Part shown: one piece after another, positions 1 to 58,723 of the stretch
Numbering within the stretch: position 1 is the stretch's first letter
Layout of the letters: every line of letters begins with the position of its first letter
Virus record (IMG/VR): IMGVR_UViG_3300045955_000216
Coordinates: 1 to 58,723 of that record
Source: a virus
Lineage: Duplodnaviria > Caudoviricetes
DNA length: 58,723 bases
Direction: 5' to 3' (one strand)
Position numbers and translations under genes: made by a program
The notes under the pieces: generated by a model
The model's database searches: none
What the model saw: the letters and a program-made list of their open reading frames with translations, nothing else
What the model was told of the DNA's origin: nothing

Positions 1-127
1 CCGGCGGCTCGGCCGCGTGGACCTTCCGGATATGCCGGGCGCGGGCCGGCCCGTGCGTGATCCGCGCGCATTCCCCGCACCCTGGCCGAGGCGACCACTT
101 CCCCGCTGCTCGTGTCATCCGCGGATC
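1..127. repeat. Terminal direct repeat, copy 1 (circularity/assembly overlap)
   Basis: 1-127 identical to 58597-58723. Confidence 0.95.
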
Positions 128-229
128 CTTCTGGGCGACCGGCCCGTCCCCCGTGAGGACGAGCGGCACCGTGCCGGGCGTGACCTCGATCCCATGCGCG
201 AGCCACTGATGCTTGGCGAGGTCGGCCAT
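1..229 (-). CDS. 5' part of a hypothetical protein spanning the circular junction (continues as 58454-58714)
   Basis: ATG at 229 gives MADLAKHQWLAHG..., in frame with MTRAAGKW... CGEC...H...H. Confidence 0.5.
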   Translation of the reverse strand, partial: MADLAKHQWLAHGIEVTPGTVPLVLTGDGPVAQKDPRMTRAAGKWSPRPGCGECARITHGPARARHIRKVHAAEPP

Positions 230-410
230 CGACGACCACGGGCCCGGGGCGGGGCACTTCGCGATCGGACAGCGGATCCCCGGTGCGATGGCGGCGCCTC
301 CCTCTGCCCGGCGGCCGCCACCGCTGGTAGGCGCCCCTCTTCTACCACGCTAGCCCCGGTACCTGTCAACAGGTTCGGACGTCGCTGGTCCCATCGCGGG
401 AGGCCAACCA

Positions 411-439
411 TTGACCGAAGCCGTTTCGCGTGCTATAAG
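411..439 (+). promoter_or_regulatory. sigma70-type early promoter
   Basis: TTGACC-17 nt-TATAAG with extended -10 TG; inverted repeat ACCTGT-CA-ACAGGT at 361-374 upstream. Confidence 0.8.
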
Positions 440-547
440 TTCTGACGTGGGAACGAGGACGCTCCGAATGCTCTGGCTCCGATGGGTGGTCGAGATGCTG
501 GCGGCCGCGGGCCTCGAGCTCGGCGGCTGGAACGAGGAGGTCTGACC

Positions 548-775
548 ATGACGCTGACGGCGGCCCTGGACGCGGCCACCCCGTTCGGCCTGGGCTATCG
601 GGTCGCGACGGCCTACGACGTGGCGCACGACGAGTACCTCGTGGCGCTCCGGACGCCCGACGAGCGGATCCGGGTCCGACTCTTCACCACGCACCCGGCG
701 GACAAGGGCTTCGCGGTCGAGCTGGCCGAGGCCCTCGAGATCCCCGTCCGGTGGACCCCGGAGACGGAGGGCTGA
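548..775 (+). CDS. Hypothetical early protein
   Basis: GAGGAGG RBS before ATG 548; first gene after promoter. Confidence 0.7.
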   Translation: MTLTAALDAATPFGLGYRVATAYDVAHDEYLVALRTPDERIRVRLFTTHPADKGFAVELAEALEIPVRWTPETEG

Positions 776-777
776 CC

Positions 778-1530
778 GTGATCTACCTGACTGGCGTGAG
801 CACCCCCGAGACGCGGCGCCTGCGGCGCGCGGACCTGGGGATCCTGGTCACGCCGGACACCGCCCGCTCGTACCGCCGCCACCTGGCCGACTACCCGGCC
901 GGCTTCGGCGTCGACAACGGCTGCTTCACGAACCCGGACCGGGACTTCGAGGCCTACCTCCGCTGGGTCGACACGCTACCCCGCGCGGCCTGCCACTTCG
1001 TCGTGGCGCCCGACGTGGTGGGCGACATGGCCGCGACCTGGACGCGGAGCGCCCCGTACCTGGCGCGGATCCGGGCCCTCGGGTTCCCGGCCGCCCTGGT
1101 CGTGGGCGACGGCCTGGTCGTGCGGTGGGACGGGCGGACGCGGACCACCACGGTCGAGCTCCCGGACGGGACCCCGTTCCCCTGGGACGCCGCGGACGTC
1201 TTCTTCCTCGGCGGGTCGACCGCCTGGAAGGTCTCCCTCGAGGCCGGCCGCTTCACCGACGAGGCCGTCCGGCATGGGAAGCGCGTCCACATGGGCCGGG
1301 TCAACAGCTTCGAGCGGCTCGAGCTCGCCGCGATCGCGTGCGCGACGGCGGACGGGACCTTCCTGGCGTTCGGGCCGCGCGCGAACCTCCCGCGGCTGCT
1401 CGAGTGGCTGGACGCCCTCGAGTGGATCGAGCCGGGGATGGGCCGGCCGCCGGAGCGGATGACGGCCCGCAACATCGTGCGACACGCCGCACCCTCACGT
1501 TACGCCCTGCCCCGAAAGGAGGCCGCATGA
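778..1530 (+). CDS. TGT/DpdA-like TIM-barrel protein (putative base-exchange enzyme)
   Basis: Motifs VDNGCF, APDVVGD, FLGGSTAWK, VHMGRVNS, ADGT parallel the TGT-family motif order. Confidence 0.5.
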   Translation: MIYLTGVSTPETRRLRRADLGILVTPDTARSYRRHLADYPAGFGVDNGCFTNPDRDFEAYLRWVDTLPRAACHFVVAPDVVGDMAATWTRSAPYLARIRALGFPAALVVGDGLVVRWDGRTRTTTVELPDGTPFPWDAADVFFLGGSTAWKVSLEAGRFTDEAVRHGKRVHMGRVNSFERLELAAIACATADGTFLAFGPRANLPRLLEWLDALEWIEPGMGRPPERMTARNIVRHAAPSRYALPRKEAA

Positions 1531-1745
1531 CCCCCGAAGATCGTCTGGTACTCCACTACGGCGACGTCCGCCTGGTCCTCACGCGACGGACCCTGAGCCG
1601 GATCGTCACGTTCCTCGGGGCGCTCGCGCTGGAGGAGCCAGGGCTCGACGTCTGCGACTCGAACACCGGCTTCAACACGAGCTACCGGGATTGGGCCCGC
1701 GAGCTCCGCGCCGAGATCCTACCCGACCGAAAGGAGGCCGCGTGA
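1527..1745 (+). CDS. Hypothetical protein
   Basis: AAGGAGG RBS, ATGA coupling. Confidence 0.7.
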   Translation: MTPEDRLVLHYGDVRLVLTRRTLSRIVTFLGALALEEPGLDVCDSNTGFNTSYRDWARELRAEILPDRKEAA

Positions 1746-1763
1746 CGGCGGTACGCCCCGGGC

Positions 1764-1791
1764 TTGACGAATCCGATTCGCGTGCTATAAG
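1764..1791 (+). promoter_or_regulatory. Second sigma70-type early promoter
   Basis: TTGACG-16 nt-TATAAG; shares TTCGCGTGCTATAAGT with the 411-439 promoter. Confidence 0.8.
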
Positions 1792-1815
1792 TCTAGTGGG
1801 AGAAAGGAGGGCGTC

Positions 1816-2184
1816 ATGGGCTGGGACTTCGCGAAGGGCGCCACGAAGGCGGACGTCGTGGCGGAGGTCGCGGCCGGCTGGACGGGGACGCGCTGCCTCC
1901 GGCACACGGTCAAGGGGCGGGTCGTCTGGGCGGTGATGGAGACGACGCACCCAGACCGCGTCGAGCGGTGGATCCGCTGCACGCTCCTGGACACCGCGCG
2001 CATCCACGGCGAGCTCTGCTGGGGCCGGAAGGACATGGACGAGACGATGGGCCCGTTCTACTACGACTGCCCGCTCGAGTACCTCGCGCTGGCGCCGGAG
2101 ACCAACCCCGCCTGGCGGGCGAAGGTCCTCGCGCACCACGGGGTCGCGGCGGTGCCGCCCGTGACGGCGGAGCTCTTCGCATGA
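1816..2184 (+). CDS. DUF6927-like protein
   Basis: MGW start and WGxKDMDETMGPFYYDCP...WR motif; AAGGAGG RBS. Confidence 0.65.
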   Translation: MGWDFAKGATKADVVAEVAAGWTGTRCLRHTVKGRVVWAVMETTHPDRVERWIRCTLLDTARIHGELCWGRKDMDETMGPFYYDCPLEYLALAPETNPAWRAKVLAHHGVAAVPPVTAELFA

Positions 2185-2375
2185 CCGCGCTCGAGCTGGT
2201 CCGCGCGGTCGGCCGCCGGGCGGTGGTGACGACGGCCGAGCATCTCGCCATCACGGTCCGGATCCTCGACGGGAAGGTGAGCTATGGAACCCCGCGGTTC
2301 CTGGTGACGCCGCTCGCCGGCGCCGGGACCGCCTGGATCAACGCCGACCGGCTGACGCTGGAAGAGGAGGGCTGA
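2181..2375 (+). CDS. Hypothetical protein
   Basis: ATGA coupling, high GC3. Confidence 0.7.
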   Translation: MTALELVRAVGRRAVVTTAEHLAITVRILDGKVSYGTPRFLVTPLAGAGTAWINADRLTLEEEG

Positions 2376-2378
2376 CCA

Positions 2379-2633
2379 ATGAAGGTCTGGGTCTACCGCG
2401 AGGCAAAGGACGGGATCTGGTGCGGGGAGTGCGTCCGCGAGGTCCCGGGCCCGGACGACCCGCCGGCCCTCGCCGAGCTGCGCGCGATCGAGCTCCCGCT
2501 CCGCCCGCGGAACCGGGTCCTCGACATCGCGCTCGGCCGGCTGGCCTGCGACGCCTGCGGCGGCAACCTCGAGGACCTCGAGGCGGAATTCGCCGCGCAC
2601 CCGAAGCTGGCGACCGTCAACCCCTACCTGTGA
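2379..2633 (+). CDS. Hypothetical Zn-finger protein
   Basis: CGEC and CDAC; GGAGG RBS. Confidence 0.7.
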   Translation: MKVWVYREAKDGIWCGECVREVPGPDDPPALAELRAIELPLRPRNRVLDIALGRLACDACGGNLEDLEAEFAAHPKLATVNPYL

Positions 2634-2645
2634 GGAGGGCGGACC

Positions 2646-3407
2646 ATGACGCGGCGTGAACGGCTCGAGGCCCGGATCGAGAAGCGGGCCGAGTGGGCGG
2701 ACAAGGCCCGCGCCCGCTCGGATGCCCGCTTCAAGACGGTTCGCACGATGCTCGACATGATGAACGGGAACCCGATCAAGGTGGGCCATCACTCCGAGCG
2801 GGGCCACCGGCGGGACATCGCCCGCGTCGACGCGAACATCTCGAAGGGCGTCGCCGAGGGGAAGCTCGCCGAGCTCCACACCAGCAAGGCCGGGAACCTC
2901 GAGGCCGCGCTCGAGCGGACGATCTTCTCGGACGACGCGAACGCGATCGAGGCCCTCGAGGCGAAGATCGCCGAGCTCGAGGCCGAGCGGACCCGGATGA
3001 AGGCGATCAACGCGGCCTACAAGAAGCGGGACGCCGGCAAGCTCGCCGAGTTGGGGCTCACGCTCGAGGCCCTCACGGCGAAGCTGGCGGCCGCCGGCCC
3101 TTATTGGGGCGACCGGCCGCACCTCCCCTATGAGCTCACGAACCTGGGCGCGCGGATCCGGGACGCGAAGGCCCGGATCGAGGAGATCCGGCGCCGGACG
3201 GCCCGGAACGAGCGCGCCGAGGCCGCGCCCGACGGCGTCCTGATCGAGGGCGCCGACTACGTCGCGGTCACGTTCGCGGAGAAACCCGAGCGCCGGATCC
3301 TCGAGGCCCTCAAAGCCGCGGGGTTCCACTGGTCCGGCGGCTCCTGGTGCGGATACCGTGCGAAGCTGCCGGCCGAGCTCGCGCCGGCGGAAGGAGAGAC
3401 GGCATGA
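2646..3407 (+). CDS. DUF3560 domain protein
   Basis: RRERL...PIKVGHHSERGHRR signature. Confidence 0.85.
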   Translation: MTRRERLEARIEKRAEWADKARARSDARFKTVRTMLDMMNGNPIKVGHHSERGHRRDIARVDANISKGVAEGKLAELHTSKAGNLEAALERTIFSDDANAIEALEAKIAELEAERTRMKAINAAYKKRDAGKLAELGLTLEALTAKLAAAGPYWGDRPHLPYELTNLGARIRDAKARIEEIRRRTARNERAEAAPDGVLIEGADYVAVTFAEKPERRILEALKAAGFHWSGGSWCGYRAKLPAELAPAEGETA

Positions 3408-3865
3408 CGACCACCGCCGCCCCGATGGTCCGCACCTGGACCAACGTCGGGATCCTCCACTCTGAGACGCCGGAGCTGCGCGCCCGGCTCGAGGGGATGT
3501 TCGATCGGCTCCCCTGGAAGCGGTACACGCCGGGCGCCGAAGAGGCGATGATGCCGGCGCTCGGGATCCGCGCCGCGATCAACGAGCTCCGGATCCCGCG
3601 GGTCAGCCACTACGCGATCTCGAATGAGCTCGCGCCCTACGGGCTCTACGCCATCCGCGGGCACTTCCTCAACGGGCGCGTCGACGTGTACCTGGTCGAC
3701 GAGGGGAGCTCGCTGGTCGTCCTCGCGTCCGACCACTGGCCGGGCTGCACGACGCCGACCCCGATCGGCGAGTACGGCGCCACGGTCCCCTGCGGCGAGA
3801 CGGTGGCCGTGCCGGGCCGGAAGCCCTTCGCGCGCCTGTGCCCGCTCTGCCGGGGCGAGGGCTGA
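3404..3865 (+). CDS. Hypothetical protein
   Basis: ATGA coupling, RBS; C-terminal Cys cluster. Confidence 0.7.
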   Translation: MTTTAAPMVRTWTNVGILHSETPELRARLEGMFDRLPWKRYTPGAEEAMMPALGIRAAINELRIPRVSHYAISNELAPYGLYAIRGHFLNGRVDVYLVDEGSSLVVLASDHWPGCTTPTPIGEYGATVPCGETVAVPGRKPFARLCPLCRGEG

Positions 3866-3867
3866 CA

Positions 3868-4095
3868 ATGGACGCCAAACTCGCCGCGCTCTACGGCACC
3901 GGCATGAGCCGGCTCCTCAAGGTCGCCGTCATCCGGGATCCCACGGTCCCGCCTGGCGCCCCCGCGCCGCTCTGGCTGAACTGCCCGTGCGGCGCCAAGC
4001 CGGCGACGACCTGGAGCGGGCCGCCGATCCGGTGCGCCTGCGGGGTGGTCTACAGCCGAACGGGCCGGGTCCTGACCCGGCCGACAGGAGCCTGA
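3868..4095 (+). CDS. Small Zn-ribbon protein
   Basis: CPCG...CACG. Confidence 0.6.
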   Translation: MDAKLAALYGTGMSRLLKVAVIRDPTVPPGAPAPLWLNCPCGAKPATTWSGPPIRCACGVVYSRTGRVLTRPTGA

Positions 4096-4096
4096 C

Positions 4097-4309
4097 ATGG
4101 CCTGGGCCGGCGAGGTTCACTTCATGATCGGGCGGTACTGGAAGAGCTTCGGCGTCCCCCCGGAGAAGACCGACCTTCCCGGGACCGCGGCGAACCGCGC
4201 GATTACCGCCGCGCGGCGCCGCCTCCCGAAGGGGACGCGCGTCGAAGAGGTCCGCGTCTACTTGCGCCGCTACACGCCGGCGGCCGCCGAGTCGCCGAAG
4301 GAGGGATGA
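4097..4309 (+). CDS. Hypothetical protein
   Basis: AGGAG RBS, operon context. Confidence 0.6.
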   Translation: MAWAGEVHFMIGRYWKSFGVPPEKTDLPGTAANRAITAARRRLPKGTRVEEVRVYLRRYTPAAAESPKEG

Positions 4310-4563
4310 TGGGCGCGCACGACGTCCGGAACCTCCGCTACTGCGACACCTGTCATGCGCTCGGCTGGAAGGACGAGTTTCTCGAGGACGGACCGCGGCG
4401 CGAGAAGCGGCCCTCCATCTGCGTCGCGTGCGCCTACAAGGCGGCCGGCAGTCTCGAGGCCTTCACGGCTCGATATGACCGCGCCGAATGGGGGAAGCTG
4501 CCCCTGGATCTGATCGGGGGCGACGCCATGTCACGGCTCCTCGACCTCGTGAAGGGGGGATGA
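4306..4563 (+). CDS. Hypothetical Zn-finger protein
   Basis: CDTC...CVAC; coupled starts. Confidence 0.65.
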   Translation: MMGAHDVRNLRYCDTCHALGWKDEFLEDGPRREKRPSICVACAYKAAGSLEAFTARYDRAEWGKLPLDLIGGDAMSRLLDLVKGG

Positions 4564-4799
4564 TGCCCACGTTCATGACCCTGACCGAGGCCCTCGCCCA
4601 CCACGGTCGCTACAGCGGGAAGACCTGGCTCGCCGCCTTCCGGCGCGGCGTCGAGGCCGGCTGGGCGAAGATGTCGATCGACGACAACCCGTACCGGAAA
4701 CGCGGCTGGGGGGCCGGGATGCACAACGCCTGGCACCGCGGCTGGCGCGACGCACGCGAGGGCCGGGTCCGCCCGGATCCTGGGGCGCCGGCCTCATGA
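4560..4799 (+). CDS. Rmf/CrpP-fold small protein
   Basis: AFRRGVEAG...NPY...AWHRGWRDA matches the Rmf pattern (RGYxAG..CPY..WLGGWREA). Confidence 0.6.
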   Translation: MMPTFMTLTEALAHHGRYSGKTWLAAFRRGVEAGWAKMSIDDNPYRKRGWGAGMHNAWHRGWRDAREGRVRPDPGAPAS

Positions 4800-5029
4800 C
4801 CACCTGGTCCGGCCACTACGAGGTCGCCCTCGCGGGCGGCCATCGCCACGCCGGCGTCGTCACCGTGCGCGCCTGGACACCGGCGCGCGCGATGGCGGCC
4901 GCCACCCAGGAGGCGATCGACGCGGCGCGGACGGCGACCTTCGGGGGGCTGTCGATCGGGGCCCTCATCGAGAGAGACACCGCGGTCCTTGAGGTCGCCC
5001 TCAGCCTGACGATGGAGGATCCGTCATGA
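4796..5029 (+). CDS. Hypothetical protein
   Basis: ATGA coupling. Confidence 0.6.
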   Translation: MTTWSGHYEVALAGGHRHAGVVTVRAWTPARAMAAATQEAIDAARTATFGGLSIGALIERDTAVLEVALSLTMEDPS

Positions 5030-5412
5030 CCACCTGTGCCACGCACCCCGCCGTCGAGCTCGTCTGCCCCGCGTGCCTGGGCGCGCGGAACGCCGGCCAG
5101 CGGTCCCGGGCGAAGCTCGAGGCCGCGGCGAAGAACCTCCGCAAGGCCCGGCGCGGCCGGCGCCAGGCCGATCAGCTCCGCTTCCGGGCCCTCGCGAAGG
5201 CCAGCCCGCGGTTCGATCCGACGGTCCCCGTCACGGGGGCCGTCGTCCGCGGGATCCGCGGCCGCTTCGGACTGACTCAGGCCCAGCTCGCGCGGCGCCT
5301 CGAGCTGACGCCGGCGACCATCGCCGCCTGGGAGACCGACCGCTGGCCGATCCCGAAGCGGCGGGAGCTCGCGCTCAGGAAGGTGTTCGTGAGCTGGATC
5401 CGGGCGTCGTAG
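5026..5412 (+). CDS. XRE-family HTH protein with N-terminal Cys/His motif
   Basis: IRGRFGLTQAQLARRLELTPATIAAWET. Confidence 0.85.
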   Translation: MTTCATHPAVELVCPACLGARNAGQRSRAKLEAAAKNLRKARRGRRQADQLRFRALAKASPRFDPTVPVTGAVVRGIRGRFGLTQAQLARRLELTPATIAAWETDRWPIPKRRELALRKVFVSWIRAS

Positions 5413-5632
5413 GCTCCCCGCCCAGGAGCTCCCGCGCGTCGATCGCCCGGATCGGCGCCCCGAAGACCTCGGACGCCGCCTCCGCGGTGAGTCGCACCAG
5501 GAGGCGGCGGCTCACCCCTTGCGCGAGGAGCCGCTGGCTCAGGGCCGACACCAGCGCCTCGAGGACCTTCCGCACCAGGCGGAGCTCCTCCCCGTCGAGC
5601 TCGATCGTCCCGTCCTCCCGCTCCCGGATCAT
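5375..5632 (-). CDS. Hypothetical protein
   Basis: GAGG RBS; end of minus-strand operon. Confidence 0.55.
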   Translation of the reverse strand: MIREREDGTIELDGEELRLVRKVLEALVSALSQRLLAQGVSRRLLVRLTAEAASEVFGAPIRAIDARELLGGEPTTPGSSSRTPS

Positions 5633-5642
5633 GCGTCCCCCC

Positions 5643-6308
5643 TCAGCGCGGCCAACCGCAGGGAGGGGGAACTGTTAGACTAGGGGTCAACCAAGCCGTT
5701 AGACGAGGGGAGGTCAATGGAAGCCCGCACCACGTCAAGCCATTCTCCGTTCCAATCGTGGCTTCGTGACGAGAAGAGGCGCCGTGGCGAGACGTGGGAA
5801 GCACTTGCGGCGCGCTCGGGTGTTTCGCGGATAGTGGTCCCTCCTCGACCCGGATCCGGAGGCCCCACCGCGCGCGATCGCGCCGGGTCTCCTGGCTGTA
5901 GGTGAAGACATGGCCGGCGCTCCGCCGGTCGTCCTGGATCAAGCCCGCCTTGATGAGCCCGTCCCGCGCGCCCTTGCACCCATACGGGAGGTTGTCGTCG
6001 TCCCAGGGCCCGCCGACGACGGCGTGGAAGTGGATCCGCTTCGGGGCCCGCGGGTCGATGACCCGGCGCCAGAGCGCCCGCTGGACTGTCCCCCAGACCG
6101 CGAGCTTCCACCGCTTCCGGTAGCCCGCCTCGATCCGCCAGTGGGTACTCCCCCGCCGGCCGGGGCCCTCGAGGCGCCCCGGGATCCAGAGCTCGAGGGG
6201 CCAGACGCCGTCTAGGCGCGTCCCCTCATCCTGGGACATAGCCGGCCCCATCCCGGGAGCGCCTGGCGGCCCTAGCGCCCCGTAGGCGCCGGATTCAGGC
6301 TGGGCCAT
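5643..6308 (-). CDS. RusA-like Holliday junction resolvase/endonuclease
   Basis: DDDNL..GCK..RDGL..AG..QDD catalytic pattern. Confidence 0.7.
   Translation of the reverse strand: MAQPESGAYGALGPPGAPGMGPAMSQDEGTRLDGVWPLELWIPGRLEGPGRRGSTHWRIEAGYRKRWKLAVWGTVQRALWRRVIDPRAPKRIHFHAVVGGPWDDDNLPYGCKGARDGLIKAGLIQDDRRSAGHVFTYSQETRRDRARWGLRIRVEEGPLSAKHPSAPQVLPTSRHGASSRHEATIGTENGLTWCGLPLTSPRLTAWLTPSLTVPPPCGWPR
5717..5905 (+). pseudogene. Truncated XRE HTH gene remnant
   Basis: GGAGG RBS; FQSWLRDEKRRRGETWEALAARSGVSR then abrupt loss of similarity. Confidence 0.4.
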
Positions 6309-6886
6309 TCGACGATCTCCGTCTGGATCCGGGCCAGGGTTGCCTGGAGCACGTCGCCGACCGCCCTCGGCTCGCCCCCCCGCCAGGTCGGTTCCGGCCG
6401 ATCCGATCCCCCCTGCATGGGTGCGTGAGCACCCCTCCGGCCCCCCTCGGACGGGACGGGAGTGGACGGGAGAGGACGGGACGGGAGAGGAGTAGACGCG
6501 GTGACTAACGCCGTCCGTAACGCGTGACTCTCCTGCTGGAGCTTCTCCCGGTGCCGGGTCTGGCGTAACGCGGACCCCTTCCGTTGCGCGGCGCGTTCCT
6601 GGGCGGAGAGGTTGTGCTCGAGGTAGTCATGGACGAACCACCCCCCGACCGCTTCATCCCAGAGGTCGGCCTGGACGAGGGCCTCGAGCTCCCGCTTCGT
6701 CGGCTTCGGCGCCCCTGGCATGAGCATGGTCAGGTCCTCGGCCCGGATCTTCCCGTCGGTCTCGTAGAGCTGGCAGAACTGGATGCTCGCGACGTAGAGG
6801 CCGTACACCGCCTTCGCGAGCGAGGGAGGGAGGGAGCGGACTTTGCGATGGTGCGCGAGTCGATCATCGAGCTTGACCCAGGACAT
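6272..6886 (-). CDS. Putative replication initiator/replisome organizer
   Basis: MSWVKLDD..HHRKV...GLY...TDG...HDYLEHN N-terminus typical of phage initiators; internal repeats. Confidence 0.65.
   Translation of the reverse strand: MSWVKLDDRLAHHRKVRSLPPSLAKAVYGLYVASIQFCQLYETDGKIRAEDLTMLMPGAPKPTKRELEALVQADLWDEAVGGWFVHDYLEHNLSAQERAAQRKGSALRQTRHREKLQQESHALRTALVTASTPLPSRPLPSTPVPSEGGRRGAHAPMQGGSDRPEPTWRGGEPRAVGDVLQATLARIQTEIVEWPSLNPAPTGR
6449..6572. repeat. Iteron-like repeats, putative replication origin
   Basis: Tandem GACGG(GA) units at 6449-6490, plus repeated CGTAACGCG/GTGACT inside the initiator gene. Confidence 0.45.
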
Positions 6887-6987
6887 TCAGTCTCCCCGCC
6901 GCCGCGGTGACATGGGAACCCCGACCGCCGCCGGCGTGGCGGCGCCGACGACGATCGGGTGCTTTCGGGATTGCCCCCGACCTACCC

Positions 6988-7176
6988 CTAGCAGCCCTTC
7001 CCCTTCCCCTTGCCGCCTGGGGTCGGGTAGCCGGGCTTGCTGCCGCCCTTGTCCTTCGCCATCGTGCGCCTCACCTCCTCCCCGTGCTTCATCCGCCGGG
7101 CTTGCGCCTGGCGCTTGTAGTCGGCCATGACGGCCCCGGACGAGAAGCCCATCCCCGGCGCCGGCCAGCGGCTCAT
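6988..7176 (-). CDS. Small basic hypothetical protein
   Basis: Coupled to upstream stop; Lys/Gly-rich tail. Confidence 0.45.
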   Translation of the reverse strand: MSRWPAPGMGFSSGAVMADYKRQAQARRMKHGEEVRRTMAKDKGGSKPGYPTPGGKGKGKGC

Positions 7177-7583
7177 GCGTCCGCGGCCGCCTGGCGCTCG
7201 AGGGCGAGCTCCTGCTGACGCTGCGCCTCGGCCTTCATGCGGGCGAGCTCCCGCTCGTCTCGCGTCGCGCGCCGGCGGTAGAGCACCTCGCCGGTGTCTT
7301 TGCGCGCCGCGAGGATCTCGTCGTCCTGGCCGTCGTACCGGACGGCGACCTCCACCGGCTCCTGGCGGGACCGCTCGAGCACGAGGCGCTGCCAGTGGGT
7401 GACCTCGTGGTCCATCCGCTCGACGGCTTCCTTGAATTCCTTCCGGCGGGTCGCCTCCTCAAGCTCCGCGTCGCCCTTCTTCTGGAGGGCGCGGGCGAGC
7501 TGGTCCCCGGCCTCCTGGAGCTCCTCGGGGGTGAGTGGGACGGGCAGGATCCGGGTGTCGGTCCAAGTGACGTCGTGGGTCAT
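7173..7583 (-). CDS. Hypothetical coiled-coil protein
   Basis: AAGGAG RBS before MTHDVTW. Confidence 0.75.
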   Translation of the reverse strand: MTHDVTWTDTRILPVPLTPEELQEAGDQLARALQKKGDAELEEATRRKEFKEAVERMDHEVTHWQRLVLERSRQEPVEVAVRYDGQDDEILAARKDTGEVLYRRRATRDERELARMKAEAQRQQELALERQAAADA

Positions 7584-7900
7584 GGGCGCTCCTTTCGGAA
7601 GTCGTCGGCGTTCGGGCAGGTGGCGAAGTGGCTCTCGTGGCCGAGGATCCTGCAGGGCCCGTCGACCACGCGCCGACGCCCGCCCTCGAGCTCCTCGACC
7701 ATCTGGAAGACGCGCAGGGTGTCTCCCTCGGGCGTGACCAGGACCAGCGGCTTGATGATCCGGCCGGGCCCAGGATCCGGGGGCCGCTCCGTCCAGACGC
7801 GGTACTCCTCCGGGGTCCGGGACTCGACGGGGATGTACTTCTGGGTCCGCGGGCTCGCCACGAACCCGATCTCCGCCTGGCACCCGCGACAGCGGGCCAC
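7580..7900 (-). CDS. Zn-binding hypothetical protein
   Basis: CRGC...SHFATCP pattern common in phages. Confidence 0.7.
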   Translation of the reverse strand: MARCRGCQAEIGFVASPRTQKYIPVESRTPEEYRVWTERPPDPGPGRIIKPLVLVTPEGDTLRVFQMVEELEGGRRRVVDGPCRILGHESHFATCPNADDFRKERP

Positions 7901-8127
7901 TAGCCGCCGTCCACGATGCGGGCGATCGACTCGACCTCCGCCTTCTGCCGTTGCACCACCGCTCGGATCTCGCGCGCCAGGTCAGCCAGGAGCCACGTTG
8001 ACGCCTCGATGGTGATCCGCTTGGAGCGGCTCTCCACGACGAGCTGGATGCTCCCGAGGGTCGGGCCCGAGACGTTGACCGTGTGGAGGTCCTCCCGGGA
8101 CACGCGGAGGCACCGGCGGCGCGTCAC
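7900..8127 (-). CDS. Hypothetical protein
   Basis: Operon packing. Confidence 0.55.
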   Translation of the reverse strand: MTRRRCLRVSREDLHTVNVSGPTLGSIQLVVESRSKRITIEASTWLLADLAREIRAVVQRQKAEVESIARIVDGG

Positions 8128-8296
8128 GACGCCCGCCGCTCCTCGCGCGTCACCGGGTCGATGACCGCGACGACCTTCCCGGTCTCGGGGTCGATCCGCC
8201 GGCAGAGGCTCGGGGCGTAGGTCACGCCACGACGGACGGGCACCTCACCCCGGAGCGTGTGGGCGTCGGGACGGACTGGAACGGTCGCGGATGGGG

Positions 8297-8617
8297 TCAT
8301 GCGTCGTCTCCTTGCCATCGCCAGACGGGCGACTCGTGTCCGTGGTTGCTTGGGTGCGCGGACCGTCGGGCCCCGACCTTCTGCCAGCCCTTGCCGGCGA
8401 AGATGGGGCCCCACGCCTTGCCGCTCGAGGGCTCGAGCCCGAGCTCGGCCGCCCGCACCCGGAGGTCGTCGATGTGGACGCTGCCCCGCTCGACCGACAG
8501 CCGGATCGCCTCGGCCCGCATCCGGAGGACGAAGGCCCGGTCCGCGCTCACGGCCTGATCCATGCCGATCCGCTTGCGCCGGAGGCCGGTCGGGAGGTCA
8601 AGCTGGATGGGCGTCAT
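8297..8617 (-). CDS. Hypothetical protein
   Basis: Coupled to MTase stop; AWG..F...SNHG..W motif. Confidence 0.7.
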   Translation of the reverse strand: MTPIQLDLPTGLRRKRIGMDQAVSADRAFVLRMRAEAIRLSVERGSVHIDDLRVRAAELGLEPSSGKAWGPIFAGKGWQKVGARRSAHPSNHGHESPVWRWQGDDA

Positions 8618-9635
8618 CGCGTCTCGAGGTAGGCCCGGAGGAAGACCGCCGCGACCTGCGGGACGATGGCGTTGCCGTAGGCGCGCAGGCGTCCCACACG
8701 GGCGGGAACCCCATGAGCCAGCGGACGAATGCCGGATTCAGCCGGGGGGACTCGCCGGAGCTTGCCGTCGGAGCAGGCGAGCCACTCGGCCCCCCCCCAC
8801 GCCGCGGACGCTGCCCCCCGAGCACCTGGTCCGTCAGACTCATCCCCGGGTGCGCCGTCGAGCCCGCGAGGTTCCGATTGCCCGCGCCCACCGCGTCCAT
8901 CCGGGTCGGCGTCGTCCAGCCGGCATAGAGCTGCGTCGCCATCCCGAGCTGGAGCCCCGCGCCGTTCCCGTTGTGCCACCGGGCCTTGAGGCGCGCCTGG
9001 CGCGCCTCGTGCGTCGCCGGCTCGGCGTGGACATTCATCGCCTGCGCGTCCGGCGTCGGCCAGCCCGCGGCGAGTAACGCAAAGTCCTGGAGATTCCGTC
9101 TCTCGCCCTGCGTGCGCTCCACCATCCCGCCCCGCTCGGCATTCGTCACCGCGGGACTCGGCCACCCAGTAGAGCCGCTGCCGGATGTGCGGTGCGCCGA
9201 CGCCCGCAGCGCACAGATCGGCGGCCCCGACGGCATATCCCAGGTCTTCCAGGTCAGCGCGTACTCCGGCGAGCCAGTGCCGGCCAGCGCGGCTCGCAAC
9301 CTGCTCGCCAGCGATGACTGGAGGGCGGCACTCGGCGATGAGCCGGAGAAAAGCGGGCCAGAGGTGCCTCTCGTCGAGAACGCCCGCAGCGCGGCCTGCG
9401 CTGGAGAAGGGTTGACACGGGCAGGACCCGGTCCAGATCGGCGCGTCATCCGGCCAACCGGCGAGGGCGAGCGCCTGCTCCCACCCGCCGAGCCCGGCGA
9501 AGAGGTGGACCCGCCGAGCCCCGGCAAGGTCGCCTGGTCGCACGTCGAGGATGCTCCGGCCGTCGACGTGGGCGTCGGGGTAGAGGGCCCGGAGCCAGGC
9601 GGCGGCGTAGGGGTCGTGGTCGTTGAAGTAGACAT
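8598..9635 (-). CDS. Overlapping alternative-frame ORF, putative MTase beta chain (true start probably internal)
   Basis: Open across the whole MTase gene; WP(S/T)P repeats and motif IX-like RLNPAFVRWLMGFP. Confidence 0.6.
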   Translation of the reverse strand: MSTSTTTTPTPPPGSGPSTPTPTSTAGASSTCDQATLPGLGGSTSSPGSAGGSRRSPSPVGRMTRRSGPGPARVNPSPAQAALRAFSTRGTSGPLFSGSSPSAALQSSLASRLRAALAGTGSPEYALTWKTWDMPSGPPICALRASAHRTSGSGSTGWPSPAVTNAERGGMVERTQGERRNLQDFALLAAGWPTPDAQAMNVHAEPATHEARQARLKARWHNGNGAGLQLGMATQLYAGWTTPTRMDAVGAGNRNLAGSTAHPGMSLTDQVLGGQRPRRGGGPSGSPAPTASSGESPRLNPAFVRWLMGFPPVWDACAPTATPSSRRSRRSSSGPTSRRDDAHPA

Positions 9636-9642
9636 CCCTCAC
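8614..9642 (-). CDS. DNA cytosine-5 methyltransferase (alpha-type chain)
   Basis: FAGLGG (motif I), GSCPCQPFS (IV), EQV (VI), HIRQRLY (VIII), GNAIVPQV (X). Confidence 0.9.
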   Translation of the reverse strand: MRDVYFNDHDPYAAAWLRALYPDAHVDGRSILDVRPGDLAGARRVHLFAGLGGWEQALALAGWPDDAPIWTGSCPCQPFSSAGRAAGVLDERHLWPAFLRLIAECRPPVIAGEQVASRAGRHWLAGVRADLEDLGYAVGAADLCAAGVGAPHIRQRLYWVAESRGDECRAGRDGGAHAGRETESPGLCVTRRGLADAGRAGDECPRRAGDARGAPGAPQGPVAQRERRGAPARDGDAALCRLDDADPDGRGGRGQSEPRGLDGAPGDESDGPGARGAASAAWGGAEWLACSDGKLRRVPPAESGIRPLAHGVPARVGRLRAYGNAIVPQVAAVFLRAYLETR

Positions 9643-9848
9643 GCGGTCCCCTCAAGGGCCGGCTCCGGCGCCGCGGTCCCCTTCTTCGCCGGCTTCGCGT
9701 AGACCGATACCAGGTCGGCCCGGTCGATGACGTCCGGCCGGAGGCCCTCGTCCCGGATGACGGCCGTACACTCCGCCACCACCCGGGCGAGGCCCTCCGG
9801 GGTGTAGGTGGAGCGGAAGAACAGCGCGCGGAGGGCCGGCTCGGGCAC
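9639..9848 (-). CDS. Hypothetical protein
   Basis: GTG start overlapping upstream stop. Confidence 0.55.
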   Translation of the reverse strand: MPEPALRALFFRSTYTPEGLARVVAECTAVIRDEGLRPDVIDRADLVSVYAKPAKKGTAAPEPALEGTA

Positions 9849-10750
9849 TACGCCTTCCCCACCAACTCGAGCTGCTTGCCGTTCGCGGCCTGGGCCTGGG
9901 CGAGACTCGTCTCGAGGACCGGGGTCAGGTCCCGCTCGACCGCCGGCGCCGGGGGCGCCTCCGTCTTCGGTGGGAGGATCCCCCACCAACAGGCGTGCTT
10001 GTAGACGCACTTGTTACAATTCATCGGGCTCGGGCGCCGCGGGAAGAGGCCGGCGTTGATCTGCGCGTCGATCGCCTCGACGTCCCGGATCCGCGCCTCA
10101 ACCAGGGGCGCCGTGATCTGGAGCGCGAGCGGCTCCTGGGCCTCTGGCTTCGGCTCCTTCGCTCGGCCCGTGCGGACGACGTCGAACAGGAAGAGGGGCC
10201 AGCGCCCGACCTTGTCGAAGAACATCTTCCCGTAGAGGGGCGGCTGGTCCTGATAGTGCAGCTCGTCGCCGGCCATCTTGTCGGTCGGGAACTTGGCATC
10301 CCGAATCCGCATCTGATCGTCGACGACGTCGAGCTTCCCGGTCAGCCGGAGGCCCGACGGGAGCGTGGTCTCGACCTTCTCCTCGACCATGAGCGGCTGG
10401 ATCCCGGGCGCGACCTTCTCAAGGTAGACCCGGAGGCCCGCCTCCCCGTCCTTCCGGACCTTCGCCTCGCTCTGATCGTCGAAGAGGACGATCTCCTCGC
10501 CCCCCATCGGGGAGAAGGCGAGCTTCACCTCCTCATGGAAGACCTCGACGCACTCGTCGACCGGGAGATCCTGGCCCGTCTCGATCTTCTGGCGGAAGTT
10601 GTGCTCGAGCGCCTTGTGCTGCGCCCGGCCCTTGATCTGCCAGACGTTCGCCAACTTCACCTTCTTGAGGTACTGGTACTCGAAAGCCCGCGGGCAGCGT
10701 TCGTAGCTACTGACCTGCGACGGGGAGCGGGACCAGCGGCGTGTCGTCAT
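9848..10750 (-). CDS. PD-(D/E)XK Cas4/RecB-like exonuclease
   Basis: SPSQV...CP, GKLDV...DAK, C-terminal CxxCxxxxxC. Confidence 0.85.
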   Translation of the reverse strand: MTTRRWSRSPSQVSSYERCPRAFEYQYLKKVKLANVWQIKGRAQHKALEHNFRQKIETGQDLPVDECVEVFHEEVKLAFSPMGGEEIVLFDDQSEAKVRKDGEAGLRVYLEKVAPGIQPLMVEEKVETTLPSGLRLTGKLDVVDDQMRIRDAKFPTDKMAGDELHYQDQPPLYGKMFFDKVGRWPLFLFDVVRTGRAKEPKPEAQEPLALQITAPLVEARIRDVEAIDAQINAGLFPRRPSPMNCNKCVYKHACWWGILPPKTEAPPAPAVERDLTPVLETSLAQAQAANGKQLELVGKA

Positions 10751-11640
10751 GCCGCCACCCCCACCGGACCGGCCTTCCCCGCCTTGTGGTCGGCCAGGAG
10801 CCGGTCAAACCCCGCCTTGAACGTGGCGAAGGTCTCGGCCTTCTGCTTGTCGAGTGCCGTCTTGTTGCGGACGCCCGCCCCGAAGTACCCCTCGAGCATC
10901 TTCCCGTCGAAGCGCCCGCCCGCGAGCTCGTTAACCATGTTGATCGCGGCCATCGCCTCGTAGGACGGAGGCGGCTCGTCGGCGACCGAGGCCGGCTCGG
11001 GCGTCGGCCCGTGGCCGTTCTGGACGACCTCGGCCTCGACGATCCGGGCCGCCGCCGCCTCGGGCGTCGTCACCACCGGCCGCGACGGCGGGGCCGGATC
11101 CTCCTCGAGCTCCTGGGGCGTGTAGACCGGCCCGCCGAAGACGTCGGGGCAGTACCACTTGACCCCGTTCGACATGGACCGGGCGAAGTACATGTTCCGG
11201 GGAAAGGCCCCATAGTTGTAGCTGTTGAGGCCGGCCCGCTTCGCGTCCGCCTCCGTGAAGGCCGAGACCCCGAGCTCGTGGCGCTTGCCCTCGCGGCGCT
11301 CAATGAAGGTCAGCACGCAGCCGGTGTCATCAAGCCGCGTGACCTCGTAGTCGTACCGCCCGCTCCGCTTCACCGTCGCGGCCATGAGGTTCGCGTGCAT
11401 CCCCAGGCGGGCCGGCCGCCCGTTCTTCGACTCCGCGAGGTAGATGCCCGTCATCGCCGCGAAGGGCGGGAAGCCGAGCTCGCGGCCGGCCATGATCTTG
11501 ACGAGGGCCTGGGCCTCCTGGCGCGAGTCGTGGAAGAACCCACTGGCCGCGAACACCTTCGCGATCGCGAGGGTCCCCTCAAAGGTGGCGGGCCGCAGGA
11601 CCGGGTCCGCCGGGATGGTCTCGAGACTGTCTGTCGTCAT
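10747..11640 (-). CDS. RecT/Bet-like single-strand annealing recombinase
   Basis: KIMAGRELG..AM, DAKRAGL, PRNMYFAR, CPDVFGG..YTPQEL; adjacent to exonuclease. Confidence 0.75.
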   Translation of the reverse strand: MTTDSLETIPADPVLRPATFEGTLAIAKVFAASGFFHDSRQEAQALVKIMAGRELGFPPFAAMTGIYLAESKNGRPARLGMHANLMAATVKRSGRYDYEVTRLDDTGCVLTFIERREGKRHELGVSAFTEADAKRAGLNSYNYGAFPRNMYFARSMSNGVKWYCPDVFGGPVYTPQELEEDPAPPSRPVVTTPEAAAARIVEAEVVQNGHGPTPEPASVADEPPPSYEAMAAINMVNELAGGRFDGKMLEGYFGAGVRNKTALDKQKAETFATFKAGFDRLLADHKAGKAGPVGVAA

Positions 11641-11759
11641 CACGTTGCCTCCTTCGCTCGTTAGTGGGCGGCGCCTGACAGGGGATGTCACTCTTCTCGC
11701 GGGCCCCGTCAGGCTCGGCGGCCGCCGCCCGGCGACCGGAACGAGCCCCGCGAGACGCT

Positions 11760-11939
11760 CTACTCGAGCAACACGAACAGCGCGGTAATCCCCGCCGCGG
11801 AGAGCATCACCACGGCGGCGAGCACGACCCCATCCCAGAGCCGGCGCCCGAAGGCGCGGAGCTCGACGTAGGGGGTCAGCTCGCGGTAATCCCCGTTGCG
11901 GGTCGTCAGCTCTTTGCGGGCCCGGACCGTGGGCCTCAC
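11760..11939 (-). CDS. Small membrane protein (59 aa)
   Basis: Hand-translated; GTGA coupling; C-terminal hydrophobic helix. Confidence 0.5.
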   Translation of the reverse strand: MRPTVRARKELTTRNGDYRELTPYVELRAFGRRLWDGVVLAAVVMLSAAGITALFVLLE

Positions 11940-12154
11940 GCCGCCCGCTCCACCCCGAGGATGTCGCCCAGGGTGACGCCCTGGATCGCGACCGTCCGCA
12001 CCTGGACCGGCCCGCCCTCGACGACGGCGTCCGCCAGGCCCTCGGCCGCGCGGAGCTTCGCCCAGGCCAGGCCCTCCGAGGCCGCGAGGACCTCGATCCC
12101 CTTCGGCCCCCGGCCGGCCACCTGGAAGCGCCAGACCGGGACCGCCGCGGTCAC
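11936..12154 (-). CDS. Hypothetical protein
   Basis: GTGA coupling. Confidence 0.55.
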   Translation of the reverse strand: MTAAVPVWRFQVAGRGPKGIEVLAASEGLAWAKLRAAEGLADAVVEGGPVQVRTVAIQGVTLGDILGVERAA

Positions 12155-12393
12155 GCGCCCACTCCGGCCGGGGCCGAGGCCATGTCGGCCCCGGTCCCGG
12201 GACGCTGCCGCGGCGCCCGGACCCGGCGCGCCTTCCCGTTGCCGGCGTGGCTCGCTGCGCCGTGGCTGTTCTGGATCAGCTCGCGGAGCGCGTGGGCCAT
12301 CGCCCGGGCGATGATGGTCTTCGGCTCGACGGGGATCGCCGGCGCGATCTTGTCGAGCATCTCGAGCGCGGACTCCTTCTCGTCCTTGGTCAT
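12151..12393 (-). CDS. Hypothetical protein
   Basis: GGAGG RBS. Confidence 0.65.
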   Translation of the reverse strand: MTKDEKESALEMLDKIAPAIPVEPKTIIARAMAHALRELIQNSHGAASHAGNGKARRVRAPRQRPGTGADMASAPAGVGA

Positions 12394-12584
12394 ACCCCCT
12401 CCTTCTGGATCGCCCGCTCGAGGAGCGCCGCGAGCGCGTGACAGGTGACGGACGTGCAGCCGACGTGCGTCGGCCGGTTGACCGTGAGGAACCGCTCCCC
12501 GCAGACGTCGCCGGCCGGGTCGAGGACGCCGAGCTCGCGGTCGTCGGGGTAGTCGTGGGGGGAGGCGCCGTCGGCGTCACTCAT
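12390..12584 (-). CDS. Hypothetical protein
   Basis: ATGA coupling. Confidence 0.55.
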   Translation of the reverse strand: MSDADGASPHDYPDDRELGVLDPAGDVCGERFLTVNRPTHVGCTSVTCHALAALLERAIQKEGV

Positions 12585-12871
12585 GCCAGGACCTCCTCGG
12601 GATCGGGCGGCGCCGAGGCCGGCAGCCGCGCGATGTAGGCGAGCAGGAGCGCCAGCGGGGCCGGCGCGTGCGCGCCACAGAAGCACCGGGTCCGGACGCG
12701 CCAGAGCGCCCGGAGCCGGTCGGGCTCGACCTCGCGACTCAGGAGCGCCTCGTCCCGGAGGGTCCACATGGACTTGGAATCCATCCGCCGGGCGCCCCAC
12801 TGGCGCGCGCAGGGCCGGCAGAGCACCGGCCACGCGCCGACCGTCCCGCAGCACAGGCAGGGCGACTCCAT
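12581..12871 (-). CDS. Cys-rich hypothetical protein
   Basis: CLCC..CRPC..CFC. Confidence 0.5.
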   Translation of the reverse strand: MESPCLCCGTVGAWPVLCRPCARQWGARRMDSKSMWTLRDEALLSREVEPDRLRALWRVRTRCFCGAHAPAPLALLLAYIARLPASAPPDPEEVLA

Positions 12872-13116
12872 CACCGGCGCCCCACGGCCCGGAGGCGCGC
12901 CGCCGCGGCCGCGAGCGGCTTCGGGGCCGGCCCCCGGCCCCGCGCCGGAATGAAGCCTTCGGCGAGGATCCGCGCGATCTCGGACTCGGGGATCAGGGCG
13001 GTCCGCCCGACCCGCACCTTGTCCAGCCGGCGCAGGGCGAGCCAGTTGCGGATGGTCTTCTTCGCCTGGTGGAGCCGGGCCGCGGCCTCGTCGACCGTCA
13101 ACAGGACGGGCGTCAT
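12871..13116 (-). CDS. xis: Excisionase-like HTH_17 protein
   Basis: LLTVDEAAARL...TIRNW...KVRVGR..LIPESEI. Confidence 0.8.
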   Translation of the reverse strand: MTPVLLTVDEAAARLHQAKKTIRNWLALRRLDKVRVGRTALIPESEIARILAEGFIPARGRGPAPKPLAAAAARLRAVGRR

Positions 13117-13403
13117 CGTGTCCCATGCCGGGACGCGGGGCCGGCGGCCGGCGCGGGCGCGCCCTCGAGGCCCAGCAACGTCCCAAGTGTGTCGTAGACG
13201 TGCCGGAACCGGCCGGCCACAATCCCCTCGATGAGGAGCGCCTTCGCCGTCGAGTGCAGGAGGAAGTCCCCCTTGCCGACCGTCGCCGGCCGCGCCTGCT
13301 CGAAGACGGCCGCGAGCGTGGGCTGGAGGCGGATCTTCTCCCCGCACCAGGGGAAGCCGAGCGGCCAGTGGAGGTCCTTCGACTCGTCGAGCAGCGCGTT
13401 CAC
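13113..13403 (-). CDS. Hypothetical protein
   Basis: GTGA coupling, GAGG RBS. Confidence 0.55.
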   Translation of the reverse strand: MNALLDESKDLHWPLGFPWCGEKIRLQPTLAAVFEQARPATVGKGDFLLHSTAKALLIEGIVAGRFRHVYDTLGTLLGLEGAPAPAAGPASRHGTR

Positions 13404-13600
13404 GTTGCCTCGTCGTCCGGCAGGGGCTGGAGCCGGATCCAGCGCCCCGTGGTCGTCGTCTCGAAGTGGAAGGACCAGACGTCGCCCTGATCGTCCAGGG
13501 CGTACAGATCGCGCTCGAGGGCCCCGTCCGTCCGCGTCATGTTGGCCTCGATCTGGACAATCCGCCGGGGTCGGCGGGTGACCTCCTCGGGGGGGCTCAT
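13400..13600 (-). CDS. Hypothetical protein
   Basis: LYALDDQGDVW motif; coupling. Confidence 0.6.
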   Translation of the reverse strand: MSPPEEVTRRPRRIVQIEANMTRTDGALERDLYALDDQGDVWSFHFETTTTGRWIRLQPLPDDEAT

Positions 13601-13809
13601 CCCTCGCGCTCCGCGATGAGGGCATCGGCCAGCCGCGCGAGGCGGGCCGAGGGCCCGTGGCGGCCGGCGACCCAATGGCAGACGTGGCCCAGGGTGACCC
13701 CGGCGCGCCGCGCGAGCGCGGCCTTCATCCCCGGCGTCCCGAGCAGACGCTTGTAATCCCGGAGGCTTCGTGCCCTAGTAGGGGTACGGCTTGCGGTTGC
13801 GGCATTCAT
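13597..13809 (-). CDS. Cro-like HTH regulator
   Basis: KAALARRAGVTLGHVCHWVAG; divergent from repressor. Confidence 0.7.
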   Translation of the reverse strand: MNAATASRTPTRARSLRDYKRLLGTPGMKAALARRAGVTLGHVCHWVAGRHGPSARLARLADALIAEREG

Positions 13810-13867
13810 CGTGGGTTGACTATCGTCCAATGCGCGATGCGTGTCAAGCAATATCTGAGGGGGACGA
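13810..13867. promoter_or_regulatory. Lysis/lysogeny switch region
   Basis: AT-richer gap; minus-strand TTGACA (13847-13842)-17 nt-GATAGT; plus-strand TTGACT at 13816. Confidence 0.6.
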
Positions 13868-14332
13868 GTGCGACAGGATTTCCCCGCGGTTCCGGCTCGC
13901 CTAGAGCGGCTCCTCCGCCAGCGCGGGTATGTGAACCCCGATGGCTCTTTGAACTACGTCCGGGCGGCGGCCGCCCTGGGGGTCAACAAGACGAGCTTGT
14001 GGACCTGGGCGCGGCGCAGCCGCCCGGAATGGCACGACCTCCGCACGATCGCCGCCGGGCTCGAGGTGCCGGCGGTGTGGTTACTCCTCGGCGAGGATGC
14101 CCTCGCCGAGGTCCCGCGCCTCCAGGCCCAACAGGCCGAGCTCCGGGCCCTGGACGCGCCTCACCCATCCGTGAGTCAGGAGGCCCCGCATGCCCGGCTC
14201 GTTCCCGTTGCGCCCGCGCCTGTCCCGCCGCCGCGCCCGCCGCCGCCCCCCGGCCGACTCCGAACCGCAAACCTGGGCCGTCAGCGGTCTTCCGGAGCGG
14301 CGCGGCGACGAGCGCGTCGTCGAAGTGCCTGA
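13868..14332 (+). CDS. CI-like HTH repressor
   Basis: AAAALGVNKTSLWTW...IAAGLEVPAVWLLLG. Confidence 0.7.
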   Translation: MRQDFPAVPARLERLLRQRGYVNPDGSLNYVRAAAALGVNKTSLWTWARRSRPEWHDLRTIAAGLEVPAVWLLLGEDALAEVPRLQAQQAELRALDAPHPSVSQEAPHARLVPVAPAPVPPPRPPPPPGRLRTANLGRQRSSGAARRRARRRSA

Positions 14333-14645
14333 CGGCTATCTCCGGCTGGACGCGGGCCTCCGCGTGCGGGCCATCCGCGGCCGCCCGGATCTCGACTGGT
14401 GGTGGCCCGTGTCCACCCGCATGGTGATCGGCCGCCCGTTCACCGAGGCCCTCGGCGGCGCGGCGTCCGACTGGCTGCGTGCGGTGCGCTGGGCACGCCG
14501 GCTCGAGGGCAAGACCGCGGTGGCCGTCACCTACGAATGGGAGCGCGAGGGCCTCGTCCATCTGCGGACCGCCTGGTTCCGTGGACTCGCGGATGGGGGC
14601 GTCGGCATCTTCATTAAGCACATCGAGACCTGGCTCGAGGACTAA
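14190..14645 (+). CDS. Stand-alone PAS-like domain protein
   Basis: PDGYLRLDAGLRV, VIGRPFTEAL, GGVGIFIKHI; own AGGAGG RBS. Confidence 0.55.
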   Translation: MPGSFPLRPRLSRRRARRRPPADSEPQTWAVSGLPERRGDERVVEVPDGYLRLDAGLRVRAIRGRPDLDWWWPVSTRMVIGRPFTEALGGAASDWLRAVRWARRLEGKTAVAVTYEWEREGLVHLRTAWFRGLADGGVGIFIKHIETWLED

Positions 14646-14653
14646 GTGCCCCC

Positions 14654-14980
14654 ATGCCCCGCCGCTCCCGGCCGGCCGCCCGGAATGTCCCCTTCGAGAC
14701 GGCGATTGCCCTCGCCGGCAGCCGGGCCCGCTTGCTCGCGTCGGTGAACCGCTCGACCGCGGCGAACTGGCCGGCGCGCGGGGTGCCCTGGAACGTCCTC
14801 GGGCCGATCCTGCGCGAGCAGCTCGAGGCGAACGGCGGGCGGACCGTCGTGCCCCGAACGCCCGAGGCCCTGGCGGCGCATCGTGAGCTCGAGGCGCTCG
14901 CCCTCACCACGCACGGCCGCGGCGCCCGCTGGCGCGCGGCGCGCGTGCTGCTCCGCTCTCTCACCCGGAGGCGACAATGA
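14654..14980 (+). CDS. Hypothetical protein
   Basis: Operon context. Confidence 0.55.
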   Translation: MPRRSRPAARNVPFETAIALAGSRARLLASVNRSTAANWPARGVPWNVLGPILREQLEANGGRTVVPRTPEALAAHRELEALALTTHGRGARWRAARVLLRSLTRRRQ

Positions 14981-15420
14981 GGCCTGTTTTCACTTGGTCG
15001 AAGCGGAGCAGTTATCTCAGGGGCCTGTGCCTCGCAGCGGCGCTCCTTGGGTGTAGCAGCGGGGGCGGCTCCGCCTCGAGCTCGACGGTCCCCGAGGCGC
15101 CGGTGACCTGGCGCGGCGCGACCGTCACCGGCGAGCGGCCGCGGAGCGCCCTGCCGCATCTCGAGGCCGGCTGGGCGGAGGGGATCCAGCGGGCGGGCGG
15201 GGCGGGCCCGAATCCGACCGGCTGGACGATCGAGCTCTACCCGGATCTCATTCGCGGCTGCGTCGATGCGCCGCTCTGCCTCGGGGAATTCGACCCGAGG
15301 ATCCGCCGGATTCGCGCGAGCTGGGAGGGCGGGATCGAGGAGACCCTGGCCGAGGAATTCTGTCACTACCACCGCGTTCGCCGGGGCCTGCCGACCGAGG
15401 GCGGCGGCTGTCCAACATGA
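14977..15420 (+). CDS. Lipoprotein with zincin-like motif
   Basis: Lipobox LLGC; TLAEEFCHY. Confidence 0.6.
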   Translation: MRPVFTWSKRSSYLRGLCLAAALLGCSSGGGSASSSTVPEAPVTWRGATVTGERPRSALPHLEAGWAEGIQRAGGAGPNPTGWTIELYPDLIRGCVDAPLCLGEFDPRIRRIRASWEGGIEETLAEEFCHYHRVRRGLPTEGGGCPT

Positions 15421-16448
15421 TCCGGCCGTTCGACGGCGCGCGCGGGCGCACCTATCGGTTCCGGATCGTCCGCCAGGGGCAGCTCTACCAGGGCAAGGGG
15501 TTCGCCTCTTACCAGGCCGCCCAGGACGCCGAGGACCTCCAGCTCGCGCGGCTCGCCGGCTCCGGGCTCCCGGCGAGTGACCTCTTCTGGGCCACGGCCG
15601 TCCAGCAGTACCAGGCGGCGAAGGCGAAGAAGGTGGACCTCCTCGCGCACGACGTCCCGCGGCTCGACTGGTGGGGCCGCTTCTTCGCCGGCCACCAGGT
15701 CGCCACGCTCGGGGGCATCACCCCGGAGCTCCTCGACCTCGCGAAGCTCCGCCTCGAGGCCGAGGGCCGACACGGGTCGACCCAGGTCCGCTACTTCGCC
15801 GTCCTGCGCGGGCTCTTCCGCCTGGCGATCCGCCGGCGGTGGGTCGTCGGCCTGGCGGACCCGACCGCGGCCGTCGACTGGCCGAAGGAGACCACGGTCC
15901 CGCGCCGGGTGCCCACGGCGCTCGAGGTCCGCCGGCTCGTGAATGCCGCCGAGCCCGTGATCCGGCCGCTCGTCCTGGTCGCGATGCTCACCGGCCTCCG
16001 GATCTCGTCCATCCTCCGGCTGACGGCCGAGGATGCCCGGATCCGGCCGGGGCTGCTCCGCGTGGTCCAGAAGGGCGGCCGCGAGCTCTGGCTCCCGATG
16101 ACGCCGGTCCTCGCGGCCGTCGTCCGCCGCGCGCCGTTCACCTGGCCGGACGGGCGCCGCGTGACGCGCTTTCCACGGAAGGCGTGGCGCCGGAGCCTCG
16201 CGGCCGCCGGCGTCGCCCCGTTCGGGTTCCACCAGCTCCGCCACCTGGTCGGCGACTGGCTCACTGAACGCCAGACGCACGGTCGGGTCGTCCAGGCGAT
16301 GCTCGGGCACTCCTCCCAGCGGATGACTGAGCGGTACACGCGGCCGCGGGATCCGGCCCTCCGGCGCGCCCAGGTGACGATGGCGCGCCTGCTCGGGCCT
16401 GTACCTCCGCGAGTACCCCCGCGTCAGCTAACTACGCGCCGCGGTTGA
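15417..16448 (+). CDS. int: Tyrosine integrase
   Basis: TGLRIS, QKG, HQLRH, LGHS, TERY catalytic residues. Confidence 0.95.
   Translation: MIRPFDGARGRTYRFRIVRQGQLYQGKGFASYQAAQDAEDLQLARLAGSGLPASDLFWATAVQQYQAAKAKKVDLLAHDVPRLDWWGRFFAGHQVATLGGITPELLDLAKLRLEAEGRHGSTQVRYFAVLRGLFRLAIRRRWVVGLADPTAAVDWPKETTVPRRVPTALEVRRLVNAAEPVIRPLVLVAMLTGLRISSILRLTAEDARIRPGLLRVVQKGGRELWLPMTPVLAAVVRRAPFTWPDGRRVTRFPRKAWRRSLAAAGVAPFGFHQLRHLVGDWLTERQTHGRVVQAMLGHSSQRMTERYTRPRDPALRRAQVTMARLLGPVPPRVPPRQLTTRRG
16398..16421. repeat. Putative integrase arm-type sites (left)
   Basis: TGTACCTCCG / AGTACCCCCG direct repeats, recurring at 16612-16632. Confidence 0.6.
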
Positions 16449-16453
16449 CTCGC

Positions 16454-16506
16454 GCACGGGACTGAAAATCCCGGTGTCGGGGGTTCAACTCCCTCCCTGT
16501 CCACCA
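16454..16506 (+). other. attP core: 3' portion of tRNA-Phe(GAA)
   Basis: Anticodon arm CGGGA-CTGAAAA-TCCCG, T-arm GGTTCAACTCC, acceptor 3' strand and CCA; 5' half missing. Confidence 0.9.
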
Positions 16507-16528
16507 TTTCTTTCCGCGGTTTTCCTGA

Positions 16529-16544
16529 CGTTTCCCGTGAAACG
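16529..16544. promoter_or_regulatory. parS-like palindrome
   Basis: CGTTTCCCGTGAAACG; 13/14 match to the GTTTCACGTGAAAC core. Confidence 0.6.
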
Positions 16545-16611
16545 TGGCGACCACTAGAGCCTGACCCCGGCCCGCGGGGACCCGCAAAATCCCGCGATGT
16601 CCGACCGGCCC

Positions 16612-16632
16612 TGTACCCCCGTTGTACCTCCG
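16612..16632. repeat. Putative integrase arm-type sites (right)
   Basis: TGTACCCCCG-T-TGTACCTCCG. Confidence 0.6.
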
Positions 16633-16650
16633 TGGCGCGCTCGCTTGTGG

Positions 16651-16887
16651 TCAGGGGAGGATCATGCCGTCGGCGTGGTTGCACCCGCAGGCCTCACACC
16701 AGGTCGAGATGTGGGGCGTGTCCTTCGGCGTGTCCCCGCGTCGCGGGGGGATCAGGAAGTCGAGCTCCCGGGGCGCCGGCCCGGGCACGAGCTCGCCCCC
16801 GTACTCCGTGGGCCACTGGCCCCGGTGACAGCGGGCGATCATGCGGAGGATCCGCCGGCGGGAGTCAGCCCGCTGGCGGGCGGTCAC
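16651..16887 (-). CDS. Small Cys-containing hypothetical protein
   Basis: End of late operon; CEAC motif. Confidence 0.4.
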   Translation of the reverse strand: MTARQRADSRRRILRMIARCHRGQWPTEYGGELVPGPAPRELDFLIPPRRGDTPKDTPHISTWCEACGCNHADGMILP

Positions 16888-16938
16888 AGAGTCGGCACGG
16901 CCAGGGGCGCATGTGGTACCAGCACCACCGGCCCCCGG

Positions 16939-17391
16939 TCACGCACGGAGCTCGGGCGCGGCCGCCTGGTCCCAGGCGGTCCGGCCGCCCCACCGCAGCC
17001 CGAGCCAGGCGAGCCACCTGAGCCACCGCGGCACGTCCTCGGAGACGGAGACCGCCTCGGGATAGACGGCGTCCGCGATGGCCCGGCGCTCCGCGTCCGA
17101 GAGGCTCGGGAACATCCCGAGGAGGTGCTCGCGGTAGACGTAGTCGTGGATGACCCCGGCCTTCCGGGCCCGGCCGCCGAGCAGACGATAGAGCAGGAAC
17201 CGGCGCGGGACGGAGGAGAGGTCGGTCCGGAACCCGACGGGCACCTCGAGCCGACACCTGAGCACCGCGGAGTCGTACCGGAGGACGCCCAGGAGGTCCC
17301 AGACCGGCTCGCCCTCGAGGTTGACCCCGACCTCCTCGAGCTTGAGGGGGTCGAGGAACTTCGGGCGAATCCCCCCGGTTACGGCACCCAC
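16939..17391 (-). CDS. DUF1353 family protein
   Basis: VPVGFRTDLSSVPR...IHDYVY...AD. Confidence 0.85.
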   Translation of the reverse strand: MGAVTGGIRPKFLDPLKLEEVGVNLEGEPVWDLLGVLRYDSAVLRCRLEVPVGFRTDLSSVPRRFLLYRLLGGRARKAGVIHDYVYREHLLGMFPSLSDAERRAIADAVYPEAVSVSEDVPRWLRWLAWLGLRWGGRTAWDQAAAPELRA

Positions 17392-18593
17392 GGGAGCGGC
17401 GGGATGGGCGGCGGCGGGAGCTTCTCGGCCTCGGGAAGAAGGAGCGCCCGGGCCGCGTCGCCCTTCGTGTTGTTCGTCTGCGTGCCACAGCCGCTCTTGA
17501 GCCAGATGTCGTTATACCCGCCGCTCGGGAGCAGATTGCTCACGACGTTGTTGCGGTAGAGGTTGTCGTGGCACCCGGTCTGCCCGGTCTTGTAGAACGC
17601 CCCGAGCCCGATGTTGCCCGTGCTGAGTGAGGGGAGGTTGGTGTCGAGGACCTTGTTTTCTTCCACCAGCGCGAAGGCCGCGTTCGAGGCGTTGAAGCCG
17701 CACTGGCTGGTCCGCACCATCACGTTGCGGGCCACGTAGATGTGCGCGGCCGACTCAAAGGCGACCCCGCACCCGCTCGCCGCCCGGCCCCCGATCAGGT
17801 AGTTATCCGTGATCCGCGCGTGCGCCGAGTGGCCGACGTTGATCGCGTCCTCCTGGCCGGCGCCCCCGTTGTGGACCTCGGTCTCGGTGTTCGCGTAGTA
17901 GTTCCGGTCCGCGACGCACCCCCGTTCCAGCGGGCCGTTCTGATTGCACCGCCAGAACTGGACATGCTGCCCGCGTGGAAACGGCCCCTTCGGGTTCTCG
18001 GAGTAATTGCCCTTCACGGTGACGCTCTGGCAGTCCATCGCCTCGACGCCGGTCTCGAAGTCGCGCAAGATGTTGCCTTGCACGAGGACGTCCGCGCAGG
18101 CCGTCGCGAAGACGCCATGCTGCGAGTCGAGCGTCGTCTTCGTCCGGCGCGGGACCAGGAGGCTATTCGAGACCCGGATCCGCGCGGCCTGGTCGATCCG
18201 GATGGCATGGCCGCCGCACCCCTCGAGCTGGACGTCGTGGATGACGACGTCGGTCACGCCCACCACCCGGATACAGTCGCCGGGCGCGCCCGTGATGCGG
18301 ACGCGCGTGATGGTCTGGCCGCTGGTCGCCACGAGGGGCCCGCTCGGCGTGTAGTCGGGCGGCGGGGGAGGCGGTGGAGGAGGCGGTGGGGCCTCGAGCG
18401 CGGCGACCCGCGCCCGGAGGGCGTCGAGCTCCTGGTGGAGCGTCTCGAGCCGGGCGTCCAGCGCGTCCAGGCGGGCGACCAGGGCGGCCACGGCCGCAAT
18501 CACGGCCGCGTGGTCCTCCTGGGTCGGGACCGTCACGACCGCGTGCGCGGTCGTCGCGAGGAGGCAGAGGCCCAGCCCGAGGCGTCTCAGCAT
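17379..18593 (-). CDS. Secreted right-handed beta-helix protein (depolymerase-like)
   Basis: Signal peptide MLRRLGLGLCLLATTAHA, coiled coil, poly-Pro linker, V-x-x-N beta-helix repeats. Confidence 0.7.
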   Translation of the reverse strand: MLRRLGLGLCLLATTAHAVVTVPTQEDHAAVIAAVAALVARLDALDARLETLHQELDALRARVAALEAPPPPPPPPPPPDYTPSGPLVATSGQTITRVRITGAPGDCIRVVGVTDVVIHDVQLEGCGGHAIRIDQAARIRVSNSLLVPRRTKTTLDSQHGVFATACADVLVQGNILRDFETGVEAMDCQSVTVKGNYSENPKGPFPRGQHVQFWRCNQNGPLERGCVADRNYYANTETEVHNGGAGQEDAINVGHSAHARITDNYLIGGRAASGCGVAFESAAHIYVARNVMVRTSQCGFNASNAAFALVEENKVLDTNLPSLSTGNIGLGAFYKTGQTGCHDNLYRNNVVSNLLPSGGYNDIWLKSGCGTQTNNTKGDAARALLLPEAEKLPPPPIPPLPWVP

Positions 18594-19207
18594 TTTCGCA
18601 CCAGGAGCCGAAGCGCCTCGCGGTCGGCGTCGCTCGGCGTCAGGTCGTAGAGGACGAGCATGATCGCCCACCGCTGCCCGTAGTCGCAGGACGCCGTCCC
18701 GTCCCGGGGCGGCACCCATTCGGCAGGCCCCTTGCTCCCCTTGCTGCGGTTCACCGCGGCGATCGTCGCGGCCAGGGCGCCGGGGTAGCCGAGCTCGTTG
18801 GCGAAGGCTCGCTTCCGCTCGGTCGACCACGCGGCGCCGCCGTGGGCATGGGCCCAGGCGAGCGGGACGACATGGTCGATGTCCAGATGCGCCGGATCCG
18901 TTCGGCGCTCGCCGGTGTAGGGATCCCGCCAGAGACCGCGGCGGACCTTGCAGCCCTCGTCGTCCCAGACCACCGTCCCGGGGAAGGCTTCCCGCGCGAG
19001 GACCTCCTGGCGCGTATCGCGGCAATTCCCGTCGGCATCCTCCCAGCGGGGATGCCACTCCTGGCGGTCATAGGCCGGCGCCCCGGCCAGCACGCGCGGC
19101 AGGCGGTCCGCCCCCCGCGCCACCCCGTGGATCGCCAGGATCCACAGGAAGAGCGCGAGGAGCGCGACGATGAGGGTCCAGGTCGCCGGCCCGAGCCGCT
19201 GGGGCAT
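18587..19207 (-). CDS. Exported/membrane-anchored HNH nuclease (DUF1524-like)
   Basis: N-terminal hydrophobic helix; DPYTG, DIDHVVPL, NRSKGSK. Confidence 0.8.
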   Translation of the reverse strand: MPQRLGPATWTLIVALLALFLWILAIHGVARGADRLPRVLAGAPAYDRQEWHPRWEDADGNCRDTRQEVLAREAFPGTVVWDDEGCKVRRGLWRDPYTGERRTDPAHLDIDHVVPLAWAHAHGGAAWSTERKRAFANELGYPGALAATIAAVNRSKGSKGPAEWVPPRDGTASCDYGQRWAIMLVLYDLTPSDADREALRLLVRKC

Positions 19208-19210
19208 GGG

Positions 19211-19534
19211 TTACTTTCCGGGCGGCGCCGCCGTCGCCTTCCCTGGAAACATCTTGTCAATGAGCGCCTGGGCCCCGAGGACCAGGCCGCCGCCCCCGAG
19301 CCCCGAGAGCACGAACGACACCACGCCGGCCTTGATCGGCTTGGCGTCGGCCGCGAGCTGCCAGGACTCCGGAAGCATCCCGCTGTCGATCGCGAGGTAC
19401 GTCACGCCGGCGGCGAGCATGACGTAGTAGAGCGTGCCCACCGAGGCGGTCGGCTTGTTCTCGCTCGACCAGCGCGCCAGGAACGCGCCCACGACGGCGG
19501 CCAGGAGCACGACGAGCTGGAGCTTGACGGTCAT
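19211..19534 (-). CDS. Putative holin (3 TM)
   Basis: Three hydrophobic segments; lysis cassette. Confidence 0.55.
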   Translation of the reverse strand: MTVKLQLVVLLAAVVGAFLARWSSENKPTASVGTLYYVMLAAGVTYLAIDSGMLPESWQLAADAKPIKAGVVSFVLSGLGGGGLVLGAQALIDKMFPGKATAAPPGK

Positions 19535-19545
19535 GGTGGCCTCCT

Positions 19546-19884
19546 TTACGGCGTGTAGGGCGTCAGGGCCCGCTTCCCCAGCGCCCCGATGACCGCATCG
19601 ACATACGGCAGCACCTTGTCCCAATCGGGCTCGGCCTTACTGAGCTCGGAGTCCACGAGTGGTTTCAGGCGGTAGACCTCGGCCTGGGCGCGCACGGCCT
19701 CGGCGCACAAGGCCTGCCGATCGCGCGGCACGGGGCTCGCACAGTGGAGCTCCATGAGGCTCTCCGCTCGGCCCCAGAGGTATTGCACGCGGCCGTAGGT
19801 AATCCAGAGCTGCGGGCTCTTCGGTTGGCAGCCCGCCAGAACGAGGAGCGCGAGCAGGAGTCCGGCGGGCCCGGCGCGCCGCAT
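19546..19884 (-). CDS. Lipoprotein (spanin-like candidate)
   Basis: Lipobox LAGC. Confidence 0.6.
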   Translation of the reverse strand: MRRAGPAGLLLALLVLAGCQPKSPQLWITYGRVQYLWGRAESLMELHCASPVPRDRQALCAEAVRAQAEVYRLKPLVDSELSKAEPDWDKVLPYVDAVIGALGKRALTPYTP

Positions 19885-20117
19885 CACTCGGCGCTCTGTT
19901 TGCCCGGGGTGCAGCCGGACTCGGCGGAGGCCTTCCCGCCCACCGCGCCGGGGCCGCCCTCCGCGCCTTCCCCCCCGACCGACCCGCCGGGACCGCCGGT
20001 GCCGCCGTCTGAGCTCGCGCGCGCATGGCACCCCGGCGACTCGGAGGTGAGCTTCACGCAGGCGCCGGCGACCAGGAGCAGCGCCACCAAGAGGAATCCG
20101 GTCAGACCTCGGCACAT
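19884..20117 (-). CDS. Small Gly-rich lipoprotein
   Basis: Hydrophobic leader, AGAC lipobox. Confidence 0.55.
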   Translation of the reverse strand: MCRGLTGFLLVALLLVAGACVKLTSESPGCHARASSDGGTGGPGGSVGGEGAEGGPGAVGGKASAESGCTPGKQSAE

Positions 20118-20131
20118 GACACAGCCTCCCT

Positions 20132-20581
20132 TCACGCGCGGACCTGGAGGAAGGTGTGTCGGCCGATCGTGGCCGTTACCTTGCTCGGGTCCACCTGGGT
20201 CGGGTCGTGCGGATGGGCGGCCCACGGCGGGAGTCGGCCCGCGTCGCGGAGGACCGTCTCGACGTTCAAGTAGTGGTCCGCCCCGTGGGTCGGATCCGGC
20301 AGCATCCGGAGGAGCGCCCCGCAGGCCGCCCGGTAGCACTCGTGATAGACGTCCGGATCAAGCCGATCGAGCGTCAGCCGGCGCGGGCTGTCCGTGTTCC
20401 ACGCCGAGAACTGCCAGGCCTTGAAGACCACGTCCTGGACCGACTCCCGCCAGCGGGCGCTCCGGTTCGCGATGACCCAGGCGACGGCGAGCTTCCCCTC
20501 GGGCGCCTCCCCTTCGGCCTCGAGGTACACGGTGAGCGCGCACCAGGAGAGGTCGTCGACCATCGGGATCCGCGGGCTCAT
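20132..20581 (-). CDS. Endolysin, SleB/Hydrolase_2 cell wall hydrolase
   Basis: EAEGE..GKLAVAWVIANR, QFSAWN, DPTHGADHY, IGRHTF. Confidence 0.9.
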   Translation of the reverse strand: MSPRIPMVDDLSWCALTVYLEAEGEAPEGKLAVAWVIANRSARWRESVQDVVFKAWQFSAWNTDSPRRLTLDRLDPDVYHECYRAACGALLRMLPDPTHGADHYLNVETVLRDAGRLPPWAAHPHDPTQVDPSKVTATIGRHTFLQVRA

Positions 20582-20802
20582 CGCCGGCGCCCCTCGCGAA
20601 ACTCGCGGCGCATCTCCTCGACCGCCCTCGCCAGCCCCAGCATCGCCTCGACGAGGGTCGCCAGCTTGCCGTTCAGGCGCCAGAGAAAGACCCCGGCCAC
20701 CATCGCCGGAAAGCCGACCGCCTGAAACAGGTACACCGCCCACCGCAGGCTCGAGGGAAGATCCTCGGGCGCGTCGATCATGAGTGCTCCTGTATGGGAC
20801 AC
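20578..20802 (-). CDS. YvrJ-like small membrane protein/holin
   Basis: VGFPAMVAGVFLWRLNGKL. Confidence 0.6.
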   Translation of the reverse strand: MSHTGALMIDAPEDLPSSLRWAVYLFQAVGFPAMVAGVFLWRLNGKLATLVEAMLGLARAVEEMRREFREGRRR

Positions 20803-20859
20803 GCGGCGTCCCGTCCTGGGACTCGGCCTATCCTCACACAGGTTCCCCGGTGCCCAGCG

Positions 20860-23800
20860 TCATCGGCCGAGGCGCTCCCGGACCCCGTCGAGGAGGTCCC
20901 CGCGGGCGTCCCGCTGGGCCCGATGGACGATCGACTGGATCTCGCGCTTCTGCTCGTCGCGATCGAGCGCCCGGTAGGCCGGATCCTCGAGAAGGCCCAG
21001 GAGGTCCTCGCGGGCCTCGGCACCCCAGGTCCGGTGGTAGAGCCGGCGCTCCCGCTCGAGGAGCTCCACCTTCTCGCGGTCGACCGTGAGGCTCCGGGGC
21101 GGTGCGGCCGGGACGTAGCCGACCCGGGCGAGCTCCCGCTCGACGGCCTTGTCCGGCCGGGGGGCGTTCCGCCGGATCGGCGAGACCATCCGCTCGAGCG
21201 CCGTCTCGCCGCTCGTGAGGGCGCCGCCGAGAGCCCCGCGCTTCGCCGGGAGCTGGTTCCGGAGGCCGGGGAGCTGGGCCTGCATGGCCGCCACCGGCCC
21301 CTCGATCTCGCGCTCGGTGTCGTCCAGGCCGCGGGCGATCGACCCGAGGAGCCCGCCGGCCGGGATCATCCCGCGCGCCTGGCCCTCGAGCCACGACTCC
21401 CCGTACCGGAGCGGATCCGCGAGCATGTTGGAGAGCCCGAGGAGCCCGCCCAGGAAGGTCTTGTTCGTGATGTTCTGGGCCACGGCCCGGAGCATCGCGT
21501 CGGCCTTCTGTGCCGCCTTCTGCTCCTCACCGCCCCGGGCGAGCTCGACGATGTCGGCCGCCATCCCGAGGAGCCCGCCCACCGGCTCGAGCCGGTTGTA
21601 GGCGAAGGACCCGACGCCCGGCACCGTGACGCTGTAGGGCTGCCAGCCGGCCTCGCGCTTGGTGCGGAGCGTGTCCCGGTCCTCGCCGCCGCCGCCGCCG
21701 GTGACGTACCCCGCGGCCGCCAGGGCACCGGCGGCCAGCATGACCATCGACCCGAGGAACGGCCGCGCCAGGTCCTCGGCGAGCGCGCGCGGGACGCCCC
21801 CGAGCTCCCGCTGGCCCTGGGTGTACTCGCCCCGCCGGGCCCGCATCACGACCGGCACGAACCCGAGCGGCGTGCGCTCAAGCGTGGCCTTCATGATGTT
21901 CGCCGGCGTCCGGACAAACGGGATGACGTACCGGAGGGCCGGAATGGTCTCGCGGCCCCAGAGGACCCACTGGCCCATCTTCCCGAGCTTCTGCTGGAAC
22001 GTCCGGTAGTCCTGGGCGCCCTGGGCCCGGAGGAGCATCCCCGGCGTCGGGTCGGCGATCAGGGCCGACATCCGCCGCGCGAGGGCCTCGCCCTGGTGGC
22101 CCTCTTGGAGCGCGATCCGGAGCGCGCCGGCGTGAATCTCCGCGTCCCAGACCATCGCCTTGAAGGCCGCGTCCTCCGCGGAGAGCGCCCGGAGCGGGGC
22201 CCGGATGACGCGCCCCGCGCGGCCGCCGATCGCCGGCGGGCGCGCCTCGACGCGCCCCAGGTCGGCGCGCGTCTCGAGCTGCCAGGCCGCGACGGCCTTC
22301 CCGAGGGCCCGGCCGCTCGTGAGCGCCGACAGCATCCCCGCGACCTCGGCCATCCCCTCGCGGGCGAAGACCTCCCGCTGCCGGCCGGTGAGCTTCGCGA
22401 GGACCGCGTCGATCCCGCCGGCCAGCGTCCGCTCCGCGGTGTTCGACGCCATGAAGAGGGTGTTCCCGATCATGTTGGCCGCGTGCGATTGCGGGCCCGA
22501 GAGGATCGAGGACAACCAGGCCTCATAGAGCTTGTCGGACCAGCGGCGCTCCTGGGCCTTCCGGAGGAACGACGAGAGGCCGCGCGTGTCGCCGTCCGGC
22601 AGCGCGGCCGCGAGCTCGAGGACCTCGAGCGTCCGGGCCCGGTTCCGCGCGCCCGTGGCCTCGCCGCGCTCGCCCGTGACGGCGCCCTCCCCGCCGAAGA
22701 GCTCGAGGGCCGCCTGGAGCGCCTTCCCCTCAAGGGGCTTTCCGGCCTTGGCGCTCTTCGCCAGGATCCGGTGCGCGGCGAGCGCGCGCGCGATCTCCGT
22801 CGTCGCCCCTTCGACCTCGCCCTGGAGCGCGATGTGCGCGGCGGCCGCGCGCGCGAAGCGGTCGACCAGGGCGTCGGGGATCGGCTGGCCCTCGTGCTGG
22901 AGGGTCCGGTACTCCGCCTTGATCCCCGCGAGCCGCTCCGCCGAGGCCAGGAGAATGTTCCGCGCCTGCGTGATCTGCTCGGCGTTGAGCGTCCCGCCGA
23001 GGACCCGCCGGCGGATCCTGCCCTCGTCGAGGCCCGCCTCGAGGGACAGCCGCTCGATCTCCTCGAGCGTCATCGTGCCGCGGCGCCGCTCCATCATATG
23101 CCCGTGGTGCTGCTGGTGGAGCTGCGAGTACAGGTACTTCACGTCGACCGCCGTATCGAGCCGGTCGAGGTTCGTGCCGGTGTCGGTGTCCACGCCGGCC
23201 CGGCCGGTGGCCCGCACGACGAGGTCCGTGTCCGACGCGGTCGCGGTGGGCGCGGCGGCGCCGACGCTGCGCGCCGGCGTGGCCGCGGCGCGCGCGAGCC
23301 ACTTGGCGTGGGCGCCGCCGAAGAGGGCCTCCGATTTCGCGATGTCGGCCGCGCGCTCGGCGCGCTCGGCGGGCGTCAGGGTCTCCACCTTGCGGCCACG
23401 CCACTTCTCGTAGATTTTCCAGCCGGCGTCCTGCACGGCCCCGACGTCCTGGCCGACGAGCTGGAGCTCGGCGATCAAGCCCGTCGGGAGCTCGATGGCG
23501 ACGTGGATCGCGCGGTAGCCGCCGATCTTCGGCTTCTCGAGAAAGTTTTCGATGTCGACGACCGGAAACTCCCGGCCGACGGCCTCGAGGACCCGCGCGG
23601 CGTCCCCGGGGGCGTCGATCCAGACCCGGCCGCCTAGGTAGTCGACCCAGGCATCGCCCGGACGGGCCTGGAGCTTCTCGGTAATCCGGTGCTTGGCGTC
23701 GCTCTTGACCCTGGGCGGGTAGCGGTCCGGGAACGTCAGCCCCGGGGTATCGACGGCCAGCCGCCGGAGGCGCTGCTCGTACTGTGGCCGATCGTCCTCG

Positions 23801-26800
23801 GCGCGGGCCAGGAGGGTCGGGACGTCCGCCGTGTCCTGGTACGCCTCATAGGTCGGCTCGGACGGCAGCGGCGCGGTGTTCGGGCGCTCCGGCAAGGTGC
23901 GGAGGCGTGTGCGCCCTGGGGCGCGGACGACCTCGGCCGGGTCGAAATTTGCTATACTTGGGTCGATGGAGCCCACCGTGGTCAAGGTCTGGGAGGTCGG
24001 CCGCGAGGACGGGGGCGGATTTATCCGCACCGTCGAGCTCTCGAGCGGCTCGGTTCGCGGCGAGGTCTGGTCCGCCGCGGCCAAAGCCTGGATTCCGGCG
24101 CCCGGCATGGACGCGGGCCGGATCTTCCGCGCCTCTCGGCCCTCCGCCGAAGAGCTCGCCGCCGCCGGCATCCCCGCCTGACCCTCGAGGCTCTGCCCGA
24201 CCCGTATATCGCCCTGGGCCGCCATCCGCTCGCGGAGTCGCTCCTGGAGCGTGGCTTCATCGGCGGCGCCCCGCGCGCCTTCCCGGGACACCCCGCGCGA
24301 CGCGACGTACTCGCCGGTCGCCGGCTTCCCGAACCGGACCGCGTACACGCTGACGTGGCTGCCCGTCTGGAGGTCCTTGTCGGCGGCCTGGACGAGGAAG
24401 TTTAGCGTCCCGCCGACCGTCCCCGCGTTCCGGCCGGCGAGACCGGAACCCCGCCCGCTGCCCACGCGGAAGACGAGGTCCTCGCCCGGTTCCGCCTTCG
24501 GGTCGCCGAGGTTCTCGACGAACGTGCGATAGGCCCCCTGGGGTCGGAGCTCCTCGAAGAGGTTGATTCCGCGGAGCGCCTGGTCGAGCGGGATCGTCGA
24601 GAGGCGCCGCTCCGTGTACGCGCCGCCCTCGGGGAAGTAGTACCAGCCGCCCAGCTTGAAGCCGACCGGCGGCCGCGGATCCTCTCCGCCCCGCGGTTCC
24701 GCCGCCCCGACCCCGCCGAGGTCCGGCTCCCCCGCCGTGCGCGCCGCGAGGTCCGCCGGCGCCCCGAAGAGGTCGCCCTGGCCGGCGGCCCGCGTGTCGG
24801 CCTCGTCGCGCGCCTCGAAGTTGAAGAGGTTCCGCTCGCTCCGCTCCGACTCAAGGGGCGGCTTCGTCGACCCCTTCCGGATCGGGCCCGCCGACATCTC
24901 GCGCCGCTCGGTGCCGGGCATGACGTACTGGTCGCCGGCCTCGGTCTTCTCGACACGCGGCGCGGCCGCCCCTACGCCCTCGAGCTCCGGCTCCCCGGCG
25001 ACGCGGGCGGCGAGGTCGGCAGGCGGAACCGCCGTGGCCGCTCGTCCCCGAGGGACGTCAGGTGCGGCATCGCCCGCCGTAGCTCCCGCAGGACGACCGC
25101 CTGGTCCGCCTCGGAGAGCTTGGGGTAGCGCCTTGCGGAGGGCGCTGTACGTTTGTTCCCGGACCGCATGGCGTCCCTCCCCGGCCGCGAGGCGCGCGGC
25201 CCCCTGGTTGAGCACGTCGGCCACCGGGCCTTGGACGTGCTTCAAGCGATCGAAGAGCTCGAGCAGGACCGCGGCCTCCTGGCTGACGCCCTGGCTCCGG
25301 GCGACGTCAATCACGTTGCCCTCGGCCTGGAGCCGCTGCGCCGCGCGTGACTTGCTGACGGTCGAGAAGAGGCGCTTGTCCTGCGAGAGCCGATCGCGAA
25401 GGTCGGCGACCAGCTTGGCCTTCTCGACGACGGCCGCCTCTTGGCGCGTGTCAGTCCCGAAGAGCGTCTCCTCGGTGACCGCGCGGGTCGGCGCCGAGGC
25501 CGCCATCCCCGCGAGCTCGGCGACGTCCTTGTCCCGGAGCGGCCGGCGCTTCTCGAGGCGCTCGAGGGCCTGGACGAGCTTGAGCTGCGCGTCTGGATCC
25601 TGGACCCGCTCCCCGATCAGGACCGCCCGCGGCGTGGAGAGCTTCCCCGTCTGGACGCGCGCGAAGACGGGCGCCGTCAGGTTCCCGAGCGCGAGGCCTT
25701 CGCGGACCACCGACTCGCGCATCGGGACGCCCTGGGTGCGGAGCGTCTCGGCCGTAAGCCCGGTGTCGCGGAAGAACTTCGCCGCGTCGAAGGCGGTGCC
25801 CCGGCCCTCGGCGATGTTCATAAGCGCGCCGACCGCGCGCGCCTGCTCGGCCGTCTCGGCCTCGACCTCGAGGACGGCGATCGACGCCGGCGCGGACGGA
25901 TCCCCCGCGGCCCCGAGCTCGCGCGCCTTGTTGACGCGGTTGTGGCCGTTGAGGACCTTGAGGCGCTGGTCCGCGGGATCCCGCCAGACGGCGACGACGC
26001 CGGCGAGGTTGGGATCCCACCGCCGGACGCCGGTCAGGCTGCCGGTGCTGCCGCTCTTCTCCCGGTTGGAGACCTTGAACTGGAAGCGGTCTGGCTCGAG
26101 GTCCAGCTCGGCGAGCGGCACCTCGCGGACGCGGGTCGGCGCGGCCTCGGGGCCGGCCTCCACCCGGAGCTCGGCCTCGGTGGGGCCGATCATCCGCGCG
26201 GTGCCGGCCAGCCGGAGGCCCTCGCGGACCAGCGGACTGTCGGGATCCACGCCAAAGGCGCGGAGCTGTTGCGGGCCGAGGCCGTACTCCCGGAAGAACG
26301 CGGCCGCGTCCTGGGCGGAGGTCCCCGTCGTGGACGGGCGGTCCACCGCGAAGCCCTGCTCGGCGCTCGCCTTGGGTCGGCGGTCGCGCACGAGGTTGTC
26401 GACGACCCCGAGCGTCCGGGCGGTCTCGGCATTCGGGGCCTGGAGGAACCGGACCCGGATCTGCGGGACCCCCTGGGACTTCGCCAGGTTGAGCCGGTTG
26501 TGACCGTTGATGACGTACACCTGCCCGTCGGCCGGATCCCGCCAGACCAGGAGCCCGTTCCGGTCCCGCGCCGGGTCGTACCGCTGGCGGGGGTCGAACG
26601 TCCCGCTGGCGCCGCTCTCCGTCTCGAGGCCCGCCAGCTTGAACTGGAACCGGCCGGGGTCGGCCTTGACCGATCCGGTCGGGAGGAGCGCCTGGCCGGG
26701 CTCGAGCGGGATCTCCCGCGACGGGATCTCGGAAATCCCCTCCTGGGACGCCGGGGCGGGCCCAGGCGCGCGATCGGCCGGAGGGGCCGGTATCTCCCCC

Positions 26801-28710
26801 TCGGCGGCCTCGGCCTGGCGCGCCCGGATCGTCTCGAGGATCCGGGGCCCGCTGGCGGGTGGGGGCGTGACCTCCACCTGGCCGCCCTCGGGTGTCACGG
26901 GGGCGACCGCCGCGGCGGCCGTCTCGGCCTCCCCGGGGCGGGTCAGGACCGTTTGGACCTCGCGGCCAGCGTCGTCCTGGACCTGGACCTGGCTGGTTGG
27001 GTCGCCCGGGGTCGGCTTGGCGTCGACGCCGTACCCGAGGAGCCGCCCCGCCCGGCCAGCCCGGTACTCCTCGGCGACCCAGCGGTCGAGCATCCGGCCG
27101 GACAGCCCGGGCGGCGCCATCGCCTCGATGGCCGGCCGGCTGTAGTAGAGGGCGTTCCCGTTCGGGAGCTGGGCGACGCGGATCCGCTCGCCGCGCCGCT
27201 GGGCGCCCGGGCGAAAGTCGGCGTCCCACTCGAGCGGGACCTCGACCGCGGGCTTGTCGCCACGGGCCAGGGCGTTGAGCTGGGCCCGGACCGCCCGCGG
27301 GCTTTCCGGGAGCGTGCGGCGCTCGGCCTCGGCCTGGGCCGCTGCCTCGCGGGGGGCCGCCTGGGGCCCGCGGATGACGGCCCCACCGCCCGCGCCGAGA
27401 ATCCCGCCGATCGAGGCCGCCTCGAGGATCTCGCTCGACGGCGCCTGTTGGCCGGCCGCGGTCGCGCCGATGCCGGTCTGCATTCCTTCTTCGATCGCTT
27501 CGCCGGCGCCGCTCCGGAGGCCCCGCCGGACGAGCCTGCCCGTCCCGAGGATCGGGCTGAATCGTTGGGTGATGGTCAGGAGGAGCGCGTTCCCCACCGC
27601 CGCGCGGTTGCCGGCCGCGACCGCTTGCGTCGCGTCGCCGGTCTCGGCGAGGACGCGACTATACGTCTCGCCCGCGCCGGAGAGCGCCTGGCCGAGGCCT
27701 TCCACCGCGACGCCGGTGAGGCGCGCCAGGCGCGGCGCGATCTGCATGATCCGCGCGCTGACCGCGGCGGCGCCCATACCCGGGACCAGGAAGGCGGCCA
27801 GCGAGCCGATCCCCTGGAAGAGCTTGTCCGCATAGGTGGGATCCTTGACCCCGAGCGTGTCGGCGACCTCCGTCGCGGCCAGGCGGAAGTCCCGGAAGAG
27901 GTCCTCGGGGATCCCGACCTGACGCGCGAGAAGCTCGGCGCCGCCGGCCACACTCGCCACCGCCCCCGCGACGCCGGTCCCGACGCCCCGGCCGATCCGC
28001 TCGGCCGCGTTCATCGGTGGAGCCGGGCCTGGCTCCGGCCGGTCCGCCGCGACCCGCCGCGCGATGTCGGGGCTTGACTCCACGCCGGGGCCCACCTCCA
28101 CGCTCCCGCCCTGCCCGGACATCACGAGGGCCCGGGCGGCATCCGGCATGATCGCGCCCTGGGCGGCCGCGAGGCGGCGCCCCGTCGGGGTCCGGCCCGC
28201 CGCGTCCGGCTGGTCCAGGCCCGGGGTAACCTGGATCGGCCGCTCGCCGGCCAGGGGCGTCGTCACCGGGACGTCCGTGTTGCGCGCGACGGGCGGCGGG
28301 ACGGGCTGGCCGGTGCGCGTGTCCTTCCCGTCGACGATGAGGTTCGGATGGCCCGCCAGCTTGAACGTGCTCGGCCAGTGCCCCGTCGCGTCGGGGGCGG
28401 CGCCCGCGCGGTAGGCGGCGCGGTAGTCGTACTGGTGCGTGGGATCATCCGGATCCGGATGGAGGCCCTGCGCCTGGGCGTGCTTCGCGTACCAGGTGCG
28501 GAAGCCGGGGTCGTCGGGGCCGTCCTCGACGACCGTCCCGCCGGCGGAGACGGTGCCTTCCGCGCGGGCCCGCGGCGGCCGCTCGAGGCCGAAGAGTCGA
28601 TCGAGGTCGTCGACGCTCGGGCCCGACGCCGCGGCTGACGCGGCCGGGGTGCCGCGGGCGGCCGGCCCCGGCCCCCCGAAGAGCCGGTCCAGGTCTTCGA
28701 CCGTCGGCAC
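20860..28710 (-). CDS. Giant ejection/polyvalent virion protein (2616 aa): Gly/Ala-rich hydrophobic region, two ParB-like domains, RelA/SpoT-like domain, internal-virion-type C-terminus
   Basis: Last of the ejection genes; DP.RFQFK...VW.DPAD..V.NGHNR twice; RVKS/DYLGGR/GYRAIH/ELQL; PFVRTPAN..QPYS..RLEP. Confidence 0.85.
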   Translation of the reverse strand: MPTVEDLDRLFGGPGPAARGTPAASAAASGPSVDDLDRLFGLERPPRARAEGTVSAGGTVVEDGPDDPGFRTWYAKHAQAQGLHPDPDDPTHQYDYRAAYRAGAAPDATGHWPSTFKLAGHPNLIVDGKDTRTGQPVPPPVARNTDVPVTTPLAGERPIQVTPGLDQPDAAGRTPTGRRLAAAQGAIMPDAARALVMSGQGGSVEVGPGVESSPDIARRVAADRPEPGPAPPMNAAERIGRGVGTGVAGAVASVAGGAELLARQVGIPEDLFRDFRLAATEVADTLGVKDPTYADKLFQGIGSLAAFLVPGMGAAAVSARIMQIAPRLARLTGVAVEGLGQALSGAGETYSRVLAETGDATQAVAAGNRAAVGNALLLTITQRFSPILGTGRLVRRGLRSGAGEAIEEGMQTGIGATAAGQQAPSSEILEAASIGGILGAGGGAVIRGPQAAPREAAAQAEAERRTLPESPRAVRAQLNALARGDKPAVEVPLEWDADFRPGAQRRGERIRVAQLPNGNALYYSRPAIEAMAPPGLSGRMLDRWVAEEYRAGRAGRLLGYGVDAKPTPGDPTSQVQVQDDAGREVQTVLTRPGEAETAAAAVAPVTPEGGQVEVTPPPASGPRILETIRARQAEAAEGEIPAPPADRAPGPAPASQEGISEIPSREIPLEPGQALLPTGSVKADPGRFQFKLAGLETESGASGTFDPRQRYDPARDRNGLLVWRDPADGQVYVINGHNRLNLAKSQGVPQIRVRFLQAPNAETARTLGVVDNLVRDRRPKASAEQGFAVDRPSTTGTSAQDAAAFFREYGLGPQQLRAFGVDPDSPLVREGLRLAGTARMIGPTEAELRVEAGPEAAPTRVREVPLAELDLEPDRFQFKVSNREKSGSTGSLTGVRRWDPNLAGVVAVWRDPADQRLKVLNGHNRVNKARELGAAGDPSAPASIAVLEVEAETAEQARAVGALMNIAEGRGTAFDAAKFFRDTGLTAETLRTQGVPMRESVVREGLALGNLTAPVFARVQTGKLSTPRAVLIGERVQDPDAQLKLVQALERLEKRRPLRDKDVAELAGMAASAPTRAVTEETLFGTDTRQEAAVVEKAKLVADLRDRLSQDKRLFSTVSKSRAAQRLQAEGNVIDVARSQGVSQEAAVLLELFDRLKHVQGPVADVLNQGAARLAAGEGRHAVREQTYSALRKALPQALRGGPGGRPAGATAGDAAPDVPRGRAATAVPPADLAARVAGEPELEGVGAAAPRVEKTEAGDQYVMPGTERREMSAGPIRKGSTKPPLESERSERNLFNFEARDEADTRAAGQGDLFGAPADLAARTAGEPDLGGVGAAEPRGGEDPRPPVGFKLGGWYYFPEGGAYTERRLSTIPLDQALRGINLFEELRPQGAYRTFVENLGDPKAEPGEDLVFRVGSGRGSGLAGRNAGTVGGTLNFLVQAADKDLQTGSHVSVYAVRFGKPATGEYVASRGVSREGARGAADEATLQERLRERMAAQGDIRVGQSLEGQAGMPAAASSSAEGREARKIRPASMPGAGIQALAAADQTSPRTEPLESSTVRINPPPSSRPTSQTLTTVGSIDPSIANFDPAEVVRAPGRTRLRTLPERPNTAPLPSEPTYEAYQDTADVPTLLARAEDDRPQYEQRLRRLAVDTPGLTFPDRYPPRVKSDAKHRITEKLQARPGDAWVDYLGGRVWIDAPGDAARVLEAVGREFPVVDIENFLEKPKIGGYRAIHVAIELPTGLIAELQLVGQDVGAVQDAGWKIYEKWRGRKVETLTPAERAERAADIAKSEALFGGAHAKWLARAAATPARSVGAAAPTATASDTDLVVRATGRAGVDTDTGTNLDRLDTAVDVKYLYSQLHQQHHGHMMERRRGTMTLEEIERLSLEAGLDEGRIRRRVLGGTLNAEQITQARNILLASAERLAGIKAEYRTLQHEGQPIPDALVDRFARAAAAHIALQGEVEGATTEIARALAAHRILAKSAKAGKPLEGKALQAALELFGGEGAVTGERGEATGARNRARTLEVLELAAALPDGDTRGLSSFLRKAQERRWSDKLYEAWLSSILSGPQSHAANMIGNTLFMASNTAERTLAGGIDAVLAKLTGRQREVFAREGMAEVAGMLSALTSGRALGKAVAAWQLETRADLGRVEARPPAIGGRAGRVIRAPLRALSAEDAAFKAMVWDAEIHAGALRIALQEGHQGEALARRMSALIADPTPGMLLRAQGAQDYRTFQQKLGKMGQWVLWGRETIPALRYVIPFVRTPANIMKATLERTPLGFVPVVMRARRGEYTQGQRELGGVPRALAEDLARPFLGSMVMLAAGALAAAGYVTGGGGGEDRDTLRTKREAGWQPYSVTVPGVGSFAYNRLEPVGGLLGMAADIVELARGGEEQKAAQKADAMLRAVAQNITNKTFLGGLLGLSNMLADPLRYGESWLEGQARGMIPAGGLLGSIARGLDDTEREIEGPVAAMQAQLPGLRNQLPAKRGALGGALTSGETALERMVSPIRRNAPRPDKAVERELARVGYVPAAPPRSLTVDREKVELLERERRLYHRTWGAEAREDLLGLLEDPAYRALDRDEQKREIQSIVHRAQRDARGDLLDGVRERLGR
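23950..23958 (+). promoter_or_regulatory. Extended -10 promoter for nested antisense gene (leaderless)
   Basis: TGCTATACT in a local AT-rich patch, ending 7 nt before ATG 23966. Confidence 0.7.
23966..24181 (+). CDS. Nested antisense gene (71 aa), candidate antitoxin/immunity protein
   Basis: High GC3 and globular-looking MEPTVVKVWEVG...; host frame here is Ser/Thr/Pro-rich filler. Confidence 0.7.
   Translation: MEPTVVKVWEVGREDGGGFIRTVELSSGSVRGEVWSAAAKAWIPAPGMDAGRIFRASRPSAEELAAAGIPA
24972..25169 (-). CDS. Nested same-strand alternative-frame ORF (65 aa)
   Basis: GGAGG RBS before ATG; codon bias shifts into this frame. Confidence 0.45.
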   Translation of the reverse strand: MRSGNKRTAPSARRYPKLSEADQAVVLRELRRAMPHLTSLGDERPRRFRLPTSPPASPGSRSSRA

Positions 28711-28711
28711 G

Positions 28712-30265
28712 CTACCGGAGCTCCGCGGCGACGGCCTGCTTCTCGGCCGCCGACAACCCCTCGTAGCTGGTCACGTCCTCGCGGATCTTTCCCGCGCGCT
28801 TGAGCCGCGCGATGACCTTCTGGACGCGGAGCTTCTGCTGGTCTGGCGTGAGGCCCCCCCAGGTCTTCTCGCTCGTGCGCGTCGACGCGGTCGGCTCGGC
28901 GTCTTTCGCGTCGGCCCCGCGGCCCTTGCCGCCGCCCTGGAGCCGCGCGAGCTCGCCCTGCCAGTAGTCGACGTCGCCCTGCCGGCGGTCGCGCTCGTCT
29001 TCCTTGTCCTCGGGGTCGACGGACCGATCGCGGTCCACATCCCGGAGCGCCCGGCGCGCGCGGTCGAGGTTGAGCTGGGCCTCGCCCACGGTCTTCGCCC
29101 CGCCCTGGCCCCGGCCCGTCGTCCGGGCTTTGATGTCGGCGGTGCGCGCCTCGGCCTCGGCCCCGCGGGCCTGCTCGGTCTTGAGCTTCGCGGCCGCGAG
29201 GTCCTTCTCCTCGGAGGTCTGGGCCCCGGTCTTCGCCGCCGCCCGCATGTCGTCCTTGAGGAACCCCGGCATGTACTTCTCGCCGAGGGTCATCATCCCG
29301 ACGGCGCCGACCGGGTTCTCGCCGAAGACGGTGGCGAAGGCGTCCTTCGGGGGAACCTCCTGCATCCGGAGCTGGGCGTACCGGAAGCCGGCCTTCCCGA
29401 TGGGGCTTTCGGACGCCGCGACCGCCTGGCCGATCTCGTCGAAGTAGCGCGCGACGATGGGGGCCCGCCGGTGCTCATAGAGCGCCTGGGCCAGGTCGAG
29501 TTGCTCCGTCTCGGTGAGCGGCTTGTTCTGGGCCAGCTTCGACCAGACGGGCCGCGACGCCACCAGGAAGGCGTCGTTCTCCTCCTGGCCGCGCTCCGAG
29601 GCCTGGAGCTCCATGATCGTCTTGACCTCGCCCGGCGAGAGCTTTTCCTCGTCGACCAGGGCGCGCGCGAAGAGGAGCAAGCCCGCCGCCCGCTGGCCCG
29701 GCTCCTTCTTCGCCATGAGGTCAACGGCCTCGAGCTTCTTCGTGCGGGCCTGGTCCTTCCGATCCTTCCGGTCGAGCTCCTCCTGGGTCTGCTCGACGGT
29801 CTTGATCCCGAAGGCGGACGCCGCGCCGAAGGCCGGCTTCTTGGTGGCGCGCACCACGTTCGCGGCCGCCCGCGCGGCGCCCGGGTGCTCGCGGAGCATC
29901 TCGGCCGTCGAGCCGTAGGGCTGCCGGAACCCCCGCGGGTCCAGCGCGGCGCCCTCCACGTCCTCGGCCCCGCCCATCTCCGACGCGGGGACCTGGTACG
30001 GGATCCCGGCATACTCGCGGCCGCCCAGCGCGGTCTCGAGCGTGGCGAGGTCGGTCGGGAGCCCCTCGAGCCGGGTGGCCTCCTCGCGGGCCCGCGTGGC
30101 CTCCGCCTCCTCGAGGCGGATCCGCCGCTCCCGGAGGTCCATGTCCCGATTCCACCGCGCCTGTTCGGCGGCCTCGCGGGCCTGCCGCTCCTCATCGCGG
30201 CGGCGCTCGAGCATCGCCCGCGCTACGGCGTCCCCTGCGCTCGCGATGCCGCGTCCGAGTCCCAT
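28712..30265 (-). CDS. Putative DNA ejection/internal virion protein
   Basis: Helical, charged; GLGRGIA N-terminus; position. Confidence 0.6.
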   Translation of the reverse strand: MGLGRGIASAGDAVARAMLERRRDEERQAREAAEQARWNRDMDLRERRIRLEEAEATRAREEATRLEGLPTDLATLETALGGREYAGIPYQVPASEMGGAEDVEGAALDPRGFRQPYGSTAEMLREHPGAARAAANVVRATKKPAFGAASAFGIKTVEQTQEELDRKDRKDQARTKKLEAVDLMAKKEPGQRAAGLLLFARALVDEEKLSPGEVKTIMELQASERGQEENDAFLVASRPVWSKLAQNKPLTETEQLDLAQALYEHRRAPIVARYFDEIGQAVAASESPIGKAGFRYAQLRMQEVPPKDAFATVFGENPVGAVGMMTLGEKYMPGFLKDDMRAAAKTGAQTSEEKDLAAAKLKTEQARGAEAEARTADIKARTTGRGQGGAKTVGEAQLNLDRARRALRDVDRDRSVDPEDKEDERDRRQGDVDYWQGELARLQGGGKGRGADAKDAEPTASTRTSEKTWGGLTPDQQKLRVQKVIARLKRAGKIREDVTSYEGLSAAEKQAVAAELR

Positions 30266-30278
30266 TGGCGTCGCTCCC

Positions 30279-30641
30279 CTAGTAGGCCGTCTCGAGGCCG
30301 CCCATCGGCCCCGGGGGTGTCATGTCGACCGTCGGCGCCATGCCGCCCGGCTCGATCCCGACCTCGAGGCCGGGTCCGCCGCCGGGGACCTCGGCCGGGG
30401 CCGGTTCGCCGGGGGCCTCCGCCGACTCGTACCGCATCCGGAGGTCCTGCACCGCCCGCTGAAACTCCGCGCGCGCCTCTTGGATCTGGCGCTCGAGCAT
30501 CGCCCGGAGCTCGCGGAGCTGGGTCTCATACTCGAGCTTGCGCCGCCGCGCGGCCTCGGCGTCGGTCTTGCTCTTCGACGACGCGACCATCGCTCCGCCC
30601 AGCACGCGCCCCGCCTGGGCGAGCCCCTGCCCCGTGTCCAT
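30279..30641 (-). CDS. Putative small ejection protein
   Basis: Gly-rich N-terminus plus coiled coil. Confidence 0.5.
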   Translation of the reverse strand: MDTGQGLAQAGRVLGGAMVASSKSKTDAEAARRRKLEYETQLRELRAMLERQIQEARAEFQRAVQDLRMRYESAEAPGEPAPAEVPGGGPGLEVGIEPGGMAPTVDMTPPGPMGGLETAY

Positions 30642-30651
30642 TGGTCGCCCC

Positions 30652-31752
30652 CTACATCATCATCGCGGCGGCGCCCAGCGAGCCGCCGGCCCCGATGAGG
30701 CCGCCGAGGAGCTCGTTGCCCGCGTCGAACCGCTGGCGCGCGGCGGCGCCCTGGTTGGCGTAGTAGTCGCGGAGGAGCGCCCCGCCCACGCCGTACTGCG
30801 TGCCGAAGACGTCCACCGCGTTCCGCGCCTGGGTGTTGTAGAGCCCGGCGTTGAAGAGGTTCTGCTGGTTGCGCCCGGTCTGGAGGATCGACAAGAGGTC
30901 GTTCCCGCCCTGGACCGGCGTGCTCGTGAACGAGAGGATCGGGCCGGCGCTCGTCATCGGCGACGACGCGGCGAAGAGGTCGCCGCGTTGCCCCATGAGC
31001 TCCCGCGTCATCGGCGCCGCGGTGTAGGCGGGCGCCAGGAACGGGAGGAGCCCTTCCGTCGCCGCGCCGCGCGCGGTATCCATCTCGGCCCGGTTCATCC
31101 GGTAGAGGCCCTCGCGGACCGCCGTGTCGAAGTCCCCGCGCCGGCGGCTCCCGGGCGTCGTGCTCTCCCAGCCCGGCCCGTACTGCGCGCGCATCCGCTC
31201 GTCGAGCGCCTGGCGCTCCTCGGCGATGATCCGCGCGACGGCCGGATCCGCGACCTCGCCGGCGGCCGCCTTGCGGAAGCGGTCCATGTACGTTCCGGCG
31301 ATCTCGCGCTGGCGGCCGATGTCCTCGTCGAGGTAGCCCGAGAGCGTGACCTCGCGCCGGGCGAGCTGGGCGGCGACCTCGCCCGGCGCCATCCCGACCG
31401 CGGCGGCGTACTCCTTCCGGAACGTCTCTTGCTCGCCGATCGCGGCGGCTTGCTGGTCGAGCATCCGGACCTGGAGCTCCTGGTACTGCTTGAACTGCTC
31501 GGCGAAGACGTCCGCGAACGGCCGGCCATACTGCCGCTCGAGGCTCGCGAGGATCGCGTCCTGCATCGCGGCGGCCTTCTTCAACCGCTCGAGCTGGAAC
31601 CCGAGGAGCGCCTTCTCCTCGTCGGAGGCGCCGACAAACGCCGGCGCCGCGGGGAGCTCGGGCCCCCCGCCCTCGAGGACGATGCTCGTCGGCCCCGGCG
31701 CGGGGGCCGGCGGGCCGTTGTCGCCGGAGAAGAAGTCGCCGAGGAAGCTCAT
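30652..31752 (-). CDS. Putative pilot/ejection protein
   Basis: MSFLGDFFSG start, Gln/Ala-rich, C-terminal LGGLIGAGGSLG. Confidence 0.65.
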   Translation of the reverse strand: MSFLGDFFSGDNGPPAPAPGPTSIVLEGGGPELPAAPAFVGASDEEKALLGFQLERLKKAAAMQDAILASLERQYGRPFADVFAEQFKQYQELQVRMLDQQAAAIGEQETFRKEYAAAVGMAPGEVAAQLARREVTLSGYLDEDIGRQREIAGTYMDRFRKAAAGEVADPAVARIIAEERQALDERMRAQYGPGWESTTPGSRRRGDFDTAVREGLYRMNRAEMDTARGAATEGLLPFLAPAYTAAPMTRELMGQRGDLFAASSPMTSAGPILSFTSTPVQGGNDLLSILQTGRNQQNLFNAGLYNTQARNAVDVFGTQYGVGGALLRDYYANQGAAARQRFDAGNELLGGLIGAGGSLGAAAMMM

Positions 31753-32141
31753 GCCGTGGCCTCCGTGGGGGCCGTCCACCACTCGAGGGCATCCGTCACC
31801 GCGTAGCACCGCCAGCCGAGGTACGCCAGCCCGAGCCCGTAGGGCGAGCCCGTCGGGATCGCCAGGCAGACGCGCGCCCAGCGGCTCGCGAGGTCCGCGC
31901 GGATCGCCCCGAGCAAGGTCCGGATCCCGGCGAAGGACCGGGCCGCCGCGTCGATGGCGACGTGCTCGAGGTAGAACTCGCCGCGGATCGGGCCGCCCGA
32001 CGCGACGCCGATCGGGGTCCCGTCTCGGTCCAGGCGCCACCAGGTCCGATCGGGGCCGTGATGCACGGGGCCCGGGATCATCGCGAGGAGCCGGGGCACG
32101 AGCGGGTCGTCCCAGCCGATCCGCTGGACGGTGTGCGTCAC
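31749..32141 (-). CDS. GNAT-like protein (podovirus ejection-locus type)
   Basis: PIGVA..FYLEHVAI...LGW; typical position. Confidence 0.45.
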   Translation of the reverse strand: MTHTVQRIGWDDPLVPRLLAMIPGPVHHGPDRTWWRLDRDGTPIGVASGGPIRGEFYLEHVAIDAAARSFAGIRTLLGAIRADLASRWARVCLAIPTGSPYGLGLAYLGWRCYAVTDALEWWTAPTEATA

Positions 32142-32626
32142 GGCTGGTCGAACCCCCGCTCCTGGATCAGGAAGAGGAGCGCGCGCACGACGCGGCGGAA
32201 GAAGGTCCGCTGGGCGTCGGTGTAGGTCGGATCCGGAAAGAGCGCGTCCACCATCGCCGCGACCTGGGCCGGCGTCGGGAGGTTCTCGCCCTGGATGGCG
32301 ACGTGCGCGGTCTCGGTCCGTGTCCGGAGGGCGAGCTCCGCCGCCAGGCGGGCCGCCTCGCGGGCCTCAAGGCTCGACGGGAGACCGGGGTTGTGAGCGA
32401 GGACGATCGCCTCGGCGGCCGCCGCCTGGGCGTCCGGCACCGTGATTCGGAGCCGTTGCCCGCCGTCGGATTCGACGACCGCGGGGATCCCCGCCGCCTG
32501 GAGCTGCTCCTGGAGGAGCGGCGCCTTGTGCGGCCGGAGATAGGTGCGCGTCTCCGCGCCGGCCTCGAGGGCCAGCGTCCCCACCAGGACCAGGACGACT
32601 CCGACGTGTCGCATCGCGTGCCTCAT
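32138..32626 (-). CDS. Hypothetical tail-associated protein with signal-peptide-like N-terminus
   Basis: MRHVGVVLVLVGTLALEAGA; follows tail fibre. Confidence 0.6.
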   Translation of the reverse strand: MRHAMRHVGVVLVLVGTLALEAGAETRTYLRPHKAPLLQEQLQAAGIPAVVESDGGQRLRITVPDAQAAAAEAIVLAHNPGLPSSLEAREAARLAAELALRTRTETAHVAIQGENLPTPAQVAAMVDALFPDPTYTDAQRTFFRRVVRALLFLIQERGFDQP

Positions 32627-33927
32627 GGCCCGAGCCAGTAGATCCAGAACTCCGGGGCGTAGTTGGTCGCCGCCTGCGTGTTGAGCGACCCGCCCGAGTC
32701 CTGGAAGGCGTTGCACTCGACATAGTTGGTGGCCGCCAGGCTGTACGCGGTGACGACCGTCGTCTCCTTGCCGGCGGTGGCGTTCGCGGCCGGCTGCCGC
32801 TGCCGCGCGAGGCTCGTCGTCCCGCCGAGCATGATCTCGACCCCGCGGTCCCCGGTGGCGTGCCCCGCCCACTGGAGGGAGCACCCGATCAGGTACTTCC
32901 CGGCCCCGCCCGCGGGAATCGTGAGCCGGCTCGTCTGGGAGCTCGTCGAGTGGAAGTCCGAGGTATCGAACCGCTCGGTGTCGAACGTCACCGCGGTCCA
33001 GGCGTTGTTGCCGATCGAGATGTTGAGGCTGTTGTAGACGCGCGCCCCGGTGGCGGCCGTCGCCGTCGCCTCCGAGGGGTGCGGGGTGAAGACCGGCGAG
33101 AGGTAGCCCTCGACCAGGATGGCCGCGTCGATGTAGGCGGTCGTGTCTCCGGTGTCGACGCTGAGGGCCCCGGTGATGCCCGTCGCCGACCCGGAGAGGG
33201 TCCGCGTGACCGTGAGAAATTCCCAATTCGCGCCGCCCGTGTGGTAGCTCGAGAAGGTCGTCGCGACCCCGTCCGCGAGCGAGAGTCGGGCCCGCGTCGC
33301 CACGGTGGCCCGCACCCAGGCCCCGAAGGTGTACGTCCGGTCGCGGAAGTAGCTCGTCCCGCCCGCGGCCGTCGAAATGGCCTGGCTCAGGCTGGCGTCG
33401 GCGCCGCTCCGCGTGACGGCCGCGCTGTAGACGGCGTGCTTGATCTGGCCGGCGTCGCGCGCGATCGTCGCGCCGGCCCCGGACAAGGTCCAGTTATCCG
33501 GCGCGACGGTGGTCCCGTTCGACCACTTCTCCATCGACCCGTTGAGGAGGTAATTCGGTCGGTTGGGCTCGACGGGCGTCTGGTACCAGTAGACGCCGCT
33601 CGAGGCCCCGCGGGTCAGGAGCTTGAGCTGGTACCGGAGGCGCTCGAGCTCGCCGGCGAGGGAGGTGGCCTGGCTCTCCGCTCCGCTCGGATACGGGTTC
33701 ACCGCCGACTGCATCTGCGACACGGTGGCGGAGTAATCGTCGACGCATTGGGTCGTGCTGTTCGTGGTGGCGGCCTGGGTCATGCTGTTGTTCAGGTCCG
33801 GCGCCGTGAGGACCTCGTTGTTCGACCAGACCTTGTAGACGCCGCAGTTCCCGGCGCCCTCGGCCTGGGCCCCTGCGAGGATCAAGACCGCCAGGGCGAG
33901 GCCGCTCCACTGTCGTCGGTTGAGCAT
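32623..33927 (-). CDS. Tail fibre/spike: CBM-like and C1q-like domains, N-terminal signal peptide
   Basis: W...EVLTA.DLN anchor motif, NYLLNGSME, VTFDTERFD...AGKY. Confidence 0.7.
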   Translation of the reverse strand: MLNRRQWSGLALAVLILAGAQAEGAGNCGVYKVWSNNEVLTAPDLNNSMTQAATTNSTTQCVDDYSATVSQMQSAVNPYPSGAESQATSLAGELERLRYQLKLLTRGASSGVYWYQTPVEPNRPNYLLNGSMEKWSNGTTVAPDNWTLSGAGATIARDAGQIKHAVYSAAVTRSGADASLSQAISTAAGGTSYFRDRTYTFGAWVRATVATRARLSLADGVATTFSSYHTGGANWEFLTVTRTLSGSATGITGALSVDTGDTTAYIDAAILVEGYLSPVFTPHPSEATATAATGARVYNSLNISIGNNAWTAVTFDTERFDTSDFHSTSSQTSRLTIPAGGAGKYLIGCSLQWAGHATGDRGVEIMLGGTTSLARQRQPAANATAGKETTVVTAYSLAATNYVECNAFQDSGGSLNTQAATNYAPEFWIYWLGP

Positions 33928-33929
33928 GG

Positions 33930-35561
33930 TCACTCCGCCACCTTGGCCCCGATGAAGGCCTTGATGATCTTGAAGCTCGCGCCGGCTTCGCTGTTGTAGC
34001 CGCGGAAGGAGATGCGCGTCCCCCGCCAGAGGAGCCGCCGGCGCCGGTGGATGATGCGCGCCTCCGCTAGGCGGTCGACGTCGAGCACGAACACGCCGAG
34101 CGGCACCCCGGTCGCGGCGACATTGAACGCGAGCGGCGTCAGCGTCTTGAGGATCCCGTCGATCCAGACGTCGACATACAGCGTGTGCTCCCCGAGCCCC
34201 TCCACCCAGAACTCGAGGTAGTCGAAATTCTTGATGCGCCCGCGCCACTCCGGGACAACCTCGCCCAGGTCGGTGTGGTCGGTCTGAAACTCGCCGATGT
34301 AGCCGGCCCCGTCCTTCGAGCGGTCCGGCATGTCGAGGCGGTACACATGGCCGGAGGTCGTCCCGATGTAGGGGCGGGTGATGCCCTGGTGTCGGCGCAT
34401 GGTGAGGCACGTCGCTTCGTCCCGGTCGCTGTAACAGAAGCGGGGCCCGACGGCCGGATTGTTGAAGTCGAGCGTCAGCCGATAGGGCGCCAGGGGGCCC
34501 GCGGCCTGCGTCCCGAAGGCGTCGGCCTGGAACGCATCCGCCTGGAAGGCGGGGACGGTCTGGCCGACCGAGCCGCGGGCCGGGAGGAGCGCATAGGCGA
34601 GGGATTTATCCCCGTACCAGACGATCGTCGCGCGCCCGAGGGCCTCAGCGTCGACATGCTCCCGGATCCAGGTCCCGAGCTTCGGCGTGGTGAGGTCGGA
34701 GCTCTCCGCGTCCCGCTCGACCGAGGTGGCGGACAGCGCGTGGACCGAGCCCTCGGTGTCGATGAAGGCCACGTCATTCGGGATCGGCGTGACGCCCCAG
34801 GGGCCCGAGGTCCCCACCGCGCGACTCTGGATGTCGTACCGCCAGGCCGCCGGATCGGGGTTCGACGTGTCAATGACATAGACCCCGTTCGGCCGCTTCC
34901 AGAGGACGAGCATCTTCCGGAAGGACATCGCCGCGACGATCTCGTCGCCCTCGCCGGGCCCGATCGGGATCGAGCCGGCGCCGGTCCCCACGAAGTCCTC
35001 GTGGTCGCTGGACGGCGTGTAGTAGGCCGTGTGCTGGAGGAAGGCCCAATGCCGCCCCTCGTGGATGATCCCGACGGACGGCTGGCGGGCCCCCACCCAA
35101 TCGAGGGGCCGCTTGGCGGGGTCGAGCGGCGCCATCGTGAGGAAGTCCCCGACGCCGACCTGGATGGGCGAGGCCCCGGTGTAGAGGAAGAGCTTCTTCG
35201 GGGCCCCGGGGACCTCCTGGCCGCCCTCGACGAAGTAGGGCGGCCGGCCCGTGTTGATCGCCCCCTCGGGCCGGGCCGTGATCGCGAAGGTCCAGCTCAC
35301 GCCGTCGTCGAGGTAGATCCCCCCGCCGATGGTGACGGCGACGGTGCGCTGGGTCGCCGACTCCGGCCACCAATCCCAGAGCCCCCGGATGGGGCCGGGG
35401 AGCGCCGAGACGTTCTGCCGCTGGGCCCCGCCTTCTTTCTCGATCTGATTGTTCTCGAGGGTGATGCCGCGGGCCAGGATGAGGCCCGTGATCGGGACCC
35501 GCCGGGGCCCATACATCCCGTCCTCGCCGACGGGGATCTGGGGCTTGAGGCCGGTATACAT
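33930..35561 (-). CDS. Tail nozzle/stabilisation protein (beta-propeller)
   Basis: Beta-rich; GDEIVA, DVAFID motifs; follows adaptor. Confidence 0.65.
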   Translation of the reverse strand: MYTGLKPQIPVGEDGMYGPRRVPITGLILARGITLENNQIEKEGGAQRQNVSALPGPIRGLWDWWPESATQRTVAVTIGGGIYLDDGVSWTFAITARPEGAINTGRPPYFVEGGQEVPGAPKKLFLYTGASPIQVGVGDFLTMAPLDPAKRPLDWVGARQPSVGIIHEGRHWAFLQHTAYYTPSSDHEDFVGTGAGSIPIGPGEGDEIVAAMSFRKMLVLWKRPNGVYVIDTSNPDPAAWRYDIQSRAVGTSGPWGVTPIPNDVAFIDTEGSVHALSATSVERDAESSDLTTPKLGTWIREHVDAEALGRATIVWYGDKSLAYALLPARGSVGQTVPAFQADAFQADAFGTQAAGPLAPYRLTLDFNNPAVGPRFCYSDRDEATCLTMRRHQGITRPYIGTTSGHVYRLDMPDRSKDGAGYIGEFQTDHTDLGEVVPEWRGRIKNFDYLEFWVEGLGEHTLYVDVWIDGILKTLTPLAFNVAATGVPLGVFVLDVDRLAEARIIHRRRRLLWRGTRISFRGYNSEAGASFKIIKAFIGAKVAE

Positions 35562-35564
35562 GGC

Positions 35565-36449
35565 CTAGCGGTAGGGCCCCGTCGTGGGGTACCGGGGCCC
35601 GTTGAGCGCCTGCTTGAGGCGGCCGTCCTCGACGATGAGGATTTCGACGCCCTTCCCGAAGAGCACGCCCGCCCCGTCCGCGCGGTTGTCGTTCCGCATG
35701 GCATGGAGGAAGTAGAGGCCCGCGTCGGCGATGAGCTGGCGGTACGGGGTCGGGACCAGGATGGTGACCCCCACCCCGTCGAGGTCCGGGGGGTAGAGCG
35801 TGTGCGGGACCTCGTAGCGGCGCGCGACGGTCGGGTAGTGGCTCAGGCGGATCCCGGTCATCCCGATCCGGGCCGCCCGGAGCGGCTCGTCGGCGCCGGT
35901 GCGCGGCTCCGGCCAATCCTCCCGGAGCTTCTCTTCGCTGATGAGCTCGATCTCGCGGCCGTCCTGGGCGCTGTAGATGCCCAGGAGATGCCGGAGGGTG
36001 CCGCCGCTGTAGGGCGTCGTGAGGGTGTACTCGTCCTTGTAGACCGTGAAGGGCACCGCCCCGTCCGTGCCCTGCCAGGCCACGTCGAGGTCGAAGCTGG
36101 CGCTCCCGGCCGTGTGGGTCAGGATCCGGTAGAACCCCTGGCTCGAGCTCAGGGGGTAGAACTTCCGGCCGGCGAAGGACCCGAGGCCCACCGCCGGCGC
36201 GATCGAGAAGGTCGCGGTCGCCGAGCCCCCGGTCAGCGTGACCAGGCCCGCGGCATACGGGGCGACCGTGACGAAGGCCGCGGGCTGCGGGGCCCGGAGG
36301 AACAGGAACGGGTGCCGGTTGCAGAGCTCCCGGTACCCGCGGACCGTCGCCCGCTGCGCGGCGACATAGAAGTCGCCGCTGGTGTCGGCGAGGTTCTCCC
36401 CGGCTCGATCCAGGACGTCTTGAAATAACTCAGTAAAGGTGCTTAGCAT
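35565..36449 (-). CDS. Head-tail adaptor
   Basis: TFTEL..V..R...HPF.FL, PTPYRQLI pattern. Confidence 0.65.
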   Translation of the reverse strand: MLSTFTELFQDVLDRAGENLADTSGDFYVAAQRATVRGYRELCNRHPFLFLRAPQPAAFVTVAPYAAGLVTLTGGSATATFSIAPAVGLGSFAGRKFYPLSSSQGFYRILTHTAGSASFDLDVAWQGTDGAVPFTVYKDEYTLTTPYSGGTLRHLLGIYSAQDGREIELISEEKLREDWPEPRTGADEPLRAARIGMTGIRLSHYPTVARRYEVPHTLYPPDLDGVGVTILVPTPYRQLIADAGLYFLHAMRNDNRADGAGVLFGKGVEILIVEDGRLKQALNGPRYPTTGPYR

Positions 36450-36457
36450 GTCCCATC

Positions 36458-37030
36458 GTGGGACGACATGTCGGTCCTCCGGGGACGCGGTGGTGTCCGA
36501 GATGCCGTGACTTTCGGCCGCGCGAGACCTTCGGGCCCACGCGCGCCCGGGCGTACTGCCATCCGTGCTATGCCGCCTACATGGCCGAGCGCACAGGCGG
36601 CTACCGCGTGGGGCCCCGAGGGCGCCGCACGCAGATGCCGCTCGCGAGCGGTCGGCGGCGATGTACCGCCTGTGGCCTGGTAAAGGCGCTGGACGCCTTC
36701 TGGCGCCTGGGCCGCTCGTACCGTTCTCAGTGCGGTGCCTGCTCCGCCCCGCGAAACCGGCGATACGACCAGGTCGTGAGAGCGGAGGTTCTCGCCGCCT
36801 ATGGCGGCAAGTGCGCCTGTTGCGGGGAGACTGAGAGCGCGTTCCTTACCATCGACCATGCGAACGGCGATGGAGCTCGGCATCGTGCCCTCGTTGGCCG
36901 GACCAGTGTGTGTTGGTGGCTGCGCCGGCAGGGGTTCCCCCAGGGGTTTCAGGTGCTCTGCTGGAACTGCAACGTCGCGAAGCACCTCCTTGGGGCGTGC
37001 CCTCACCCAGCACGCGACCTCTTGCCCTGA
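36458..37030 (+). CDS. HNH homing-type endonuclease, inverted orientation
   Basis: YGGKCACCGE..LTIDH...LCWNCN; two CxxC fingers. Confidence 0.85.
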   Translation: MGRHVGPPGTRWCPRCRDFRPRETFGPTRARAYCHPCYAAYMAERTGGYRVGPRGRRTQMPLASGRRRCTACGLVKALDAFWRLGRSYRSQCGACSAPRNRRYDQVVRAEVLAAYGGKCACCGETESAFLTIDHANGDGARHRALVGRTSVCWWLRRQGFPQGFQVLCWNCNVAKHLLGACPHPARDLLP

Positions 37031-37033
37031 CCG

Positions 37034-37312
37034 CTAGGCCGGCCGCTGCTTGCCCGGCTTGGTCTTCGACTGGATCTCGGCCTCGCGGGACTGCATGAAG
37101 GGGTCATTGACCTTCGCCCGCGAGGTCTGGTCGTGGCGCGTGGTCTCGAGGCTCTTGCCGAAGAGCTCCATCCCCTTCGAGGGGCCCGGACCGGCGTTGG
37201 CCCCCCCGTGGAGGCTCACGTCCTTCGGCTCGCCCTTCGGGGCGAACGCCCCGTAGCTCGAGCGGACCTCGTCAGCGCAGGGGGCGCTCTTGCCCTGGTA
37301 GTCGGTGCCCAT
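37034..37312 (-). CDS. Hypothetical protein
   Basis: GAGGAGG RBS. Confidence 0.6.
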   Translation of the reverse strand: MGTDYQGKSAPCADEVRSSYGAFAPKGEPKDVSLHGGANAGPGPSKGMELFGKSLETTRHDQTSRAKVNDPFMQSREAEIQSKTKPGKQRPA

Positions 37313-37377
37313 CACAGCCTCCTCAGCGTGTGAAGCGTGGGTCGTTACACTTCGGGTCCCGGTCGCGCCGGCCCGGT

Positions 37378-37884
37378 TTAGGCGCCGGTCAGCACCTCCG
37401 CGCTGATGCCGCGGTCGTGCGGCGGGAGCCCGGTGCCGTCGCCGAGGTCCGGATCGCCCTGGCGGAAGGTCACGCCGGCGGCGTTGTAGGCGGTCGTGCC
37501 GAAGGTGAAGCCGGCCGCCACCGCGATCTCGATGATGGCGACCGTCGTCTTGTTGGCCGAGCGGCGCGGGATCGGCGCCAGGGCGATCGCCGAGGCGATG
37601 GCGCCCTGCTTGCCCGTGATGGCCCCGGCCGTGTCGATCTCGAGCCGGACCCGGCAGCACTCGCCGGCGCCCAGGTTCGTGAAGCTGTTGTCGAAGTCGG
37701 CGACGGGATCCGCGGCGGCCACCGTATACGCCTGGTCCTTGATCCAGAACGAGTGGGCGTCCGCCCGGACGCGGGTGGTCGTGGTGCCGACCCGATAGTT
37801 CCCGTAGGTGGTGCGGTTCACGAGCGCCTGGAGGAGGTTGAAGAGGTCCTTCTCCCCTCCCACGCCGCGCGGTTGAATGACCAT
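37378..37884 (-). CDS. Putative capsid decoration/cement protein
   Basis: Beta-rich, FTFGTT motif; downstream of capsid. Confidence 0.5.
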   Translation of the reverse strand: MVIQPRGVGGEKDLFNLLQALVNRTTYGNYRVGTTTTRVRADAHSFWIKDQAYTVAAADPVADFDNSFTNLGAGECCRVRLEIDTAGAITGKQGAIASAIALAPIPRRSANKTTVAIIEIAVAAGFTFGTTAYNAAGVTFRQGDPDLGDGTGLPPHDRGISAEVLTGA

Positions 37885-37905
37885 GTCTGCCTCCCGCCCG
37901 GCCGC

Positions 37906-38481
37906 TTAGGCCAGGCCCATCGCGGCCAGCACCGGCCGGCCGCGGTCCACGTCTCGGCGCTCGCGCTCGAGCTCCATCCGCACGAACCGCTCAATGCGAT
38001 GGGCGACCTCCGGCGTGGCCCGCACCGAGAACTCCGGCGCGTCGTCCGCGCCCTCGTGTCGGAGGAACCAGGCGAGGTGCCCGATGTGGCGGACCACATG
38101 CCAGGGCTTGCCTTCCTTCCGCGTCTGCCGCTCGCGGATCGGGAGGCCGTTGGTGTCGACGGCGGCGAAGTCGTAGCTGGTCGCCCCCTCGGTCGAGGGG
38201 AGATAGAGCTTGCCGCCGGGGCGGCTGGGATCCGCGATCTCCCGGACGGAGCCGCGGAGATACACGTTCTTCGAGGGGTGGTTGCCGAGGTACACGACGC
38301 GCGCCTCGACCGCCCACATCGTCGGATCCGACCGCTCCTGCCGCGGGGGCCGGAGGGTGATCTCCTGGTCCTCGGGCTCGAGCGTCCGCATCGGGACCGG
38401 CTCGGCCTCGCGCTCGAGCGGGTCCATCACGGCCACCGCCCCCTGCGGGGCGAGCTCCTTGTCCGACGGCTTGCGCGGCAT
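37906..38481 (-). CDS. Hypothetical protein
   Basis: AAGGAG RBS. Confidence 0.7.
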   Translation of the reverse strand: MPRKPSDKELAPQGAVAVMDPLEREAEPVPMRTLEPEDQEITLRPPRQERSDPTMWAVEARVVYLGNHPSKNVYLRGSVREIADPSRPGGKLYLPSTEGATSYDFAAVDTNGLPIRERQTRKEGKPWHVVRHIGHLAWFLRHEGADDAPEFSVRATPEVAHRIERFVRMELERERRDVDRGRPVLAAMGLA

Positions 38482-38502
38482 AGCACGCGACTCCTTCTCC
38501 CG

Positions 38503-38544
38503 CGCCGGCGACCCCGGAGGGCGCGGGCCCCCCGGGGTCCGGCG
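38503..38544 (-). terminator. GC hairpin after capsid gene
   Basis: CGCCGG.GACCCCGG...CCGGGGTCCGGCG; no clear U-tract. Confidence 0.35.
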
Positions 38545-38551
38545 TCAGGGG

Positions 38552-39697
38552 TTACGAGATGTTGCTGCGGAAGGTCCGCACGGTGATGACACCGTTGTCC
38601 ACGCTGTTGAAGACCGCCTTCGTCACGTCGTAGATCGCGGAAATGGCGAAGCCGATCTTGTTGGCGTAGTCGAAGGACTGCTCCACCCACTGTGGGCGCT
38701 CGCCCCAGGCGAAGACGCCGGCCTGGCGGCCCAGGAAGAGGTTCTCGGAGCCGGCGAGGTTGCTGCCGGCGCCCCAGGTCGTCGCGAGCGCGGTCCGGGT
38801 CGAGCTCCGGATGACCACACCGTCCCAGATGCCCTCGGCGCCGGTGAAGAGGGGGTTCATCTTCCCCCGCTCCTGCGCCTCGCGCTGGGCCTGGGACCAC
38901 GCGGGATCCTTGAGCTTGAGGTCATGCAGCGAGTCCGGGGAGACGACGAGCAGGAAGTAGTCCCCGCCCTCGATCCGGACCGGGAAGATCTGCGGCGTCG
39001 CCTTGCGGGCGATGACCTTGACCCGCGAGATGAGGGCCAGGTCGAGGTAGTCGCCCGACTCGATCGTCGCCGTCGAGACCGCGTCCCCGCCGTAGGCCAC
39101 GCGGCCGGACGAGGGCGAGGTCGAGAGGGCGGTGAAAATCTTGTCGTCGATCTGGTCCGCCAGCCAGTCCTTGAGGAGCTGCTTCGCCACCTTGCGCTGC
39201 TCGAACGCCGTGCGGCGCTCGGACAGCCGGCCGGCGAGGCGGACACCGTTCCGGTACTGGTTGAGGGTGACGTCGTCGGAGTGGAACGTCATCGCCTCTT
39301 CGGAGCCTTCCAGCGTCGTGTCGCCGGTGACGCCGGCGCCGGTGAGCTGCCGCGCCAGGGTGAAGGTGATCTTCTCGCCGGGCTTCCCGTCGAGCTCTTC
39401 CTTGACCTGGATGATGGCGTTGACCTCCTTCTGGAGGTACGGCGCCATGAAGACGGCCTCGGGCAGTTCGAGCCAGATGTCGTCGGACCAGGCCTGGACG
39501 GCGATCGCGGCGCCGCCGGCCACGGTCGTGTCGGCCCCGCCCGAGATGGACAGGCCGAGGCGGAGGAGCCGCTGGGTCGGCGTCTCGAGGAGGCGTGGGG
39601 CCTCACCGGCCGCACGCAGGAGACGGGTCGGCGTCCAGAACAGCGTGACGAGCGCCGCGAGGACGCTCGCCCACAGGGTCCGGATGGTGGCGATCAT
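38552..39697 (-). CDS. Major capsid protein, N4-gp56/DUF4043 family
   Basis: GEKITF.L...L.G.GVTGD..LEG.EE; NPLFTG..G.WDGV. Confidence 0.9.
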   Translation of the reverse strand: MIATIRTLWASVLAALVTLFWTPTRLLRAAGEAPRLLETPTQRLLRLGLSISGGADTTVAGGAAIAVQAWSDDIWLELPEAVFMAPYLQKEVNAIIQVKEELDGKPGEKITFTLARQLTGAGVTGDTTLEGSEEAMTFHSDDVTLNQYRNGVRLAGRLSERRTAFEQRKVAKQLLKDWLADQIDDKIFTALSTSPSSGRVAYGGDAVSTATIESGDYLDLALISRVKVIARKATPQIFPVRIEGGDYFLLVVSPDSLHDLKLKDPAWSQAQREAQERGKMNPLFTGAEGIWDGVVIRSSTRTALATTWGAGSNLAGSENLFLGRQAGVFAWGERPQWVEQSFDYANKIGFAISAIYDVTKAVFNSVDNGVITVRTFRSNIS

Positions 39698-39716
39698 GGG
39701 AGTCGACTCCTCCGGG

Positions 39717-40634
39717 TCAGGCGCCCCCCAGGTACCATTGCCACACGTCCGGGCGGTCCTTCTTCAAGCGCGCCTTTTGGTCGTCGGTCATGGCGTGAAT
39801 CTGCGGGCGCGTGAGCCCGGTGCGAGCGGAGGTGGAACCGGGAAGAGCGCCGATCCCACGCGGCCGGTCGGCCGCGGCTACGACCTGTTGAACGGTCTCG
39901 CGGCGCCCGCGGGCTTCCCCACGGATCTCCGCGTCGGCTTCGCGTTCTTTCGCGAGGCGGCCCTGGGCGTACTCGTAGGCCGTCCGCGCGGGGTCTTCGG
40001 ACTGGTAGATGTGCTGGTAGAGCCACGGGTCCCGGGGGCGCCCGCTTTGCGCGTCCGGTCGGATGTCCGCCAGGACGCCGCTCCGGCGGAGGACGTCCCG
40101 GTAGTCCTTGTGGTCGCGCTCAAAGGCCGTCTGCGTGCGGGCCACCTTCTCGGCCACCAGGGCCGCATCGCGCGCCGCGAGCTCGCCCCGGACCCGTTGC
40201 TCGATGCGCTGCTCGAGGTCCGCGGCGATGTCGTTGAGGCTCTTGAAGCGGTTGGTGTCCTCGTAATTCGGCCGTTCCGGCTGACGCCGGGCTTCGGCTT
40301 CCCGGCGCGCCCGGGCGGCCTCCTGGTGGTACTCCTCCCGGAGCCGCTCGGATTCCTCGAACTTCCGCTGATACTCCTTCCGTCGGCTGCGCTCAGCATC
40401 GAGCGCCGCCTTCGGCACCATCGGGGCCCGCTTCTCCCCGTCCGGGGGGCGGGTCTCCGTCGCCGGGGGCGCGCCCTCGGCGGTCGTCGCGGCCGGCTCG
40501 CTGCCCTCGGCGCCCGGTGTCGGGGTCTCGGCGTCCGCCGGAACCTCGACCGGGACGTCCTGGAGCAAGTCCGCCGGGAGCTGGACCTCGAGGACCTCTT
40601 GATCCGGGTCGACCACTTGGGTCTCTGGTGCCAT
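39717..40634 (-). CDS. Scaffolding protein
   Basis: Acidic N-terminus, VP..AL..ER..RK, DPA..AY. Confidence 0.8.
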   Translation of the reverse strand: MAPETQVVDPDQEVLEVQLPADLLQDVPVEVPADAETPTPGAEGSEPAATTAEGAPPATETRPPDGEKRAPMVPKAALDAERSRRKEYQRKFEESERLREEYHQEAARARREAEARRQPERPNYEDTNRFKSLNDIAADLEQRIEQRVRGELAARDAALVAEKVARTQTAFERDHKDYRDVLRRSGVLADIRPDAQSGRPRDPWLYQHIYQSEDPARTAYEYAQGRLAKEREADAEIRGEARGRRETVQQVVAAADRPRGIGALPGSTSARTGLTRPQIHAMTDDQKARLKKDRPDVWQWYLGGA

Positions 40635-40698
40635 CGCTGCCTACCTCCCTGTGCCGGGTCTCACGGGCCGGCGTCCGATGGGCCTTGGTAACGGGGGG

Positions 40699-40773
40699 GC
40701 CTCCCCGAAAAACGACACGCGCGCCGGAGAGCTCCTGGGAGCCCTCGGGCGCGCGTGGTTCGCGTCTGCCCCG
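40699..40773 (-). promoter_or_regulatory. Conserved terminator-containing leader element, copy A
   Basis: CGGGGCAGACGCG-AAC-CACGCGCGCCC..hairpin..TTTTTCGGGGAGGC; second copy at 53681-53752. Confidence 0.7.
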
Positions 40774-40891
40774 GTCGGTCTCGGCGACCGGTGCTATCTC
40801 ATACGGGGACCTCGCGGGATCTCAACCGGGGACCGTTGTCGCATCGCTTCCTCTCTACCACACGTTTCCCGCGGCCTCGCGAGAACGGCCC

Positions 40892-42940
40892 TCACGGGGT
40901 CCGCATCCCGGCCTGGCGACGGGCCGTCGTGACGCCGTCCTTCGGGATCGGGAGCGCCCCCGGCTCGTAGGCGTTCGGCTGGCCCCGCTGGGTCCGCCCG
41001 GGGATCGGGGGCGGCCCGGCGGCCCCGGGCATCGCCGCCGCGGGCGGGGTGGCGACGGGGTTCCCGTCGGCGTCGATGAGGCCCTGCCGCTGCATGAGGG
41101 TCCGGATCCGGGCCAGGACCCGCTCCCGCTCCGGGATGTCCGAGAGCTCGACCACGAAGTCGACCAGGACCGGGGCCAGGGCCGGCGCGCGCTGGATCAG
41201 GTCCATGAGGGTCTGGGTCGCCTGCATCCGGGCGGTCGGGGTCGACGGCGAGTCGGCGATCATGACGTCGATCTTCACGTCGGGGATCCGGTTCGACGTG
41301 GTGATCGCGCCGCTCTCGGCGTCGACCTGGCGCTGGTTGAGGGTCACGAAGTCGGTGTCCGCCGCGCCGGTGTCCAGGCGGACCGTCCGCTCCGCGGTGT
41401 AGACCTGTTGGACGCGCTTCGCGAAGCGCCGGGCGATCTGCCGGCGGGACCGCTTGTAGTTGTCGAAGATGGCGGTCGCGATGATCTGCCCCTGTTGCTG
41501 CCGGCGCGCGATCGCGATGCCCGAGGCGTCGGCGTCCCGCTGCCCCATGAGGTCCGCGTTGACGCCGCTGATCTCCTTGATCTCCTGCTTCGCGACGGCC
41601 TGCATCTGCCAGACCCAGGGGGGCATCTGCGGCGGGGTGACCTGTTGCGGGACCGGGGCCTCGCGGCTCCGGAGCCAGTAGACGTGCCCGGCGCCCTGGC
41701 CGCTCTCGAGGCCGGACTCGTTCTCGAGGGTCCCGCGGTGGGCGAACCAGCGGATCGCGCCGAAGCGAGCGATGTTGTCGGCCATCGCGGAGCGGCGCTT
41801 GTTGACCTCCCGCTGGGGGTCCTTGAGGTTCCGGACGATGCCCAGGATCTCGTCGAGCTCGCGGTAGCAGACGAACGGGACGAAGGGGTAGTCCTGGGTG
41901 TCGTTCTCGAAGGGGTTCCCGTGCTCGAGCTCGATCCCGAGGGCCGGCAGGATGACGCTCATCTTGACCACGCGGCGCTGCCGGCGAATCACCCGGACGT
42001 CCTCGTCGCGCTGGGCCCAGGCCCGGGCGGCCTCGAGGGTGACGGGGTCGTCCGGGATCTCCTCGACGCGGTCCTCCCGGAGGTCCACGAGGAGGTGGAC
42101 CGTCTCCCACTCGCGGAACCAGGCTTCGACGATCCGGACCTCGTGGGCCGTCTCGTCGTAGAAGCTGATCGCGTCGAGGATGTCGCGCCGCCGGTAGTTA
42201 TCGAGCGGGTCGACGCCCTCGACGATCTGCTCGCGCACCTTGCCGGCGGCGACGGCGTAGGTCTCGACCGCCCGGCGAATATCCGTCTCGTGGTCCGGCC
42301 AGGCGGCCACCACGTCGTCGACCGGCACCATCCGATGCCAGAACTGCTCCCGGGCGTCGCTCCAGTCGTACCGCTCGCTGTAGGGATCGGCGAGCCACTC
42401 GCCCAGGCGGATCTTCCGGAGCTCGACCTCGCCGTGGATCGGGTCGCTGTCGTAGTTGATGCCGACCCGCCAGGTCCCCAGGCCCGTGACGACGCCGTCC
42501 TTGAAACCCTCCGAGAGGATCCACTCCCCGTCCTGGTTGTCCATCTCGCGCTTCATGAGGCGCCCCAGGAGGGTGACGTTCTCGAGGTCCTCGCGCCCCT
42601 CGGGGATCGGCTTGGCCTCGAGGCGCGCGGACCGCTCGTAGCCGGTCAGGACCTCGACGACCGGGCGGATCTCGTTGATCGTGAGGACCGTGCGCTCCTG
42701 GGCCTCGAGCTTCCGGCGGACGTCCGGATCCCACTGTTCGCCGATGACGAAGAGGTAGTCTTCGCCGGCCTGGCGGCGCCACCGCTGCCAGAGCGGGTGG
42801 GTCCAGTATTCGACGAACCGCTGCCGGAGCCGGTCCACGCGCGCCTGGGCCGCCGCCGGCTGGTCGGGCGACGCCGCGGCCCAATCGGGGTACCCGAGGA
42901 ACTTGCCAAGGGTCCGGGAGTGCAGCTCGCCGACGGCCAT
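40892..42940 (-). CDS. Portal protein, P22-like
   Basis: GEQW...LTINEI, LKDPQREVNKRRS, SGIAIARRQQQG. Confidence 0.92.
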   Translation of the reverse strand: MAVGELHSRTLGKFLGYPDWAAASPDQPAAAQARVDRLRQRFVEYWTHPLWQRWRRQAGEDYLFVIGEQWDPDVRRKLEAQERTVLTINEIRPVVEVLTGYERSARLEAKPIPEGREDLENVTLLGRLMKREMDNQDGEWILSEGFKDGVVTGLGTWRVGINYDSDPIHGEVELRKIRLGEWLADPYSERYDWSDAREQFWHRMVPVDDVVAAWPDHETDIRRAVETYAVAAGKVREQIVEGVDPLDNYRRRDILDAISFYDETAHEVRIVEAWFREWETVHLLVDLREDRVEEIPDDPVTLEAARAWAQRDEDVRVIRRQRRVVKMSVILPALGIELEHGNPFENDTQDYPFVPFVCYRELDEILGIVRNLKDPQREVNKRRSAMADNIARFGAIRWFAHRGTLENESGLESGQGAGHVYWLRSREAPVPQQVTPPQMPPWVWQMQAVAKQEIKEISGVNADLMGQRDADASGIAIARRQQQGQIIATAIFDNYKRSRRQIARRFAKRVQQVYTAERTVRLDTGAADTDFVTLNQRQVDAESGAITTSNRIPDVKIDVMIADSPSTPTARMQATQTLMDLIQRAPALAPVLVDFVVELSDIPERERVLARIRTLMQRQGLIDADGNPVATPPAAAMPGAAGPPPIPGRTQRGQPNAYEPGALPIPKDGVTTARRQAGMRTP

Positions 42941-44269
42941 CTAGAGGAGCTCCACCAGGATCAGGTAGGGGCGGACGCTCAGGTTCGAGCTCGCGCTACT
43001 GTGCTGCGCCGTGATCTCGAGTGTCTGGTCGGCGGTGGAGTCGACCGTCAGGCCCGTGTGGGGCGAGTGCCCGGCCGGGAGCGCCGCGCCTGGCTGCCCA
43101 CCCGTGACGCCCGCGTTCCCGGCCGACGGATCGTAGAGGCCGGAGAGCGAGCCGATCTGGGCGTTGGTCGCTCCGACCGCGTGGAGGAGCCCATCGTACC
43201 GGAAGGCGAAACGGGTCGCCGAGGCGTCAATGGCTACGCCGTTGAGCGTGCCGAAGGTCGTGCCGCCGTATTTCATCCGGACGGTCGTCGTGATGCCGCC
43301 GCCGGTGTCGTTCAGAAGGTCGAGGAAGACCGTGACGCGGAGGCCTCGGCTCGTGCCGAGCGTCCCGCCCTTGATGGTCGGGGCCGTCGTGAAGAGGGAG
43401 GTTTCCGTCGTCGTGTTGACAATGTTCTTGATCGGGTTCCCGACCTCGCGGAAGAGCACCCCGCTCAGGGCGACCGTCTGCCCCGTCGCGTCGAGGACGT
43501 TCAGCCGGTTGACCGCCGGGGTCTCGGTCGGGACGAAGAGCCGGACGCGGTTCGCCGACGGGGTCGACGGGGGCGTCATCTCCTCGAACTGGAAGTAGCT
43601 CGCCCCCGGGAGGGAGGCCGGGTCCACCTGGGGGAGCGTCGCCCCCAGGAGGACCGCCGTGACCGTGCCGGCGCCCCCGCCGCCGTAGGCGGTCGTGGCG
43701 ACCGCGAAGGCCCCCGCTGGCGGGGAGGCCGAGCTCGTCATGAGCGTCCCGCTATCCTGGGCGGCGAGCGTGGTGGCGCTCTTGACCAGGTAGCGGCCCC
43801 GGGTGACGTTCCCCTGGACCTTTACCGTCACCAGGCCCCGGTGGTAGAACTTCCCGGCGACGTTGTTGGAGATGGACTCGGCGGCGACGACATAGGTCTG
43901 GAGGCTGTTGAGCGTGTCCCCGAGCGTCACCGCGGAGTCGTTCGCGGTGTCGATGGCGACGACGTCGTTCACCGCGAGGGAGCCGCCGGTCTTGTTGGTG
44001 AGGGTCAGGTAGCTCGGGCCGTAGATGTCCGGCGCGGCGACCCAGGACCAGCCGTCGGACGCCCCGGTGTCCCGCTGGAAGAGCTGGCCCGTGGTGCCGC
44101 CGTCGATCTGGTGGCAGTCGTTCCAGTCGCTCGGCCGGACCAGAGAGGCGTCGGCGCCGTCCGGCTTGCCGGACACGAAGGAGTGCTTGAGGCACTGGGC
44201 GTCGGCCAGGCCCGGCGCCAGGCCGAGCCCGAGGGCCGCGAGCAGGATCCACGCGAGCGTGCGTCGCAT
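42941..44269 (-). CDS. Tail fibre/head fibre-like protein with signal peptide
   Basis: MRRTLAWILLAALGLGLAPGLADA; H.FVS.K.DG.D.SLVRPSDWN motif; Thr/Gly-rich. Confidence 0.6.
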   Translation of the reverse strand: MRRTLAWILLAALGLGLAPGLADAQCLKHSFVSGKPDGADASLVRPSDWNDCHQIDGGTTGQLFQRDTGASDGWSWVAAPDIYGPSYLTLTNKTGGSLAVNDVVAIDTANDSAVTLGDTLNSLQTYVVAAESISNNVAGKFYHRGLVTVKVQGNVTRGRYLVKSATTLAAQDSGTLMTSSASPPAGAFAVATTAYGGGGAGTVTAVLLGATLPQVDPASLPGASYFQFEEMTPPSTPSANRVRLFVPTETPAVNRLNVLDATGQTVALSGVLFREVGNPIKNIVNTTTETSLFTTAPTIKGGTLGTSRGLRVTVFLDLLNDTGGGITTTVRMKYGGTTFGTLNGVAIDASATRFAFRYDGLLHAVGATNAQIGSLSGLYDPSAGNAGVTGGQPGAALPAGHSPHTGLTVDSTADQTLEITAQHSSASSNLSVRPYLILVELL

Positions 44270-44282
44270 CGTCCTCACCTCC

Positions 44283-45074
44283 CTAACAGCCCACACCCAT
44301 GAGGCTGCGCGTCATCGGACAGGTCACCACCGCACCCTCTAGGGCGATCGTCATCATGCCCTTCGTGCTGTTGGCCGAGGTCGTGTTGGTCGTCGCCCCG
44401 TAGGCTCCGGCCGTCGCCTTCTCGCCGGTGACGAACATCACGCGCCCGTCGTTCCCCGAGGCGTGGCCGAAGTTGTTGGCGGCCGTGTCGTAGCTCGTGG
44501 TGATGTTCGCGAGGTCGGTGTTGGTCCAGGTCGCGCCGAAGTTCTGCGCGTCGTCCATGAGCGTCGCCGCGATGACCACGAGGCAGTTATCGGCCGTCGT
44601 CGTGGCCCCGGTCGCGGACAGGCTCGTGTCGCTGGTGGCGTCCACGTTGCCGGCCGTGATGTTCCAGGGGTCGCCGGTCGTCTTGACCCCCCGGAAGCAG
44701 ATCATCATCCCGGCGTTGTGGTCGCCGGCATCGTTCGTGGTCGGCCCGGTTGTGCCGCCGCCGTCGTAGCGCGCCCAGAAGACGGCGAGCCGGGTCGAGG
44801 ACGCGCCGCCGGCCGCCCCGGTGCCCTGGGGCGAATTGGTCACCTGCGCCCAGGTCTGGCTCCCTTGGGTCGCGATGCTGGAGGCCGTGGCATCGTTCGC
44901 GGTCTCGATGAAGAGCAGACACACATCGTTCGTCGCGAGCCCGGCCGGGAAGGCGACCTGGACCCCGCCGACGCCGTTGTTCGTGGTCACGTCGTTGACG
45001 ACGGTCGGCATCCCGGCCAGGGCCGGGCCGGCCAGGGCGAGGACACACGCGAGGGCGGCCAGCAAGCGGCGCAT
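44283..45074 (-). CDS. Beta-rich virion-associated protein with signal peptide
   Basis: MRRLLAALACVLALAGPALA; Thr/Gly/Ala-rich. Confidence 0.55.
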   Translation of the reverse strand: MRRLLAALACVLALAGPALAGMPTVVNDVTTNNGVGGVQVAFPAGLATNDVCLLFIETANDATASSIATQGSQTWAQVTNSPQGTGAAGGASSTRLAVFWARYDGGGTTGPTTNDAGDHNAGMMICFRGVKTTGDPWNITAGNVDATSDTSLSATGATTTADNCLVVIAATLMDDAQNFGATWTNTDLANITTSYDTAANNFGHASGNDGRVMFVTGEKATAGAYGATTNTTSANSTKGMMTIALEGAVVTCPMTRSLMGVGC

Positions 45075-45716
45075 TCAGTGGACCGGCACCGCGCCGGGGG
45101 TGCCGTGTAGCGGGACGGCCCCGGGGGTCCCGTGGTCGGGCGGGCTCGGGAGGGGACCGTGTTCGTCGCCAAGCTGCTCGAAGGACACATGCGCGAAGGT
45201 CGACGGTCCGGTCGCGCCGTCCCCGATCACGATTTGGGCGACGGTCGACGCGAACGCGACCGATTGCGGCGTGTTGCTCGACACCCAATCGTTGTGCGTC
45301 AGGTCGGCACTGGTGGCGTCGAGGAAGTTGTTAGCCGACGCCGTGTTCCCCGAGACGGTGAACTTGTCGGACCCGTTGTCCCGGATGATGGCTTTCATGC
45401 CGGTGCGGGCGTAGCTAGGATCGCCCATCGCCACACGCACGTTGTAGGTGCCGGCGGCGGTCAGATCGACGCGGACGGTGACCTCGCTGGCTTCGGCGCT
45501 GGGGAAGTGAAACCCCGCGAGCTTGGCGTTGTTGCTGCTATTCCGGTCGCGCTCCTGAATCCCAATCACCGAGGTATACCCGAATGTTACCCCGTTGCGG
45601 GTGACAGGGTAGTCTTCGCCGTTATCTCCGCCATCGTCGAGCAGATAGGTGTCATCGGCCGCGTCGGTGACGTATCCCGACGTCTGGCGGAAGTTGATCC
45701 CCTTCGTCCAGGCCAT
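45075..45716 (-). CDS. Putative carbohydrate-binding protein
   Basis: GTYNVRVAMGD jelly-roll motif; lower GC3; C-terminal HGTPGAVP repeat. Confidence 0.5.
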   Translation of the reverse strand: MAWTKGINFRQTSGYVTDAADDTYLLDDGGDNGEDYPVTRNGVTFGYTSVIGIQERDRNSSNNAKLAGFHFPSAEASEVTVRVDLTAAGTYNVRVAMGDPSYARTGMKAIIRDNGSDKFTVSGNTASANNFLDATSADLTHNDWVSSNTPQSVAFASTVAQIVIGDGATGPSTFAHVSFEQLGDEHGPLPSPPDHGTPGAVPLHGTPGAVPVH

Positions 45717-46018
45717 CAGTGCGTCCCGCTCATCGAGCCGTCATCGGGGATGGCGAAGATGCAGAGACTCACGGTGTCGGGGTCCAGCGCCACGAGATCA
45801 TGCATCGCTCGCGCCGGCACCTCGATCCACTCGCCGGGGCGCAACGTCTGCACCCGCGCCGGGGCGTTCTGGATGCGGACCTCGAGCCGCCCCGCGCAAC
45901 ACACCGTGATGTGGTCCTGCCCGTGGGTGTGGGCGGGCAGCGTGTCGCCCACGCCGTCGTAGTCCACGCGGCGCACGAACACGTGCCCAAAGAGCCCGTT
46001 ATCGACGGCGAGAGCCAC
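45716..46018 (-). CDS. Cupin-domain protein
   Basis: HTH..DH...G...W.EVPA..MH. Confidence 0.75.
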   Translation of the reverse strand: MALAVDNGLFGHVFVRRVDYDGVGDTLPAHTHGQDHITVCCAGRLEVRIQNAPARVQTLRPGEWIEVPARAMHDLVALDPDTVSLCIFAIPDDGSMSGTH

Positions 46019-46455
46019 TAGGTCGGCTCCGTCGCCGTGCCGGCATCGGGCCAGAGGCTTTGGTGGGGCGGCACCGTGGCGAGGAGCGTGTCCATGCCGT
46101 TGTTGATCTGCGCCGCGGTCGGGGTGCTTGTCGACAAGTTGAACTGTGCCGTGATGACGGGGTCCAGTTCCGTCAGGATGTCCACCGCGTCACTCTCCAC
46201 GACGCCGACGCGCTGGAAGCCGTTGAGCAGGACATCTCGCTTCGTGCCCGGCACGCGGAACGGATCGAGCCAGTCGAGGCGCTTGCGATACTCCCGGGCG
46301 TCCTGCTCCATGACGATCGCGACCTGCGCCGGGGTCCGGCCCGCCGCGAGGTTGGCCTTGTACGATTTGGCGTTGGCGCGCATGTCGCGCCGCAGCCCTT
46401 CGAGGTTGCGGATCACCTGGAGAAGCAGGGCAATACTTTCGAGCGCAGCCATCAT
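46018..46455 (-). CDS. Hypothetical protein
   Basis: Operon packing. Confidence 0.65.
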   Translation of the reverse strand: MMAALESIALLLQVIRNLEGLRRDMRANAKSYKANLAAGRTPAQVAIVMEQDAREYRKRLDWLDPFRVPGTKRDVLLNGFQRVGVVESDAVDILTELDPVITAQFNLSTSTPTAAQINNGMDTLLATVPPHQSLWPDAGTATEPT

Positions 46456-46461
46456 TCCCCC

Positions 46462-49065
46462 TTAGTCGTTCGCCGCGACTTCATACGAGATGAAGCCGGT
46501 AATGCGGCTTGAGCCCACTTGGGTCAGGCACACGTTGTTGGTGTCCACGCCGGTTTGCATGAAGGGCACCCCGGTCGCCATCGCCACCCCGCCTTGCGCC
46601 GCCGACGACACCCCGCTGCCCTCAGTCGTCGAGCCGATGATCGCCGTCGGCGAGGTCGCGCAGACGGAGCCCGTGCCCTCGATGAGGTTCCATGTCTCGG
46701 CCGCGTTCGCGTTGATGAAGATGGCGCAGAAGTAGACCCGCTGGCCCGAGGTGCCCGTGATGAGCTGCGTGTCGGCGGTCTGGCTGATCGCGATTTTCTG
46801 CGTGCAGGCGATCGGCTGCCGCACCGTCAGCCCGCGATCCGCGTTGAGCGGCCGCCCGGTCGAGGACTTGATCTCGTTCCCGGCGTCGTCCCGGATGCGG
46901 ACCGCCGAGTCGTTCGAGACCGTGACGCGCGGGATGCCGGACCCGCTCGCGCCCGTGCCGGTCACGGTGGCCGAGCCCCCGAACTGCGCGACGTTGACGC
47001 TCGCGTTCGCAGGGAGCGAGAGCACGTCCACCTGCAGCTCGCCGCTCGTATCCGTCGCGATGTCCTGCGTGTTGCCCGAGCCGTCCTTGCCGCCGATCCG
47101 CACGGGGTTCCCGGAGACGGCCGCCCCGTCGGCCGCCGTGCCGGCCACCGTGGCCGTCGGCAGCGTGAGGATGTCGACCTGCAGCTCCCCGTTCGTGTCC
47201 GTCTTGAGGCCCCGGAGGTTGGTCCCGTCCGTGCCCCCGGCATACATGGCGTGCGTCGGCGGGGACCCGCCCGGCGGGCGCTCGGCTCCCCACGGCGGGA
47301 CCGAGGGCGCGGACGTGGCGCGGAACGCCACCGTCGCGGTGCCCGAGGTGTACGCGTCCGCGCGGACGCGGACGTTCGAGACGCCGGCCAGGAACGGGAA
47401 CACGAACTGCCCGTTGGCGGTGATGGACTGCGTCATCGCCTCGCCCGCGATGGACCAGAGATCGGTCGCGGACCAGGTCGTCCCGCCGTCGAGCGAGACC
47501 TCGGGGATCAGGGTCGCGACCCAGGTCCCGGTGATCGTGACGCCGGCCCCGTTGATGCCCGCGCTCAGCGCGAGCGCCGACGTATCCTCGTCGGCCGTGA
47601 TGGTGTCGGACGCGGTCTGGACCGAGGCCCCGCCCGAGACCCGCAGGGCTCCGGTGCTGTCGACCTGGAGGACCGTGCGGTCCTGGTCGGCCGCGAGGGC
47701 GGTGCCCGCGTCGTTGCGGACCACCCCAGCGAGCGTGAGCTTGTCGCCGGAATTGTGGGCCGTGTCCTCGTCGTACTGCGTGCCGCCGCCAGCCGAGACC
47801 TCGTTGCCCGAGGCATCCCGGAGGTTGACGTGGAAGGCCCGGTTCTCGGTCAGACGCGCCGCTCCGGCCTCGCCTTCGGCAAGCGTCGACGGGGACGTAT
47901 CGTCCCGGTAGCCACCGACGGGCACCATGTTCCCGGATCCCGCCGTGAAGCCGGTCTTGTCTTGCTGGCTGACCCCGGAGCCCGTGCAGTTGCCGCAGTT
48001 GACGGCGAGCTGGTTCGAGCCGTTGACACTGGCGGTGTTGGTCCCGTCCCACACACGAACCGCTGAGTCGTTCGAGACAGTGACTCGAGGGATGCCCGCG
48101 CCCCCGGTGCCGGTCCCCGTGGCGACAGCCGATCCGCCGAACTGCGCGACGTTGAACGGCTCGTTGTCGGGGAAGCTCCCGATCGTGACCGAAGGAAGCG
48201 TCAGGACATCGACTTGTAGCTCCCCAGACGTATCGGTCGCGATGTCCTGGGTGTTGCCGGAGCCGTCCTTCCCACCGATCCGTACTGGGTTGCCGCTGAC
48301 CGCCGCACCATCGGCGGCGGGACCAGCCACCGACCACGGAGCCCCGCCCTGGTTCGCGGTGACCGTGCCCGAGACCGGCTGCGTGACCCCGGACCCGTCG
48401 ACGTGGAGCCGGCCGCTCGACACGTTGGCCTGCGTGGTGTCGCCCGCGCCGTCGCGGATAATGCCGTCCTGGTTGGCGGCGGTCGCGGCACCGGTGGGCA
48501 GCGGGAGCGACGCCGCGCTGATCGGCTGCGTGACGCCCGAGCCGTCGACGTGGAGCCGGCCGCTCGAGACGTTCGCCTGGGTCGTGTCCCCGGTGCCGTC
48601 GCGGACGATCCCGTCGTAGTTGGACACGGAGACCGTGCCCGTGACGGTGACGTCGTTGTTGGCCCCGAGGTTGACCAGGAGCCCGTCGGTGCTGTTCCCG
48701 GGGCAGCGGTCCCAGGTCGACCCGTCGAAGCAGTAGAGGTACGAGCGGATGATCGAGAGCGTGACGCTGTTGGACTCGTTGTCCGCCGGGGTGCCGCCGG
48801 CCGGGAAGCGGCCCGTCAGGGTGCTGTTGAGGAGCAAGGTCCCGAGGGTCGCCTCGGTGGCGGCGCCGGTCGGGAGCGGCAGCGAAGCGGCCGACACCGG
48901 CGACGTCACCCCGGAGGGATCCACCAGGAGCCGGCCGCTCGTGACGTCGGCCTCGCCCTGGCCGGCGACGCCGTCCTTGATCCGGACCGGGGTCTCGCCC
49001 TGGGCGAGGGCCAGGGTCGGGAGGAGGAGGAGCTCGAGGAGCCAGAGCGCCAGGATCCGTCGCAT
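46462..49065 (-). CDS. Repeat-rich tail-fibre-like protein with signal peptide
   Basis: MRRILALWLLELLLLPTLALA; VDGSGVTQP, SLPLPTGAAT and long internal repeats. Confidence 0.7.
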   Translation of the reverse strand: MRRILALWLLELLLLPTLALAQGETPVRIKDGVAGQGEADVTSGRLLVDPSGVTSPVSAASLPLPTGAATEATLGTLLLNSTLTGRFPAGGTPADNESNSVTLSIIRSYLYCFDGSTWDRCPGNSTDGLLVNLGANNDVTVTGTVSVSNYDGIVRDGTGDTTQANVSSGRLHVDGSGVTQPISAASLPLPTGAATAANQDGIIRDGAGDTTQANVSSGRLHVDGSGVTQPVSGTVTANQGGAPWSVAGPAADGAAVSGNPVRIGGKDGSGNTQDIATDTSGELQVDVLTLPSVTIGSFPDNEPFNVAQFGGSAVATGTGTGGAGIPRVTVSNDSAVRVWDGTNTASVNGSNQLAVNCGNCTGSGVSQQDKTGFTAGSGNMVPVGGYRDDTSPSTLAEGEAGAARLTENRAFHVNLRDASGNEVSAGGGTQYDEDTAHNSGDKLTLAGVVRNDAGTALAADQDRTVLQVDSTGALRVSGGASVQTASDTITADEDTSALALSAGINGAGVTITGTWVATLIPEVSLDGGTTWSATDLWSIAGEAMTQSITANGQFVFPFLAGVSNVRVRADAYTSGTATVAFRATSAPSVPPWGAERPPGGSPPTHAMYAGGTDGTNLRGLKTDTNGELQVDILTLPTATVAGTAADGAAVSGNPVRIGGKDGSGNTQDIATDTSGELQVDVLSLPANASVNVAQFGGSATVTGTGASGSGIPRVTVSNDSAVRIRDDAGNEIKSSTGRPLNADRGLTVRQPIACTQKIAISQTADTQLITGTSGQRVYFCAIFINANAAETWNLIEGTGSVCATSPTAIIGSTTEGSGVSSAAQGGVAMATGVPFMQTGVDTNNVCLTQVGSSRITGFISYEVAAND

Positions 49066-49532
49066 CACCACTCCGTCACGCGCGCGGCGCCCGCGCCGTC
49101 GCCCGTCCAGATGCCGTCAATGATCCCGGTGTACCCGGGGCGGACGTCGTGGGCTTGCTGGGGGGCGAGCTTCGCGGTGTAGCTCGTCGAGCTCGCGGTC
49201 GCGCCGTACTTGAGGAAGAGGGTCTCGGTGGAGTCGTTCACGATGATCGCCCCGATCCGCTCGGCGTTCGCCGCGAGGAGCGTGGTGCTGACATTGGCGT
49301 CGGCGACATTCGCGAGGGTCGCGGTCCCGTTCGTGCGCTCCCGGGTCCGCGTGACCAGGCCGGCGAGGCCGGTGGTCGGGTTCGCGCTCTTGACCTCGGC
49401 GATCTCCACCTGGGCGACGCCGCCGACCTGGACGGTCTCGCGGACGACCTTCGGGGTCCCGCCGTAGTCCTCGCTGTCGAGGTAATGGCCGGGGGTCGCG
49501 GAGCCCTCATAGGGGATCTGGGCGCGCGCCAT
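49065..49532 (-). CDS. Small beta-sandwich virion protein
   Basis: LLAAN..R.G.IIVNDS...YTGIIDGIW motif. Confidence 0.65.
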   Translation of the reverse strand: MARAQIPYEGSATPGHYLDSEDYGGTPKVVRETVQVGGVAQVEIAEVKSANPTTGLAGLVTRTRERTNGTATLANVADANVSTTLLAANAERIGAIIVNDSTETLFLKYGATASSTSYTAKLAPQQAHDVRPGYTGIIDGIWTGDGAGAARVTEW

Positions 49533-49535
49533 CGG

Positions 49536-49703
49536 CTAGGTGCGCCATGCGCGGAGCAGCGCCTCGAGGAGGACCGCCAACGGCCAGATGATCCGGAGGC
49601 GCTTGTGGCGACGGATCGCCACTAGGAAGAGGGACGGGGGCGTCGCCGGCGGGCCGCCCCCACCGGCCACGTTGCCCGCGTTGAGGAGGGGCGCGAGCGG
49701 CAT
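49536..49703 (-). CDS. Small hypothetical protein (55 aa)
   Basis: Hand-translated, fills gap. Confidence 0.4.
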   Translation of the reverse strand: MPLAPLLNAGNVAGGGGPPATPPSLFLVAIRRHKRLRIIWPLAVLLEALLRAWRT

Positions 49704-49706
49704 CGA

Positions 49707-50237
49707 CTACTCGAGCTCGCGGATCTTCCGGACGGCCTCGGCGCGCGCCTCGTCCGCCGCCTGGCGCTTGGCCTCCGCCTCGGCGGCGGCCGCCTCGTGG
49801 GCCTCGCGCTCGGCCTTCGCCGCCGCGAGCGCCTCGCGGGCGGCGATGAGCTCGGCCATCACGTCCGCGTGGTCGACGCGAAGCTGCGTGAGGTCCCGGT
49901 CCGCCTGGTCGCGGTCGGCCGTGATCCGGGTCAGCTCGGCCTTCATCGCGCCCAGACCGTCGGACAGCCCGCTCCAGGCCTGCTTGAGCCGCGCGATCGC
50001 CTGCTCGAGGTCCTGGCGCTCGGCCTCGCGCTCGACCGCCTGCGCGACGGCCGCCTCCTGGTCCTGCGCGATCTCGCGCTCGATCGCCTGGCGCCGGCGG
50101 TCCGCGTCCTCGGCGGCGCTCGTCGCCGCGTGGGCCAGCCGCAGGAGGTCCTCGAGCTTCCCGAGGGCCTGGCGGTACGGAGTGAGCGCCCCCAGGACGT
50201 TGAGGGCCTGCCCGTAGGTCATCTCGCGCTCTGCCAT
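49707..50237 (-). CDS. Coiled-coil protein
   Basis: Ala/Glu/Arg heptads. Confidence 0.7.
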   Translation of the reverse strand: MAEREMTYGQALNVLGALTPYRQALGKLEDLLRLAHAATSAAEDADRRRQAIEREIAQDQEAAVAQAVEREAERQDLEQAIARLKQAWSGLSDGLGAMKAELTRITADRDQADRDLTQLRVDHADVMAELIAAREALAAAKAEREAHEAAAAEAEAKRQAADEARAEAVRKIRELE

Positions 50238-50247
50238 CGCCGCCCCC

Positions 50248-50586
50248 TTACCCGCCGACCGTGAGCCGGACGGTCACGGTGGTGCCGGTCGTCACCAGCG
50301 GCCGGATGCTGTCGGTGTTCTCGAGGACCTCCCGGATGTCGGCGGCCGAGAAGGTCAAGGCGTTCCCCTCGCCGCGCGAGTCGTTGAGGACCCGCGCCGT
50401 CCCGCCGGCATCCTTGCCCTGGATGTCGACGGCCGTCACGGCGGCCCCGGACACCTCGACGGTCTTGTTCGGGTACTTGGCAAGGCCTGACATCCAGGCC
50501 CCGTCATCGCCCGAGCCCATCGAGGCCCAGGTGATCCGCTGCACGCCGACGCCGAGCTGCTCGATCGTAGGGACGACGGTTGCCAT
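50248..50586 (-). CDS. Small beta-rich virion protein
   Basis: W......DDG...IRP motif; GAGG RBS. Confidence 0.65.
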   Translation of the reverse strand: MATVVPTIEQLGVGVQRITWASMGSGDDGAWMSGLAKYPNKTVEVSGAAVTAVDIQGKDAGGTARVLNDSRGEGNALTFSAADIREVLENTDSIRPLVTTGTTVTVRLTVGG

Positions 50587-50598
50587 GATGGGGCCCTC

Positions 50599-51771
50599 CT
50601 ACCAGCGGTCATCCGGCACGCCGGCCGGGGGTTGGAAGCGTCGGTTGAGCGCCTCGAGCTCCGGGCCCGCCTGCCGCGCGGCCTCGGTGTTGACGATGAA
50701 TTCGCCGCGCGTCGCGTTGATCGGGACGCGGTCCCGCCCCGCCGGCCCCTGCACGCGGCCGCCGTGGTAGTAGTTGCCCAGCGCGTCGCCGCGCCCGGGA
50801 TCCCCGACGCCCCCGCCGGCCGCGCTGCCGGCCCCCCCGCCGGCCGGATCCGCGCCGCCGAAGCCATCCCGGGAGGCGTCGGCCCGGCCGACCTGGATCC
50901 CCTCGCGCGTGTTGTCGACGGGGCCCCAATCTCCCTCGTTGAGCCCGCCGTAGGACTGCTCGCCCCGGTCCGGCGCGGAGAGGGCCGTCGGCGCGGGCGC
51001 GCGGGTCGAGCCGCCGCCGCTGGACCGCCGGCTCGAGCTCGACTGGACCAGGGGCTCCGGCTCCGGGGGAGGCGGTGCCGGCGTCCGGTAACTGTAGAGG
51101 AGCGGCGCGTCCTGGCCGTAGCGGTAGCGGGCCTGGAGGGCGAAGAGGCGCGGGTCGATCGGGATGCCGAGGAGCCCGCCCGCGTAGTTGAACGCTTCGC
51201 CGGGGAGCTGAGTCCCTGCCGCCGGCGCCGCGAAGGTCGCCGTCTGGGCCTCGGTCTCGAGGCCGGCCTGGACGGGGGTGCCCGTGCCCTTGTAGACCCA
51301 GGTCCCCAGGATCGGGTTCCAGTCGGCGTCGATCCCGAGGGGCTTCGGCGGCGGCGCCGTGAGCGCCCCGCCCGCCATCGGGGCGAACTGGAACTTCGCG
51401 TCCTGGGGCCCGCCCTGGTAGCCGTAGTGCTTGTAGACCTGGCCGCCGTAGCTCGTGTCGAAGTCGCCGTACCCCGGCGTCAGGCCGGCGCCCACCACCG
51501 GGTCGAAGGCCATCGCGGAGATGGCGTCAAGGAGCCCCTGCTTGTACTCCTCGGGCGCCGTGATCCGGAAGCGGCCCGCGTCGGAATTCTCGAAGCGGAC
51601 CTTCCCGGCCCAGCCGGGGTTCCGCATGGACACGAGGTCGTGGAGGAAGTTGATCCCCCCGGTCCCCGCGGGCCCCCGGCCGAAGCGCGGATCTTCCCCC
51701 TCGAGGCGCATGAGGCCGCCCTCGAGCCCGGGCGTGACGGTCACGGGGACGACGGCACCCATAGGCGGCAT
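50599..51771 (-). CDS. Hypothetical virion protein with TMP-like C-terminal motif
   Basis: GGRVQGP..DRVP...GEFIVN..A...LEALN. Confidence 0.6.
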   Translation of the reverse strand: MPPMGAVVPVTVTPGLEGGLMRLEGEDPRFGRGPAGTGGINFLHDLVSMRNPGWAGKVRFENSDAGRFRITAPEEYKQGLLDAISAMAFDPVVGAGLTPGYGDFDTSYGGQVYKHYGYQGGPQDAKFQFAPMAGGALTAPPPKPLGIDADWNPILGTWVYKGTGTPVQAGLETEAQTATFAAPAAGTQLPGEAFNYAGGLLGIPIDPRLFALQARYRYGQDAPLLYSYRTPAPPPPEPEPLVQSSSSRRSSGGGSTRAPAPTALSAPDRGEQSYGGLNEGDWGPVDNTREGIQVGRADASRDGFGGADPAGGGAGSAAGGGVGDPGRGDALGNYYHGGRVQGPAGRDRVPINATRGEFIVNTEAARQAGPELEALNRRFQPPAGVPDDRW

Positions 51772-51774
51772 GGC

Positions 51775-53250
51775 TTACACCCCCATCCACGCGAGGTCCC
51801 GCCGGGCGGTGGGGCTCGGCAGGGTCGGGCGCGCGGGCTTGCGGTAGTAGTCCTCGACGGGGAAGCAGACGGACGCGAAGTAACAGGCCATGTGGCCGAC
51901 GTGGTCGTGGAGGCCCGAGGCGCGCTTGGCGGCCATCAGGGTCGGCGTGATCCGGCCGAGCGCGTCCTTCGGGTAGTGCCAGCCGCCGCGGAGCGCCCGG
52001 CGGAAGAGCTTGTCCTCGGGGTCGACCTGGAGGATCGGCCGGCCGCGGGACATCCGATTGAGGAGCGCCTTCAAGGCGTCGCGCCGGGCCGGCCAGGTGA
52101 TCGGCCCGTCCTCGAACATGGCGCGCGGGGCGTTCCGGCCGATCTGGGACGTCAGCCGCGTCTCGATGACCATGACCGCGGTGTGCTCGGCGTTCGATTG
52201 CTCGCGCTGCCGGCCCGCGGGGTCGCCCATGTCGCGGATGGTGCCCTCGAAGTGCCCGAGCCACTCCGACTCCCAGGGAAGGATCTGCTCGTCGATGAGC
52301 TGCTCGACGCCCTGGTTGACGCCCTGGAACGTCATGAGCTTGTTGACGTGGGCCAGCGGCGTGATCTGCCAGTAGCCGCACGTCGGGGTGAGCCCGAAGT
52401 CCCAGGCCCGCGCGATCGTGCCGTAGCGCAGGATCGGGAGCGGTTCCGCCGCGACGTGGGTCTGGTCGTTGTACTCCGGGATGACCGGCTCGCCCAGGAC
52501 GATCTGCCCGACCTGGCCCTCGACCAGGCGGGCCACCAGGTCGCCGCGGCCGGTCGCCTCGAGGGCCAGCCGGTTCTCCGCGCGCCGCTGGTCGGAGTAG
52601 TGGGCGTTCTCGCCCTTCGGGATCCGGAAGAGCCGGACCATCGGCCGCGTCCCGAGGGCCGGCATGGTGGCCCGGATCTTCGGCTCGAGCTCGAGCATCC
52701 GCTCGCCGACCTTGAGGGTCCAGTGGTCCTCGTCGGGCGGGTTGTAGGTAATCTGGATCCAGGCGTCGACGATGCCCGCCTGGCGGAGCGAGGTCGCGGC
52801 CACGCCGAAGACCTCGACGGGGATCCCGCCGGAAATGTCCGCGGCCGGGGCCGGCTCCTCGAGCCAGATGACGCCGGCGCCCATGCCTTGCAGCTTGTTG
52901 ACCTCGGCCATCCGGTCGAGCCCGAGGAAGCGGAGCTCGAGGAGTCCGTTGCCGACCAGGGCGCCCGTCTCGTGGCCCTGGCTATGGTCCCACTCGACGG
53001 CGAGCCCCTTGGCCTCAAGCTCGTGGAGCGTCTTGATCGCCGAGTCCCGGAGGTTGACCATCGTGTCGCGGATGACCACGCACTTGAGCGGGAGCGCCGC
53101 GCGGGGGATGTACCGCTGGGCCCGGTGGAGTAGGCGGTAGTAGCCGTGGGTCGTCTTGCCCTCGCCGCGGGGCCCCATGAGCATGACCACGAAGGCGGGC
53201 GACTCCATGAATTGCCAGCCCGTCCGCGAGGGCTGCATCCGGAAACTCAT
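51775..53250 (-). CDS. terL: Terminase large subunit
   Basis: GPRGEGKT Walker A, IWLEE Walker B, TYNPP, WDFGLTP nuclease motif. Confidence 0.92.
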   Translation of the reverse strand: MSFRMQPSRTGWQFMESPAFVVMLMGPRGEGKTTHGYYRLLHRAQRYIPRAALPLKCVVIRDTMVNLRDSAIKTLHELEAKGLAVEWDHSQGHETGALVGNGLLELRFLGLDRMAEVNKLQGMGAGVIWLEEPAPAADISGGIPVEVFGVAATSLRQAGIVDAWIQITYNPPDEDHWTLKVGERMLELEPKIRATMPALGTRPMVRLFRIPKGENAHYSDQRRAENRLALEATGRGDLVARLVEGQVGQIVLGEPVIPEYNDQTHVAAEPLPILRYGTIARAWDFGLTPTCGYWQITPLAHVNKLMTFQGVNQGVEQLIDEQILPWESEWLGHFEGTIRDMGDPAGRQREQSNAEHTAVMVIETRLTSQIGRNAPRAMFEDGPITWPARRDALKALLNRMSRGRPILQVDPEDKLFRRALRGGWHYPKDALGRITPTLMAAKRASGLHDHVGHMACYFASVCFPVEDYYRKPARPTLPSPTARRDLAWMGV

Positions 53251-53678
53251 TCGGGCATCACCACCGCGACGTGGCCGTGCTCGTCCGGGGCGCCGACCGG
53301 GGCGGGGAGCTCCGCGTCCGGGGTCGCCGGATCCGTGCCGGGCGGGAAGACGTACATCGGCTGGAGCCCCTCGAGGTTGACCTTGACGGCCTGGGGCGGC
53401 CGGCCGAAGCCGTGGTCCATGAGGTCCCGGCGGGCCGCGGCCCGGGCGGCCCAGGGCGATCGCGCGTTGCGGAGCGTGTGGAGGGCGTGGTCGACGAGCT
53501 CCTGGCCGTCGGCGGTCTGACTGCGGATGTACTCCCCGAGGCCCTTCGCGCGGCCGCCGGGGTTGCCCGACTGCCCCGGGAGCCACCCCTTCCCCGTGAC
53601 GCCGCCGAGCTGGTAGCCCTCACGGGCCGCCGGCGGGGCCGGGGGGATCGGGTCGTGGATCTTCGGGCCCTTCGCCAT
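53247..53678 (-). CDS. terS: Terminase small subunit (DUF5681-like)
   Basis: PGQSGNPGGRAK...D.GFGRP; upstream of terL. Confidence 0.8.
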   Translation of the reverse strand: MAKGPKIHDPIPPAPPAAREGYQLGGVTGKGWLPGQSGNPGGRAKGLGEYIRSQTADGQELVDHALHTLRNARSPWAARAAARRDLMDHGFGRPPQAVKVNLEGLQPMYVFPPGTDPATPDAELPAPVGAPDEHGHVAVVMPE

Positions 53679-53680
53679 CC

Positions 53681-53752
53681 GCCTCCCCGAAACAGAAACG
53701 CCCGCCGTCCTCCGTAGAGAACGACGGGCGCGCGTGATACGCGTCTGCCCCG
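53681..53752 (-). promoter_or_regulatory. Conserved terminator-containing leader element, copy B
   Basis: Same flanks as 40699-40773; stem with cUACGg loop and U-rich tail; TAGACT -10 at 53780-53775. Confidence 0.7.
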
Positions 53753-53782
53753 ATGCCTTGACTCGTCGCCGTCGAGTCTACG

Positions 53783-54025
53783 CTAGGTTCTGCGCTCTCC
53801 CGCGAGAGGGAACGGCGTGACCCCGTCGGTGGTCTCATACGCGACCACTTGCCCGCCGCCACAGGTCCGACAGACGTAGCGCGTGCTCGTCTTGCGGTGG
53901 CCCTTGTCCGAGAAGCGGCCCTGATGGAGGCTCACCGTGATGCTCCCCGTCCAGTCGGCGGGCCCGAGTGGAAACCCGACGCGGTGACCGTGGAGCATCA
54001 TCTCGAGGACCAGCGGGCCTTTCAC
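53783..54025 (-). CDS. Small protein with DUF2292-like segment and CxxC
   Basis: TGSITVSLHQG; CRTC. Confidence 0.45.
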   Translation of the reverse strand: MKGPLVLEMMLHGHRVGFPLGPADWTGSITVSLHQGRFSDKGHRKTSTRYVCRTCGGGQVVAYETTDGVTPFPLAGERRT

Positions 54026-54110
54026 CGCCGGCGGCGCTCGCGCTCGAGCAACCAGGCCCCCCAGACCAGGACCGCGAGGGCCCCGAGGCAGACGCCGAGG
54101 AGGAGCAGCT

Positions 54111-54512
54111 TCACTCGAGCCGCCCGAGCGCCTCGAGCTTCTCGGCCACCTTCGCCTCGACCATCGCCTTCTGCTCCTGGAGCGTGACGATCTCCGCGGT
54201 CAGGCGCGCGACGATCTGCCGGAGCTCGAGGACGCGCGCATCATGGTCCGCCTTCGCCTGGGCCAGCGCCGACCGGAGGGCCATCAGGGTCTCCGCCGAC
54301 CGGCGCCGCGAGTCCTCGAGCGCCGCCTCCGTCTGGGCTAGGAGGACCTGGCGCTCCTCGAGGCGCTCCGCCTCGATCGTCGCCGCGTCCTTCCGCTGCG
54401 GGGCCCGGATCTTCACCTTCCGGCGTGGGGCCCGGAGCCCCGCCGGCGGCGCCGGCGGGCTCGGACGCGACGAGGGGGGGGGCGGGGTCGGCTTCGCGGG
54501 ACGCGGACTCAT
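54111..54512 (-). CDS. Coiled-coil hypothetical protein
   Basis: Heptads; GAGG RBS. Confidence 0.6.
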   Translation of the reverse strand: MSPRPAKPTPPPPSSRPSPPAPPAGLRAPRRKVKIRAPQRKDAATIEAERLEERQVLLAQTEAALEDSRRRSAETLMALRSALAQAKADHDARVLELRQIVARLTAEIVTLQEQKAMVEAKVAEKLEALGRLE

Positions 54513-54882
54513 ACGGGACCTCCCCCCGGCCCTCGCAGACCGGGCACGCGGGACGACACTCGAGGCCACGGGGGCCGGGCGGGGTAAGGAACCCGGCCCC
54601 CCGGCAGCGCGGACACCGCTGGGCTTCGCCCAGGCGGAAGCGGACCTCGCGCAGGACCAGGCCCCGGTCGGGCTTCAACCACTCGGCCCAGACACAGTCC
54701 GGCTCCCAGAGCCGGCGCCGCAGGAAGTCGACGGCCTCGGCGATCTGCGCGGTCCGGTACTTCCAGCCATACCAGCTCCGGGCGGCCCGCGGCGGTTCGG
54801 GCGGGAACGGCCGGACATCGTCGAGCGCCTTGGTGAGGACCGCGTGCGTGAGGATCCGCCACGGCTCCCACTCGTCGGCCAC
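54241..54882 (-). CDS. Hypothetical protein with DnaJ-type Zn finger (possible late regulator)
   Basis: AV..KALDD..A..FL; CPRCRGAG...CPVCEGRG. Confidence 0.55.
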   Translation of the reverse strand: MADEWEPWRILTHAVLTKALDDVRPFPPEPPRAARSWYGWKYRTAQIAEAVDFLRRRLWEPDCVWAEWLKPDRGLVLREVRFRLGEAQRCPRCRGAGFLTPPGPRGLECRPACPVCEGRGEVPYESASREADPAPPLVASEPAGAAGGAPGPTPEGEDPGPAAEGRGDDRGGAPRGAPGPPSPDGGGARGLAAPVGGDPDGPPVGAGPGEGGP

Positions 54883-55428
54883 TCACCGGCCCAGCCAGCC
54901 CACGCCAGGCACGATGAGATGCGCGGCCCGCTCCGGGAGCTGCCACGTCGGGATCCAGCCGATCGAGGTCGGCGTCGGCCAGACGAGCGCCTGGTCCCCG
55001 GACGCGAACCCGATCCGCGTCACGCCGGCGCCTTCCTCGGTCTGCCCGCCCCTCGTGATCGACTCGATCCGCTGGCCGCCGAGCTTCTCGTTCATCTCCT
55101 GCATCACCGCCGAGCCGTCGCCCCGGTTGTACCGGCGGCGATGGACGCCCGCCCCCGGCGTCACGATGAGGCGGCGCCGGTCGCCGAAGACCAGGCCCCA
55201 CCGGAGCGTCCAGCGCGGGCCCCCGCTGACGGCCCGCACATGCTCGGGCACCTCGACAGCGCAGACGCCGACGACGTCCCGCGTGTCGGCGAGCTCGAGC
55301 TCGGTGCCGAAGCGCGTGCCGTCGACCAGGACGTCCGTCTCGACCCGCCGGATCGTCTGCCCCCGGAGGTAGTCCTCCAGCGTGAAGCGGCCCCCGGCGC
55401 GGCGGTCCTCGGTCGTGGGGGCGCTCAT
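54883..55428 (-). CDS. Hypothetical protein
   Basis: ATGA coupling; internal LRGQTIRRV/LGGQRIESI duplication. Confidence 0.65.
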   Translation of the reverse strand: MSAPTTEDRRAGGRFTLEDYLRGQTIRRVETDVLVDGTRFGTELELADTRDVVGVCAVEVPEHVRAVSGGPRWTLRWGLVFGDRRRLIVTPGAGVHRRRYNRGDGSAVMQEMNEKLGGQRIESITRGGQTEEGAGVTRIGFASGDQALVWPTPTSIGWIPTWQLPERAAHLIVPGVGWLGR

Positions 55429-55742
55429 GCGTCCCGCCACTGTTCGACGAAGACGTCGTCCGAGAAGCACTCGATCGGGTCGTCATCCCGTAGATGTGTG
55501 AGTAGGCGCGTGGTGCCGGGGCCGATGGTATAGATCGCGTCCGGCGAGAAATAGATCAGGTCTTGCCCCAGGGTGACCACCGAGCGCGGGGCCGCGGCGC
55601 CCACGAACCGGACCCCCTCGAAGGTGCCGAGCTCGCCGCGGAGGAGCGGGGCGACTGGCGCCGCCGCCTCGAGGACGGCCGGCAGCGCCTTCGCCCCGAC
55701 GAGGGCCCCGAGCGCGGCGCGGAAGAACCCGCGGCGGTTCAC
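55425..55742 (-). CDS. Twin-arginine-motif small protein
   Basis: NRRGFF + hydrophobic stretch. Confidence 0.65.
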   Translation of the reverse strand: MNRRGFFRAALGALVGAKALPAVLEAAAPVAPLLRGELGTFEGVRFVGAAAPRSVVTLGQDLIYFSPDAIYTIGPGTTRLLTHLRDDDPIECFSDDVFVEQWRDA

Positions 55743-56023
55743 GACGCCGCCATCCGCCCGCGGCCGGCGGTGTGCGACGGGCCCTCCCAGGTGTCCTCGG
55801 GGGTCTCGCGCGCATGGCAGGCGTCACACAGGCGCCGGCCCTTCGACCGGCTGAGGAAGGGCAGGGTGCAATTCAGGCACGGGAGGCGCTTCGCCGCGAA
55901 GTCGGGCGTCCAGGCGTTGAGCTCCTTCCAGAGCTGCGCGCAGACGTCGCACGTCGGCGCGGCCGGCCGCCGGACGCGGCCGCATCTGCACCAGGCCCAG
56001 CCGGGCGGGGGGCGCTTGGTCAT
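55739..56023 (-). CDS. Zn-finger protein
   Basis: CxC, CxxC, CLNC..F.S...RLCDAC. Confidence 0.65.
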   Translation of the reverse strand: MTKRPPPGWAWCRCGRVRRPAAPTCDVCAQLWKELNAWTPDFAAKRLPCLNCTLPFLSRSKGRRLCDACHARETPEDTWEGPSHTAGRGRMAAS

Positions 56024-56301
56024 CCCTCGCCCTCGGCGGCCAGGCGCGCCTCGACCTCGGCCGGTGTGGGGAGCGCCGTCGCCCGGGCGAAGACCGTGCC
56101 GAATTCGAGGGCCTCGCCGCCCTGGAACGCGGCCGCCGGGACCGCGAGCGCCGTGTAGTCCCCGTGGCACCAGACGCGGAAGACGGCCCCCTCCCGGCCG
56201 TGAATGACCTCGACGTCGCGGACGGGCCCGTTGCACGTCCCACAGTGCGGCCGCCCGTACTCGCCGAAGATCGTGGGGTCGCTCATGGTCTGTTCCGCCA
56301 C
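56020..56301 (-). CDS. Hypothetical protein
   Basis: CGTCN.PV...CHG. Confidence 0.65.
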   Translation of the reverse strand: MAEQTMSDPTIFGEYGRPHCGTCNGPVRDVEVIHGREGAVFRVWCHGDYTALAVPAAAFQGGEALEFGTVFARATALPTPAEVEARLAAEGEG

Positions 56302-56375
56302 TGTTCACGGTAGGTGTCTGCCGAGAAGAACCACCTCCCCACGACGGGACTCATCGCGTCCCATCCTGGCACACG

Positions 56376-56726
56376 TCAGACGGCCTCGAGCGGATAGCCC
56401 GCGCGCCGCGCGCAGTCGCGACAGAGCGGCCGATCGTCCTCCGGGCGTGCCGCCGGGTAGACGTCGACGTGCGTGTCCCGGTAGGTGAGCGCCTCGTCCT
56501 CGGGCTCGTGCGTATGCGGCCGCTCCCACTCCCGGGCCGGCCGGCCGAGCTCGTCGCGCCAGCCGAGGTTCCGATCGAACCAGCACCCATCGGCGGCCGA
56601 GAGGCTCGGCGTATGCCCGGGCCGGCCGCACGCGCCGCACGTCCCGCCGGTCCGCCGGAGCGCGGCCTGGGCGCGGACGCCGTCCTCGAGGTCACGGCGC
56701 GGGCGAACCGGGGGGCGCTGGGGCAT
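56376..56726 (-). CDS. Zn-finger hypothetical protein
   Basis: CGAC...LCRDC; start uncertain. Confidence 0.5.
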   Translation of the reverse strand: MPQRPPVRPRRDLEDGVRAQAALRRTGGTCGACGRPGHTPSLSAADGCWFDRNLGWRDELGRPAREWERPHTHEPEDEALTYRDTHVDVYPAARPEDDRPLCRDCARRAGYPLEAV

Positions 56727-57006
56727 CGGCGGGCTCGATGGAGATACGCCGGAGGAGGTCCTGGACGGCGATATTGTCCACTTGGGCGGCCAGCACGCGC
56801 ATCGCGTCCCGCCAGCCGTGTCGGGCCGAGTACCGAAGAGCCGCCACTTCCCCCTCCAGGCGTGCGTTCTCACGCTGGAGCTTCACGGCCGTTTCCTCGC
56901 ATCGCGCGACGGTGTCCACCAGCGCGCGTCGACACGTCGCGACTGCGTGGCGCTGCATGATGAACCTTCCGCACCACCGGCACCACCCGTAGGCACCCCT
57001 AGACAC
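56692..57006 (-). CDS. Hypothetical protein
   Basis: CRWC..H..C plus coiled coil. Confidence 0.5.
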   Translation of the reverse strand: MSRGAYGWCRWCGRFIMQRHAVATCRRALVDTVARCEETAVKLQRENARLEGEVAALRYSARHGWRDAMRVLAAQVDNIAVQDLLRRISIEPADAPAPPGSPAP

Positions 57007-57231
57007 TCTCCACCTCGTCGGGGATGCAGCCGGGCCCGCTCTCGCGAGCCAGCCCCGTCAGGATGTACACCTGGGCGTCGTTCGGGATGTGCTCCCGGAT
57101 GAGGGTCGCGATCATGCGGGCGATGTTCCACGCGGCCTGCGGGAGCGCCTGGGGCGCCTGGCCCTGCGGCAGCCGGCCGCGGTCCTCGGGGCCGACGTCG
57201 TGGACCAGGCGGAGCTCGAGGCGGAGGGCTT

Positions 57232-57459
57232 TCAGTGCGTGATCTCCCCACCGGGCCCGAGGCCCGCCACGAAGGCCCCCGGCTGGGGCAGCCGACCCCC
57301 GGCCTTGAGGTGCTGCTCGGCCGCGGTGACGAGGAGCTGCTGTCGGCGCTCGTTCGCCAGGACGGCGTCGCCCTGGGCGACCGCGAGCCGGGCCAGGGCG
57401 AAGAAGTAGACGCTCACGGGGACCGTGAGGGCCAGGGCCGCGATCTCGTATCCGGTCAT
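57232..57459 (-). CDS. Small membrane protein
   Basis: AAGGAGG RBS; N-terminal TM helix. Confidence 0.65.
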   Translation of the reverse strand: MTGYEIAALALTVPVSVYFFALARLAVAQGDAVLANERRQQLLVTAAEQHLKAGGRLPQPGAFVAGLGPGGEITH

Positions 57460-58331
57460 GCGGACCCTCCTTCGGGTGGCGCCCCCCAGGGCACGCCGTA
57501 GAGGTCGGCCAGGCGCTCGCCCTCGGAGCGGAGGTGCGGGAACCCTGGCGGGAGCGGGACCATCGTCCCGACGATCCCCTCGCGCGCCGGAGCCCAGAGG
57601 CGGACCGGATAGGCGTACTGCGCCCGGTAGCCGCGCTGATGCTCGATGACGTGGCCCCAGAGCGCGACCTGGCCGACGATCGTCCCGGCCCCCGCCACTC
57701 GCTCGAGGTCCTCACGGCGCCGGATGGCGTAGACCCCGCAGCTACAGGGCCGCCACGGGGCCGGGATCCCCTCGTGGCTGGAGCGGAAGTGGACGTCGAG
57801 CTTGAAGCCGCGGGGATCCGGGGTCACCACTTGCTTGGCGACACACACGGCCGCGAGCGGCTGGCCCGGCCCCCACCGCTGCTTCCCCGCGCCGGTACTC
57901 CAGAGCGCGCCGTCCTTCACGAGCCAGGCGCGGTATCCGAGGGTCGGCCCCGCCACGAGCGCCCGCTCCGGCTGGCCGTCCTCGAGGAAGATCCGGCGCC
58001 CCTCGGGATCCCGGGCCCCGGAGTCGCGGAAGGTCCGGGTCTCTAGGTCGAAGTCGCGCGGGGTGTCCACCTCGAGCGGGTTCGCGAGCACAACCGGGGC
58101 CACCGCCACCCGGATCCAGTCGCCGCCGTCCGAGCGGTCCGCCGTGATCGTCCGCTGCCCGTCCCGCCCGACCAGGAGGACATCGCGCCGCTTCGGCGCC
58201 GCCGCGGGGTGGAGGTATTTTCCCCCGGGGAACTGTGTCGGCGCGAACTGCCGCTGGTGAGCCTCGAGCCACTCGGTCCTCTTACGGTAGGCCTCCCACT
58301 CCCGCTGCCACTCCGCCAGCGTCGGCGCCAT
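57456..58331 (-). CDS. Hypothetical phage protein
   Basis: GYRAW...CSCGVYA...G.V.LWG.VIEH.RGYRAQ motif set. Confidence 0.7.
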   Translation of the reverse strand: MAPTLAEWQREWEAYRKRTEWLEAHQRQFAPTQFPGGKYLHPAAAPKRRDVLLVGRDGQRTITADRSDGGDWIRVAVAPVVLANPLEVDTPRDFDLETRTFRDSGARDPEGRRIFLEDGQPERALVAGPTLGYRAWLVKDGALWSTGAGKQRWGPGQPLAAVCVAKQVVTPDPRGFKLDVHFRSSHEGIPAPWRPCSCGVYAIRRREDLERVAGAGTIVGQVALWGHVIEHQRGYRAQYAYPVRLWAPAREGIVGTMVPLPPGFPHLRSEGERLADLYGVPWGAPPEGGSA

Positions 58332-58453
58332 CTACGCCGGGACCTCCGCCGGCGTGGGCTGGGGCGCCGGCGTCTCCTGGGGCCGCTCGGCCGGGGCGGT
58401 CTGCGGCCAGGCCACCGGCTCGACCTCGAGCTCGCGGACGACCTCGCCGAGGT

Positions 58454-58714
58454 TCATCCGAGCACCTCCACCAGCTCCGCCCGGAGGCGCTGGAGCTTAG
58501 CGATCTTCGCGTCGAGGGCCGCCACCGCCGCATCCGTCCCGAGGATCCCGGGGCCCGTCGGCTTCGGCCGGCGCCCGGGCTTCGCGCGCGCCGGGGCCGG
58601 CGGCTCGGCCGCGTGGACCTTCCGGATATGCCGGGCGCGGGCCGGCCCGTGCGTGATCCGCGCGCATTCCCCGCACCCTGGCCGAGGCGACCACTTCCCC
58701 GCTGCTCGTGTCAT
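58454..58714 (-). CDS. 3' part of junction-spanning hypothetical protein
   Basis: CxxC..H..H and LDAKIAKL coil. Confidence 0.55.
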   Translation of the reverse strand: MTRAAGKWSPRPGCGECARITHGPARARHIRKVHAAEPPAPARAKPGRRPKPTGPGILGTDAAVAALDAKIAKLQRLRAELVEVLG

Positions 58715-58723
58715 CCGCGGATC
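58597..58723. repeat. Terminal direct repeat, copy 2
   Basis: Identical to 1-127. Confidence 0.95.

Follow-up and report, generated by a model that had tools for sequence, protein, structure and literature searches.

Does a short open reading frame (ORF) lying antisense within the gene for a giant phage virion protein constitute a gene in its own right, and, if so, does its product act on the protein encoded around it? The question is posed by a locus in the complete genome of a temperate phage, 58,723 bases in length (here, the window) with a GC content of 72%, direct terminal repeats at its ends and an encoded integrase. An initial annotation had described this sequence as a prophage; it represents an entire phage genome that is not embedded in host DNA, although an integrase gene is indeed present. 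Its observations of an antisense ORF, a promoter-like box and an adjacent RelA/SpoT-like domain were all reproduced (Table 1).

Table 1. Features of the giant virion-protein gene and of the antisense locus (positions in the window)
Feature	Position	Strand	Assignment or remark
Giant ORF, 2616 aa	20860..28710	minus	Polyvalent virion / internal (ejected) protein
RelA/SpoT-like nucleotidyltransferase domain, giant residues ~1621-1806	~23293..23850	minus	Pfam + profile search
Ser/Thr/Pro/Ala-rich linker of giant protein, residues 1510-1587	23950..24181	minus	Read as 'shadow' translation of nested gene
Extended -10-like box TGCTATACT, candidate promoter of nested gene	23950..23958	plus	Ends 7 nt before ATG
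Nested ORF, 71 aa, ATG at 23966, TGA 24179-24181	23966..24181	plus	Proposed inhibitor (immunity/antitoxin) gene

The giant ORF is located in the structural module, where portal, major head and terminase genes adjoin it. Its product matches phrog_21 (E 4e-71, residues 855-1176), phrog_6651 'internal virion protein' (E 1.4e-29, residues 2172-2532) and phrog_2206 'virion RNA polymerase' (E 7e-6); no MuF domain was detected. P0004, to which the giant segment is most closely related (59% identity), is carried by contig L001, where the open stretch of the giant frame covers 2..4384; the frame thus runs on without a stop codon in both genomes.

The identity of the RelA/SpoT-like domain is weak when judged from the single sequence and clear when judged by profile. 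A single-sequence Pfam search returned PF04607 with E 5e-4 and 20.8 bits, under the 27-bit cut-off; the same family was matched by 18 of 20 aligned relatives. Against solved structures, a 20-sequence profile (A4) retrieved the small alarmone synthetase RelP (6fgk, E 6.6e-16) as well as RelA and Rel structures (E 1e-9 to 2e-11). Tas1/Apk entries were absent from this search at E <= 1, and the domain sequence is accordingly nearer to RelP/RelQ-type synthetases. The motifs R-V-K, D-Y-L-G-G-R, G-Y-R-A-I-H and E-L-Q are all present and conserved, and 264 library proteins match the domain at E <= 0.001. The placement of such a domain beside the antisense ORF therefore holds.

Next to this domain the giant frame becomes rich in Ser, Thr and Pro, as had been noted before, with a combined Pro, Ser and Thr fraction of up to 0.47 in 71-codon windows. 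The sense codon score of this linker is about 2 (median, 32), and its composition is similar to that of shadow translations of ordinary genes. The linker is best read as the giant frame's rendering of the reverse complement of a small gene.

The antisense ORF itself is contained in a longer, GTG-started plus-strand frame (23876..24181). An open antisense frame alone is meaningless at 72% GC: 3119 of 8747 windows of 71 codons (36%) are open in that phase, and at this locus none of the three plus-strand frames is interrupted. These counts speak for a reading, improbable in our judgement, in which the ORF is a non-coding shadow frame, TATACT is an AT-rich patch that came about by chance in a disordered, rapidly evolving linker, and the structural predictions described below are false positives. 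Antisense frames that have their third positions in common with the sense frame are often open and inherit its GC3, and the GC3 of 0.889 in the nested ORF is not independent, since its third codon positions are those of the giant frame. The 'normal codon bias' claimed earlier for this ORF is consequently forced in part by these common positions; what lies beyond chance is its codon-model score. Under a model from whose training set the giant gene had been excluded, the nested ORF scored 16.0 and ranked fourth among the 3119 open antisense windows. When 16 low-sense-score loci and four Pro/Ser/Thr-rich loci were compared, the nested locus being included in both sets, no locus but this one had an antisense score above zero; the maximum was -3.0 at the other low-sense-score loci (n=15) and -7.9 at the other Pro/Ser/Thr-rich loci (n=3), which argues against a shadow frame. 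Contigs from RNA libraries span the nested ORF in three of four runs, but they span the flanks too, are unstranded, which leaves room for the shadow reading, and may reflect DNA carry-over. The 71-residue protein has no Pfam or PHROG match and no informative neighbour in a protein-atlas search, and no terminator-like site was found after the ORF.

An extended -10 element just upstream of the start codon, as proposed in the initial annotation, was confirmed. The box is the sole match to TGNTATAMT on either strand of the window (expected, 0.10), and the hexamer TATAMT also occurs only here (expected, 0.91); at least one match to the 9-mer appeared in 10 of 100 shuffles, a frequency that counts in favour of a chance patch. 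At the same time, the box imposes on the giant frame two seldom-used codons, AGT (2.7% of Ser) and ATA (1.1% of Ile), each of them retained in L001, and forms a run of five A/T-ending giant-frame codons that is unique among 10,115 codons. Similarly, the nested TGA demands a T-ending sense codon, which is GGT in the window (2.7% usage) and CGT in L001 (2.2%). The maintenance of start, stop and box by way of rare sense codons counts against a shadow frame. In L001, GCTATACT is kept on the same strand 16 nt ahead of the corresponding ATG, while GG takes the place of the TG of the extended -10. The leaderless geometry suggested previously is thus seen in the window, with its 7-nt spacing, but not in L001, where GGAG lies between box and ATG. 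No -35 match was found in the window genome or in L001. Two early promoters of the phage genome consist of TTGAC-17-TATAAG with a TG extension, and show that these elements are used by the host polymerase.

Conservation of the ORF could be assessed in the one relative available. L001 encodes an antisense homologue of 69 aa (1048-1257, minus strand) that aligns end to end with the nested protein with one 2-residue gap, and the two are identical at 29 of 69 residues (42%). The ORF, the positions of its ATG and TGA, and the -10 hexamer are all kept, and the homologue was called as a gene by a gene caller on a separate public contig (P0154). Protein and contig searches found no homologue of the 71-residue protein beyond the L001 lineage, a restriction that favours the shadow reading; the sole match in genome contigs was the antisense of an unrelated gene and hence no homologue. 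With two lineages only, all evolutionary tests amount to one pairwise comparison.

Within this comparison, conservation along the alignment is lowest in the nested segment whichever frame is read, and amino-acid identity is equal in the two frames of the segment (29 and 29), as a shadow frame would allow. The raw BLOSUM comparison of frames is not specific, with antisense exceeding sense in 16 of 187 30-codon windows. We compared the frames under two null models. In the first, the observed number of differences was placed at random sites (5000 permutations): the nested segment gave z = 5.0 for the antisense frame (0/5000 permutations as high), 3.1 for the sense frame and +2.1 for antisense minus sense (P = 0.02). 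Across 13 control windows taken from this alignment, the corresponding values were -0.15 to 2.39 for antisense and 2.6 to 5.7 for sense, with a negative difference in all 13. In the second, stricter model the differing sites were fixed and only the replacement bases redrawn. The antisense z was then 1.89 in the nested segment (P = 0.039; 2.24 for its beta-sheet part) and the sense z 0.60, while the controls gave antisense values of at most 1.05, sense values of at least 0.98 and, again, negative differences throughout; the difference in the nested segment is not significant by itself under this null (z = 0.96, P = 0.18). Under both nulls, no window of the 14 other than the nested segment has the antisense frame as the more conservative. 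Selection on the two strands, a check called for by the initial annotation, is thus the reverse of that in the 13 controls, with the antisense behaving as the coding frame and the giant frame as the shadow, contrary to the expectation for a spurious ORF.

The same pattern admits another arrangement, in which the giant ORF works as two separate genes, one for the polyvalent N-terminal part and one comprising the RelA/SpoT-like and C-terminal parts, with the small opposite-strand gene being intergenic in function and the read-through frame a high-GC accident. Gene callers begin the downstream part just past the box in the closest relative (P0004, at L001 1286), a more distant relative (P0005) begins at the same boundary, and the sense frame of the segment scores as non-coding and evolves as a shadow. 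We regard this as very improbable. The flanks are in one frame in both genomes, and any ribosome on the upstream part would read through, because neither genome has a stop codon. Moreover, all indels are multiples of three, including a 9-nt difference in the spacer between box and ATG and an in-frame 78-nt indel just beyond the nested stop, where the frame of the small gene exerts no constraint. Division of the giant ORF would alter the label 'nested' and leave a toxin-inhibitor reading unaffected. We conclude that the plus-strand ORF is very probably a real protein-coding gene, antisense within the linker of the giant gene.

What the small protein may do was approached through its predicted structure. 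From a two-sequence alignment, AF2 folded it with a pLDDT of 83.6 and a pTM of 0.70 (78.5-83.6 across five models) into a four-stranded beta-meander with two short helices. The single control, the best-scoring matched shadow ORF in the same antisense phase and the same two genomes, reached only 56.7 and 0.23, a contrast that bears out the earlier impression of a globular product and weighs against a shadow frame. When modelled with the adjacent RelA/SpoT-like domain, as also suggested in the initial annotation, the protein formed a predicted complex with scores of 0.74, 0.72 and 0.84 (three runs of one complex job), compared with 0.06 for the best of three controls; partner pLDDT was at least 88, and at least 67% of contacts were common to the runs. 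Among 80 solved complexes the mark reached here was attained by 58, and among 110 mismatched pairs by 2; these counts apply roughly because our own alignments were used. Such a result is unlikely to stem from memorisation by the model, since no solved structure related to the 71-residue protein was found. The predicted interface covers conserved catalytic-site elements; it involves domain residues 130-141, where the GYRAIH loop and its Tyr lie, and 175-199. On the strength of this modelling, the small protein probably binds the adjacent domain.

A real gene need not encode an inhibitor, and evidence for coding is independent of function. Genes with their own promoters opposed to late operons are typical of phage morons, and the nested gene could be an unrelated one (for superinfection exclusion, lysogenic conversion or regulation), or encode an assembly or packaging chaperone, its position by the domain being incidental or marking a spot in the giant gene at which foreign sequence is tolerated. 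The small protein is unlike any known antitoxin or immunity family, and the complex score expresses the model's self-confidence and is no measurement. We consider this a real but rather unlikely alternative: the complex scored far above its best control for a protein with no solved look-alike, the interface falls on catalytic-site elements rather than on a random surface, and an inhibitor gene beside the toxin segment is the rule in toxin-immunity systems (PMC12226406). Those parts of the initial annotation's interpretation that were open to computation, namely conservation, substitution pattern, fold and predicted binding, were supported. On balance, we lean somewhat towards an immunity or antitoxin role for the nested gene against the adjacent domain.

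Several known systems offer partial precedents for such a role. In pore-forming colicins, the immunity gene lies on the opposite strand within the colicin operon and has its own constitutive promoter; being an opposite-strand gene with its own promoter in an inducible toxin unit, it is made when the toxin is not. The present locus resembles this layout, although colicin immunity genes sit between ORFs and do not overlap the toxin coding sequence. Another parallel is Apk2, a group of MuF-fused (p)ppApp synthetase toxins carried by temperate phages and countered by the immunity proteins IapK and Aph1 (PMC12226406; PMC5576092). There, too, the virion-associated protein of a phage bears a RelA/SpoT-type enzymatic domain, a small cognate protein that neutralises the toxin by contact over the active site (by prediction in our case) is encoded beside the toxin segment, and the pairs are lineage-specific with fast-diverging inhibitors (35-38% identity for IapK, 42% here) (PMC12226406). 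Unlike the C-terminal Apk2 domain, that of the giant protein is internal to a polyvalent protein, and whereas iapK is described as lying downstream on the same strand, the candidate inhibitor gene here is antisense within the ORF that bears the toxin. Among eight neighbouring ORFs scanned, no second immunity gene of hydrolase type was seen.

The toxSAS modules FaRel, FaRel2/ATfaRel2, PhRel and CapRel likewise pair a toxin of small alarmone-synthetase fold with an adjacent, directly binding protein antitoxin (PMC7229694, PMC11782079), as is predicted here. These modules serve cellular defence and take the form of bicistronic operons on one strand or of antitoxin domains fused to the toxin; in our phage the enzyme is a domain of a structural protein, with the candidate antitoxin on the opposite strand within the same ORF. 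RelA/SpoT domains have been described in phage polyvalent proteins, giant multidomain products of the structural module with predicted co-delivery alongside DNA (Iyer et al. 2017, PMC5512222), but the accessible text of that study gives no cognate inhibitor for such domains and contains 0 occurrences of 'antisense'. Finally, experimentally supported antisense overlapping genes in bacteria, such as E. coli O157:H7, are also short coding ORFs wholly antiparallel inside longer genes (PMC5810103, PMC4683798, PMC9927249). Their abstracts present them as young orphans without a known connection to what the host gene encodes, unlike the nested product, which is predicted to bind a domain of its host gene's own product.

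We propose that the 71-residue product would fold into a small beta-rich domain that clamps the putatively toxic nucleotidyltransferase domain encoded alongside it on the other strand. Occlusion of the acceptor-nucleotide site is the means by which IapK disarms Apk2, a RelA/SpoT-type toxin borne by phages (PMC12226406), and because the predicted interface covers the face bearing the conserved GYRAIH loop, the small protein may inhibit by occlusion in the same manner. Transcription of the nested gene would be driven by its own sigma-70-type extended -10 promoter, opposed to the late structural operon, and by virtue of this opposing promoter it could be expressed while the late genes are silent, in the lysogen or early in infection. 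The small protein would then shield the cell from enzyme that is leaky, self-made or incoming, the last if the giant protein is delivered into the host. An inhibitor gene placed antisense inside the ORF that bears its toxin would represent a toxin-inhibitor arrangement without earlier description.

The most economical explanation of the small ORF that lies antisense within the linker of the giant ORF, a stretch rich in Ser, Thr, Pro and Ala, is that it is a real gene whose product, judging from the predicted complex, would bind the neighbouring enzymatic domain.

The genome is that of a temperate phage, complete at 58,723 bp with direct terminal repeats (CheckV completeness 100%), with a GC content of ~72% along its entire length and genes for an integrase, a RecT-like protein and an exonuclease. 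The initial annotation spoke of a prophage, a label that does not suit a complete phage genome ending in direct terminal repeats and not embedded in host DNA. The sequence is found in soil metagenomes, and its portal has distant relatives (24-26% identity) in podophages that infect Gram-negative hosts. Genes for the terminase, portal and major head protein flank the giant gene in a structural module, and the hydrolase and YvrJ-like genes directly downstream of it probably form a lysis cassette. Terminator-like hairpins number 6 between 20000 and 30000 (1.9 expected), two of which are listed in the table.

Table. Positions of the giant gene, the nested ORF and other features of the window
Feature	Position	Strand	Remark
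Early promoter 1	412-441	+	upstream of gene 548-775
Early promoter 2	1764-1793	+	upstream of gene 1816-2184
206-aa protein	18587-19207	-	sub-threshold match to GmrSD C-terminal nuclease domain (21.9 vs 23 bits)
Cell-wall hydrolase	20132-20581	-	Pfam Hydrolase_2, E 2e-13; downstream of giant
YvrJ-like 67-aa protein	20578-20781	-	28.8 bits, just below 29.5-bit cut-off; downstream of giant
Terminator-like hairpin	20691-20711	-	downstream of giant's stop
Giant ORF	20860-28710	-	2616 aa
RelA/SpoT-like domain	about 23293-23850	-	giant residues ~1621-1806
GGGTCGA direct repeat (7 bp)	23939-23945, 23960-23966	+	brackets 14-nt AT-rich insert holding the -10 box
Candidate -10 box	23950-23958	+	TGCTATACT
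Linker of giant	23950-24181	-	
Nested ORF	23966-24181	+	71 aa
ATA codon	24206-24208	-	second small AT-rich patch, 25 nt beyond nested stop
Terminator-like hairpin	25125-25148	+	inside giant gene
Similar segments of giant	26100-26700, 25700-26000	-	residues ~700-740 and 890-930; shared motif ending N-G-H-N-R

A Pfam scan of the whole 2616-aa giant returned no match at E <= 0.01, and separate regions match PHROG 21, PHROG 6651 ("internal virion protein") and PHROG 2206 ("virion RNA polymerase"). Very large, encoded in the virion module and combining these regions with a RelA/SpoT-like domain, the giant has the features of a polyvalent protein and is predicted to be packaged and ejected. A MuF polymorphic toxin of the Apk2 family was considered and rejected: no MuF (Phage_Mu_F) model was found in the whole-protein scan (E <= 0.01) or in five overlapping pieces (E <= 1), and the toxin-like domain is internal, not C-terminal. 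The two segments sharing the N-G-H-N-R motif resemble ParB/sulfiredoxin-type nuclease domains; this reading found no Pfam match, and only PHROG 21 covers the area, over residues 855-1176.

The RelA/SpoT-like domain that the initial annotation had placed beside the nested ORF is borne out by its relatives. Alone, it scores 20.8 bits against PF04607 (E 5e-4), below the 27-bit cut-off, but an exhaustive HMMER search found 264 relatives at E <= 0.001, and a profile of 20 of them matches solved RelP, RelQ, RelA and Rel structures at E 6.6e-16 to 1e-6, the best being 6fgk; 18 of the 20 aligned relatives match PF04607 themselves (best E 5e-12). RSH synthetases carry the motifs R-x-K, D-x-x-G-x-R, G-Y-R-x-x-H and E-x-Q. 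All four are present and conserved in the domain as R-V-K, D-Y-L-G-G-R, G-Y-R-A-I-H and E-L-Q (R76, K78, D99, G102-R104, G140, Y141, H145, E157 and Q159 of the 239-aa segment), and their residues are mostly invariant or nearly so in the 20-sequence alignment and line up with their counterparts in RelP. By sequence, the domain belongs to the RSH synthetase-fold nucleotidyltransferases (PF04607); as such it would transfer pyrophosphate from ATP to a nucleotide or a tRNA 3' end, yielding (p)ppGpp, (p)ppApp or a modified tRNA. Such a domain in a polyvalent protein is a known kind of thing, not itself new, RelA/SpoT domains having already been described in phage-type polyvalent proteins in an earlier survey (PMC5512222).

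Close relatives of the giant are few in the collections searched. No match came from tblastn of a 391-aa segment against 50,697 phage records, nothing was confirmed in scans of the viral_contigs collection with the segment, P0004, P0005 (two library proteins) or the small-protein alignment, and a word-based protein search with giant residues 1400-1830 returned the giant itself alone. Its 90% cluster contains a fragment and a full-length copy identical to it, which leaves no within-cluster variation. The best library match to the segment is P0004 (59% identity), whose gene call starts right after the linker on a contig of 4611 bp, L001. On this contig the giant frame is open through the linker as well, and the opposite strand carries a 69-aa ORF that aligns with the nested ORF over its full length, with 29 of 69 residues identical and one 2-residue gap. 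Both ORFs have the same ATG start and the same TGA stop; the antisense TGA demands a T-ending sense codon, which is present in both (GGT in the window, CGT in L001). The sequence GCTATACT is likewise kept on the nested strand, where the giant frame again reads AGT ATA; the antisense ORF and its box, postulated from the window alone, thus recur in this homologue with start and stop.

The ORF of L001 also exists as a gene-caller prediction, P0154, from a different public contig. P0005 (222 aa) and P0004 (1032 aa), both relatives of the RelA/SpoT part, are independent gene calls whose starts coincide at a boundary immediately past the box, which suggests that gene callers split RelA/SpoT-bearing giant ORFs there. 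Beyond L001 and P0154 no further homologue of the small protein was found in the collections searched: a single-sequence search gave nothing at E <= 1, a 2-sequence profile found the L001 protein alone, Pfam and PHROG gave no match, the best score in a protein atlas (0.76) was uninformative, and the window's own genome holds no paralogue. A match among the genome_contigs (L002) was dismissed as chance, being seeded by one motif and lying antisense to an unrelated 236-aa gene on a bacterial contig of 58% GC.

The openness of the nested ORF is no more than chance: in the antisense phase that has third codon positions in common with the giant frame, 3119 of 8747 windows of 71 codons are open, and at the nested locus all three plus-strand frames are. 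Since the ORF lies in this phase, its high GC3 is inherited from the giant frame, and to that extent the normal codon bias initially ascribed to it is not its own. The claim survives in the ranking by a codon model trained on 18 genes other than the giant, in which the nested ORF scores 16.0 and stands fourth among the 3119 open antisense windows (99.9th percentile). The giant frame at this segment scores ~2, against a median of 32, and the composition of the linker, initially described as Ser/Thr/Pro filler, resembles shadow translations of ordinary genes. That low-scoring or Pro/Ser/Thr-rich stretches give good antisense frames by default is contradicted by the comparison loci, all of which score negatively on the antisense strand (maximum -3.0 at 15 other low-scoring loci and -7.9 at 3 other Pro/Ser/Thr-rich loci).

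Raw conservation is uninformative on which strand codes, because amino-acid identity is equal in the sense and antisense frames of the nested segment, the two sharing first and second codon positions in reverse, and because the segment is the most divergent part of the alignment between the window and L001. Mismatch rates by codon position (0.42-0.46, 0.41-0.46 and 0.36-0.37) show the pattern of a most conserved second position for neither frame. A raw per-site BLOSUM comparison of frames proved non-discriminating (antisense above sense in 16 of 187 windows) and was therefore replaced by permutation tests conditioned on the nucleotide differences: the first null scattered as many differences as were observed at each codon position over random sites, and the second, stricter null fixed the differing sites and redrew only the replacement bases. 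Both were also run on thirteen control windows, each of 69 codons, taken from the window-L001 alignment. Under the first null the nested segment has an antisense z of 5.0 (reached by 0 of 5000 permutations) and a sense z of 3.1, the antisense minus sense score being +2.1 (P = 0.02); the controls range from -0.15 to 2.39 (antisense) and from 2.6 to 5.7 (sense), with a difference that is always negative. Under the second, the antisense z is 1.89 (P = 0.039), or 2.24 in the beta-sheet part, the sense z is 0.60 and the difference +0.96 (P = 0.18), and the controls have an antisense z of at most 1.05, a sense z of at least 0.98 and again always a negative difference. In this comparison of selection on the two strands, which has the limited power of one sequence pair, the antisense z of the nested segment thus exceeds all 13 controls under both nulls, and the difference is positive only there. 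For this pair, and in this one of 14 windows, the antisense frame shows purifying selection and behaves as coding, the giant frame as a shadow.

The box is the single TGNTATAMT, and also the single TATAMT, in the genome; a 9-mer of the TGNTATAMT type is present in 10 of 100 shuffles, so that its uniqueness alone is a modest coincidence. The giant frame spells the box as CCA AGT ATA GCA AAT; nowhere else in 10,115 codons do five in a row end in A or T, and the rare AGT, used for 2.7% of Ser, and ATA, used for 1.1% of Ile, are among them. The extended -10-like box in a rare AT-rich patch before the nested ATG is present as initially described. ATA occurs four times in the 10,115 codons of 19 genes, always in the giant (codons 640, 1502, 1563 and 1586); three of the four are in or right beside the nested ORF. 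The GGGTCGA repeat with its insert makes up 21 nt, or 7 codons in all, is absent from L001 and could be the trace of a small duplication or insertion.

Both early promoters have TTGAC(C/G), a 17-nt spacer and TGCTATAAG (TATAAG), so the host polymerase uses sigma-70-type promoters with a TG extension. They share an identical 16-nt block that includes this extension, are probably a duplicated or co-regulated pair, and possibly have an operator in the spacer common to both. The excess of TGCTATA in the genome (3 seen, 0.27 expected) was set aside as support for the box, for it rests mostly on these two near-identical promoters and shows the host promoter type only.

The leaderless geometry first proposed for the nested gene holds in the window, where 7 nt separate box and ATG, but L001 has 16 nt with a GGAG (short-leader geometry), and that geometry is hence specific to the window. 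The 9-nt difference leaves the giant frame intact. A GGAG-type ribosome-binding site is clear in most genes of the genome. A known leaderless phage transcript is the lambda repressor mRNA made from PRM.

No terminator was found after the nested ORF. In RNA libraries (unstranded metatranscriptome contigs, in which DNA carry-over is possible), 23957-24237 is covered in three of four runs, and its flanks are covered too, a coverage that could stem from a plus-strand transcript, from the mRNA of the giant itself or from DNA carry-over. One contig begins at 23957, within the -10 box; contigs from X20 and X21, two different runs, share an end at 24201, which is 20 nt beyond the nested stop, and that of a third extends to 24237. 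L001 has a 78-nt deletion beginning close to the position matching 24201. The ends at 24201 are a weak hint of either an RNA end or a strain-variant branch point.

AlphaFold2, given the 2-sequence alignment, predicts for the small protein four beta-strands and two short helices (pLDDT 83.6, pTM 0.70; 78.5-83.6 across five models). For the fold control, shadow ORFs in the same antisense phase were considered if both genomes had them open and allowed an alignment, and the one with the highest score was taken; it reaches a pLDDT of 56.7 and a pTM of 0.23. The comparison favours the globular appearance attributed to the 71-aa ORF from its sequence. Foldseek of the model against the PDB gave nothing at E <= 0.001; the top match, a chromo-shadow-like three-strand piece of 31 columns, was rejected as a family assignment. 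VIA-align against 48,161 chains gave a best Z of 4.2. The small protein may be distantly related to a known antitoxin or immunity family.

Three runs that modelled the small protein with the 239-aa RelA/SpoT-like segment (23221-23937, minus strand; 20-row alignment) gave complex scores of 0.74, 0.72 and 0.84, whereas the three controls stayed at 0.06, 0.00 and 0.00; the partner pLDDT was at least 88, and at least 67% of contacts were common to the runs. Of 80 solved complexes 58 attain the mark used, as do 2 of 110 mismatched pairs, rates that are a rough guide here, where our own alignments were used. The small protein having no solved relative, this result is unlikely to be recall of a known complex. 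On the domain, the confident predicted contacts involve residues 83-91, 130-141 (where the loop and the Tyr of GYRAIH lie) and 175-199; on the small protein, they involve residues 45-58 and the beta-sheet. The nested gene begins ~30 nt from the DNA at which the domain alignment of the relatives starts. The complex models favour the proposed pairing. On all the evidence together, the nested ORF is very likely a real gene, and the small protein probably binds the domain.

Whether it does so as an immunity protein or antitoxin is a closer call, to which we would give a slight preference. In known toxin-immunity or type II toxin-antitoxin pairs with a RelA/SpoT-type toxin (toxSAS, Apk2-IapK, Tas1-Tis1), the enzymatic domain is toxic on its own and the product of a neighbouring gene neutralises it; the domain here, with its motifs intact, may be such a toxin. 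The candidate promoter at the box faces the late operon, so that the inhibitor would be produced while the late genes are off. Pore-forming colicin immunity genes likewise have promoters opposing the toxin operon, the arrangement proposed here for the nested gene. Inhibition could proceed by occlusion of the acceptor site of the domain, as in the immunity protein IapK, which occludes that of the phage-borne Apk2 toxin (PMC12226406). The linker, for its part, would be a by-product of the small gene read backwards, and it is plausible that it originated when two genes fused with a small opposite-strand gene between them, the shadow frame of which chanced to be open. The full reading, to which we attach even chances, is that one DNA stretch encodes on its two strands the linker of an injected giant and a separately promoted, specific inhibitor of its RelA/SpoT domain, inseparable by recombination, forming a single cassette in a structural gene and invisible to gene callers.

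Phage virion proteins with RelA/SpoT-type enzymes, and small immunity proteins blocking them, are already known; what is new is the antisense placement nested in a toxin-bearing ORF, together with the family of the small protein. The sections drawn on from the founding polyvalent-protein survey (PMC5512222) do not mention a cognate inhibitor for such proteins. Searches of open-access full text did not find a protein inhibitor antisense within a toxin-bearing ORF; their yield was limited to RNA antitoxins encoded opposite toxin genes and to antisense overlapping genes of an unrelated kind.

The candidate pair of a 239-aa domain and a 71-aa partner is a clean case for toxicity, rescue and binding assays, and it carries a warning for annotation, as gene callers miss nested genes or split the giant ORF, as in L001. 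If confirmed, it would be among the very few antiparallel nested genes in prokaryotic viruses with a predicted functional tie to the product of the host gene, and would imply that a "disordered linker" can originate as the shadow translation of another gene. If the reading is true, nested antisense immunity genes may be general, and overlooked, in the polyvalent and polymorphic toxin genes of high-GC phages.

What the first reader, a model, noticed from the sequence alone, without database searches (positions are those of the whole stretch)
32138..49065. Several tail-fibre-like proteins carry classical Sec signal peptides
Seen: basic-hydrophobic-AxA leaders on ORFs 46462-49065, 44283-45074, 42941-44269, 32623-33927 and 32138-32626. 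Most also have Cys pairs near the predicted mature N-terminus or elsewhere (QCLKH..NDCH; GNCG..TQCV; YCFDGSTWDRC). Known: tailed-phage fibres normally assemble in the cytoplasm without leaders. Inference: these receptor-binding or decoration proteins are exported, disulfide-matured in the periplasm and added to virions at lysis, or they modify the host surface. Either would be an unusual morphogenesis route.
Basis: partly seen in the sequence, partly recalled or inferred. Interest (0 to 1): 0.8.

Follow-up and report, generated by a model that had tools for sequence, protein, structure and literature searches.

The report
Phage tail fibres carrying export signals
A complete 58.6-kb temperate short-tailed phage puts ordinary bacterial secretion signals, mostly with paired cysteines, on every host-recognition-type protein it encodes, so these parts very probably fold in the periplasm rather than in the cytoplasm where the particle is built.

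Summary
Observation confirmed. All five ORFs begin with a basic, hydrophobic, AxA-type leader at a start that is coupled to the upstream gene. A sixth such protein, a beta-helix enzyme, lies at 17379-18593.

The leaders are not chance. My rule flags 5 of 23 structural-region proteins, against 11 of 512 ORFs in control viral loci.

In four families (A, B, C, D), relatives exist both with and without a leader. In B, C and D the leaderless forms start where the predicted mature protein starts.
- In C and D the leader travels with a cysteine pair. C: 3 of 3 against 0 of 10. D: both or neither cysteine in 150 of 150.
- In A, 20 of 21 leader-bearing relatives have an even, non-zero cysteine count and none has an odd one.

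D is a real fibre: an anchor module, a carbohydrate-binding sandwich and a C1q/TNF-like tip, in the gene slot after the 543-aa tail protein. Lipoproteins in the lysis cassette indicate a two-membrane host.

Sec export and oxidative folding are well supported. Attachment to virions at lysis is inferred (about 0.5); an envelope-acting, non-virion role is the main rival.

Five literature searches found no description. This scan has reported the same pattern on other genomes.

The parts
46462..49065 (-). A, 867 aa: leader (49003-49065), then a Gly/Thr/Ser-rich repetitive body and a C-terminal beta-sandwich tip; 8 Cys in the mature part
   Evidence: Relatives occur in 40 IMG/VR loci, most with leaders. 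In the monomer model only residues 750-867 are confident.
44283..45074 (-). B, 263 aa: leader (45015-45074), then a beta-sandwich domain common in viral proteins; 5 Cys in the mature part
   Evidence: Ten relatives carry leaders. Sixty are classed as short, and many of these start MA(L/I)PTF, which is equivalent to B residue 20/21.
42941..44269 (-). C, 442 aa: leader (44198-44269), conserved N-terminal anchor domain (about 43625-44197) with C26 and C52, and a variable distal half
32623..33927 (-). D, 434 aa: leader (33862-33927), N-module with C28 and C61 (33592-33861), CBM-like sandwich (about 33088-33555) and C1q/TNF-like tip (32626-33060)
32138..32626 (-). E, 162 aa: leader (32555-32626), then a small protein with no Cys; its start overlaps D's stop
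   Evidence: The homologue in provirus G001 keeps a leader and the same ATGA overlap.
33930..35561 (-). 543-aa tail-module protein directly upstream of D; likely docking partner by position, identity not shown
   Evidence: Relatives are detected in 9 of 9 leader-bearing and 61 of 70 other N-module loci. There was no Pfam, PHROG or PDB sequence match.
17379..18593 (-). Sixth leader-bearing protein, 404 aa: leader (18540-18593), coiled coil, poly-Pro and right-handed beta-helix; 10 Cys in the mature part; no fibre anchor
   Evidence: Pfam Beta_helix E = 4.8e-14.
19546..20117 (-). Two small lipoprotein genes with lipoboxes LAGC and AGAC in the lysis region, which indicate a host with an outer membrane
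20132..20581 (-). Cell-wall hydrolase (endolysin candidate)
   Evidence: Pfam Hydrolase_2 E = 2.1e-13.

Best explanation
The window is a complete temperate podovirus-like genome. Its receptor-binding-type proteins (D, C, A and probably B), the small protein E next to D, and a beta-helix enzyme are each made with a cleavable Sec-type signal peptide.

Proposed sequence of events:
1. The proteins are threaded unfolded through SecYEG.
2. Signal peptidase I cuts them at the AxA site. For B, C and D this produces the same N-terminus that leaderless relatives have.
3. They fold and trimerise in the periplasm, where cysteine pairs are oxidised.
4. DNA-filled, tailed but fibreless particles accumulate in the cytoplasm.
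5. When holin, endolysin and the lipoprotein (spanin-like) genes break the envelope, the two pools mix. The fibres dock through their conserved N-terminal anchor modules, D next to the 543-aa tail protein.

Status of each step:
- Shown here: the leaders, their conservation, the link with cysteines, the fibre architecture and the gene position.
- Inferred: export, cleavage and disulfides (I put this at about 0.85).
- More weakly inferred: attachment at lysis (about 0.5).
For: Real starts and coding signal.

Enrichment: 5 of 23 structural-region proteins flagged, against 11 of 512 control ORFs.

Leader conservation without sequence conservation:
- A family: 22 of 36 unique ORFs are flagged and 5 more have visible leaders, across loci of 41-72% G+C.
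- D module: 96 of 150 representatives carry a leader.
- B: 10 relatives carry a leader.
- E: 1 of 1 relative carries a leader.

Mature N-terminus matches the leaderless N-terminus: C, D and B.

Cysteines:
- C family: both Cys in 3 of 3 leader forms and in 0 of 10 leaderless forms.
- D module: both Cys in 88, neither in 62 and exactly one in 0 of 150. The split is leader with Cys 78, leader without 18, no leader with Cys 10, no leader without 44.
- A family: 20 of 21 complete leader forms have an even non-zero count, 0 are odd and 1 has none. Clear leaderless forms have 1, 0, 0, 1 and 3.
- In the window: 19 Cys in 2064 mature residues against 15 in 8084 residues of 18 other proteins, odds ratio 5.0.

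Fibre identity of D:
- CBM-like and C1q/TNF-like folds, with phage phi812 spike knob at rmsd 2.5 A over 143 columns.
- Profile match to the same knob, E = 1.8e-4.
- PHROG 'virion structural protein'.
- Relatives carrying Collar or collagen domains.
- The gene sits just after the 543-aa protein in 9 of 9 leader loci.

Completeness and host:
- A 127-bp terminal repeat marks a complete genome.
- No leaderless fibre-sized gene was found elsewhere in it.
- Lipoproteins indicate a diderm host.
Against: - No experiment of any kind, and no SignalP run.
- On a tree of the D module the leader state changes only about 10 times and the Cys state about 4 times. Only 2 independent pairs lie on supported branches, so the Fisher p of 3.6e-14 is not a valid probability.
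- 18 of 96 leader forms lack the Cys pair and 10 of 54 leaderless forms have it.
- B has an odd Cys count and E has none.
- Two of 150 relatives have a lipobox before the module (P0110, P0115). That would tether them to a membrane and fits virion attachment poorly.
- The relative G001 has three leaderless C paralogues beside its leader-bearing D, so D need not be its only fibre.
- The roles of the 543-aa protein and of the N-modules as docking partners rest on position and modular architecture, not on a test.
- A's leader has a Glu in its core.
- In one search the start was chosen as the first rule-positive start, which favours finding leaders.
Confidence: 0.5

Rival explanations
1. The proteins are exported but never join virions. 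The fibre-like proteins act on the infected or lysogenic cell's own envelope. They might mask or destroy receptors to block superinfection and loss of progeny on debris, or loosen polysaccharide at release.
For: - The sixth leader protein is a beta-helix enzyme with no anchor, placed beside the lysis genes.
- Two of 150 D-module relatives are lipoprotein-type.
- G001 has leaderless fibres (C1-C3) that could serve the virion.
- A and B lie in a variable stretch between terminase and portal that G001 lacks.
Against: - A free-acting protein has no need of a tail anchor, yet the anchors are kept. C's anchor is 57-61% identical to leaderless paralogues. D's module is invariant at 37 positions among 8 relatives.
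- Cleavage would restore the same N-terminal register as in leaderless fibres.
- D occupies the fibre slot with overlapping stop and start in 5 of the 7 loci read, and follows the upstream gene closely in the other 2.
- This complete genome shows no leaderless fibre-sized gene.
Confidence: 0.3
2. The leaders are uncleaved signal anchors, or SAR-like domains as in some endolysins. The proteins stay tethered to the inner membrane facing the periplasm and are released only when the membrane is depolarised at lysis.
For: - Gly/Ala-rich cores in C and E.
- SAR endolysins are an established phage precedent (my recall; a SAR endolysin paper appears in the listing).
Against: - Small residues sit at -3 and -1 in all five. 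Ala is at -1 in 76 of 87 rule-positive D-module relatives.
- The uncharged cores of about 9-17 residues are mostly short for a membrane span.
- The leaderless forms begin right at the predicted site.
Confidence: 0.07
3. The leaders are artefacts. True starts lie downstream, or the hydrophobic N-termini are a by-product of 72% G+C coding.
For: - B has an in-frame ATG at 45011, right after the leader.
- Ala- and Leu-rich sequence is common at high G+C.
Against: - Start coupling and ribosome sites.
- Coding periodicity inside the leaders.
- 3 of 298 off-frame ORFs flagged.
- Leaders are present in relatives down to 41% G+C.
- The Met after B's leader is a conserved hydrophobic position of the domain (L, I, M, F or V in relatives), not a relic start.
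Confidence: 0.03

Closest known systems
Leaderless tail fibres with the same N-terminal modules, from uncultured podovirus-like contigs (for example P0058, P0062, P0065, P0123 and loci L059-L129 for D; P0071-P0083 and the three G001 paralogues for C)
   Same: They share the anchor module, the gene position after the 543-aa tail protein and the modular swapping of distal domains.
   Different: They have no leader, and in nearly all cases neither of the two cysteines. They start where the window's proteins would start after cleavage.
Bdellovibrio bacteriovorus MAT fibres (PMC10769870; passages read)
   Same: They are trimeric proteins of the phage-tail-fibre type that carry a signal peptide followed by a conserved N-terminal domain, and they work outside the cytoplasm.
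   Different: They are encoded by a cell, not a phage. They are used on the predator's own structures, and many carry an S74 protease-chaperone domain. I did not test sequence relatedness to A-D.
Filamentous-phage coat proteins such as M13 G3p (PMC8310372, abstract seen in the listing; the rest is my recall)
   Same: They are virion proteins made as pre-proteins with a Sec-dependent signal sequence and matured on the periplasmic side.
   Different: Those virions are assembled in and extruded through the membrane. Here there is a portal, an HK97-type capsid protein and a terminase, so the particle is built in the cytoplasm.
Exported phage lysis proteins: signal-peptide and SAR endolysins, and lipoprotein spanins (my recall; SAR endolysin paper listed)
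   Same: They are phage late proteins that use the host Sec system and act in the periplasm at lysis. This genome has such lipoproteins.
   Different: They are enzymes or membrane-fusion parts, not proteins with a receptor-binding architecture and a tail anchor.
Late addition of fibres to finished particles, known from in-vitro complementation of fibreless T4 and T7 particles (my recall; not looked up)
   Same: It shows that fibres can dock on completed particles after cell breakage, which is the step proposed here.
   Different: In those phages the fibres are made and normally attached in the cytoplasm.

Membership tests
Sec-type (signal peptidase I) signal peptide | Positively charged n-region at the true N-terminus | tested here: met
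   Two Arg in A-D and Arg plus His in E. Starts are supported by coupling and ribosome sites.
Sec-type (signal peptidase I) signal peptide | Uncharged hydrophobic core of about 7-15 residues | tested here: met
   Met in B, C, D and E. A has a Glu that splits the core into 7 and 10 residues.
Sec-type (signal peptidase I) signal peptide | Small residues at -3 and -1 within a few residues of the core | tested here: met
   ALA|Q, ALA|G, ADA|Q, AQA|E and AGA|E. Ala is at -1 in 76 of 87 rule-positive D-module relatives.
Sec-type (signal peptidase I) signal peptide | Pattern kept in relatives while the sequence drifts | tested here: met
Sec-type (signal peptidase I) signal peptide | Call by a trained predictor (SignalP or similar), and cleavage in vivo | not testable with these tools
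   No such predictor is on hand, and there are no proteomic data.
Tat signal peptide | S/T-R-R-x-F-L-K motif, long n-region and weakly hydrophobic core | tested here: not met
   RR is present in A-D, but the leaders are 20-24 aa with Leu-rich cores. Relatives use Lys (MKK..., MKQ...) instead of RR. No NCBIfam family of any kind matched A-E at E <= 0.05; I did not check that a Tat-signal model is in that library.
Lipoprotein signal peptide | Lipobox L-[AS]-[GA]-C at the cleavage site | tested here: not met
   None in A-E. It is present in two lysis-region genes and in 2 of 150 D-module relatives.
Podovirus tail fibre / modular receptor-binding protein | Conserved N-terminal anchor joined to interchangeable distal domains | tested here: met
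   D module joined to CBM plus C1q, Collar or collagen partners. C anchor joined to different C-termini, including Gly-rich PF21722.
Podovirus tail fibre / modular receptor-binding protein | Gene placed in the tail module next to the tail-tube genes | tested here: inconclusive
   D follows the 543-aa protein in the window, in G001 and in 9 of 9 leader loci. That protein's identity as a nozzle is unproven.
Podovirus tail fibre / modular receptor-binding protein | Distal fold of a known receptor-binding type | tested here: met
   For D: C1q/TNF-like tip and CBM-like sandwich, model pLDDT 83. For A it is inconclusive: pLDDT 53 and no PDB match at E <= 0.001.
Podovirus tail fibre / modular receptor-binding protein | Presence in purified virions | not testable with these tools
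   The phage is uncultured and has no proteome.
SAR (signal-anchor-release) domain | Uncleaved, weakly hydrophobic Gly/Ala/Ser-rich N-terminal span without a peptidase site | tested here: not met
   AxA sites are present and the cores are mostly shorter than a membrane span. Cleavage itself is untested.

The most novel reading that the evidence does not exclude
A whole class of uncultured tailed phages, of which this podovirus is a clean and complete example, builds its particle in two compartments. Head and tail are built in the cytoplasm. Every receptor-binding fibre is matured in the periplasm through Sec, signal peptidase and the host disulfide machinery. The two are joined only in the moments of lysis. 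Infectivity would then depend on host export and Dsb functions, and E-like leader-bearing neighbours would be periplasmic fibre-assembly factors.
Probability: 0.45. Interest if true: 0.88.

Novelty: new variant of a known kind. Interest (0 to 1): 0.75.

Why it matters
Textbook morphogenesis of tailed phages is wholly cytoplasmic. If fibres are exported and oxidised before they join the particle, several things follow.
- Host Sec, signal peptidase and Dsb functions become phage dependency factors.
- Fibre genes of such phages cannot be expressed or swapped in the usual way for host-range work.
- Annotation pipelines that treat a signal peptide as evidence against a structural role will mislabel them.
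- Disulfide-stapled anchors may explain particle stability in soil-type habitats.

The D-module family alone has 1182 representatives at E <= 0.001. It has no Pfam family among the 10 members scanned and no match in 50,697 deposited phage records. The pattern is therefore common, yet it lies outside cultured model phages.

Tried and rejected
Searches that found nothing:
- Relatives by portal in viral contigs.
- Relatives by portal in metagenome contigs: 38 pattern hits, 0 confirmed.
- Nucleotide search of the capsid-portal region against phage records: one 139-nt match only.
- tRNA scan: none.
- Pfam and PHROG on A, B, C, E and several neighbours: nothing usable.
- NCBIfam: nothing for A-E.
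- PDB sequence searches for the 543-aa protein and for the C family: none.

A structure: the model had mean pLDDT 52.9. Its PDB fold search gave 0 matches at E <= 0.001, so I draw no fold conclusion for A beyond a confident C-terminal sandwich.

Genome-contig scan: only 2 loci. One is a Geminicoccaceae MAG with a leaderless 98-aa module after a 543-aa-like gene. The window's own host stays unknown.

Tree-based test of leader against Cys: too few independent changes, not significant. I therefore do not use the Fisher value as a probability.

D with E complex prediction: 'no answer'. It counts neither for nor against binding, and E as a fibre chaperone remains a guess from position and shared leader.

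Considered and rejected: Tat export and lipoprotein anchoring for A-E (see the membership tests).

Literature:
- Five full-text searches.
- Passages of PMC5723332 and PMC6950046.
- None describes signal peptides on tail fibres of tailed phages.
- Subscription journals and supplements were not searchable.


Full report
WHAT THE WINDOW IS

The 58,723 bases are one virus record with an exact 127-bp direct repeat at both ends, so it is a complete genome of about 58.6 kb at 72% G+C.

It encodes a portal (phrog_156, E = 4e-105), a major head protein (phrog_334, E = 1.4e-68) and a large terminase. It also encodes an integrase, an exonuclease, a RecT-like protein and replication genes. It is therefore a temperate tailed phage.

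The late genes run on the minus strand in this order:
- terminase
- a variable stretch holding A, B and C
- portal, scaffold and capsid
- a 294-aa and a 543-aa tail-module protein
- D and E
- three large proteins almost free of Cys, one of them 2,616-2,636 aa
- a lysis region

An IMG/VR provirus, G001 (44.8 kb), is syntenic, with portal 72% and capsid 84% identical.

Each of the five ORFs opens with a basic n-region, an uncharged hydrophobic core and a small-x-small site. The starts are real:
- A and E overlap the stop of the gene before them (TGATG, ATGA).
- B abuts the preceding stop.
- C has a strong ribosome site.
- D has GGAG at 5 nt.

Inside the leaders, G+C by codon position is 0.80/0.50/0.93, which is the pattern of the coding regions.

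My simple rule flags these five and none of 18 other structural-region proteins. It flags 3 of 298 off-frame ORFs at their first start and 11 of 512 ORFs in 68 control viral loci.

A sixth case lies outside the finding, at 17379-18593. It has the leader MLRRLGLGLCLLATTAHA, then a coiled coil, a poly-Pro stretch and a right-handed beta-helix (Pfam E = 4.8e-14).

LEADERS IN RELATIVES

A family:
- A has relatives in 40 IMG/VR loci.
- Of 36 unique ORFs, 22 are flagged by my rule.
- Five more show plain hydrophobic leaders that the rule misses.
- Five are clearly leaderless, with ordinary fibre-like N-termini.
- These loci span 39-72% G+C.
- Caveat: I took the first rule-positive start, which leans towards finding leaders.

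D family:
- The close relatives P0001, P0002, P0003, P0005, P0009, P0010 and P0036 keep a leader of unrelated sequence, followed by an invariant G-x-C ... C-x-D module.
- A phmmer search with residues 21-112 against 1.84 billion representatives gave 1182 hits at E <= 0.001.
- Of the best 150, 96 carry a leader.

B family:
- Of 119 relatives, the rule flags 11, one of which (P0319) looks like a false call, leaving 10.
- Sixty are classed as short. Many start MA(L/I)PTF, the position of B's residue 20/21; some lack the domain's start altogether.
- Forty-eight have longer N-terminal parts, several fused to PKD, fn3 or Calx-beta domains.
- The Met after B's leader is a conserved hydrophobic position of the domain, not a relic start.

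E family: the only relative, in G001, keeps a leader and the ATGA overlap with D.

LEADERS TRAVEL WITH CYSTEINES

In the window, the mature parts of A-E hold 8, 5, 2, 4 and 0 Cys, that is 19 in 2064 residues. Eighteen other structural-region proteins hold 15 in 8084 residues (odds ratio 5.0). Capsid, scaffold and several large proteins have none.

C family:
- The three leader-bearing members (window C, P0069, P0070) have both Cys.
- Ten leaderless members with the same N-terminal motif have neither. They begin exactly where the mature protein would begin.
- G001's three tandem paralogues belong to this leaderless set.

D module, best 150 representatives:
- Both Cys occur in 88, neither in 62 and exactly one in 0.
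- Leader with Cys 78; leader without Cys 18; no leader with Cys 10; no leader without Cys 44.
- In 79 IMG/VR loci: 9 with a leader (7 of them with both Cys) and 70 without (1 with both Cys, its start unclear).
- On a tree, however, the Cys state changes only about 4 times and the leader state about 10 times. Only 2 independent pairs lie on supported branches, so this family alone proves little. The weight comes from the same pattern in unrelated families.

A family:
- 20 of 21 complete rule-positive ORFs have an even non-zero Cys count (4 to 12), none is odd and one has zero.
- The five missed leaders have 10, 10, 6, 6 and 6.
- The clear leaderless forms have 1, 0, 0, 1 and 3.

From established knowledge, paired cysteines and even counts are a mark of proteins that fold in the oxidising periplasm.

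WHAT THE PROTEINS ARE

D:
- The model (pLDDT 83.4) has a disordered leader, a helical N-module and two beta-sandwich domains.
- The first sandwich matches carbohydrate-binding modules.
- The second matches C1q/TNF-type heads and the knob of the phage phi812 central spike (rmsd 2.5 A, 25% identity).
- A profile of the family finds the same knob by sequence (E = 1.8e-4).
- Its C-terminus matches a PHROG named 'virion structural protein'.
- Relatives join the same modules to Collar or collagen domains.

Gene position of D:
- In all 7 leader-bearing loci read (L051, L052, L054, L055, L058, L062, L102) the gene follows the 543-aa-like gene; stop and start overlap in 5 of them.
- By tblastn, a 543-aa-like gene lies just upstream in 9 of 9 leader loci. 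It is detected in 61 of 70 other loci, and by a strict distance rule lies directly upstream in 28 of those 61.
- So D sits in a conserved fibre slot whether or not it has a leader.

C has a conserved 190-residue anchor and a variable distal half.

A is only partly modelled. The Atlas finds viral relatives and a XepA-like segment.

B is a confident beta-sandwich found mostly in viral clusters.

None of the proteins had a match in Pfam. The D module had no match in 50,697 deposited phage records.

HOST ENVELOPE

The lysis region has two lipobox proteins and a Hydrolase_2 endolysin. This fits a host with an outer membrane, and hence a periplasm.

HOW IT MOST LIKELY WORKS

The proposed route is Sec export, cleavage at AxA, oxidative folding and trimerisation in the periplasm, then docking on cytoplasm-built particles when the envelope is broken.

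The arguments for docking are indirect:
- The anchors are kept under selection.
- Cleavage restores the native N-terminal register.
- D holds the fibre slot.
- This complete genome has no leaderless fibre-sized gene.

Against it:
- Two lipoprotein-type relatives.
- The anchor-less exported beta-helix enzyme.
- G001's leaderless C paralogues.

I give about 0.85 to export and oxidation, and about 0.5 to the full chain including late attachment.

WHAT IS KNOWN

Five literature searches found no tailed-phage fibre described with a signal peptide.

The nearest published case I saw is cellular: the Bdellovibrio MAT fibres, which have a signal peptide followed by a conserved domain (PMC10769870, passages). 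A note of this scan led me to that paper.

The scan's own index holds many notes of the same pattern on other genomes, with follow-up reports that reached similar verdicts. I did not check those.

TOOLS NOT AVAILABLE

- Supplements of papers were not consulted.

Noticed in passing
window 17379-18593 (-): A sixth leader-bearing late protein with a coiled coil, a poly-Pro stretch, a right-handed beta-helix and 10 Cys in the mature part. It has no fibre anchor and sits beside the lysis genes. It is a candidate exported polysaccharide-degrading enzyme.
   Followed up: partly
window 39620-39697 (-), N-terminus of the capsid protein 38552-39697: The capsid protein starts with a hydrophobic stretch (MIATIRTLWASVLAALVTLFWTP) ahead of the conserved part. 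The L051 homologue also has a hydrophobic N-terminus, but G001's is Trp- and Arg-rich instead. It may be a propeptide or a membrane-association signal.
   Followed up: partly
window 55425-55742 (-): A 105-aa ORF opens with MNRRGFFRAALGALVGA, which looks like a twin-arginine (Tat) signal. It has no family match.
   Followed up: partly
window 1-127 and 58597-58723: An exact 127-bp direct terminal repeat, which marks a complete circularly assembled or terminally redundant genome.
   Followed up: yes
G001 (L045) 5434-9070: Three tandem paralogues of C's anchor domain sit just upstream of the portal. All are leaderless and lack the two Cys of C's anchor, and they have Gly-rich PF21722 C-termini. 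A and B are absent from this relative.
   Followed up: yes
P0110, P0115; locus L056: These D-module relatives have a perfect lipobox (LAGC) and a Pro-rich linker ahead of the Cys-pair module, so they are lipoprotein-type fibre-like proteins.
   Followed up: partly
L062 1752-2654 and 6976-8035: A related viral contig has four further small leader-bearing proteins around its leader-bearing fibre. Two of them are 143 aa with 4 Cys each.
   Followed up: no
window 45716-46018 (-): A 100-aa cupin-domain protein (Pfam Cupin_2, E = 1.1e-5, below the curated cut-off) lies among the fibre-like genes.
   Followed up: no
window 20860-28710 (-): The giant 2,616-aa late protein has no Cys from its 28710 start; the one Cys counted lies in the longer 28770 reading. 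The 517-aa and 390-aa proteins have none and the 462-aa protein has one. This contrasts sharply with the leader-bearing proteins.
   Followed up: partly
L096 2548-4167, L109 1698-3044, L119 1398-2891: Large ORFs (448-539 aa) with plain signal-peptide-like starts occur in viral loci whose N-module fibre is leaderless.
   Followed up: no

Follow-up and report, generated by a model that had tools for sequence, protein, structure and literature searches.

A leader RNA family with terminator-like hairpins at late operon heads in uncultured soil phages

A family of leader RNAs that is absent from Rfam heads late operons in a clade of uncultured temperate phages, placing a G-rich box and a small hairpin (P2) directly ahead of a longer hairpin (P3) and U tract that look like an intrinsic (Rho-independent) terminator. 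The window analysed here, the whole stretch of 58,723 nucleotides, is the complete 58.7-kb genome of an uncultured temperate soil phage of 72% GC (G000), and its two minus-strand leader copies, A and B, are, judged by sequence, this phage's version of the family. We propose, with moderate confidence, that they act as promoter-proximal terminators until a phage-encoded antitermination factor, expected to recognize the box and P2, opens them, with termination, read-through and the factor all predicted.

Two leader copies in one phage genome

The clade carrying the leader family has a P22-type portal and a PF13252 capsid. It has no cultured relative, the nearest cultured capsids being ~32% identical to its own; the closest relative of G000 is G001 (capsid 84%). 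The first-pass annotation of this DNA had placed copy B before terS and copy A before the scaffold and capsid genes, and this gene context holds: terS and then terL lie downstream of copy B, and copy A separates the P22-type portal gene from the scaffold and capsid genes.

53247..53678, minus strand: terS (143 aa); DUF5681 at E 2.7e-5, below cut-off; GC3 0.96
51775..53250, minus strand: terL; PHROG 2 and GC3 profile, which places the real start at 53250, its ATGA overlapping the terS stop
40892..42940, minus strand: portal gene (P22-type); PF16510, E 2.7e-107
39717..40634, minus strand: probable scaffold gene (305 aa); identified solely from its position, without a family match
38552..39697, minus strand: major capsid gene; PF13252, E 3e-45; phrog_334
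20681..20711, minus strand: third terminator-like site, hairpin plus UCUUUCUCUG, 3′ of a 2616-aa ORF; without box or P2

The leaders and their parts (in copy B box, P2, P3, U tract and ribosome-binding site) are as follows.

53681..53753, minus strand: leader copy B, upstream of terS; exact motif match, fold, 55.4 bits with covariance model R2
53744..53752, minus strand: 5′ box of copy B, CGGGGCAGA; homologous G-rich box in relatives
53731..53743, minus strand: P2 of copy B, CGCGU-AUC-ACGCG; present in the MFE fold, stem covaries across relatives
53699..53730, minus strand: P3 of copy B, 14-bp GC-rich terminator hairpin; −29.6 kcal/mol (45 nt before the U tract)
53689..53698, minus strand: U tract of copy B (UUUCUGUUUC); 7 U in 10
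53688-53682, minus strand: terS ribosome-binding site GGGGAGG; 3 nt before the ATG at 53678
40699..40774, minus strand: leader copy A, portal/scaffold interval; exact motif match, fold, R2 64.1 bits
40752..40764, minus strand: P2 of copy A, CGCG-AACCA-CGCG; from sequence, with an identical P2 beside a different P3 in L167
40716..40757, minus strand: P3 of copy A, terminator hairpin of 10 bp + 8 bp; −33.3 kcal/mol
40707..40715, minus strand: U tract of copy A (UCGUUUUUC); 6 U in 9
40675..40707, minus strand: second conserved element of the scaffold 5′ UTR, hairpin GGGG-AGGC-CCCC plus GUUACCAAGGC; by eye

The pattern CGGGGCAGACGCG-NNN-CACGCGCGCCC, with 24 specified bases, matches exactly at 40773-40747 and 53752-53726 and, with up to three mismatches allowed, nowhere else in G000. 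With 0.02 matches expected and two copies in 0 of 100 shuffles, the two minus-strand leaders exist as first described. A 12-mer further downstream, TTTCGGGGAGGC (40710-40699 and 53692-53681), is weaker evidence by itself (0.73 expected at up to one mismatch; at least two in 16 of 100 shuffles). Between these 5′ and 3′ boxes the two stretches differ, yet each folds into a long GC hairpin abutting a U-rich run, in agreement with the earlier description of a distal stem that is variable but paired.

Several measures point to terminators. Windows of 101 nt have folding energies of −61.5 kcal/mol at one leader site (z −3.7; 0 of 200 shuffles as good) and −48.6 kcal/mol at the other (z −2.8; 2 of 200), and a consensus terminator scan detects both. 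The entire minus strand contains three windows with at least 6 T in 9 bases and no A: copy A, copy B and a position near 20690, after the last large late gene, where the site at 20681..20711 is probably the end of the late transcription unit. A hairpin with an abutting U-rich tract, the layout of an intrinsic terminator, is thus present at both leaders, and the first reading of them as intrinsic terminators stands as a statement of what they look like.

Two other parts of that reading survive in part. The flanks had been called conserved; this is true of the 5′ side, whose G-rich box is kept in relatives, and not of the 3′ box, which is unconserved in relatives and, in its identical form, specific to G000. 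In copy B the 3′ box consists of the last bases of the U tract and the terS ribosome-binding site; in copy A it falls within the scaffold 5′ UTR hairpin element, which was also seen, by eye only, in L083, L084, L092-L094, L101, L102, L159 and L170. The 5′ box had also been said to overlap the left arm of the terminator, which applies to copy A and not to copy B. The MFE fold of copy A pairs 40757-40748 with 40725-40716, so the 3′ arm of P2 doubles as the base of the long P3, making P2 and the long P3 mutually exclusive.

Both sites might instead be ordinary, unregulated operon-boundary terminators or attenuators that stop, or in part dampen, transcription arriving from upstream genes and set expression ratios, with box and P2 either ancestral or tuning terminator efficiency, mRNA stability or processing. 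We consider this rather unlikely, although several observations agree with it: in G000 both sites fall precisely on operon junctions, the late region probably ends at a third terminator-like site that has no box, and contigs from two RNA-library runs span site A (X18, 40480-40826; X22, 40623-40821), so some molecules run through, the data being assembled contigs from which 3′ ends cannot be read.

The leader family in relatives

The leader was found 17 times across 14 records of related uncultured phages; the covariance model identified 12 of these instances, and five were recognized by eye only (G001-B, G004-A (E 0.92), L096, L170 and L176). The family layout is G-rich box, small P2 hairpin with a covarying stem, and terminator hairpin P3 with U tract. 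Model R2, seeded with eight sequences and run over 425,804 bases, gave four non-seed matches, L168 (E 0.016), L005 (0.051), L167 (0.11) and L091 (0.92), and picked up a third copy in G002 (32.9 bits, E 6e-6). The first-pass annotation had suggested looking for a known family in Rfam and for conservation and covariation in relatives. No Rfam family matches the leader: Rfam 15 returned nothing at the gathering threshold in the whole window, and nothing at E ≤1 in six loci totalling 25,630 bases. Conservation is evident, with P2 covarying and box and terminator kept at the same genomic positions. Across 12 aligned sequences, in an alignment fitted to the model's own structure and with a P2 of only 3-5 bp, pairing holds in 94.5% of cells, compared with 68.9% after shuffling (0 of 500 as high), seven of ten pairs show two-sided changes, and the covariation score reaches 0.570, where shuffles give 0.145 and slid partners 0.011-0.074. 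Since relatives keep box and covarying hairpin directly 5′ of a terminator at the same positions, the 5′ box looks functional and not like a remnant of duplication.

Box and P2 stem are alike among the copies of one genome (two in G000, three in G002) and different across genomes, as expected of a genome-encoded specificity factor. The loops vary within genomes: AACCA (copy A) and UAUCA (copy B) in G000; UUA, UGUU and GUA in G002. The three G002 copies stand before terS, before scaffold/capsid and before a pair of holin-like and lipoprotein genes (packaging, head and lysis), a regulon-like arrangement. P3, in turn, differs in sequence and length across relatives, and G000-A and L167 retain box sequence and P2 pairing while P3 is replaced. 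This retention, together with P2 covariation, speaks against unregulated terminators.

The same pattern bears on the earlier suggestion that the box binds a ligand, which is unlikely given a P2 stem shared within a genome and different between genomes. A riboswitch or ligand-sensing attenuator would fit a terminator at the end of the element, as in transcriptional riboswitches; we judge it highly improbable, with the Rfam searches above empty, only ~25 nt left for an aptamer and a P2 sequence that varies between genomes.

The module is not universal. G001 lacks copy A, its copy B has no U run, and G005, G006 and G007 have a single copy each, so the two-copy design is not general and the module is dispensable; scaffold genes in L089, L092-L094 and L097 (capsid identity 50-68%) have no upstream terminator leader. 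Absence or degeneration in close relatives fits unregulated terminators and counts against regulated gating, as does the lack in G000 of a strict σ70-type promoter within 130 nt upstream of either copy, where there are only −10-like hexamers (TAGACT, TGAGAT) 22 nt before the boxes. Against them stand the promoters of the relatives. A strict σ70-type promoter (TTGAC(A/T)-18-xAxxxT; background 3.2% of random 130-nt windows) lies upstream in 6 of 16 instances, ending 12-22 nt before the box, and the third G002 copy follows a TTGACA-17-TATATA promoter, likewise less than 25 nt from its box. A position just 3′ of such promoters makes little sense for an unregulated terminator: firing straight into a terminator pays only if the stop is conditional or if the short RNA is itself the product.

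The second of these options would make the terminated RNA of ~70-100 nt a functional phage small RNA with the box as seed, which we think improbable, though such a role and gating could exist side by side. Promoter, short 5′ segment, small hairpin, Rho-independent terminator and U tail are the typical layout of a small-RNA gene, and the StxS RNA from PR′-tR′ in Stx phages, as described in PMC7547250, offers a precedent. The module, however, always lies in sense orientation immediately before a late operon, with no separate promoter between the terminator and the start codon, it occurs in several copies per genome, each heading an operon, and a search of the G000 plus strand for near-matches to the box yielded no convincing target.

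We give a small chance to a site acting at the DNA level: a pac/cos signal, or the operator or loading point of a Q-type factor (the Zn-finger protein described below) or of a late activator. The weak Q-like PHROG matches of the Zn-finger family would suit it, as would the place of copy B just before terS, a frequent pac/cos location. Yet the P2 arms change jointly between genomes with complementarity kept, the distance from −10 hexamer to box is variable (12-22 nt with strict promoters, ~29-35 nt in L099 and L102), and a packaging site would not recur before capsid and lysis genes.

Predicted gating and candidate factors

In the antitermination mechanism that we favour, each copy would serve as a compact leader of ~75 nt in the late mRNA, made up of the single-stranded G-rich box, P2 as a hairpin of 4-5 bp (CGCG/CGCG), and the long GC hairpin P3 and U tract as intrinsic terminator. 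RNA polymerase would halt at P3 and the U tract when the phage-encoded factor is absent. The factor, a product of upstream, earlier genes, would bind box and P2 on the nascent RNA or load onto polymerase there, and read-through would open terS-terL...portal from copy B and scaffold-capsid... from copy A. In copy A, a stabilized P2 would moreover break the six basal pairs by which P3 comes to lie beside the U tract.

Two genes upstream of copy B are candidates for the factor, one by synteny and one by weak Q-like matches.

53783..54025, minus strand: small gene (80 aa; 72-aa form on record); candidate factor by synteny
54480..54882, minus strand: Zn-finger gene with two CxxCxGxG motifs; GC3 profile, open frame continuing to 54241
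54111..54512, minus strand: coiled-coil gene in another frame; GC3 profile, conserved in G001 (L004 1726-2172)

The small gene encodes a member of a 20-member orphan family with a beta domain, a basic, Arg/Lys-rich linker and a Zn ribbon that is degenerate in G000. It had been likened to DUF2292, a resemblance that finds no counterpart in Pfam: the G000 protein matches no family at E ≤1, seven relatives show no DUF2292, and the protein has no PHROG family. Nine records hold the family, eight of them with the leader in the same fetched stretch, and the gene is directly upstream of the leader in G000-B, G002-B, L099, L102 and L159.

The Zn-finger gene, first drawn as 54241-54882, appears by GC3 to be coding only from 54882 to ~54480, with the coiled-coil gene (~54510-54111) following in another frame. 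Its family, present among the fetched stretches in G000 and G001 only, weakly matches two PHROGs labelled 'anti-termination protein Q-like', phrog_6060 (4 of 7 members, best E 3.5e-4) and phrog_127 (2 of 7, best E 6e-3), with matches confined to the Zn ribbon. The same ribbon fits the Zn domain of DnaJ, found by Pfam below cut-off and as the only result of a PDB profile search. Pfam detected no Q family in the 59 ORFs scanned, neither Pfam nor PHROGs an N family, and none of the proteins considered here matches the Com zinc finger PF10122.

Comparison with known systems

λ N acts with nutL and nutR, each a boxA and a boxB hairpin, and genome-specific hairpins co-vary with a small basic phage protein. 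The leaders resemble nut sites in presenting a short single-stranded box and then a small hairpin on nascent RNA, in two copies per genome. They differ in heading late and not early operons, in having a terminator fused to the site, in P2 loops that vary between copies, unlike the loop-specific boxB, and in a candidate protein with a Zn ribbon instead of the lone arginine-rich peptide of N. Loop recognition of the N type was rejected, given loops that differ among copies and no N homologue by Pfam or PHROGs.

The putL and putR RNAs of HK022 are two structured RNAs just 3′ of promoters that act in cis on polymerase and are not known to need a terminator of their own or a protein. A factor-independent RNA of this type, in which box, P2 and P3 make polymerase termination-resistant, would account for two hairpins right after a promoter, two to three copies per genome and no N or Q family by Pfam. 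It is nonetheless improbable in our estimate: P3 carries a canonical, terminator-like U tract, which is not known from put RNAs, P3 sequence and length are unconserved, whereas a polymerase-binding RNA should be constrained, and the genome-specific stem identity points to a co-evolving protein. LoaP, a NusG paralogue, is a specialized antitermination factor that recognizes a leader hairpin upstream of intrinsic terminators, an arrangement like that proposed here; it serves bacterial polyketide and polysaccharide operons with a NusG-family protein, and none was detected here.

Lambdoid late genes, as outlined in PMC7547250, are controlled by a PR′ promoter, tR′ terminator and Q antiterminator, with a short 6S/StxS RNA. 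Relatives of G000 resemble this design in a constitutive-type promoter running into a predicted intrinsic terminator ~100 nt downstream at the head of temperate-phage late genes (close promoter-terminator pairs in 6 of 16 family instances and the third G002 copy, with no strict promoter before either G000 copy). A candidate regulator gene just upstream and a predicted short terminated RNA as by-product also agree with it. Differences are two to three gates per genome where λ has one, a conserved element that is an RNA box and covarying hairpin where λ has a DNA Q-binding element and σ-dependent pause site, and no Pfam Q family, with weak PHROG Q-like matches on a Zn ribbon. A Q-type DNA element at a fixed position was rejected on the variable −10 distance, RNA-level covariation and the absence of a −10-like hexamer from the element.

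Mu Com, in the account of PMC6483171, activates mom translation, and relief of termination is not known for it. The likeness lies in a small zinc-finger gene next to a short hairpin, itself adjacent to or in competition with an inhibitory RNA structure before late genes; in copy A, P2 shares bases with the foot of P3. In L168 a Cys4 Zn-ribbon gene precedes a leader with two GAG(N)2CC motifs, and all three G002 copies have GAG(N)2CC at the P2/P3 junction. Membership of the Com/mom system was rejected for G000, with no PF10122 and no GAG(N)2CC in the box-to-P3 part of either copy. A wider reading, which we offer tentatively as possible and not as probable, is an RNA-guided antitermination regulon: the 20-protein orphan family would bind box and P2 at the 5′ flank of the terminators and open up to three late operons (packaging, head and lysis) at once, and regulator and leader together would form a cassette that sister phages could swap, at the same genomic position, for a Com-type zinc-finger/GAG(N)2CC pair.

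To our knowledge, late-gene timing is understood mechanistically in only a few model phages (λ N and Q, HK022 put, P2 Ogr and T4). The leaders described here form an uncatalogued RNA family at the late operon heads of a soil phage clade without a cultured relative, and the module, at ~75 nt, is compact and testable. If factor-dependent, it would extend the few known antitermination systems by a new protein-RNA pair and could find use as a small orthogonal switch for transcription.

The two leaders and their genomic setting

The phage is temperate, with genes for a tyrosine integrase and an HTH regulator. Its record is a complete IMG/VR virus of 58,723 bases (72% G+C) with a 127-nt terminal direct repeat; a Pfam scan of 59 ORFs found neither a phage RNA polymerase nor a sigma factor. 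The minus strand carries most of the genes, and on it one leader (site B) precedes terS and a second (site A) lies between the portal and scaffold genes. Each leader consists of a G-rich 5′ box, a small hairpin (P2), a putative terminator hairpin (P3) and a U tract.

Features in minus-strand order (GC3, boundary taken from third-position G+C)
First in order, ahead of the Zn-finger gene, minus strand: unknown early genes
54882 to ~54480, minus strand: Zn-finger gene, coding part (GC3)
~54510–54111, minus strand: coiled-coil gene, in a frame different from that of the Zn-finger gene (GC3)
54025–53783, minus strand: small gene, followed by site B
53752–53744, minus strand: box of site B
53743–53731, minus strand: P2 of site B, CGCGU-AUC-ACGCG
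53730–53699, minus strand: P3 of site B
53698–53689, minus strand: U tract of site B, then GGGGAGG 3 nt ahead of the terS ATG
53678–53247, minus strand: terS, downstream of site B
From 53250, minus strand: terL, next after terS (GC3)
~9 kb between terL and the portal gene, minus strand: unknown genes
42940–40892, minus strand: P22-type portal gene, followed by site A
40773–40765, minus strand: box of site A
40764–40752, minus strand: P2 of site A, CGCG-AACCA-CGCG
40757–40716, minus strand: P3 of site A
40715–40707, minus strand: U tract of site A
40634–39717, minus strand: probable scaffold gene, downstream of site A
39697–38552, minus strand: capsid gene (PF13252)
After the capsid gene, minus strand: further late genes, among them a 2616-aa ORF

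On re-reading the sequence, both leaders proved to be exactly as the first-pass annotation had given them. The 24 specified bases of the 5′ box have two exact matches and no further match when up to three mismatches are allowed; 0.02 matches are expected by chance, and two were reached in none of 100 shuffles. Despite their different sequences, the stretches that follow both fold into long GC hairpins directly bordering a U-rich run; the folding energy is −61.5 kcal/mol at one site (z −3.7) and −48.6 kcal/mol at the other (z −2.8). Windows with at least six T in nine bases and no A occur only three times on the whole coding strand, at site B, at site A and at ~20690, downstream of the 2616-aa ORF; the genome therefore holds very few candidate intrinsic terminators, two of which are the leaders. 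The two hairpins compete in site A, where P3 uses the 3′ arm of P2 as its base; in site B, P2 and P3 sit side by side. Many minimum-energy folds also contained a closing helix (P1) between the box and either the U tract or the nucleotides following it; because this helix is inconsistent between instances, it is left out of the structure given here.

The 12-nt 3′ box that had been proposed as a second leader flank also occurs exactly twice in the window, which alone is weak evidence (0.73 expected at up to one mismatch; at least two in 16 of 100 shuffles), and in site A it proved to be part of a separate hairpin-plus-CAAGG element. This second element (40675–40707, minus strand) is situated downstream of terminator A, ahead of the scaffold start codon, and comprises a short hairpin, GGGG-N(3–5)-CCCC, followed by GU.A(U/C)CAAGGC. 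By eye, it recurs ahead of the scaffold gene in the fetched stretches of relatives L083 (~470–500), L084 (~3555–3520), L092–L094, L101, L102, L159 and L170. Because some relatives carry it without the terminator leader, a role in the translation or stability of the scaffold/capsid mRNA is possible.

Other observations concern the surrounding sequence. Upstream of the box, the 9-mer ATGAGATAG is conserved between site A (40783–40791, minus strand) and two relatives with capsids only ~50% identical to that of our phage, L101 (~1706–1714) and L159 (~1705–1713); a promoter element, a minimal ORF of start, Arg and stop, and chance are all conceivable explanations. Several other instances show UAGA(G/U) motifs downstream of the −10 hexamer and ahead of the box, and L180 seemingly carries tRNA-like genes on the opposite strand upstream of scaffold (~1280–1560, by eye). 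The 603-aa terL ORF has been drawn starting too far upstream (53247–53586, minus strand); by GC3 the true start is at 53250, overlapping the terS stop codon (ATGA). An 869-aa ORF (46462–49071, minus strand) has several internal direct repeats (63–153 nt, 61–85% identity) and no family match; it may encode a virion protein of the fibre or repeat type. The 2616-aa ORF (20860–28710, minus strand) has no Pfam match and is followed by the third terminator-like site of the genome (~20711–20681, minus strand). A genome-contig scan did not identify the host, giving only three distant prophages at 27–29% identity.

The leader family in related phages

A scan of viral contigs for the exact box pattern gave no matches, and single-protein scans found few relatives (terS one, portal none, capsid one), so alignment-based scans were needed. 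A terL scan found 159 relatives and, with capsid lookups, gave the genomes G001 (capsid 84%), G002 (71%) and G004 (50%); capsid-alignment scans found 164 relatives in viral contigs and 141 in metagenome contigs, with 80 kept from each. As MAFFT alignments of the leader were out of register for P3, covariance models were iterated, R1 from five sequences and then R2 from eight, while instances were collected by reading the gaps upstream of scaffold and terS.

The resulting family has 17 instances in 14 records: two in the window's own genome (G000), three in G002 and one each in G001, G004, L096, L099, L101, L102, L159, L167, L168, L170, L172 and L176. R2 supports 12 of the 17, eight of them seeds; the non-seed matches are the third G002 copy (E = 6e-6), L168 (0.016), L005 (0.051) and L167 (0.11). 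The other five were recognized by eye only: the terS-upstream copy of G001, which has no U run, the scaffold-upstream copy of G004 (E = 0.92), L096, L170 and L176. At the thresholds used, R2 gave no match for L170, L176, L096 or the G001 copy. A descriptor search of 1,445,594 bases returned 25 rows (21 plus strand, 4 minus strand; the same place sometimes repeated) and also gave six unclassified matches (L013, L015, L091:5968, L103, L122 and L126); it failed to recover site A of G000, L005, L170, L176, L168 and L004. Two places were left out of the count, L101:5525–5591 (R2 E = 0.11), which is inside a coding region, and L091:5968, where the region is doubtful. One copy each was found in G005, G006 and G007, the last a complete 89-kb genome. 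L089, L092–L094 and L097 (50–68% capsid identity) show no leader of this kind ahead of scaffold.

Four elements are conserved across the family. A G-rich box (GGG-N-C-A/C-A/G-A/G) is followed immediately by a 3–5 bp hairpin (P2), and further on come a GC hairpin that varies in sequence and length and a U tract. The arms of P2 change together between records (CGCG/CGCG, ACUC/GAGU, CUC/GAG, CCUG/CAGG, CUG/CAG, CCG/CGG, CCGC/GCGG, CUUCU/AGAAG, CGU/ACG and CGG/CCG). In a 12-sequence model alignment, which was fitted to the structure so that its pairing and covariation figures lean towards it, 94.5% of cells are paired versus 68.9% in shuffles (none of 500 as high), and seven of ten pairs change on both sides. 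The covariation score is 0.570, versus 0.145 in shuffles and 0.011–0.074 for slid partners. Beside this pairing at the RNA level, a site acting as DNA has only a slim chance of being the explanation. Copies inside one genome share the box and P2 stem and differ in their loops (two in G000, three in G002), and P2 stems differ between genomes; L167 has a P2 identical to that of G000 and an unrelated P3. The leader matches no Rfam family, and a riboswitch is an extremely improbable reading of it. In the literature searched, we found no paper describing the leader or the small-protein and Zn-finger families.

Promoters, operon heads and possible read-through

In 6 of 16 instances, a sigma70-type promoter meeting strict criteria (18-nt spacer and a match at 9 or more of the 12 consensus positions) ends 12–22 nt ahead of the box; among random 130-nt windows, 3.2% contain one. 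Ahead of the third G002 copy lies TTGACA-17-TATATA, and in both L099 and L102 the spacer after TTGACT is longer. Both G000 copies and every other high-GC instance lack the strict promoter; the G000 copies have only −10-like hexamers, 22 nt ahead of each box. Given the promoter spacing, transcription would start just a few bases 5′ of the box, and a terminated transcript would measure ~75–100 nt. That this short RNA is itself the functional product seems rather improbable to us.

The G002 copies head three units: terS, scaffold/capsid, and a holin-like membrane protein with a lipoprotein. The third (L257 ~1035–1112, minus strand; G002:C1:33635–33706) directly precedes the 110-aa holin-like protein and the 157-aa lipoprotein, for which reason the module, judged from sequence features, probably heads a lysis cassette too. 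None of the G002 holin-like, lipoprotein and upstream 279-aa proteins has a tblastn match in G000 (E ≤ 0.01), where no third leader copy was placed.

The best fit is a conditional antitermination gate, to which we give about an even chance. It is favoured because a strong promoter fires into a terminator at the heads of late operons and because the specificity of the RNA-level element differs from genome to genome. The hairpins and U tracts could also be read as unregulated boundary terminators, which we think unlikely. Such a gate would resemble the lambda PR′–tR′/Q unit in logic and lambda N/nut in the form of the site; as the defining tests of both fail, we assign the leader to neither. There is likewise little chance that the structured leader is a put-like RNA.

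The phage is present at low depth in four soil metatranscriptome runs, as assembled contigs. Site A is spanned by two contigs, each from a different run (40480–40826 and 40623–40821), which are compatible with read-through, with termination, starts, ends and strand not visible and DNA carry-over possible; their upstream ends, 40826 and 40821, hint weakly at best at a 5′ end in that place. None of the contigs listed crosses site B.

Candidate regulators

Two genes had been put forward as antiterminators. The small gene, likened to DUF2292, has no Pfam match and no PHROG family, which leaves that label unsupported. Its family has 20 members among 5.8 billion proteins searched and combines an N-terminal helix, a beta hairpin, an Arg/Lys-rich linker and a Cys4 Zn ribbon that is degenerate in G000 and G002. 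The profile matches nine records, eight with the leader in the same stretch, and the gene is directly upstream of the leader in G000 and G002 (site B in each), L099, L102 and L159. A PDB profile search gave, as best match, an archaeal small Zn-finger protein (E = 0.0024, Zn ribbon only). The AlphaFold model of the G000 protein was unusable (pLDDT 62.8); that of the family member P0003 (pLDDT 80.1, pTM 0.39) had no Foldseek match at E ≤ 0.001 (best 0.88), and its best VIA Z of 3.4 was to generic Zn ribbons, with nothing specific.

For the Zn-finger gene, previously drawn as 54241–54882, GC3 supports coding to ~54480 but not over the remainder down to 54241 in that frame; the 213-aa ORF is therefore over-extended, and the coiled-coil protein follows in another frame. 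The frames 54241–54882 and 54111–54569 (minus strand) are both long and overlap. No homologue was found by word search and no match in the Atlas, and eight relatives were detected at E ≤ 0.001 in 1.84 billion representatives. Four of seven aligned members match the PHROG "anti-termination protein Q-like" (best E = 3.5e-4, Zn ribbon only); in the stretches retrieved, G000 and G001 alone have members of the family.

The Com selection motif is GAG(N)2CC (PMC6483171). It lies at the P2/P3 junction in three of three G002 copies (L088 ~1020, L005 ~3612 and L257 ~1090), against a background of 0.13 per 40 nt, and is absent from the corresponding part of the G000 copies. L168 (334–634) has a leader with two such motifs, preceded by a different Cys4 Zn-ribbon ORF. 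These placements suggest that the same genomic slot is taken in sister phages by different zinc-finger regulators with matching RNA motifs.
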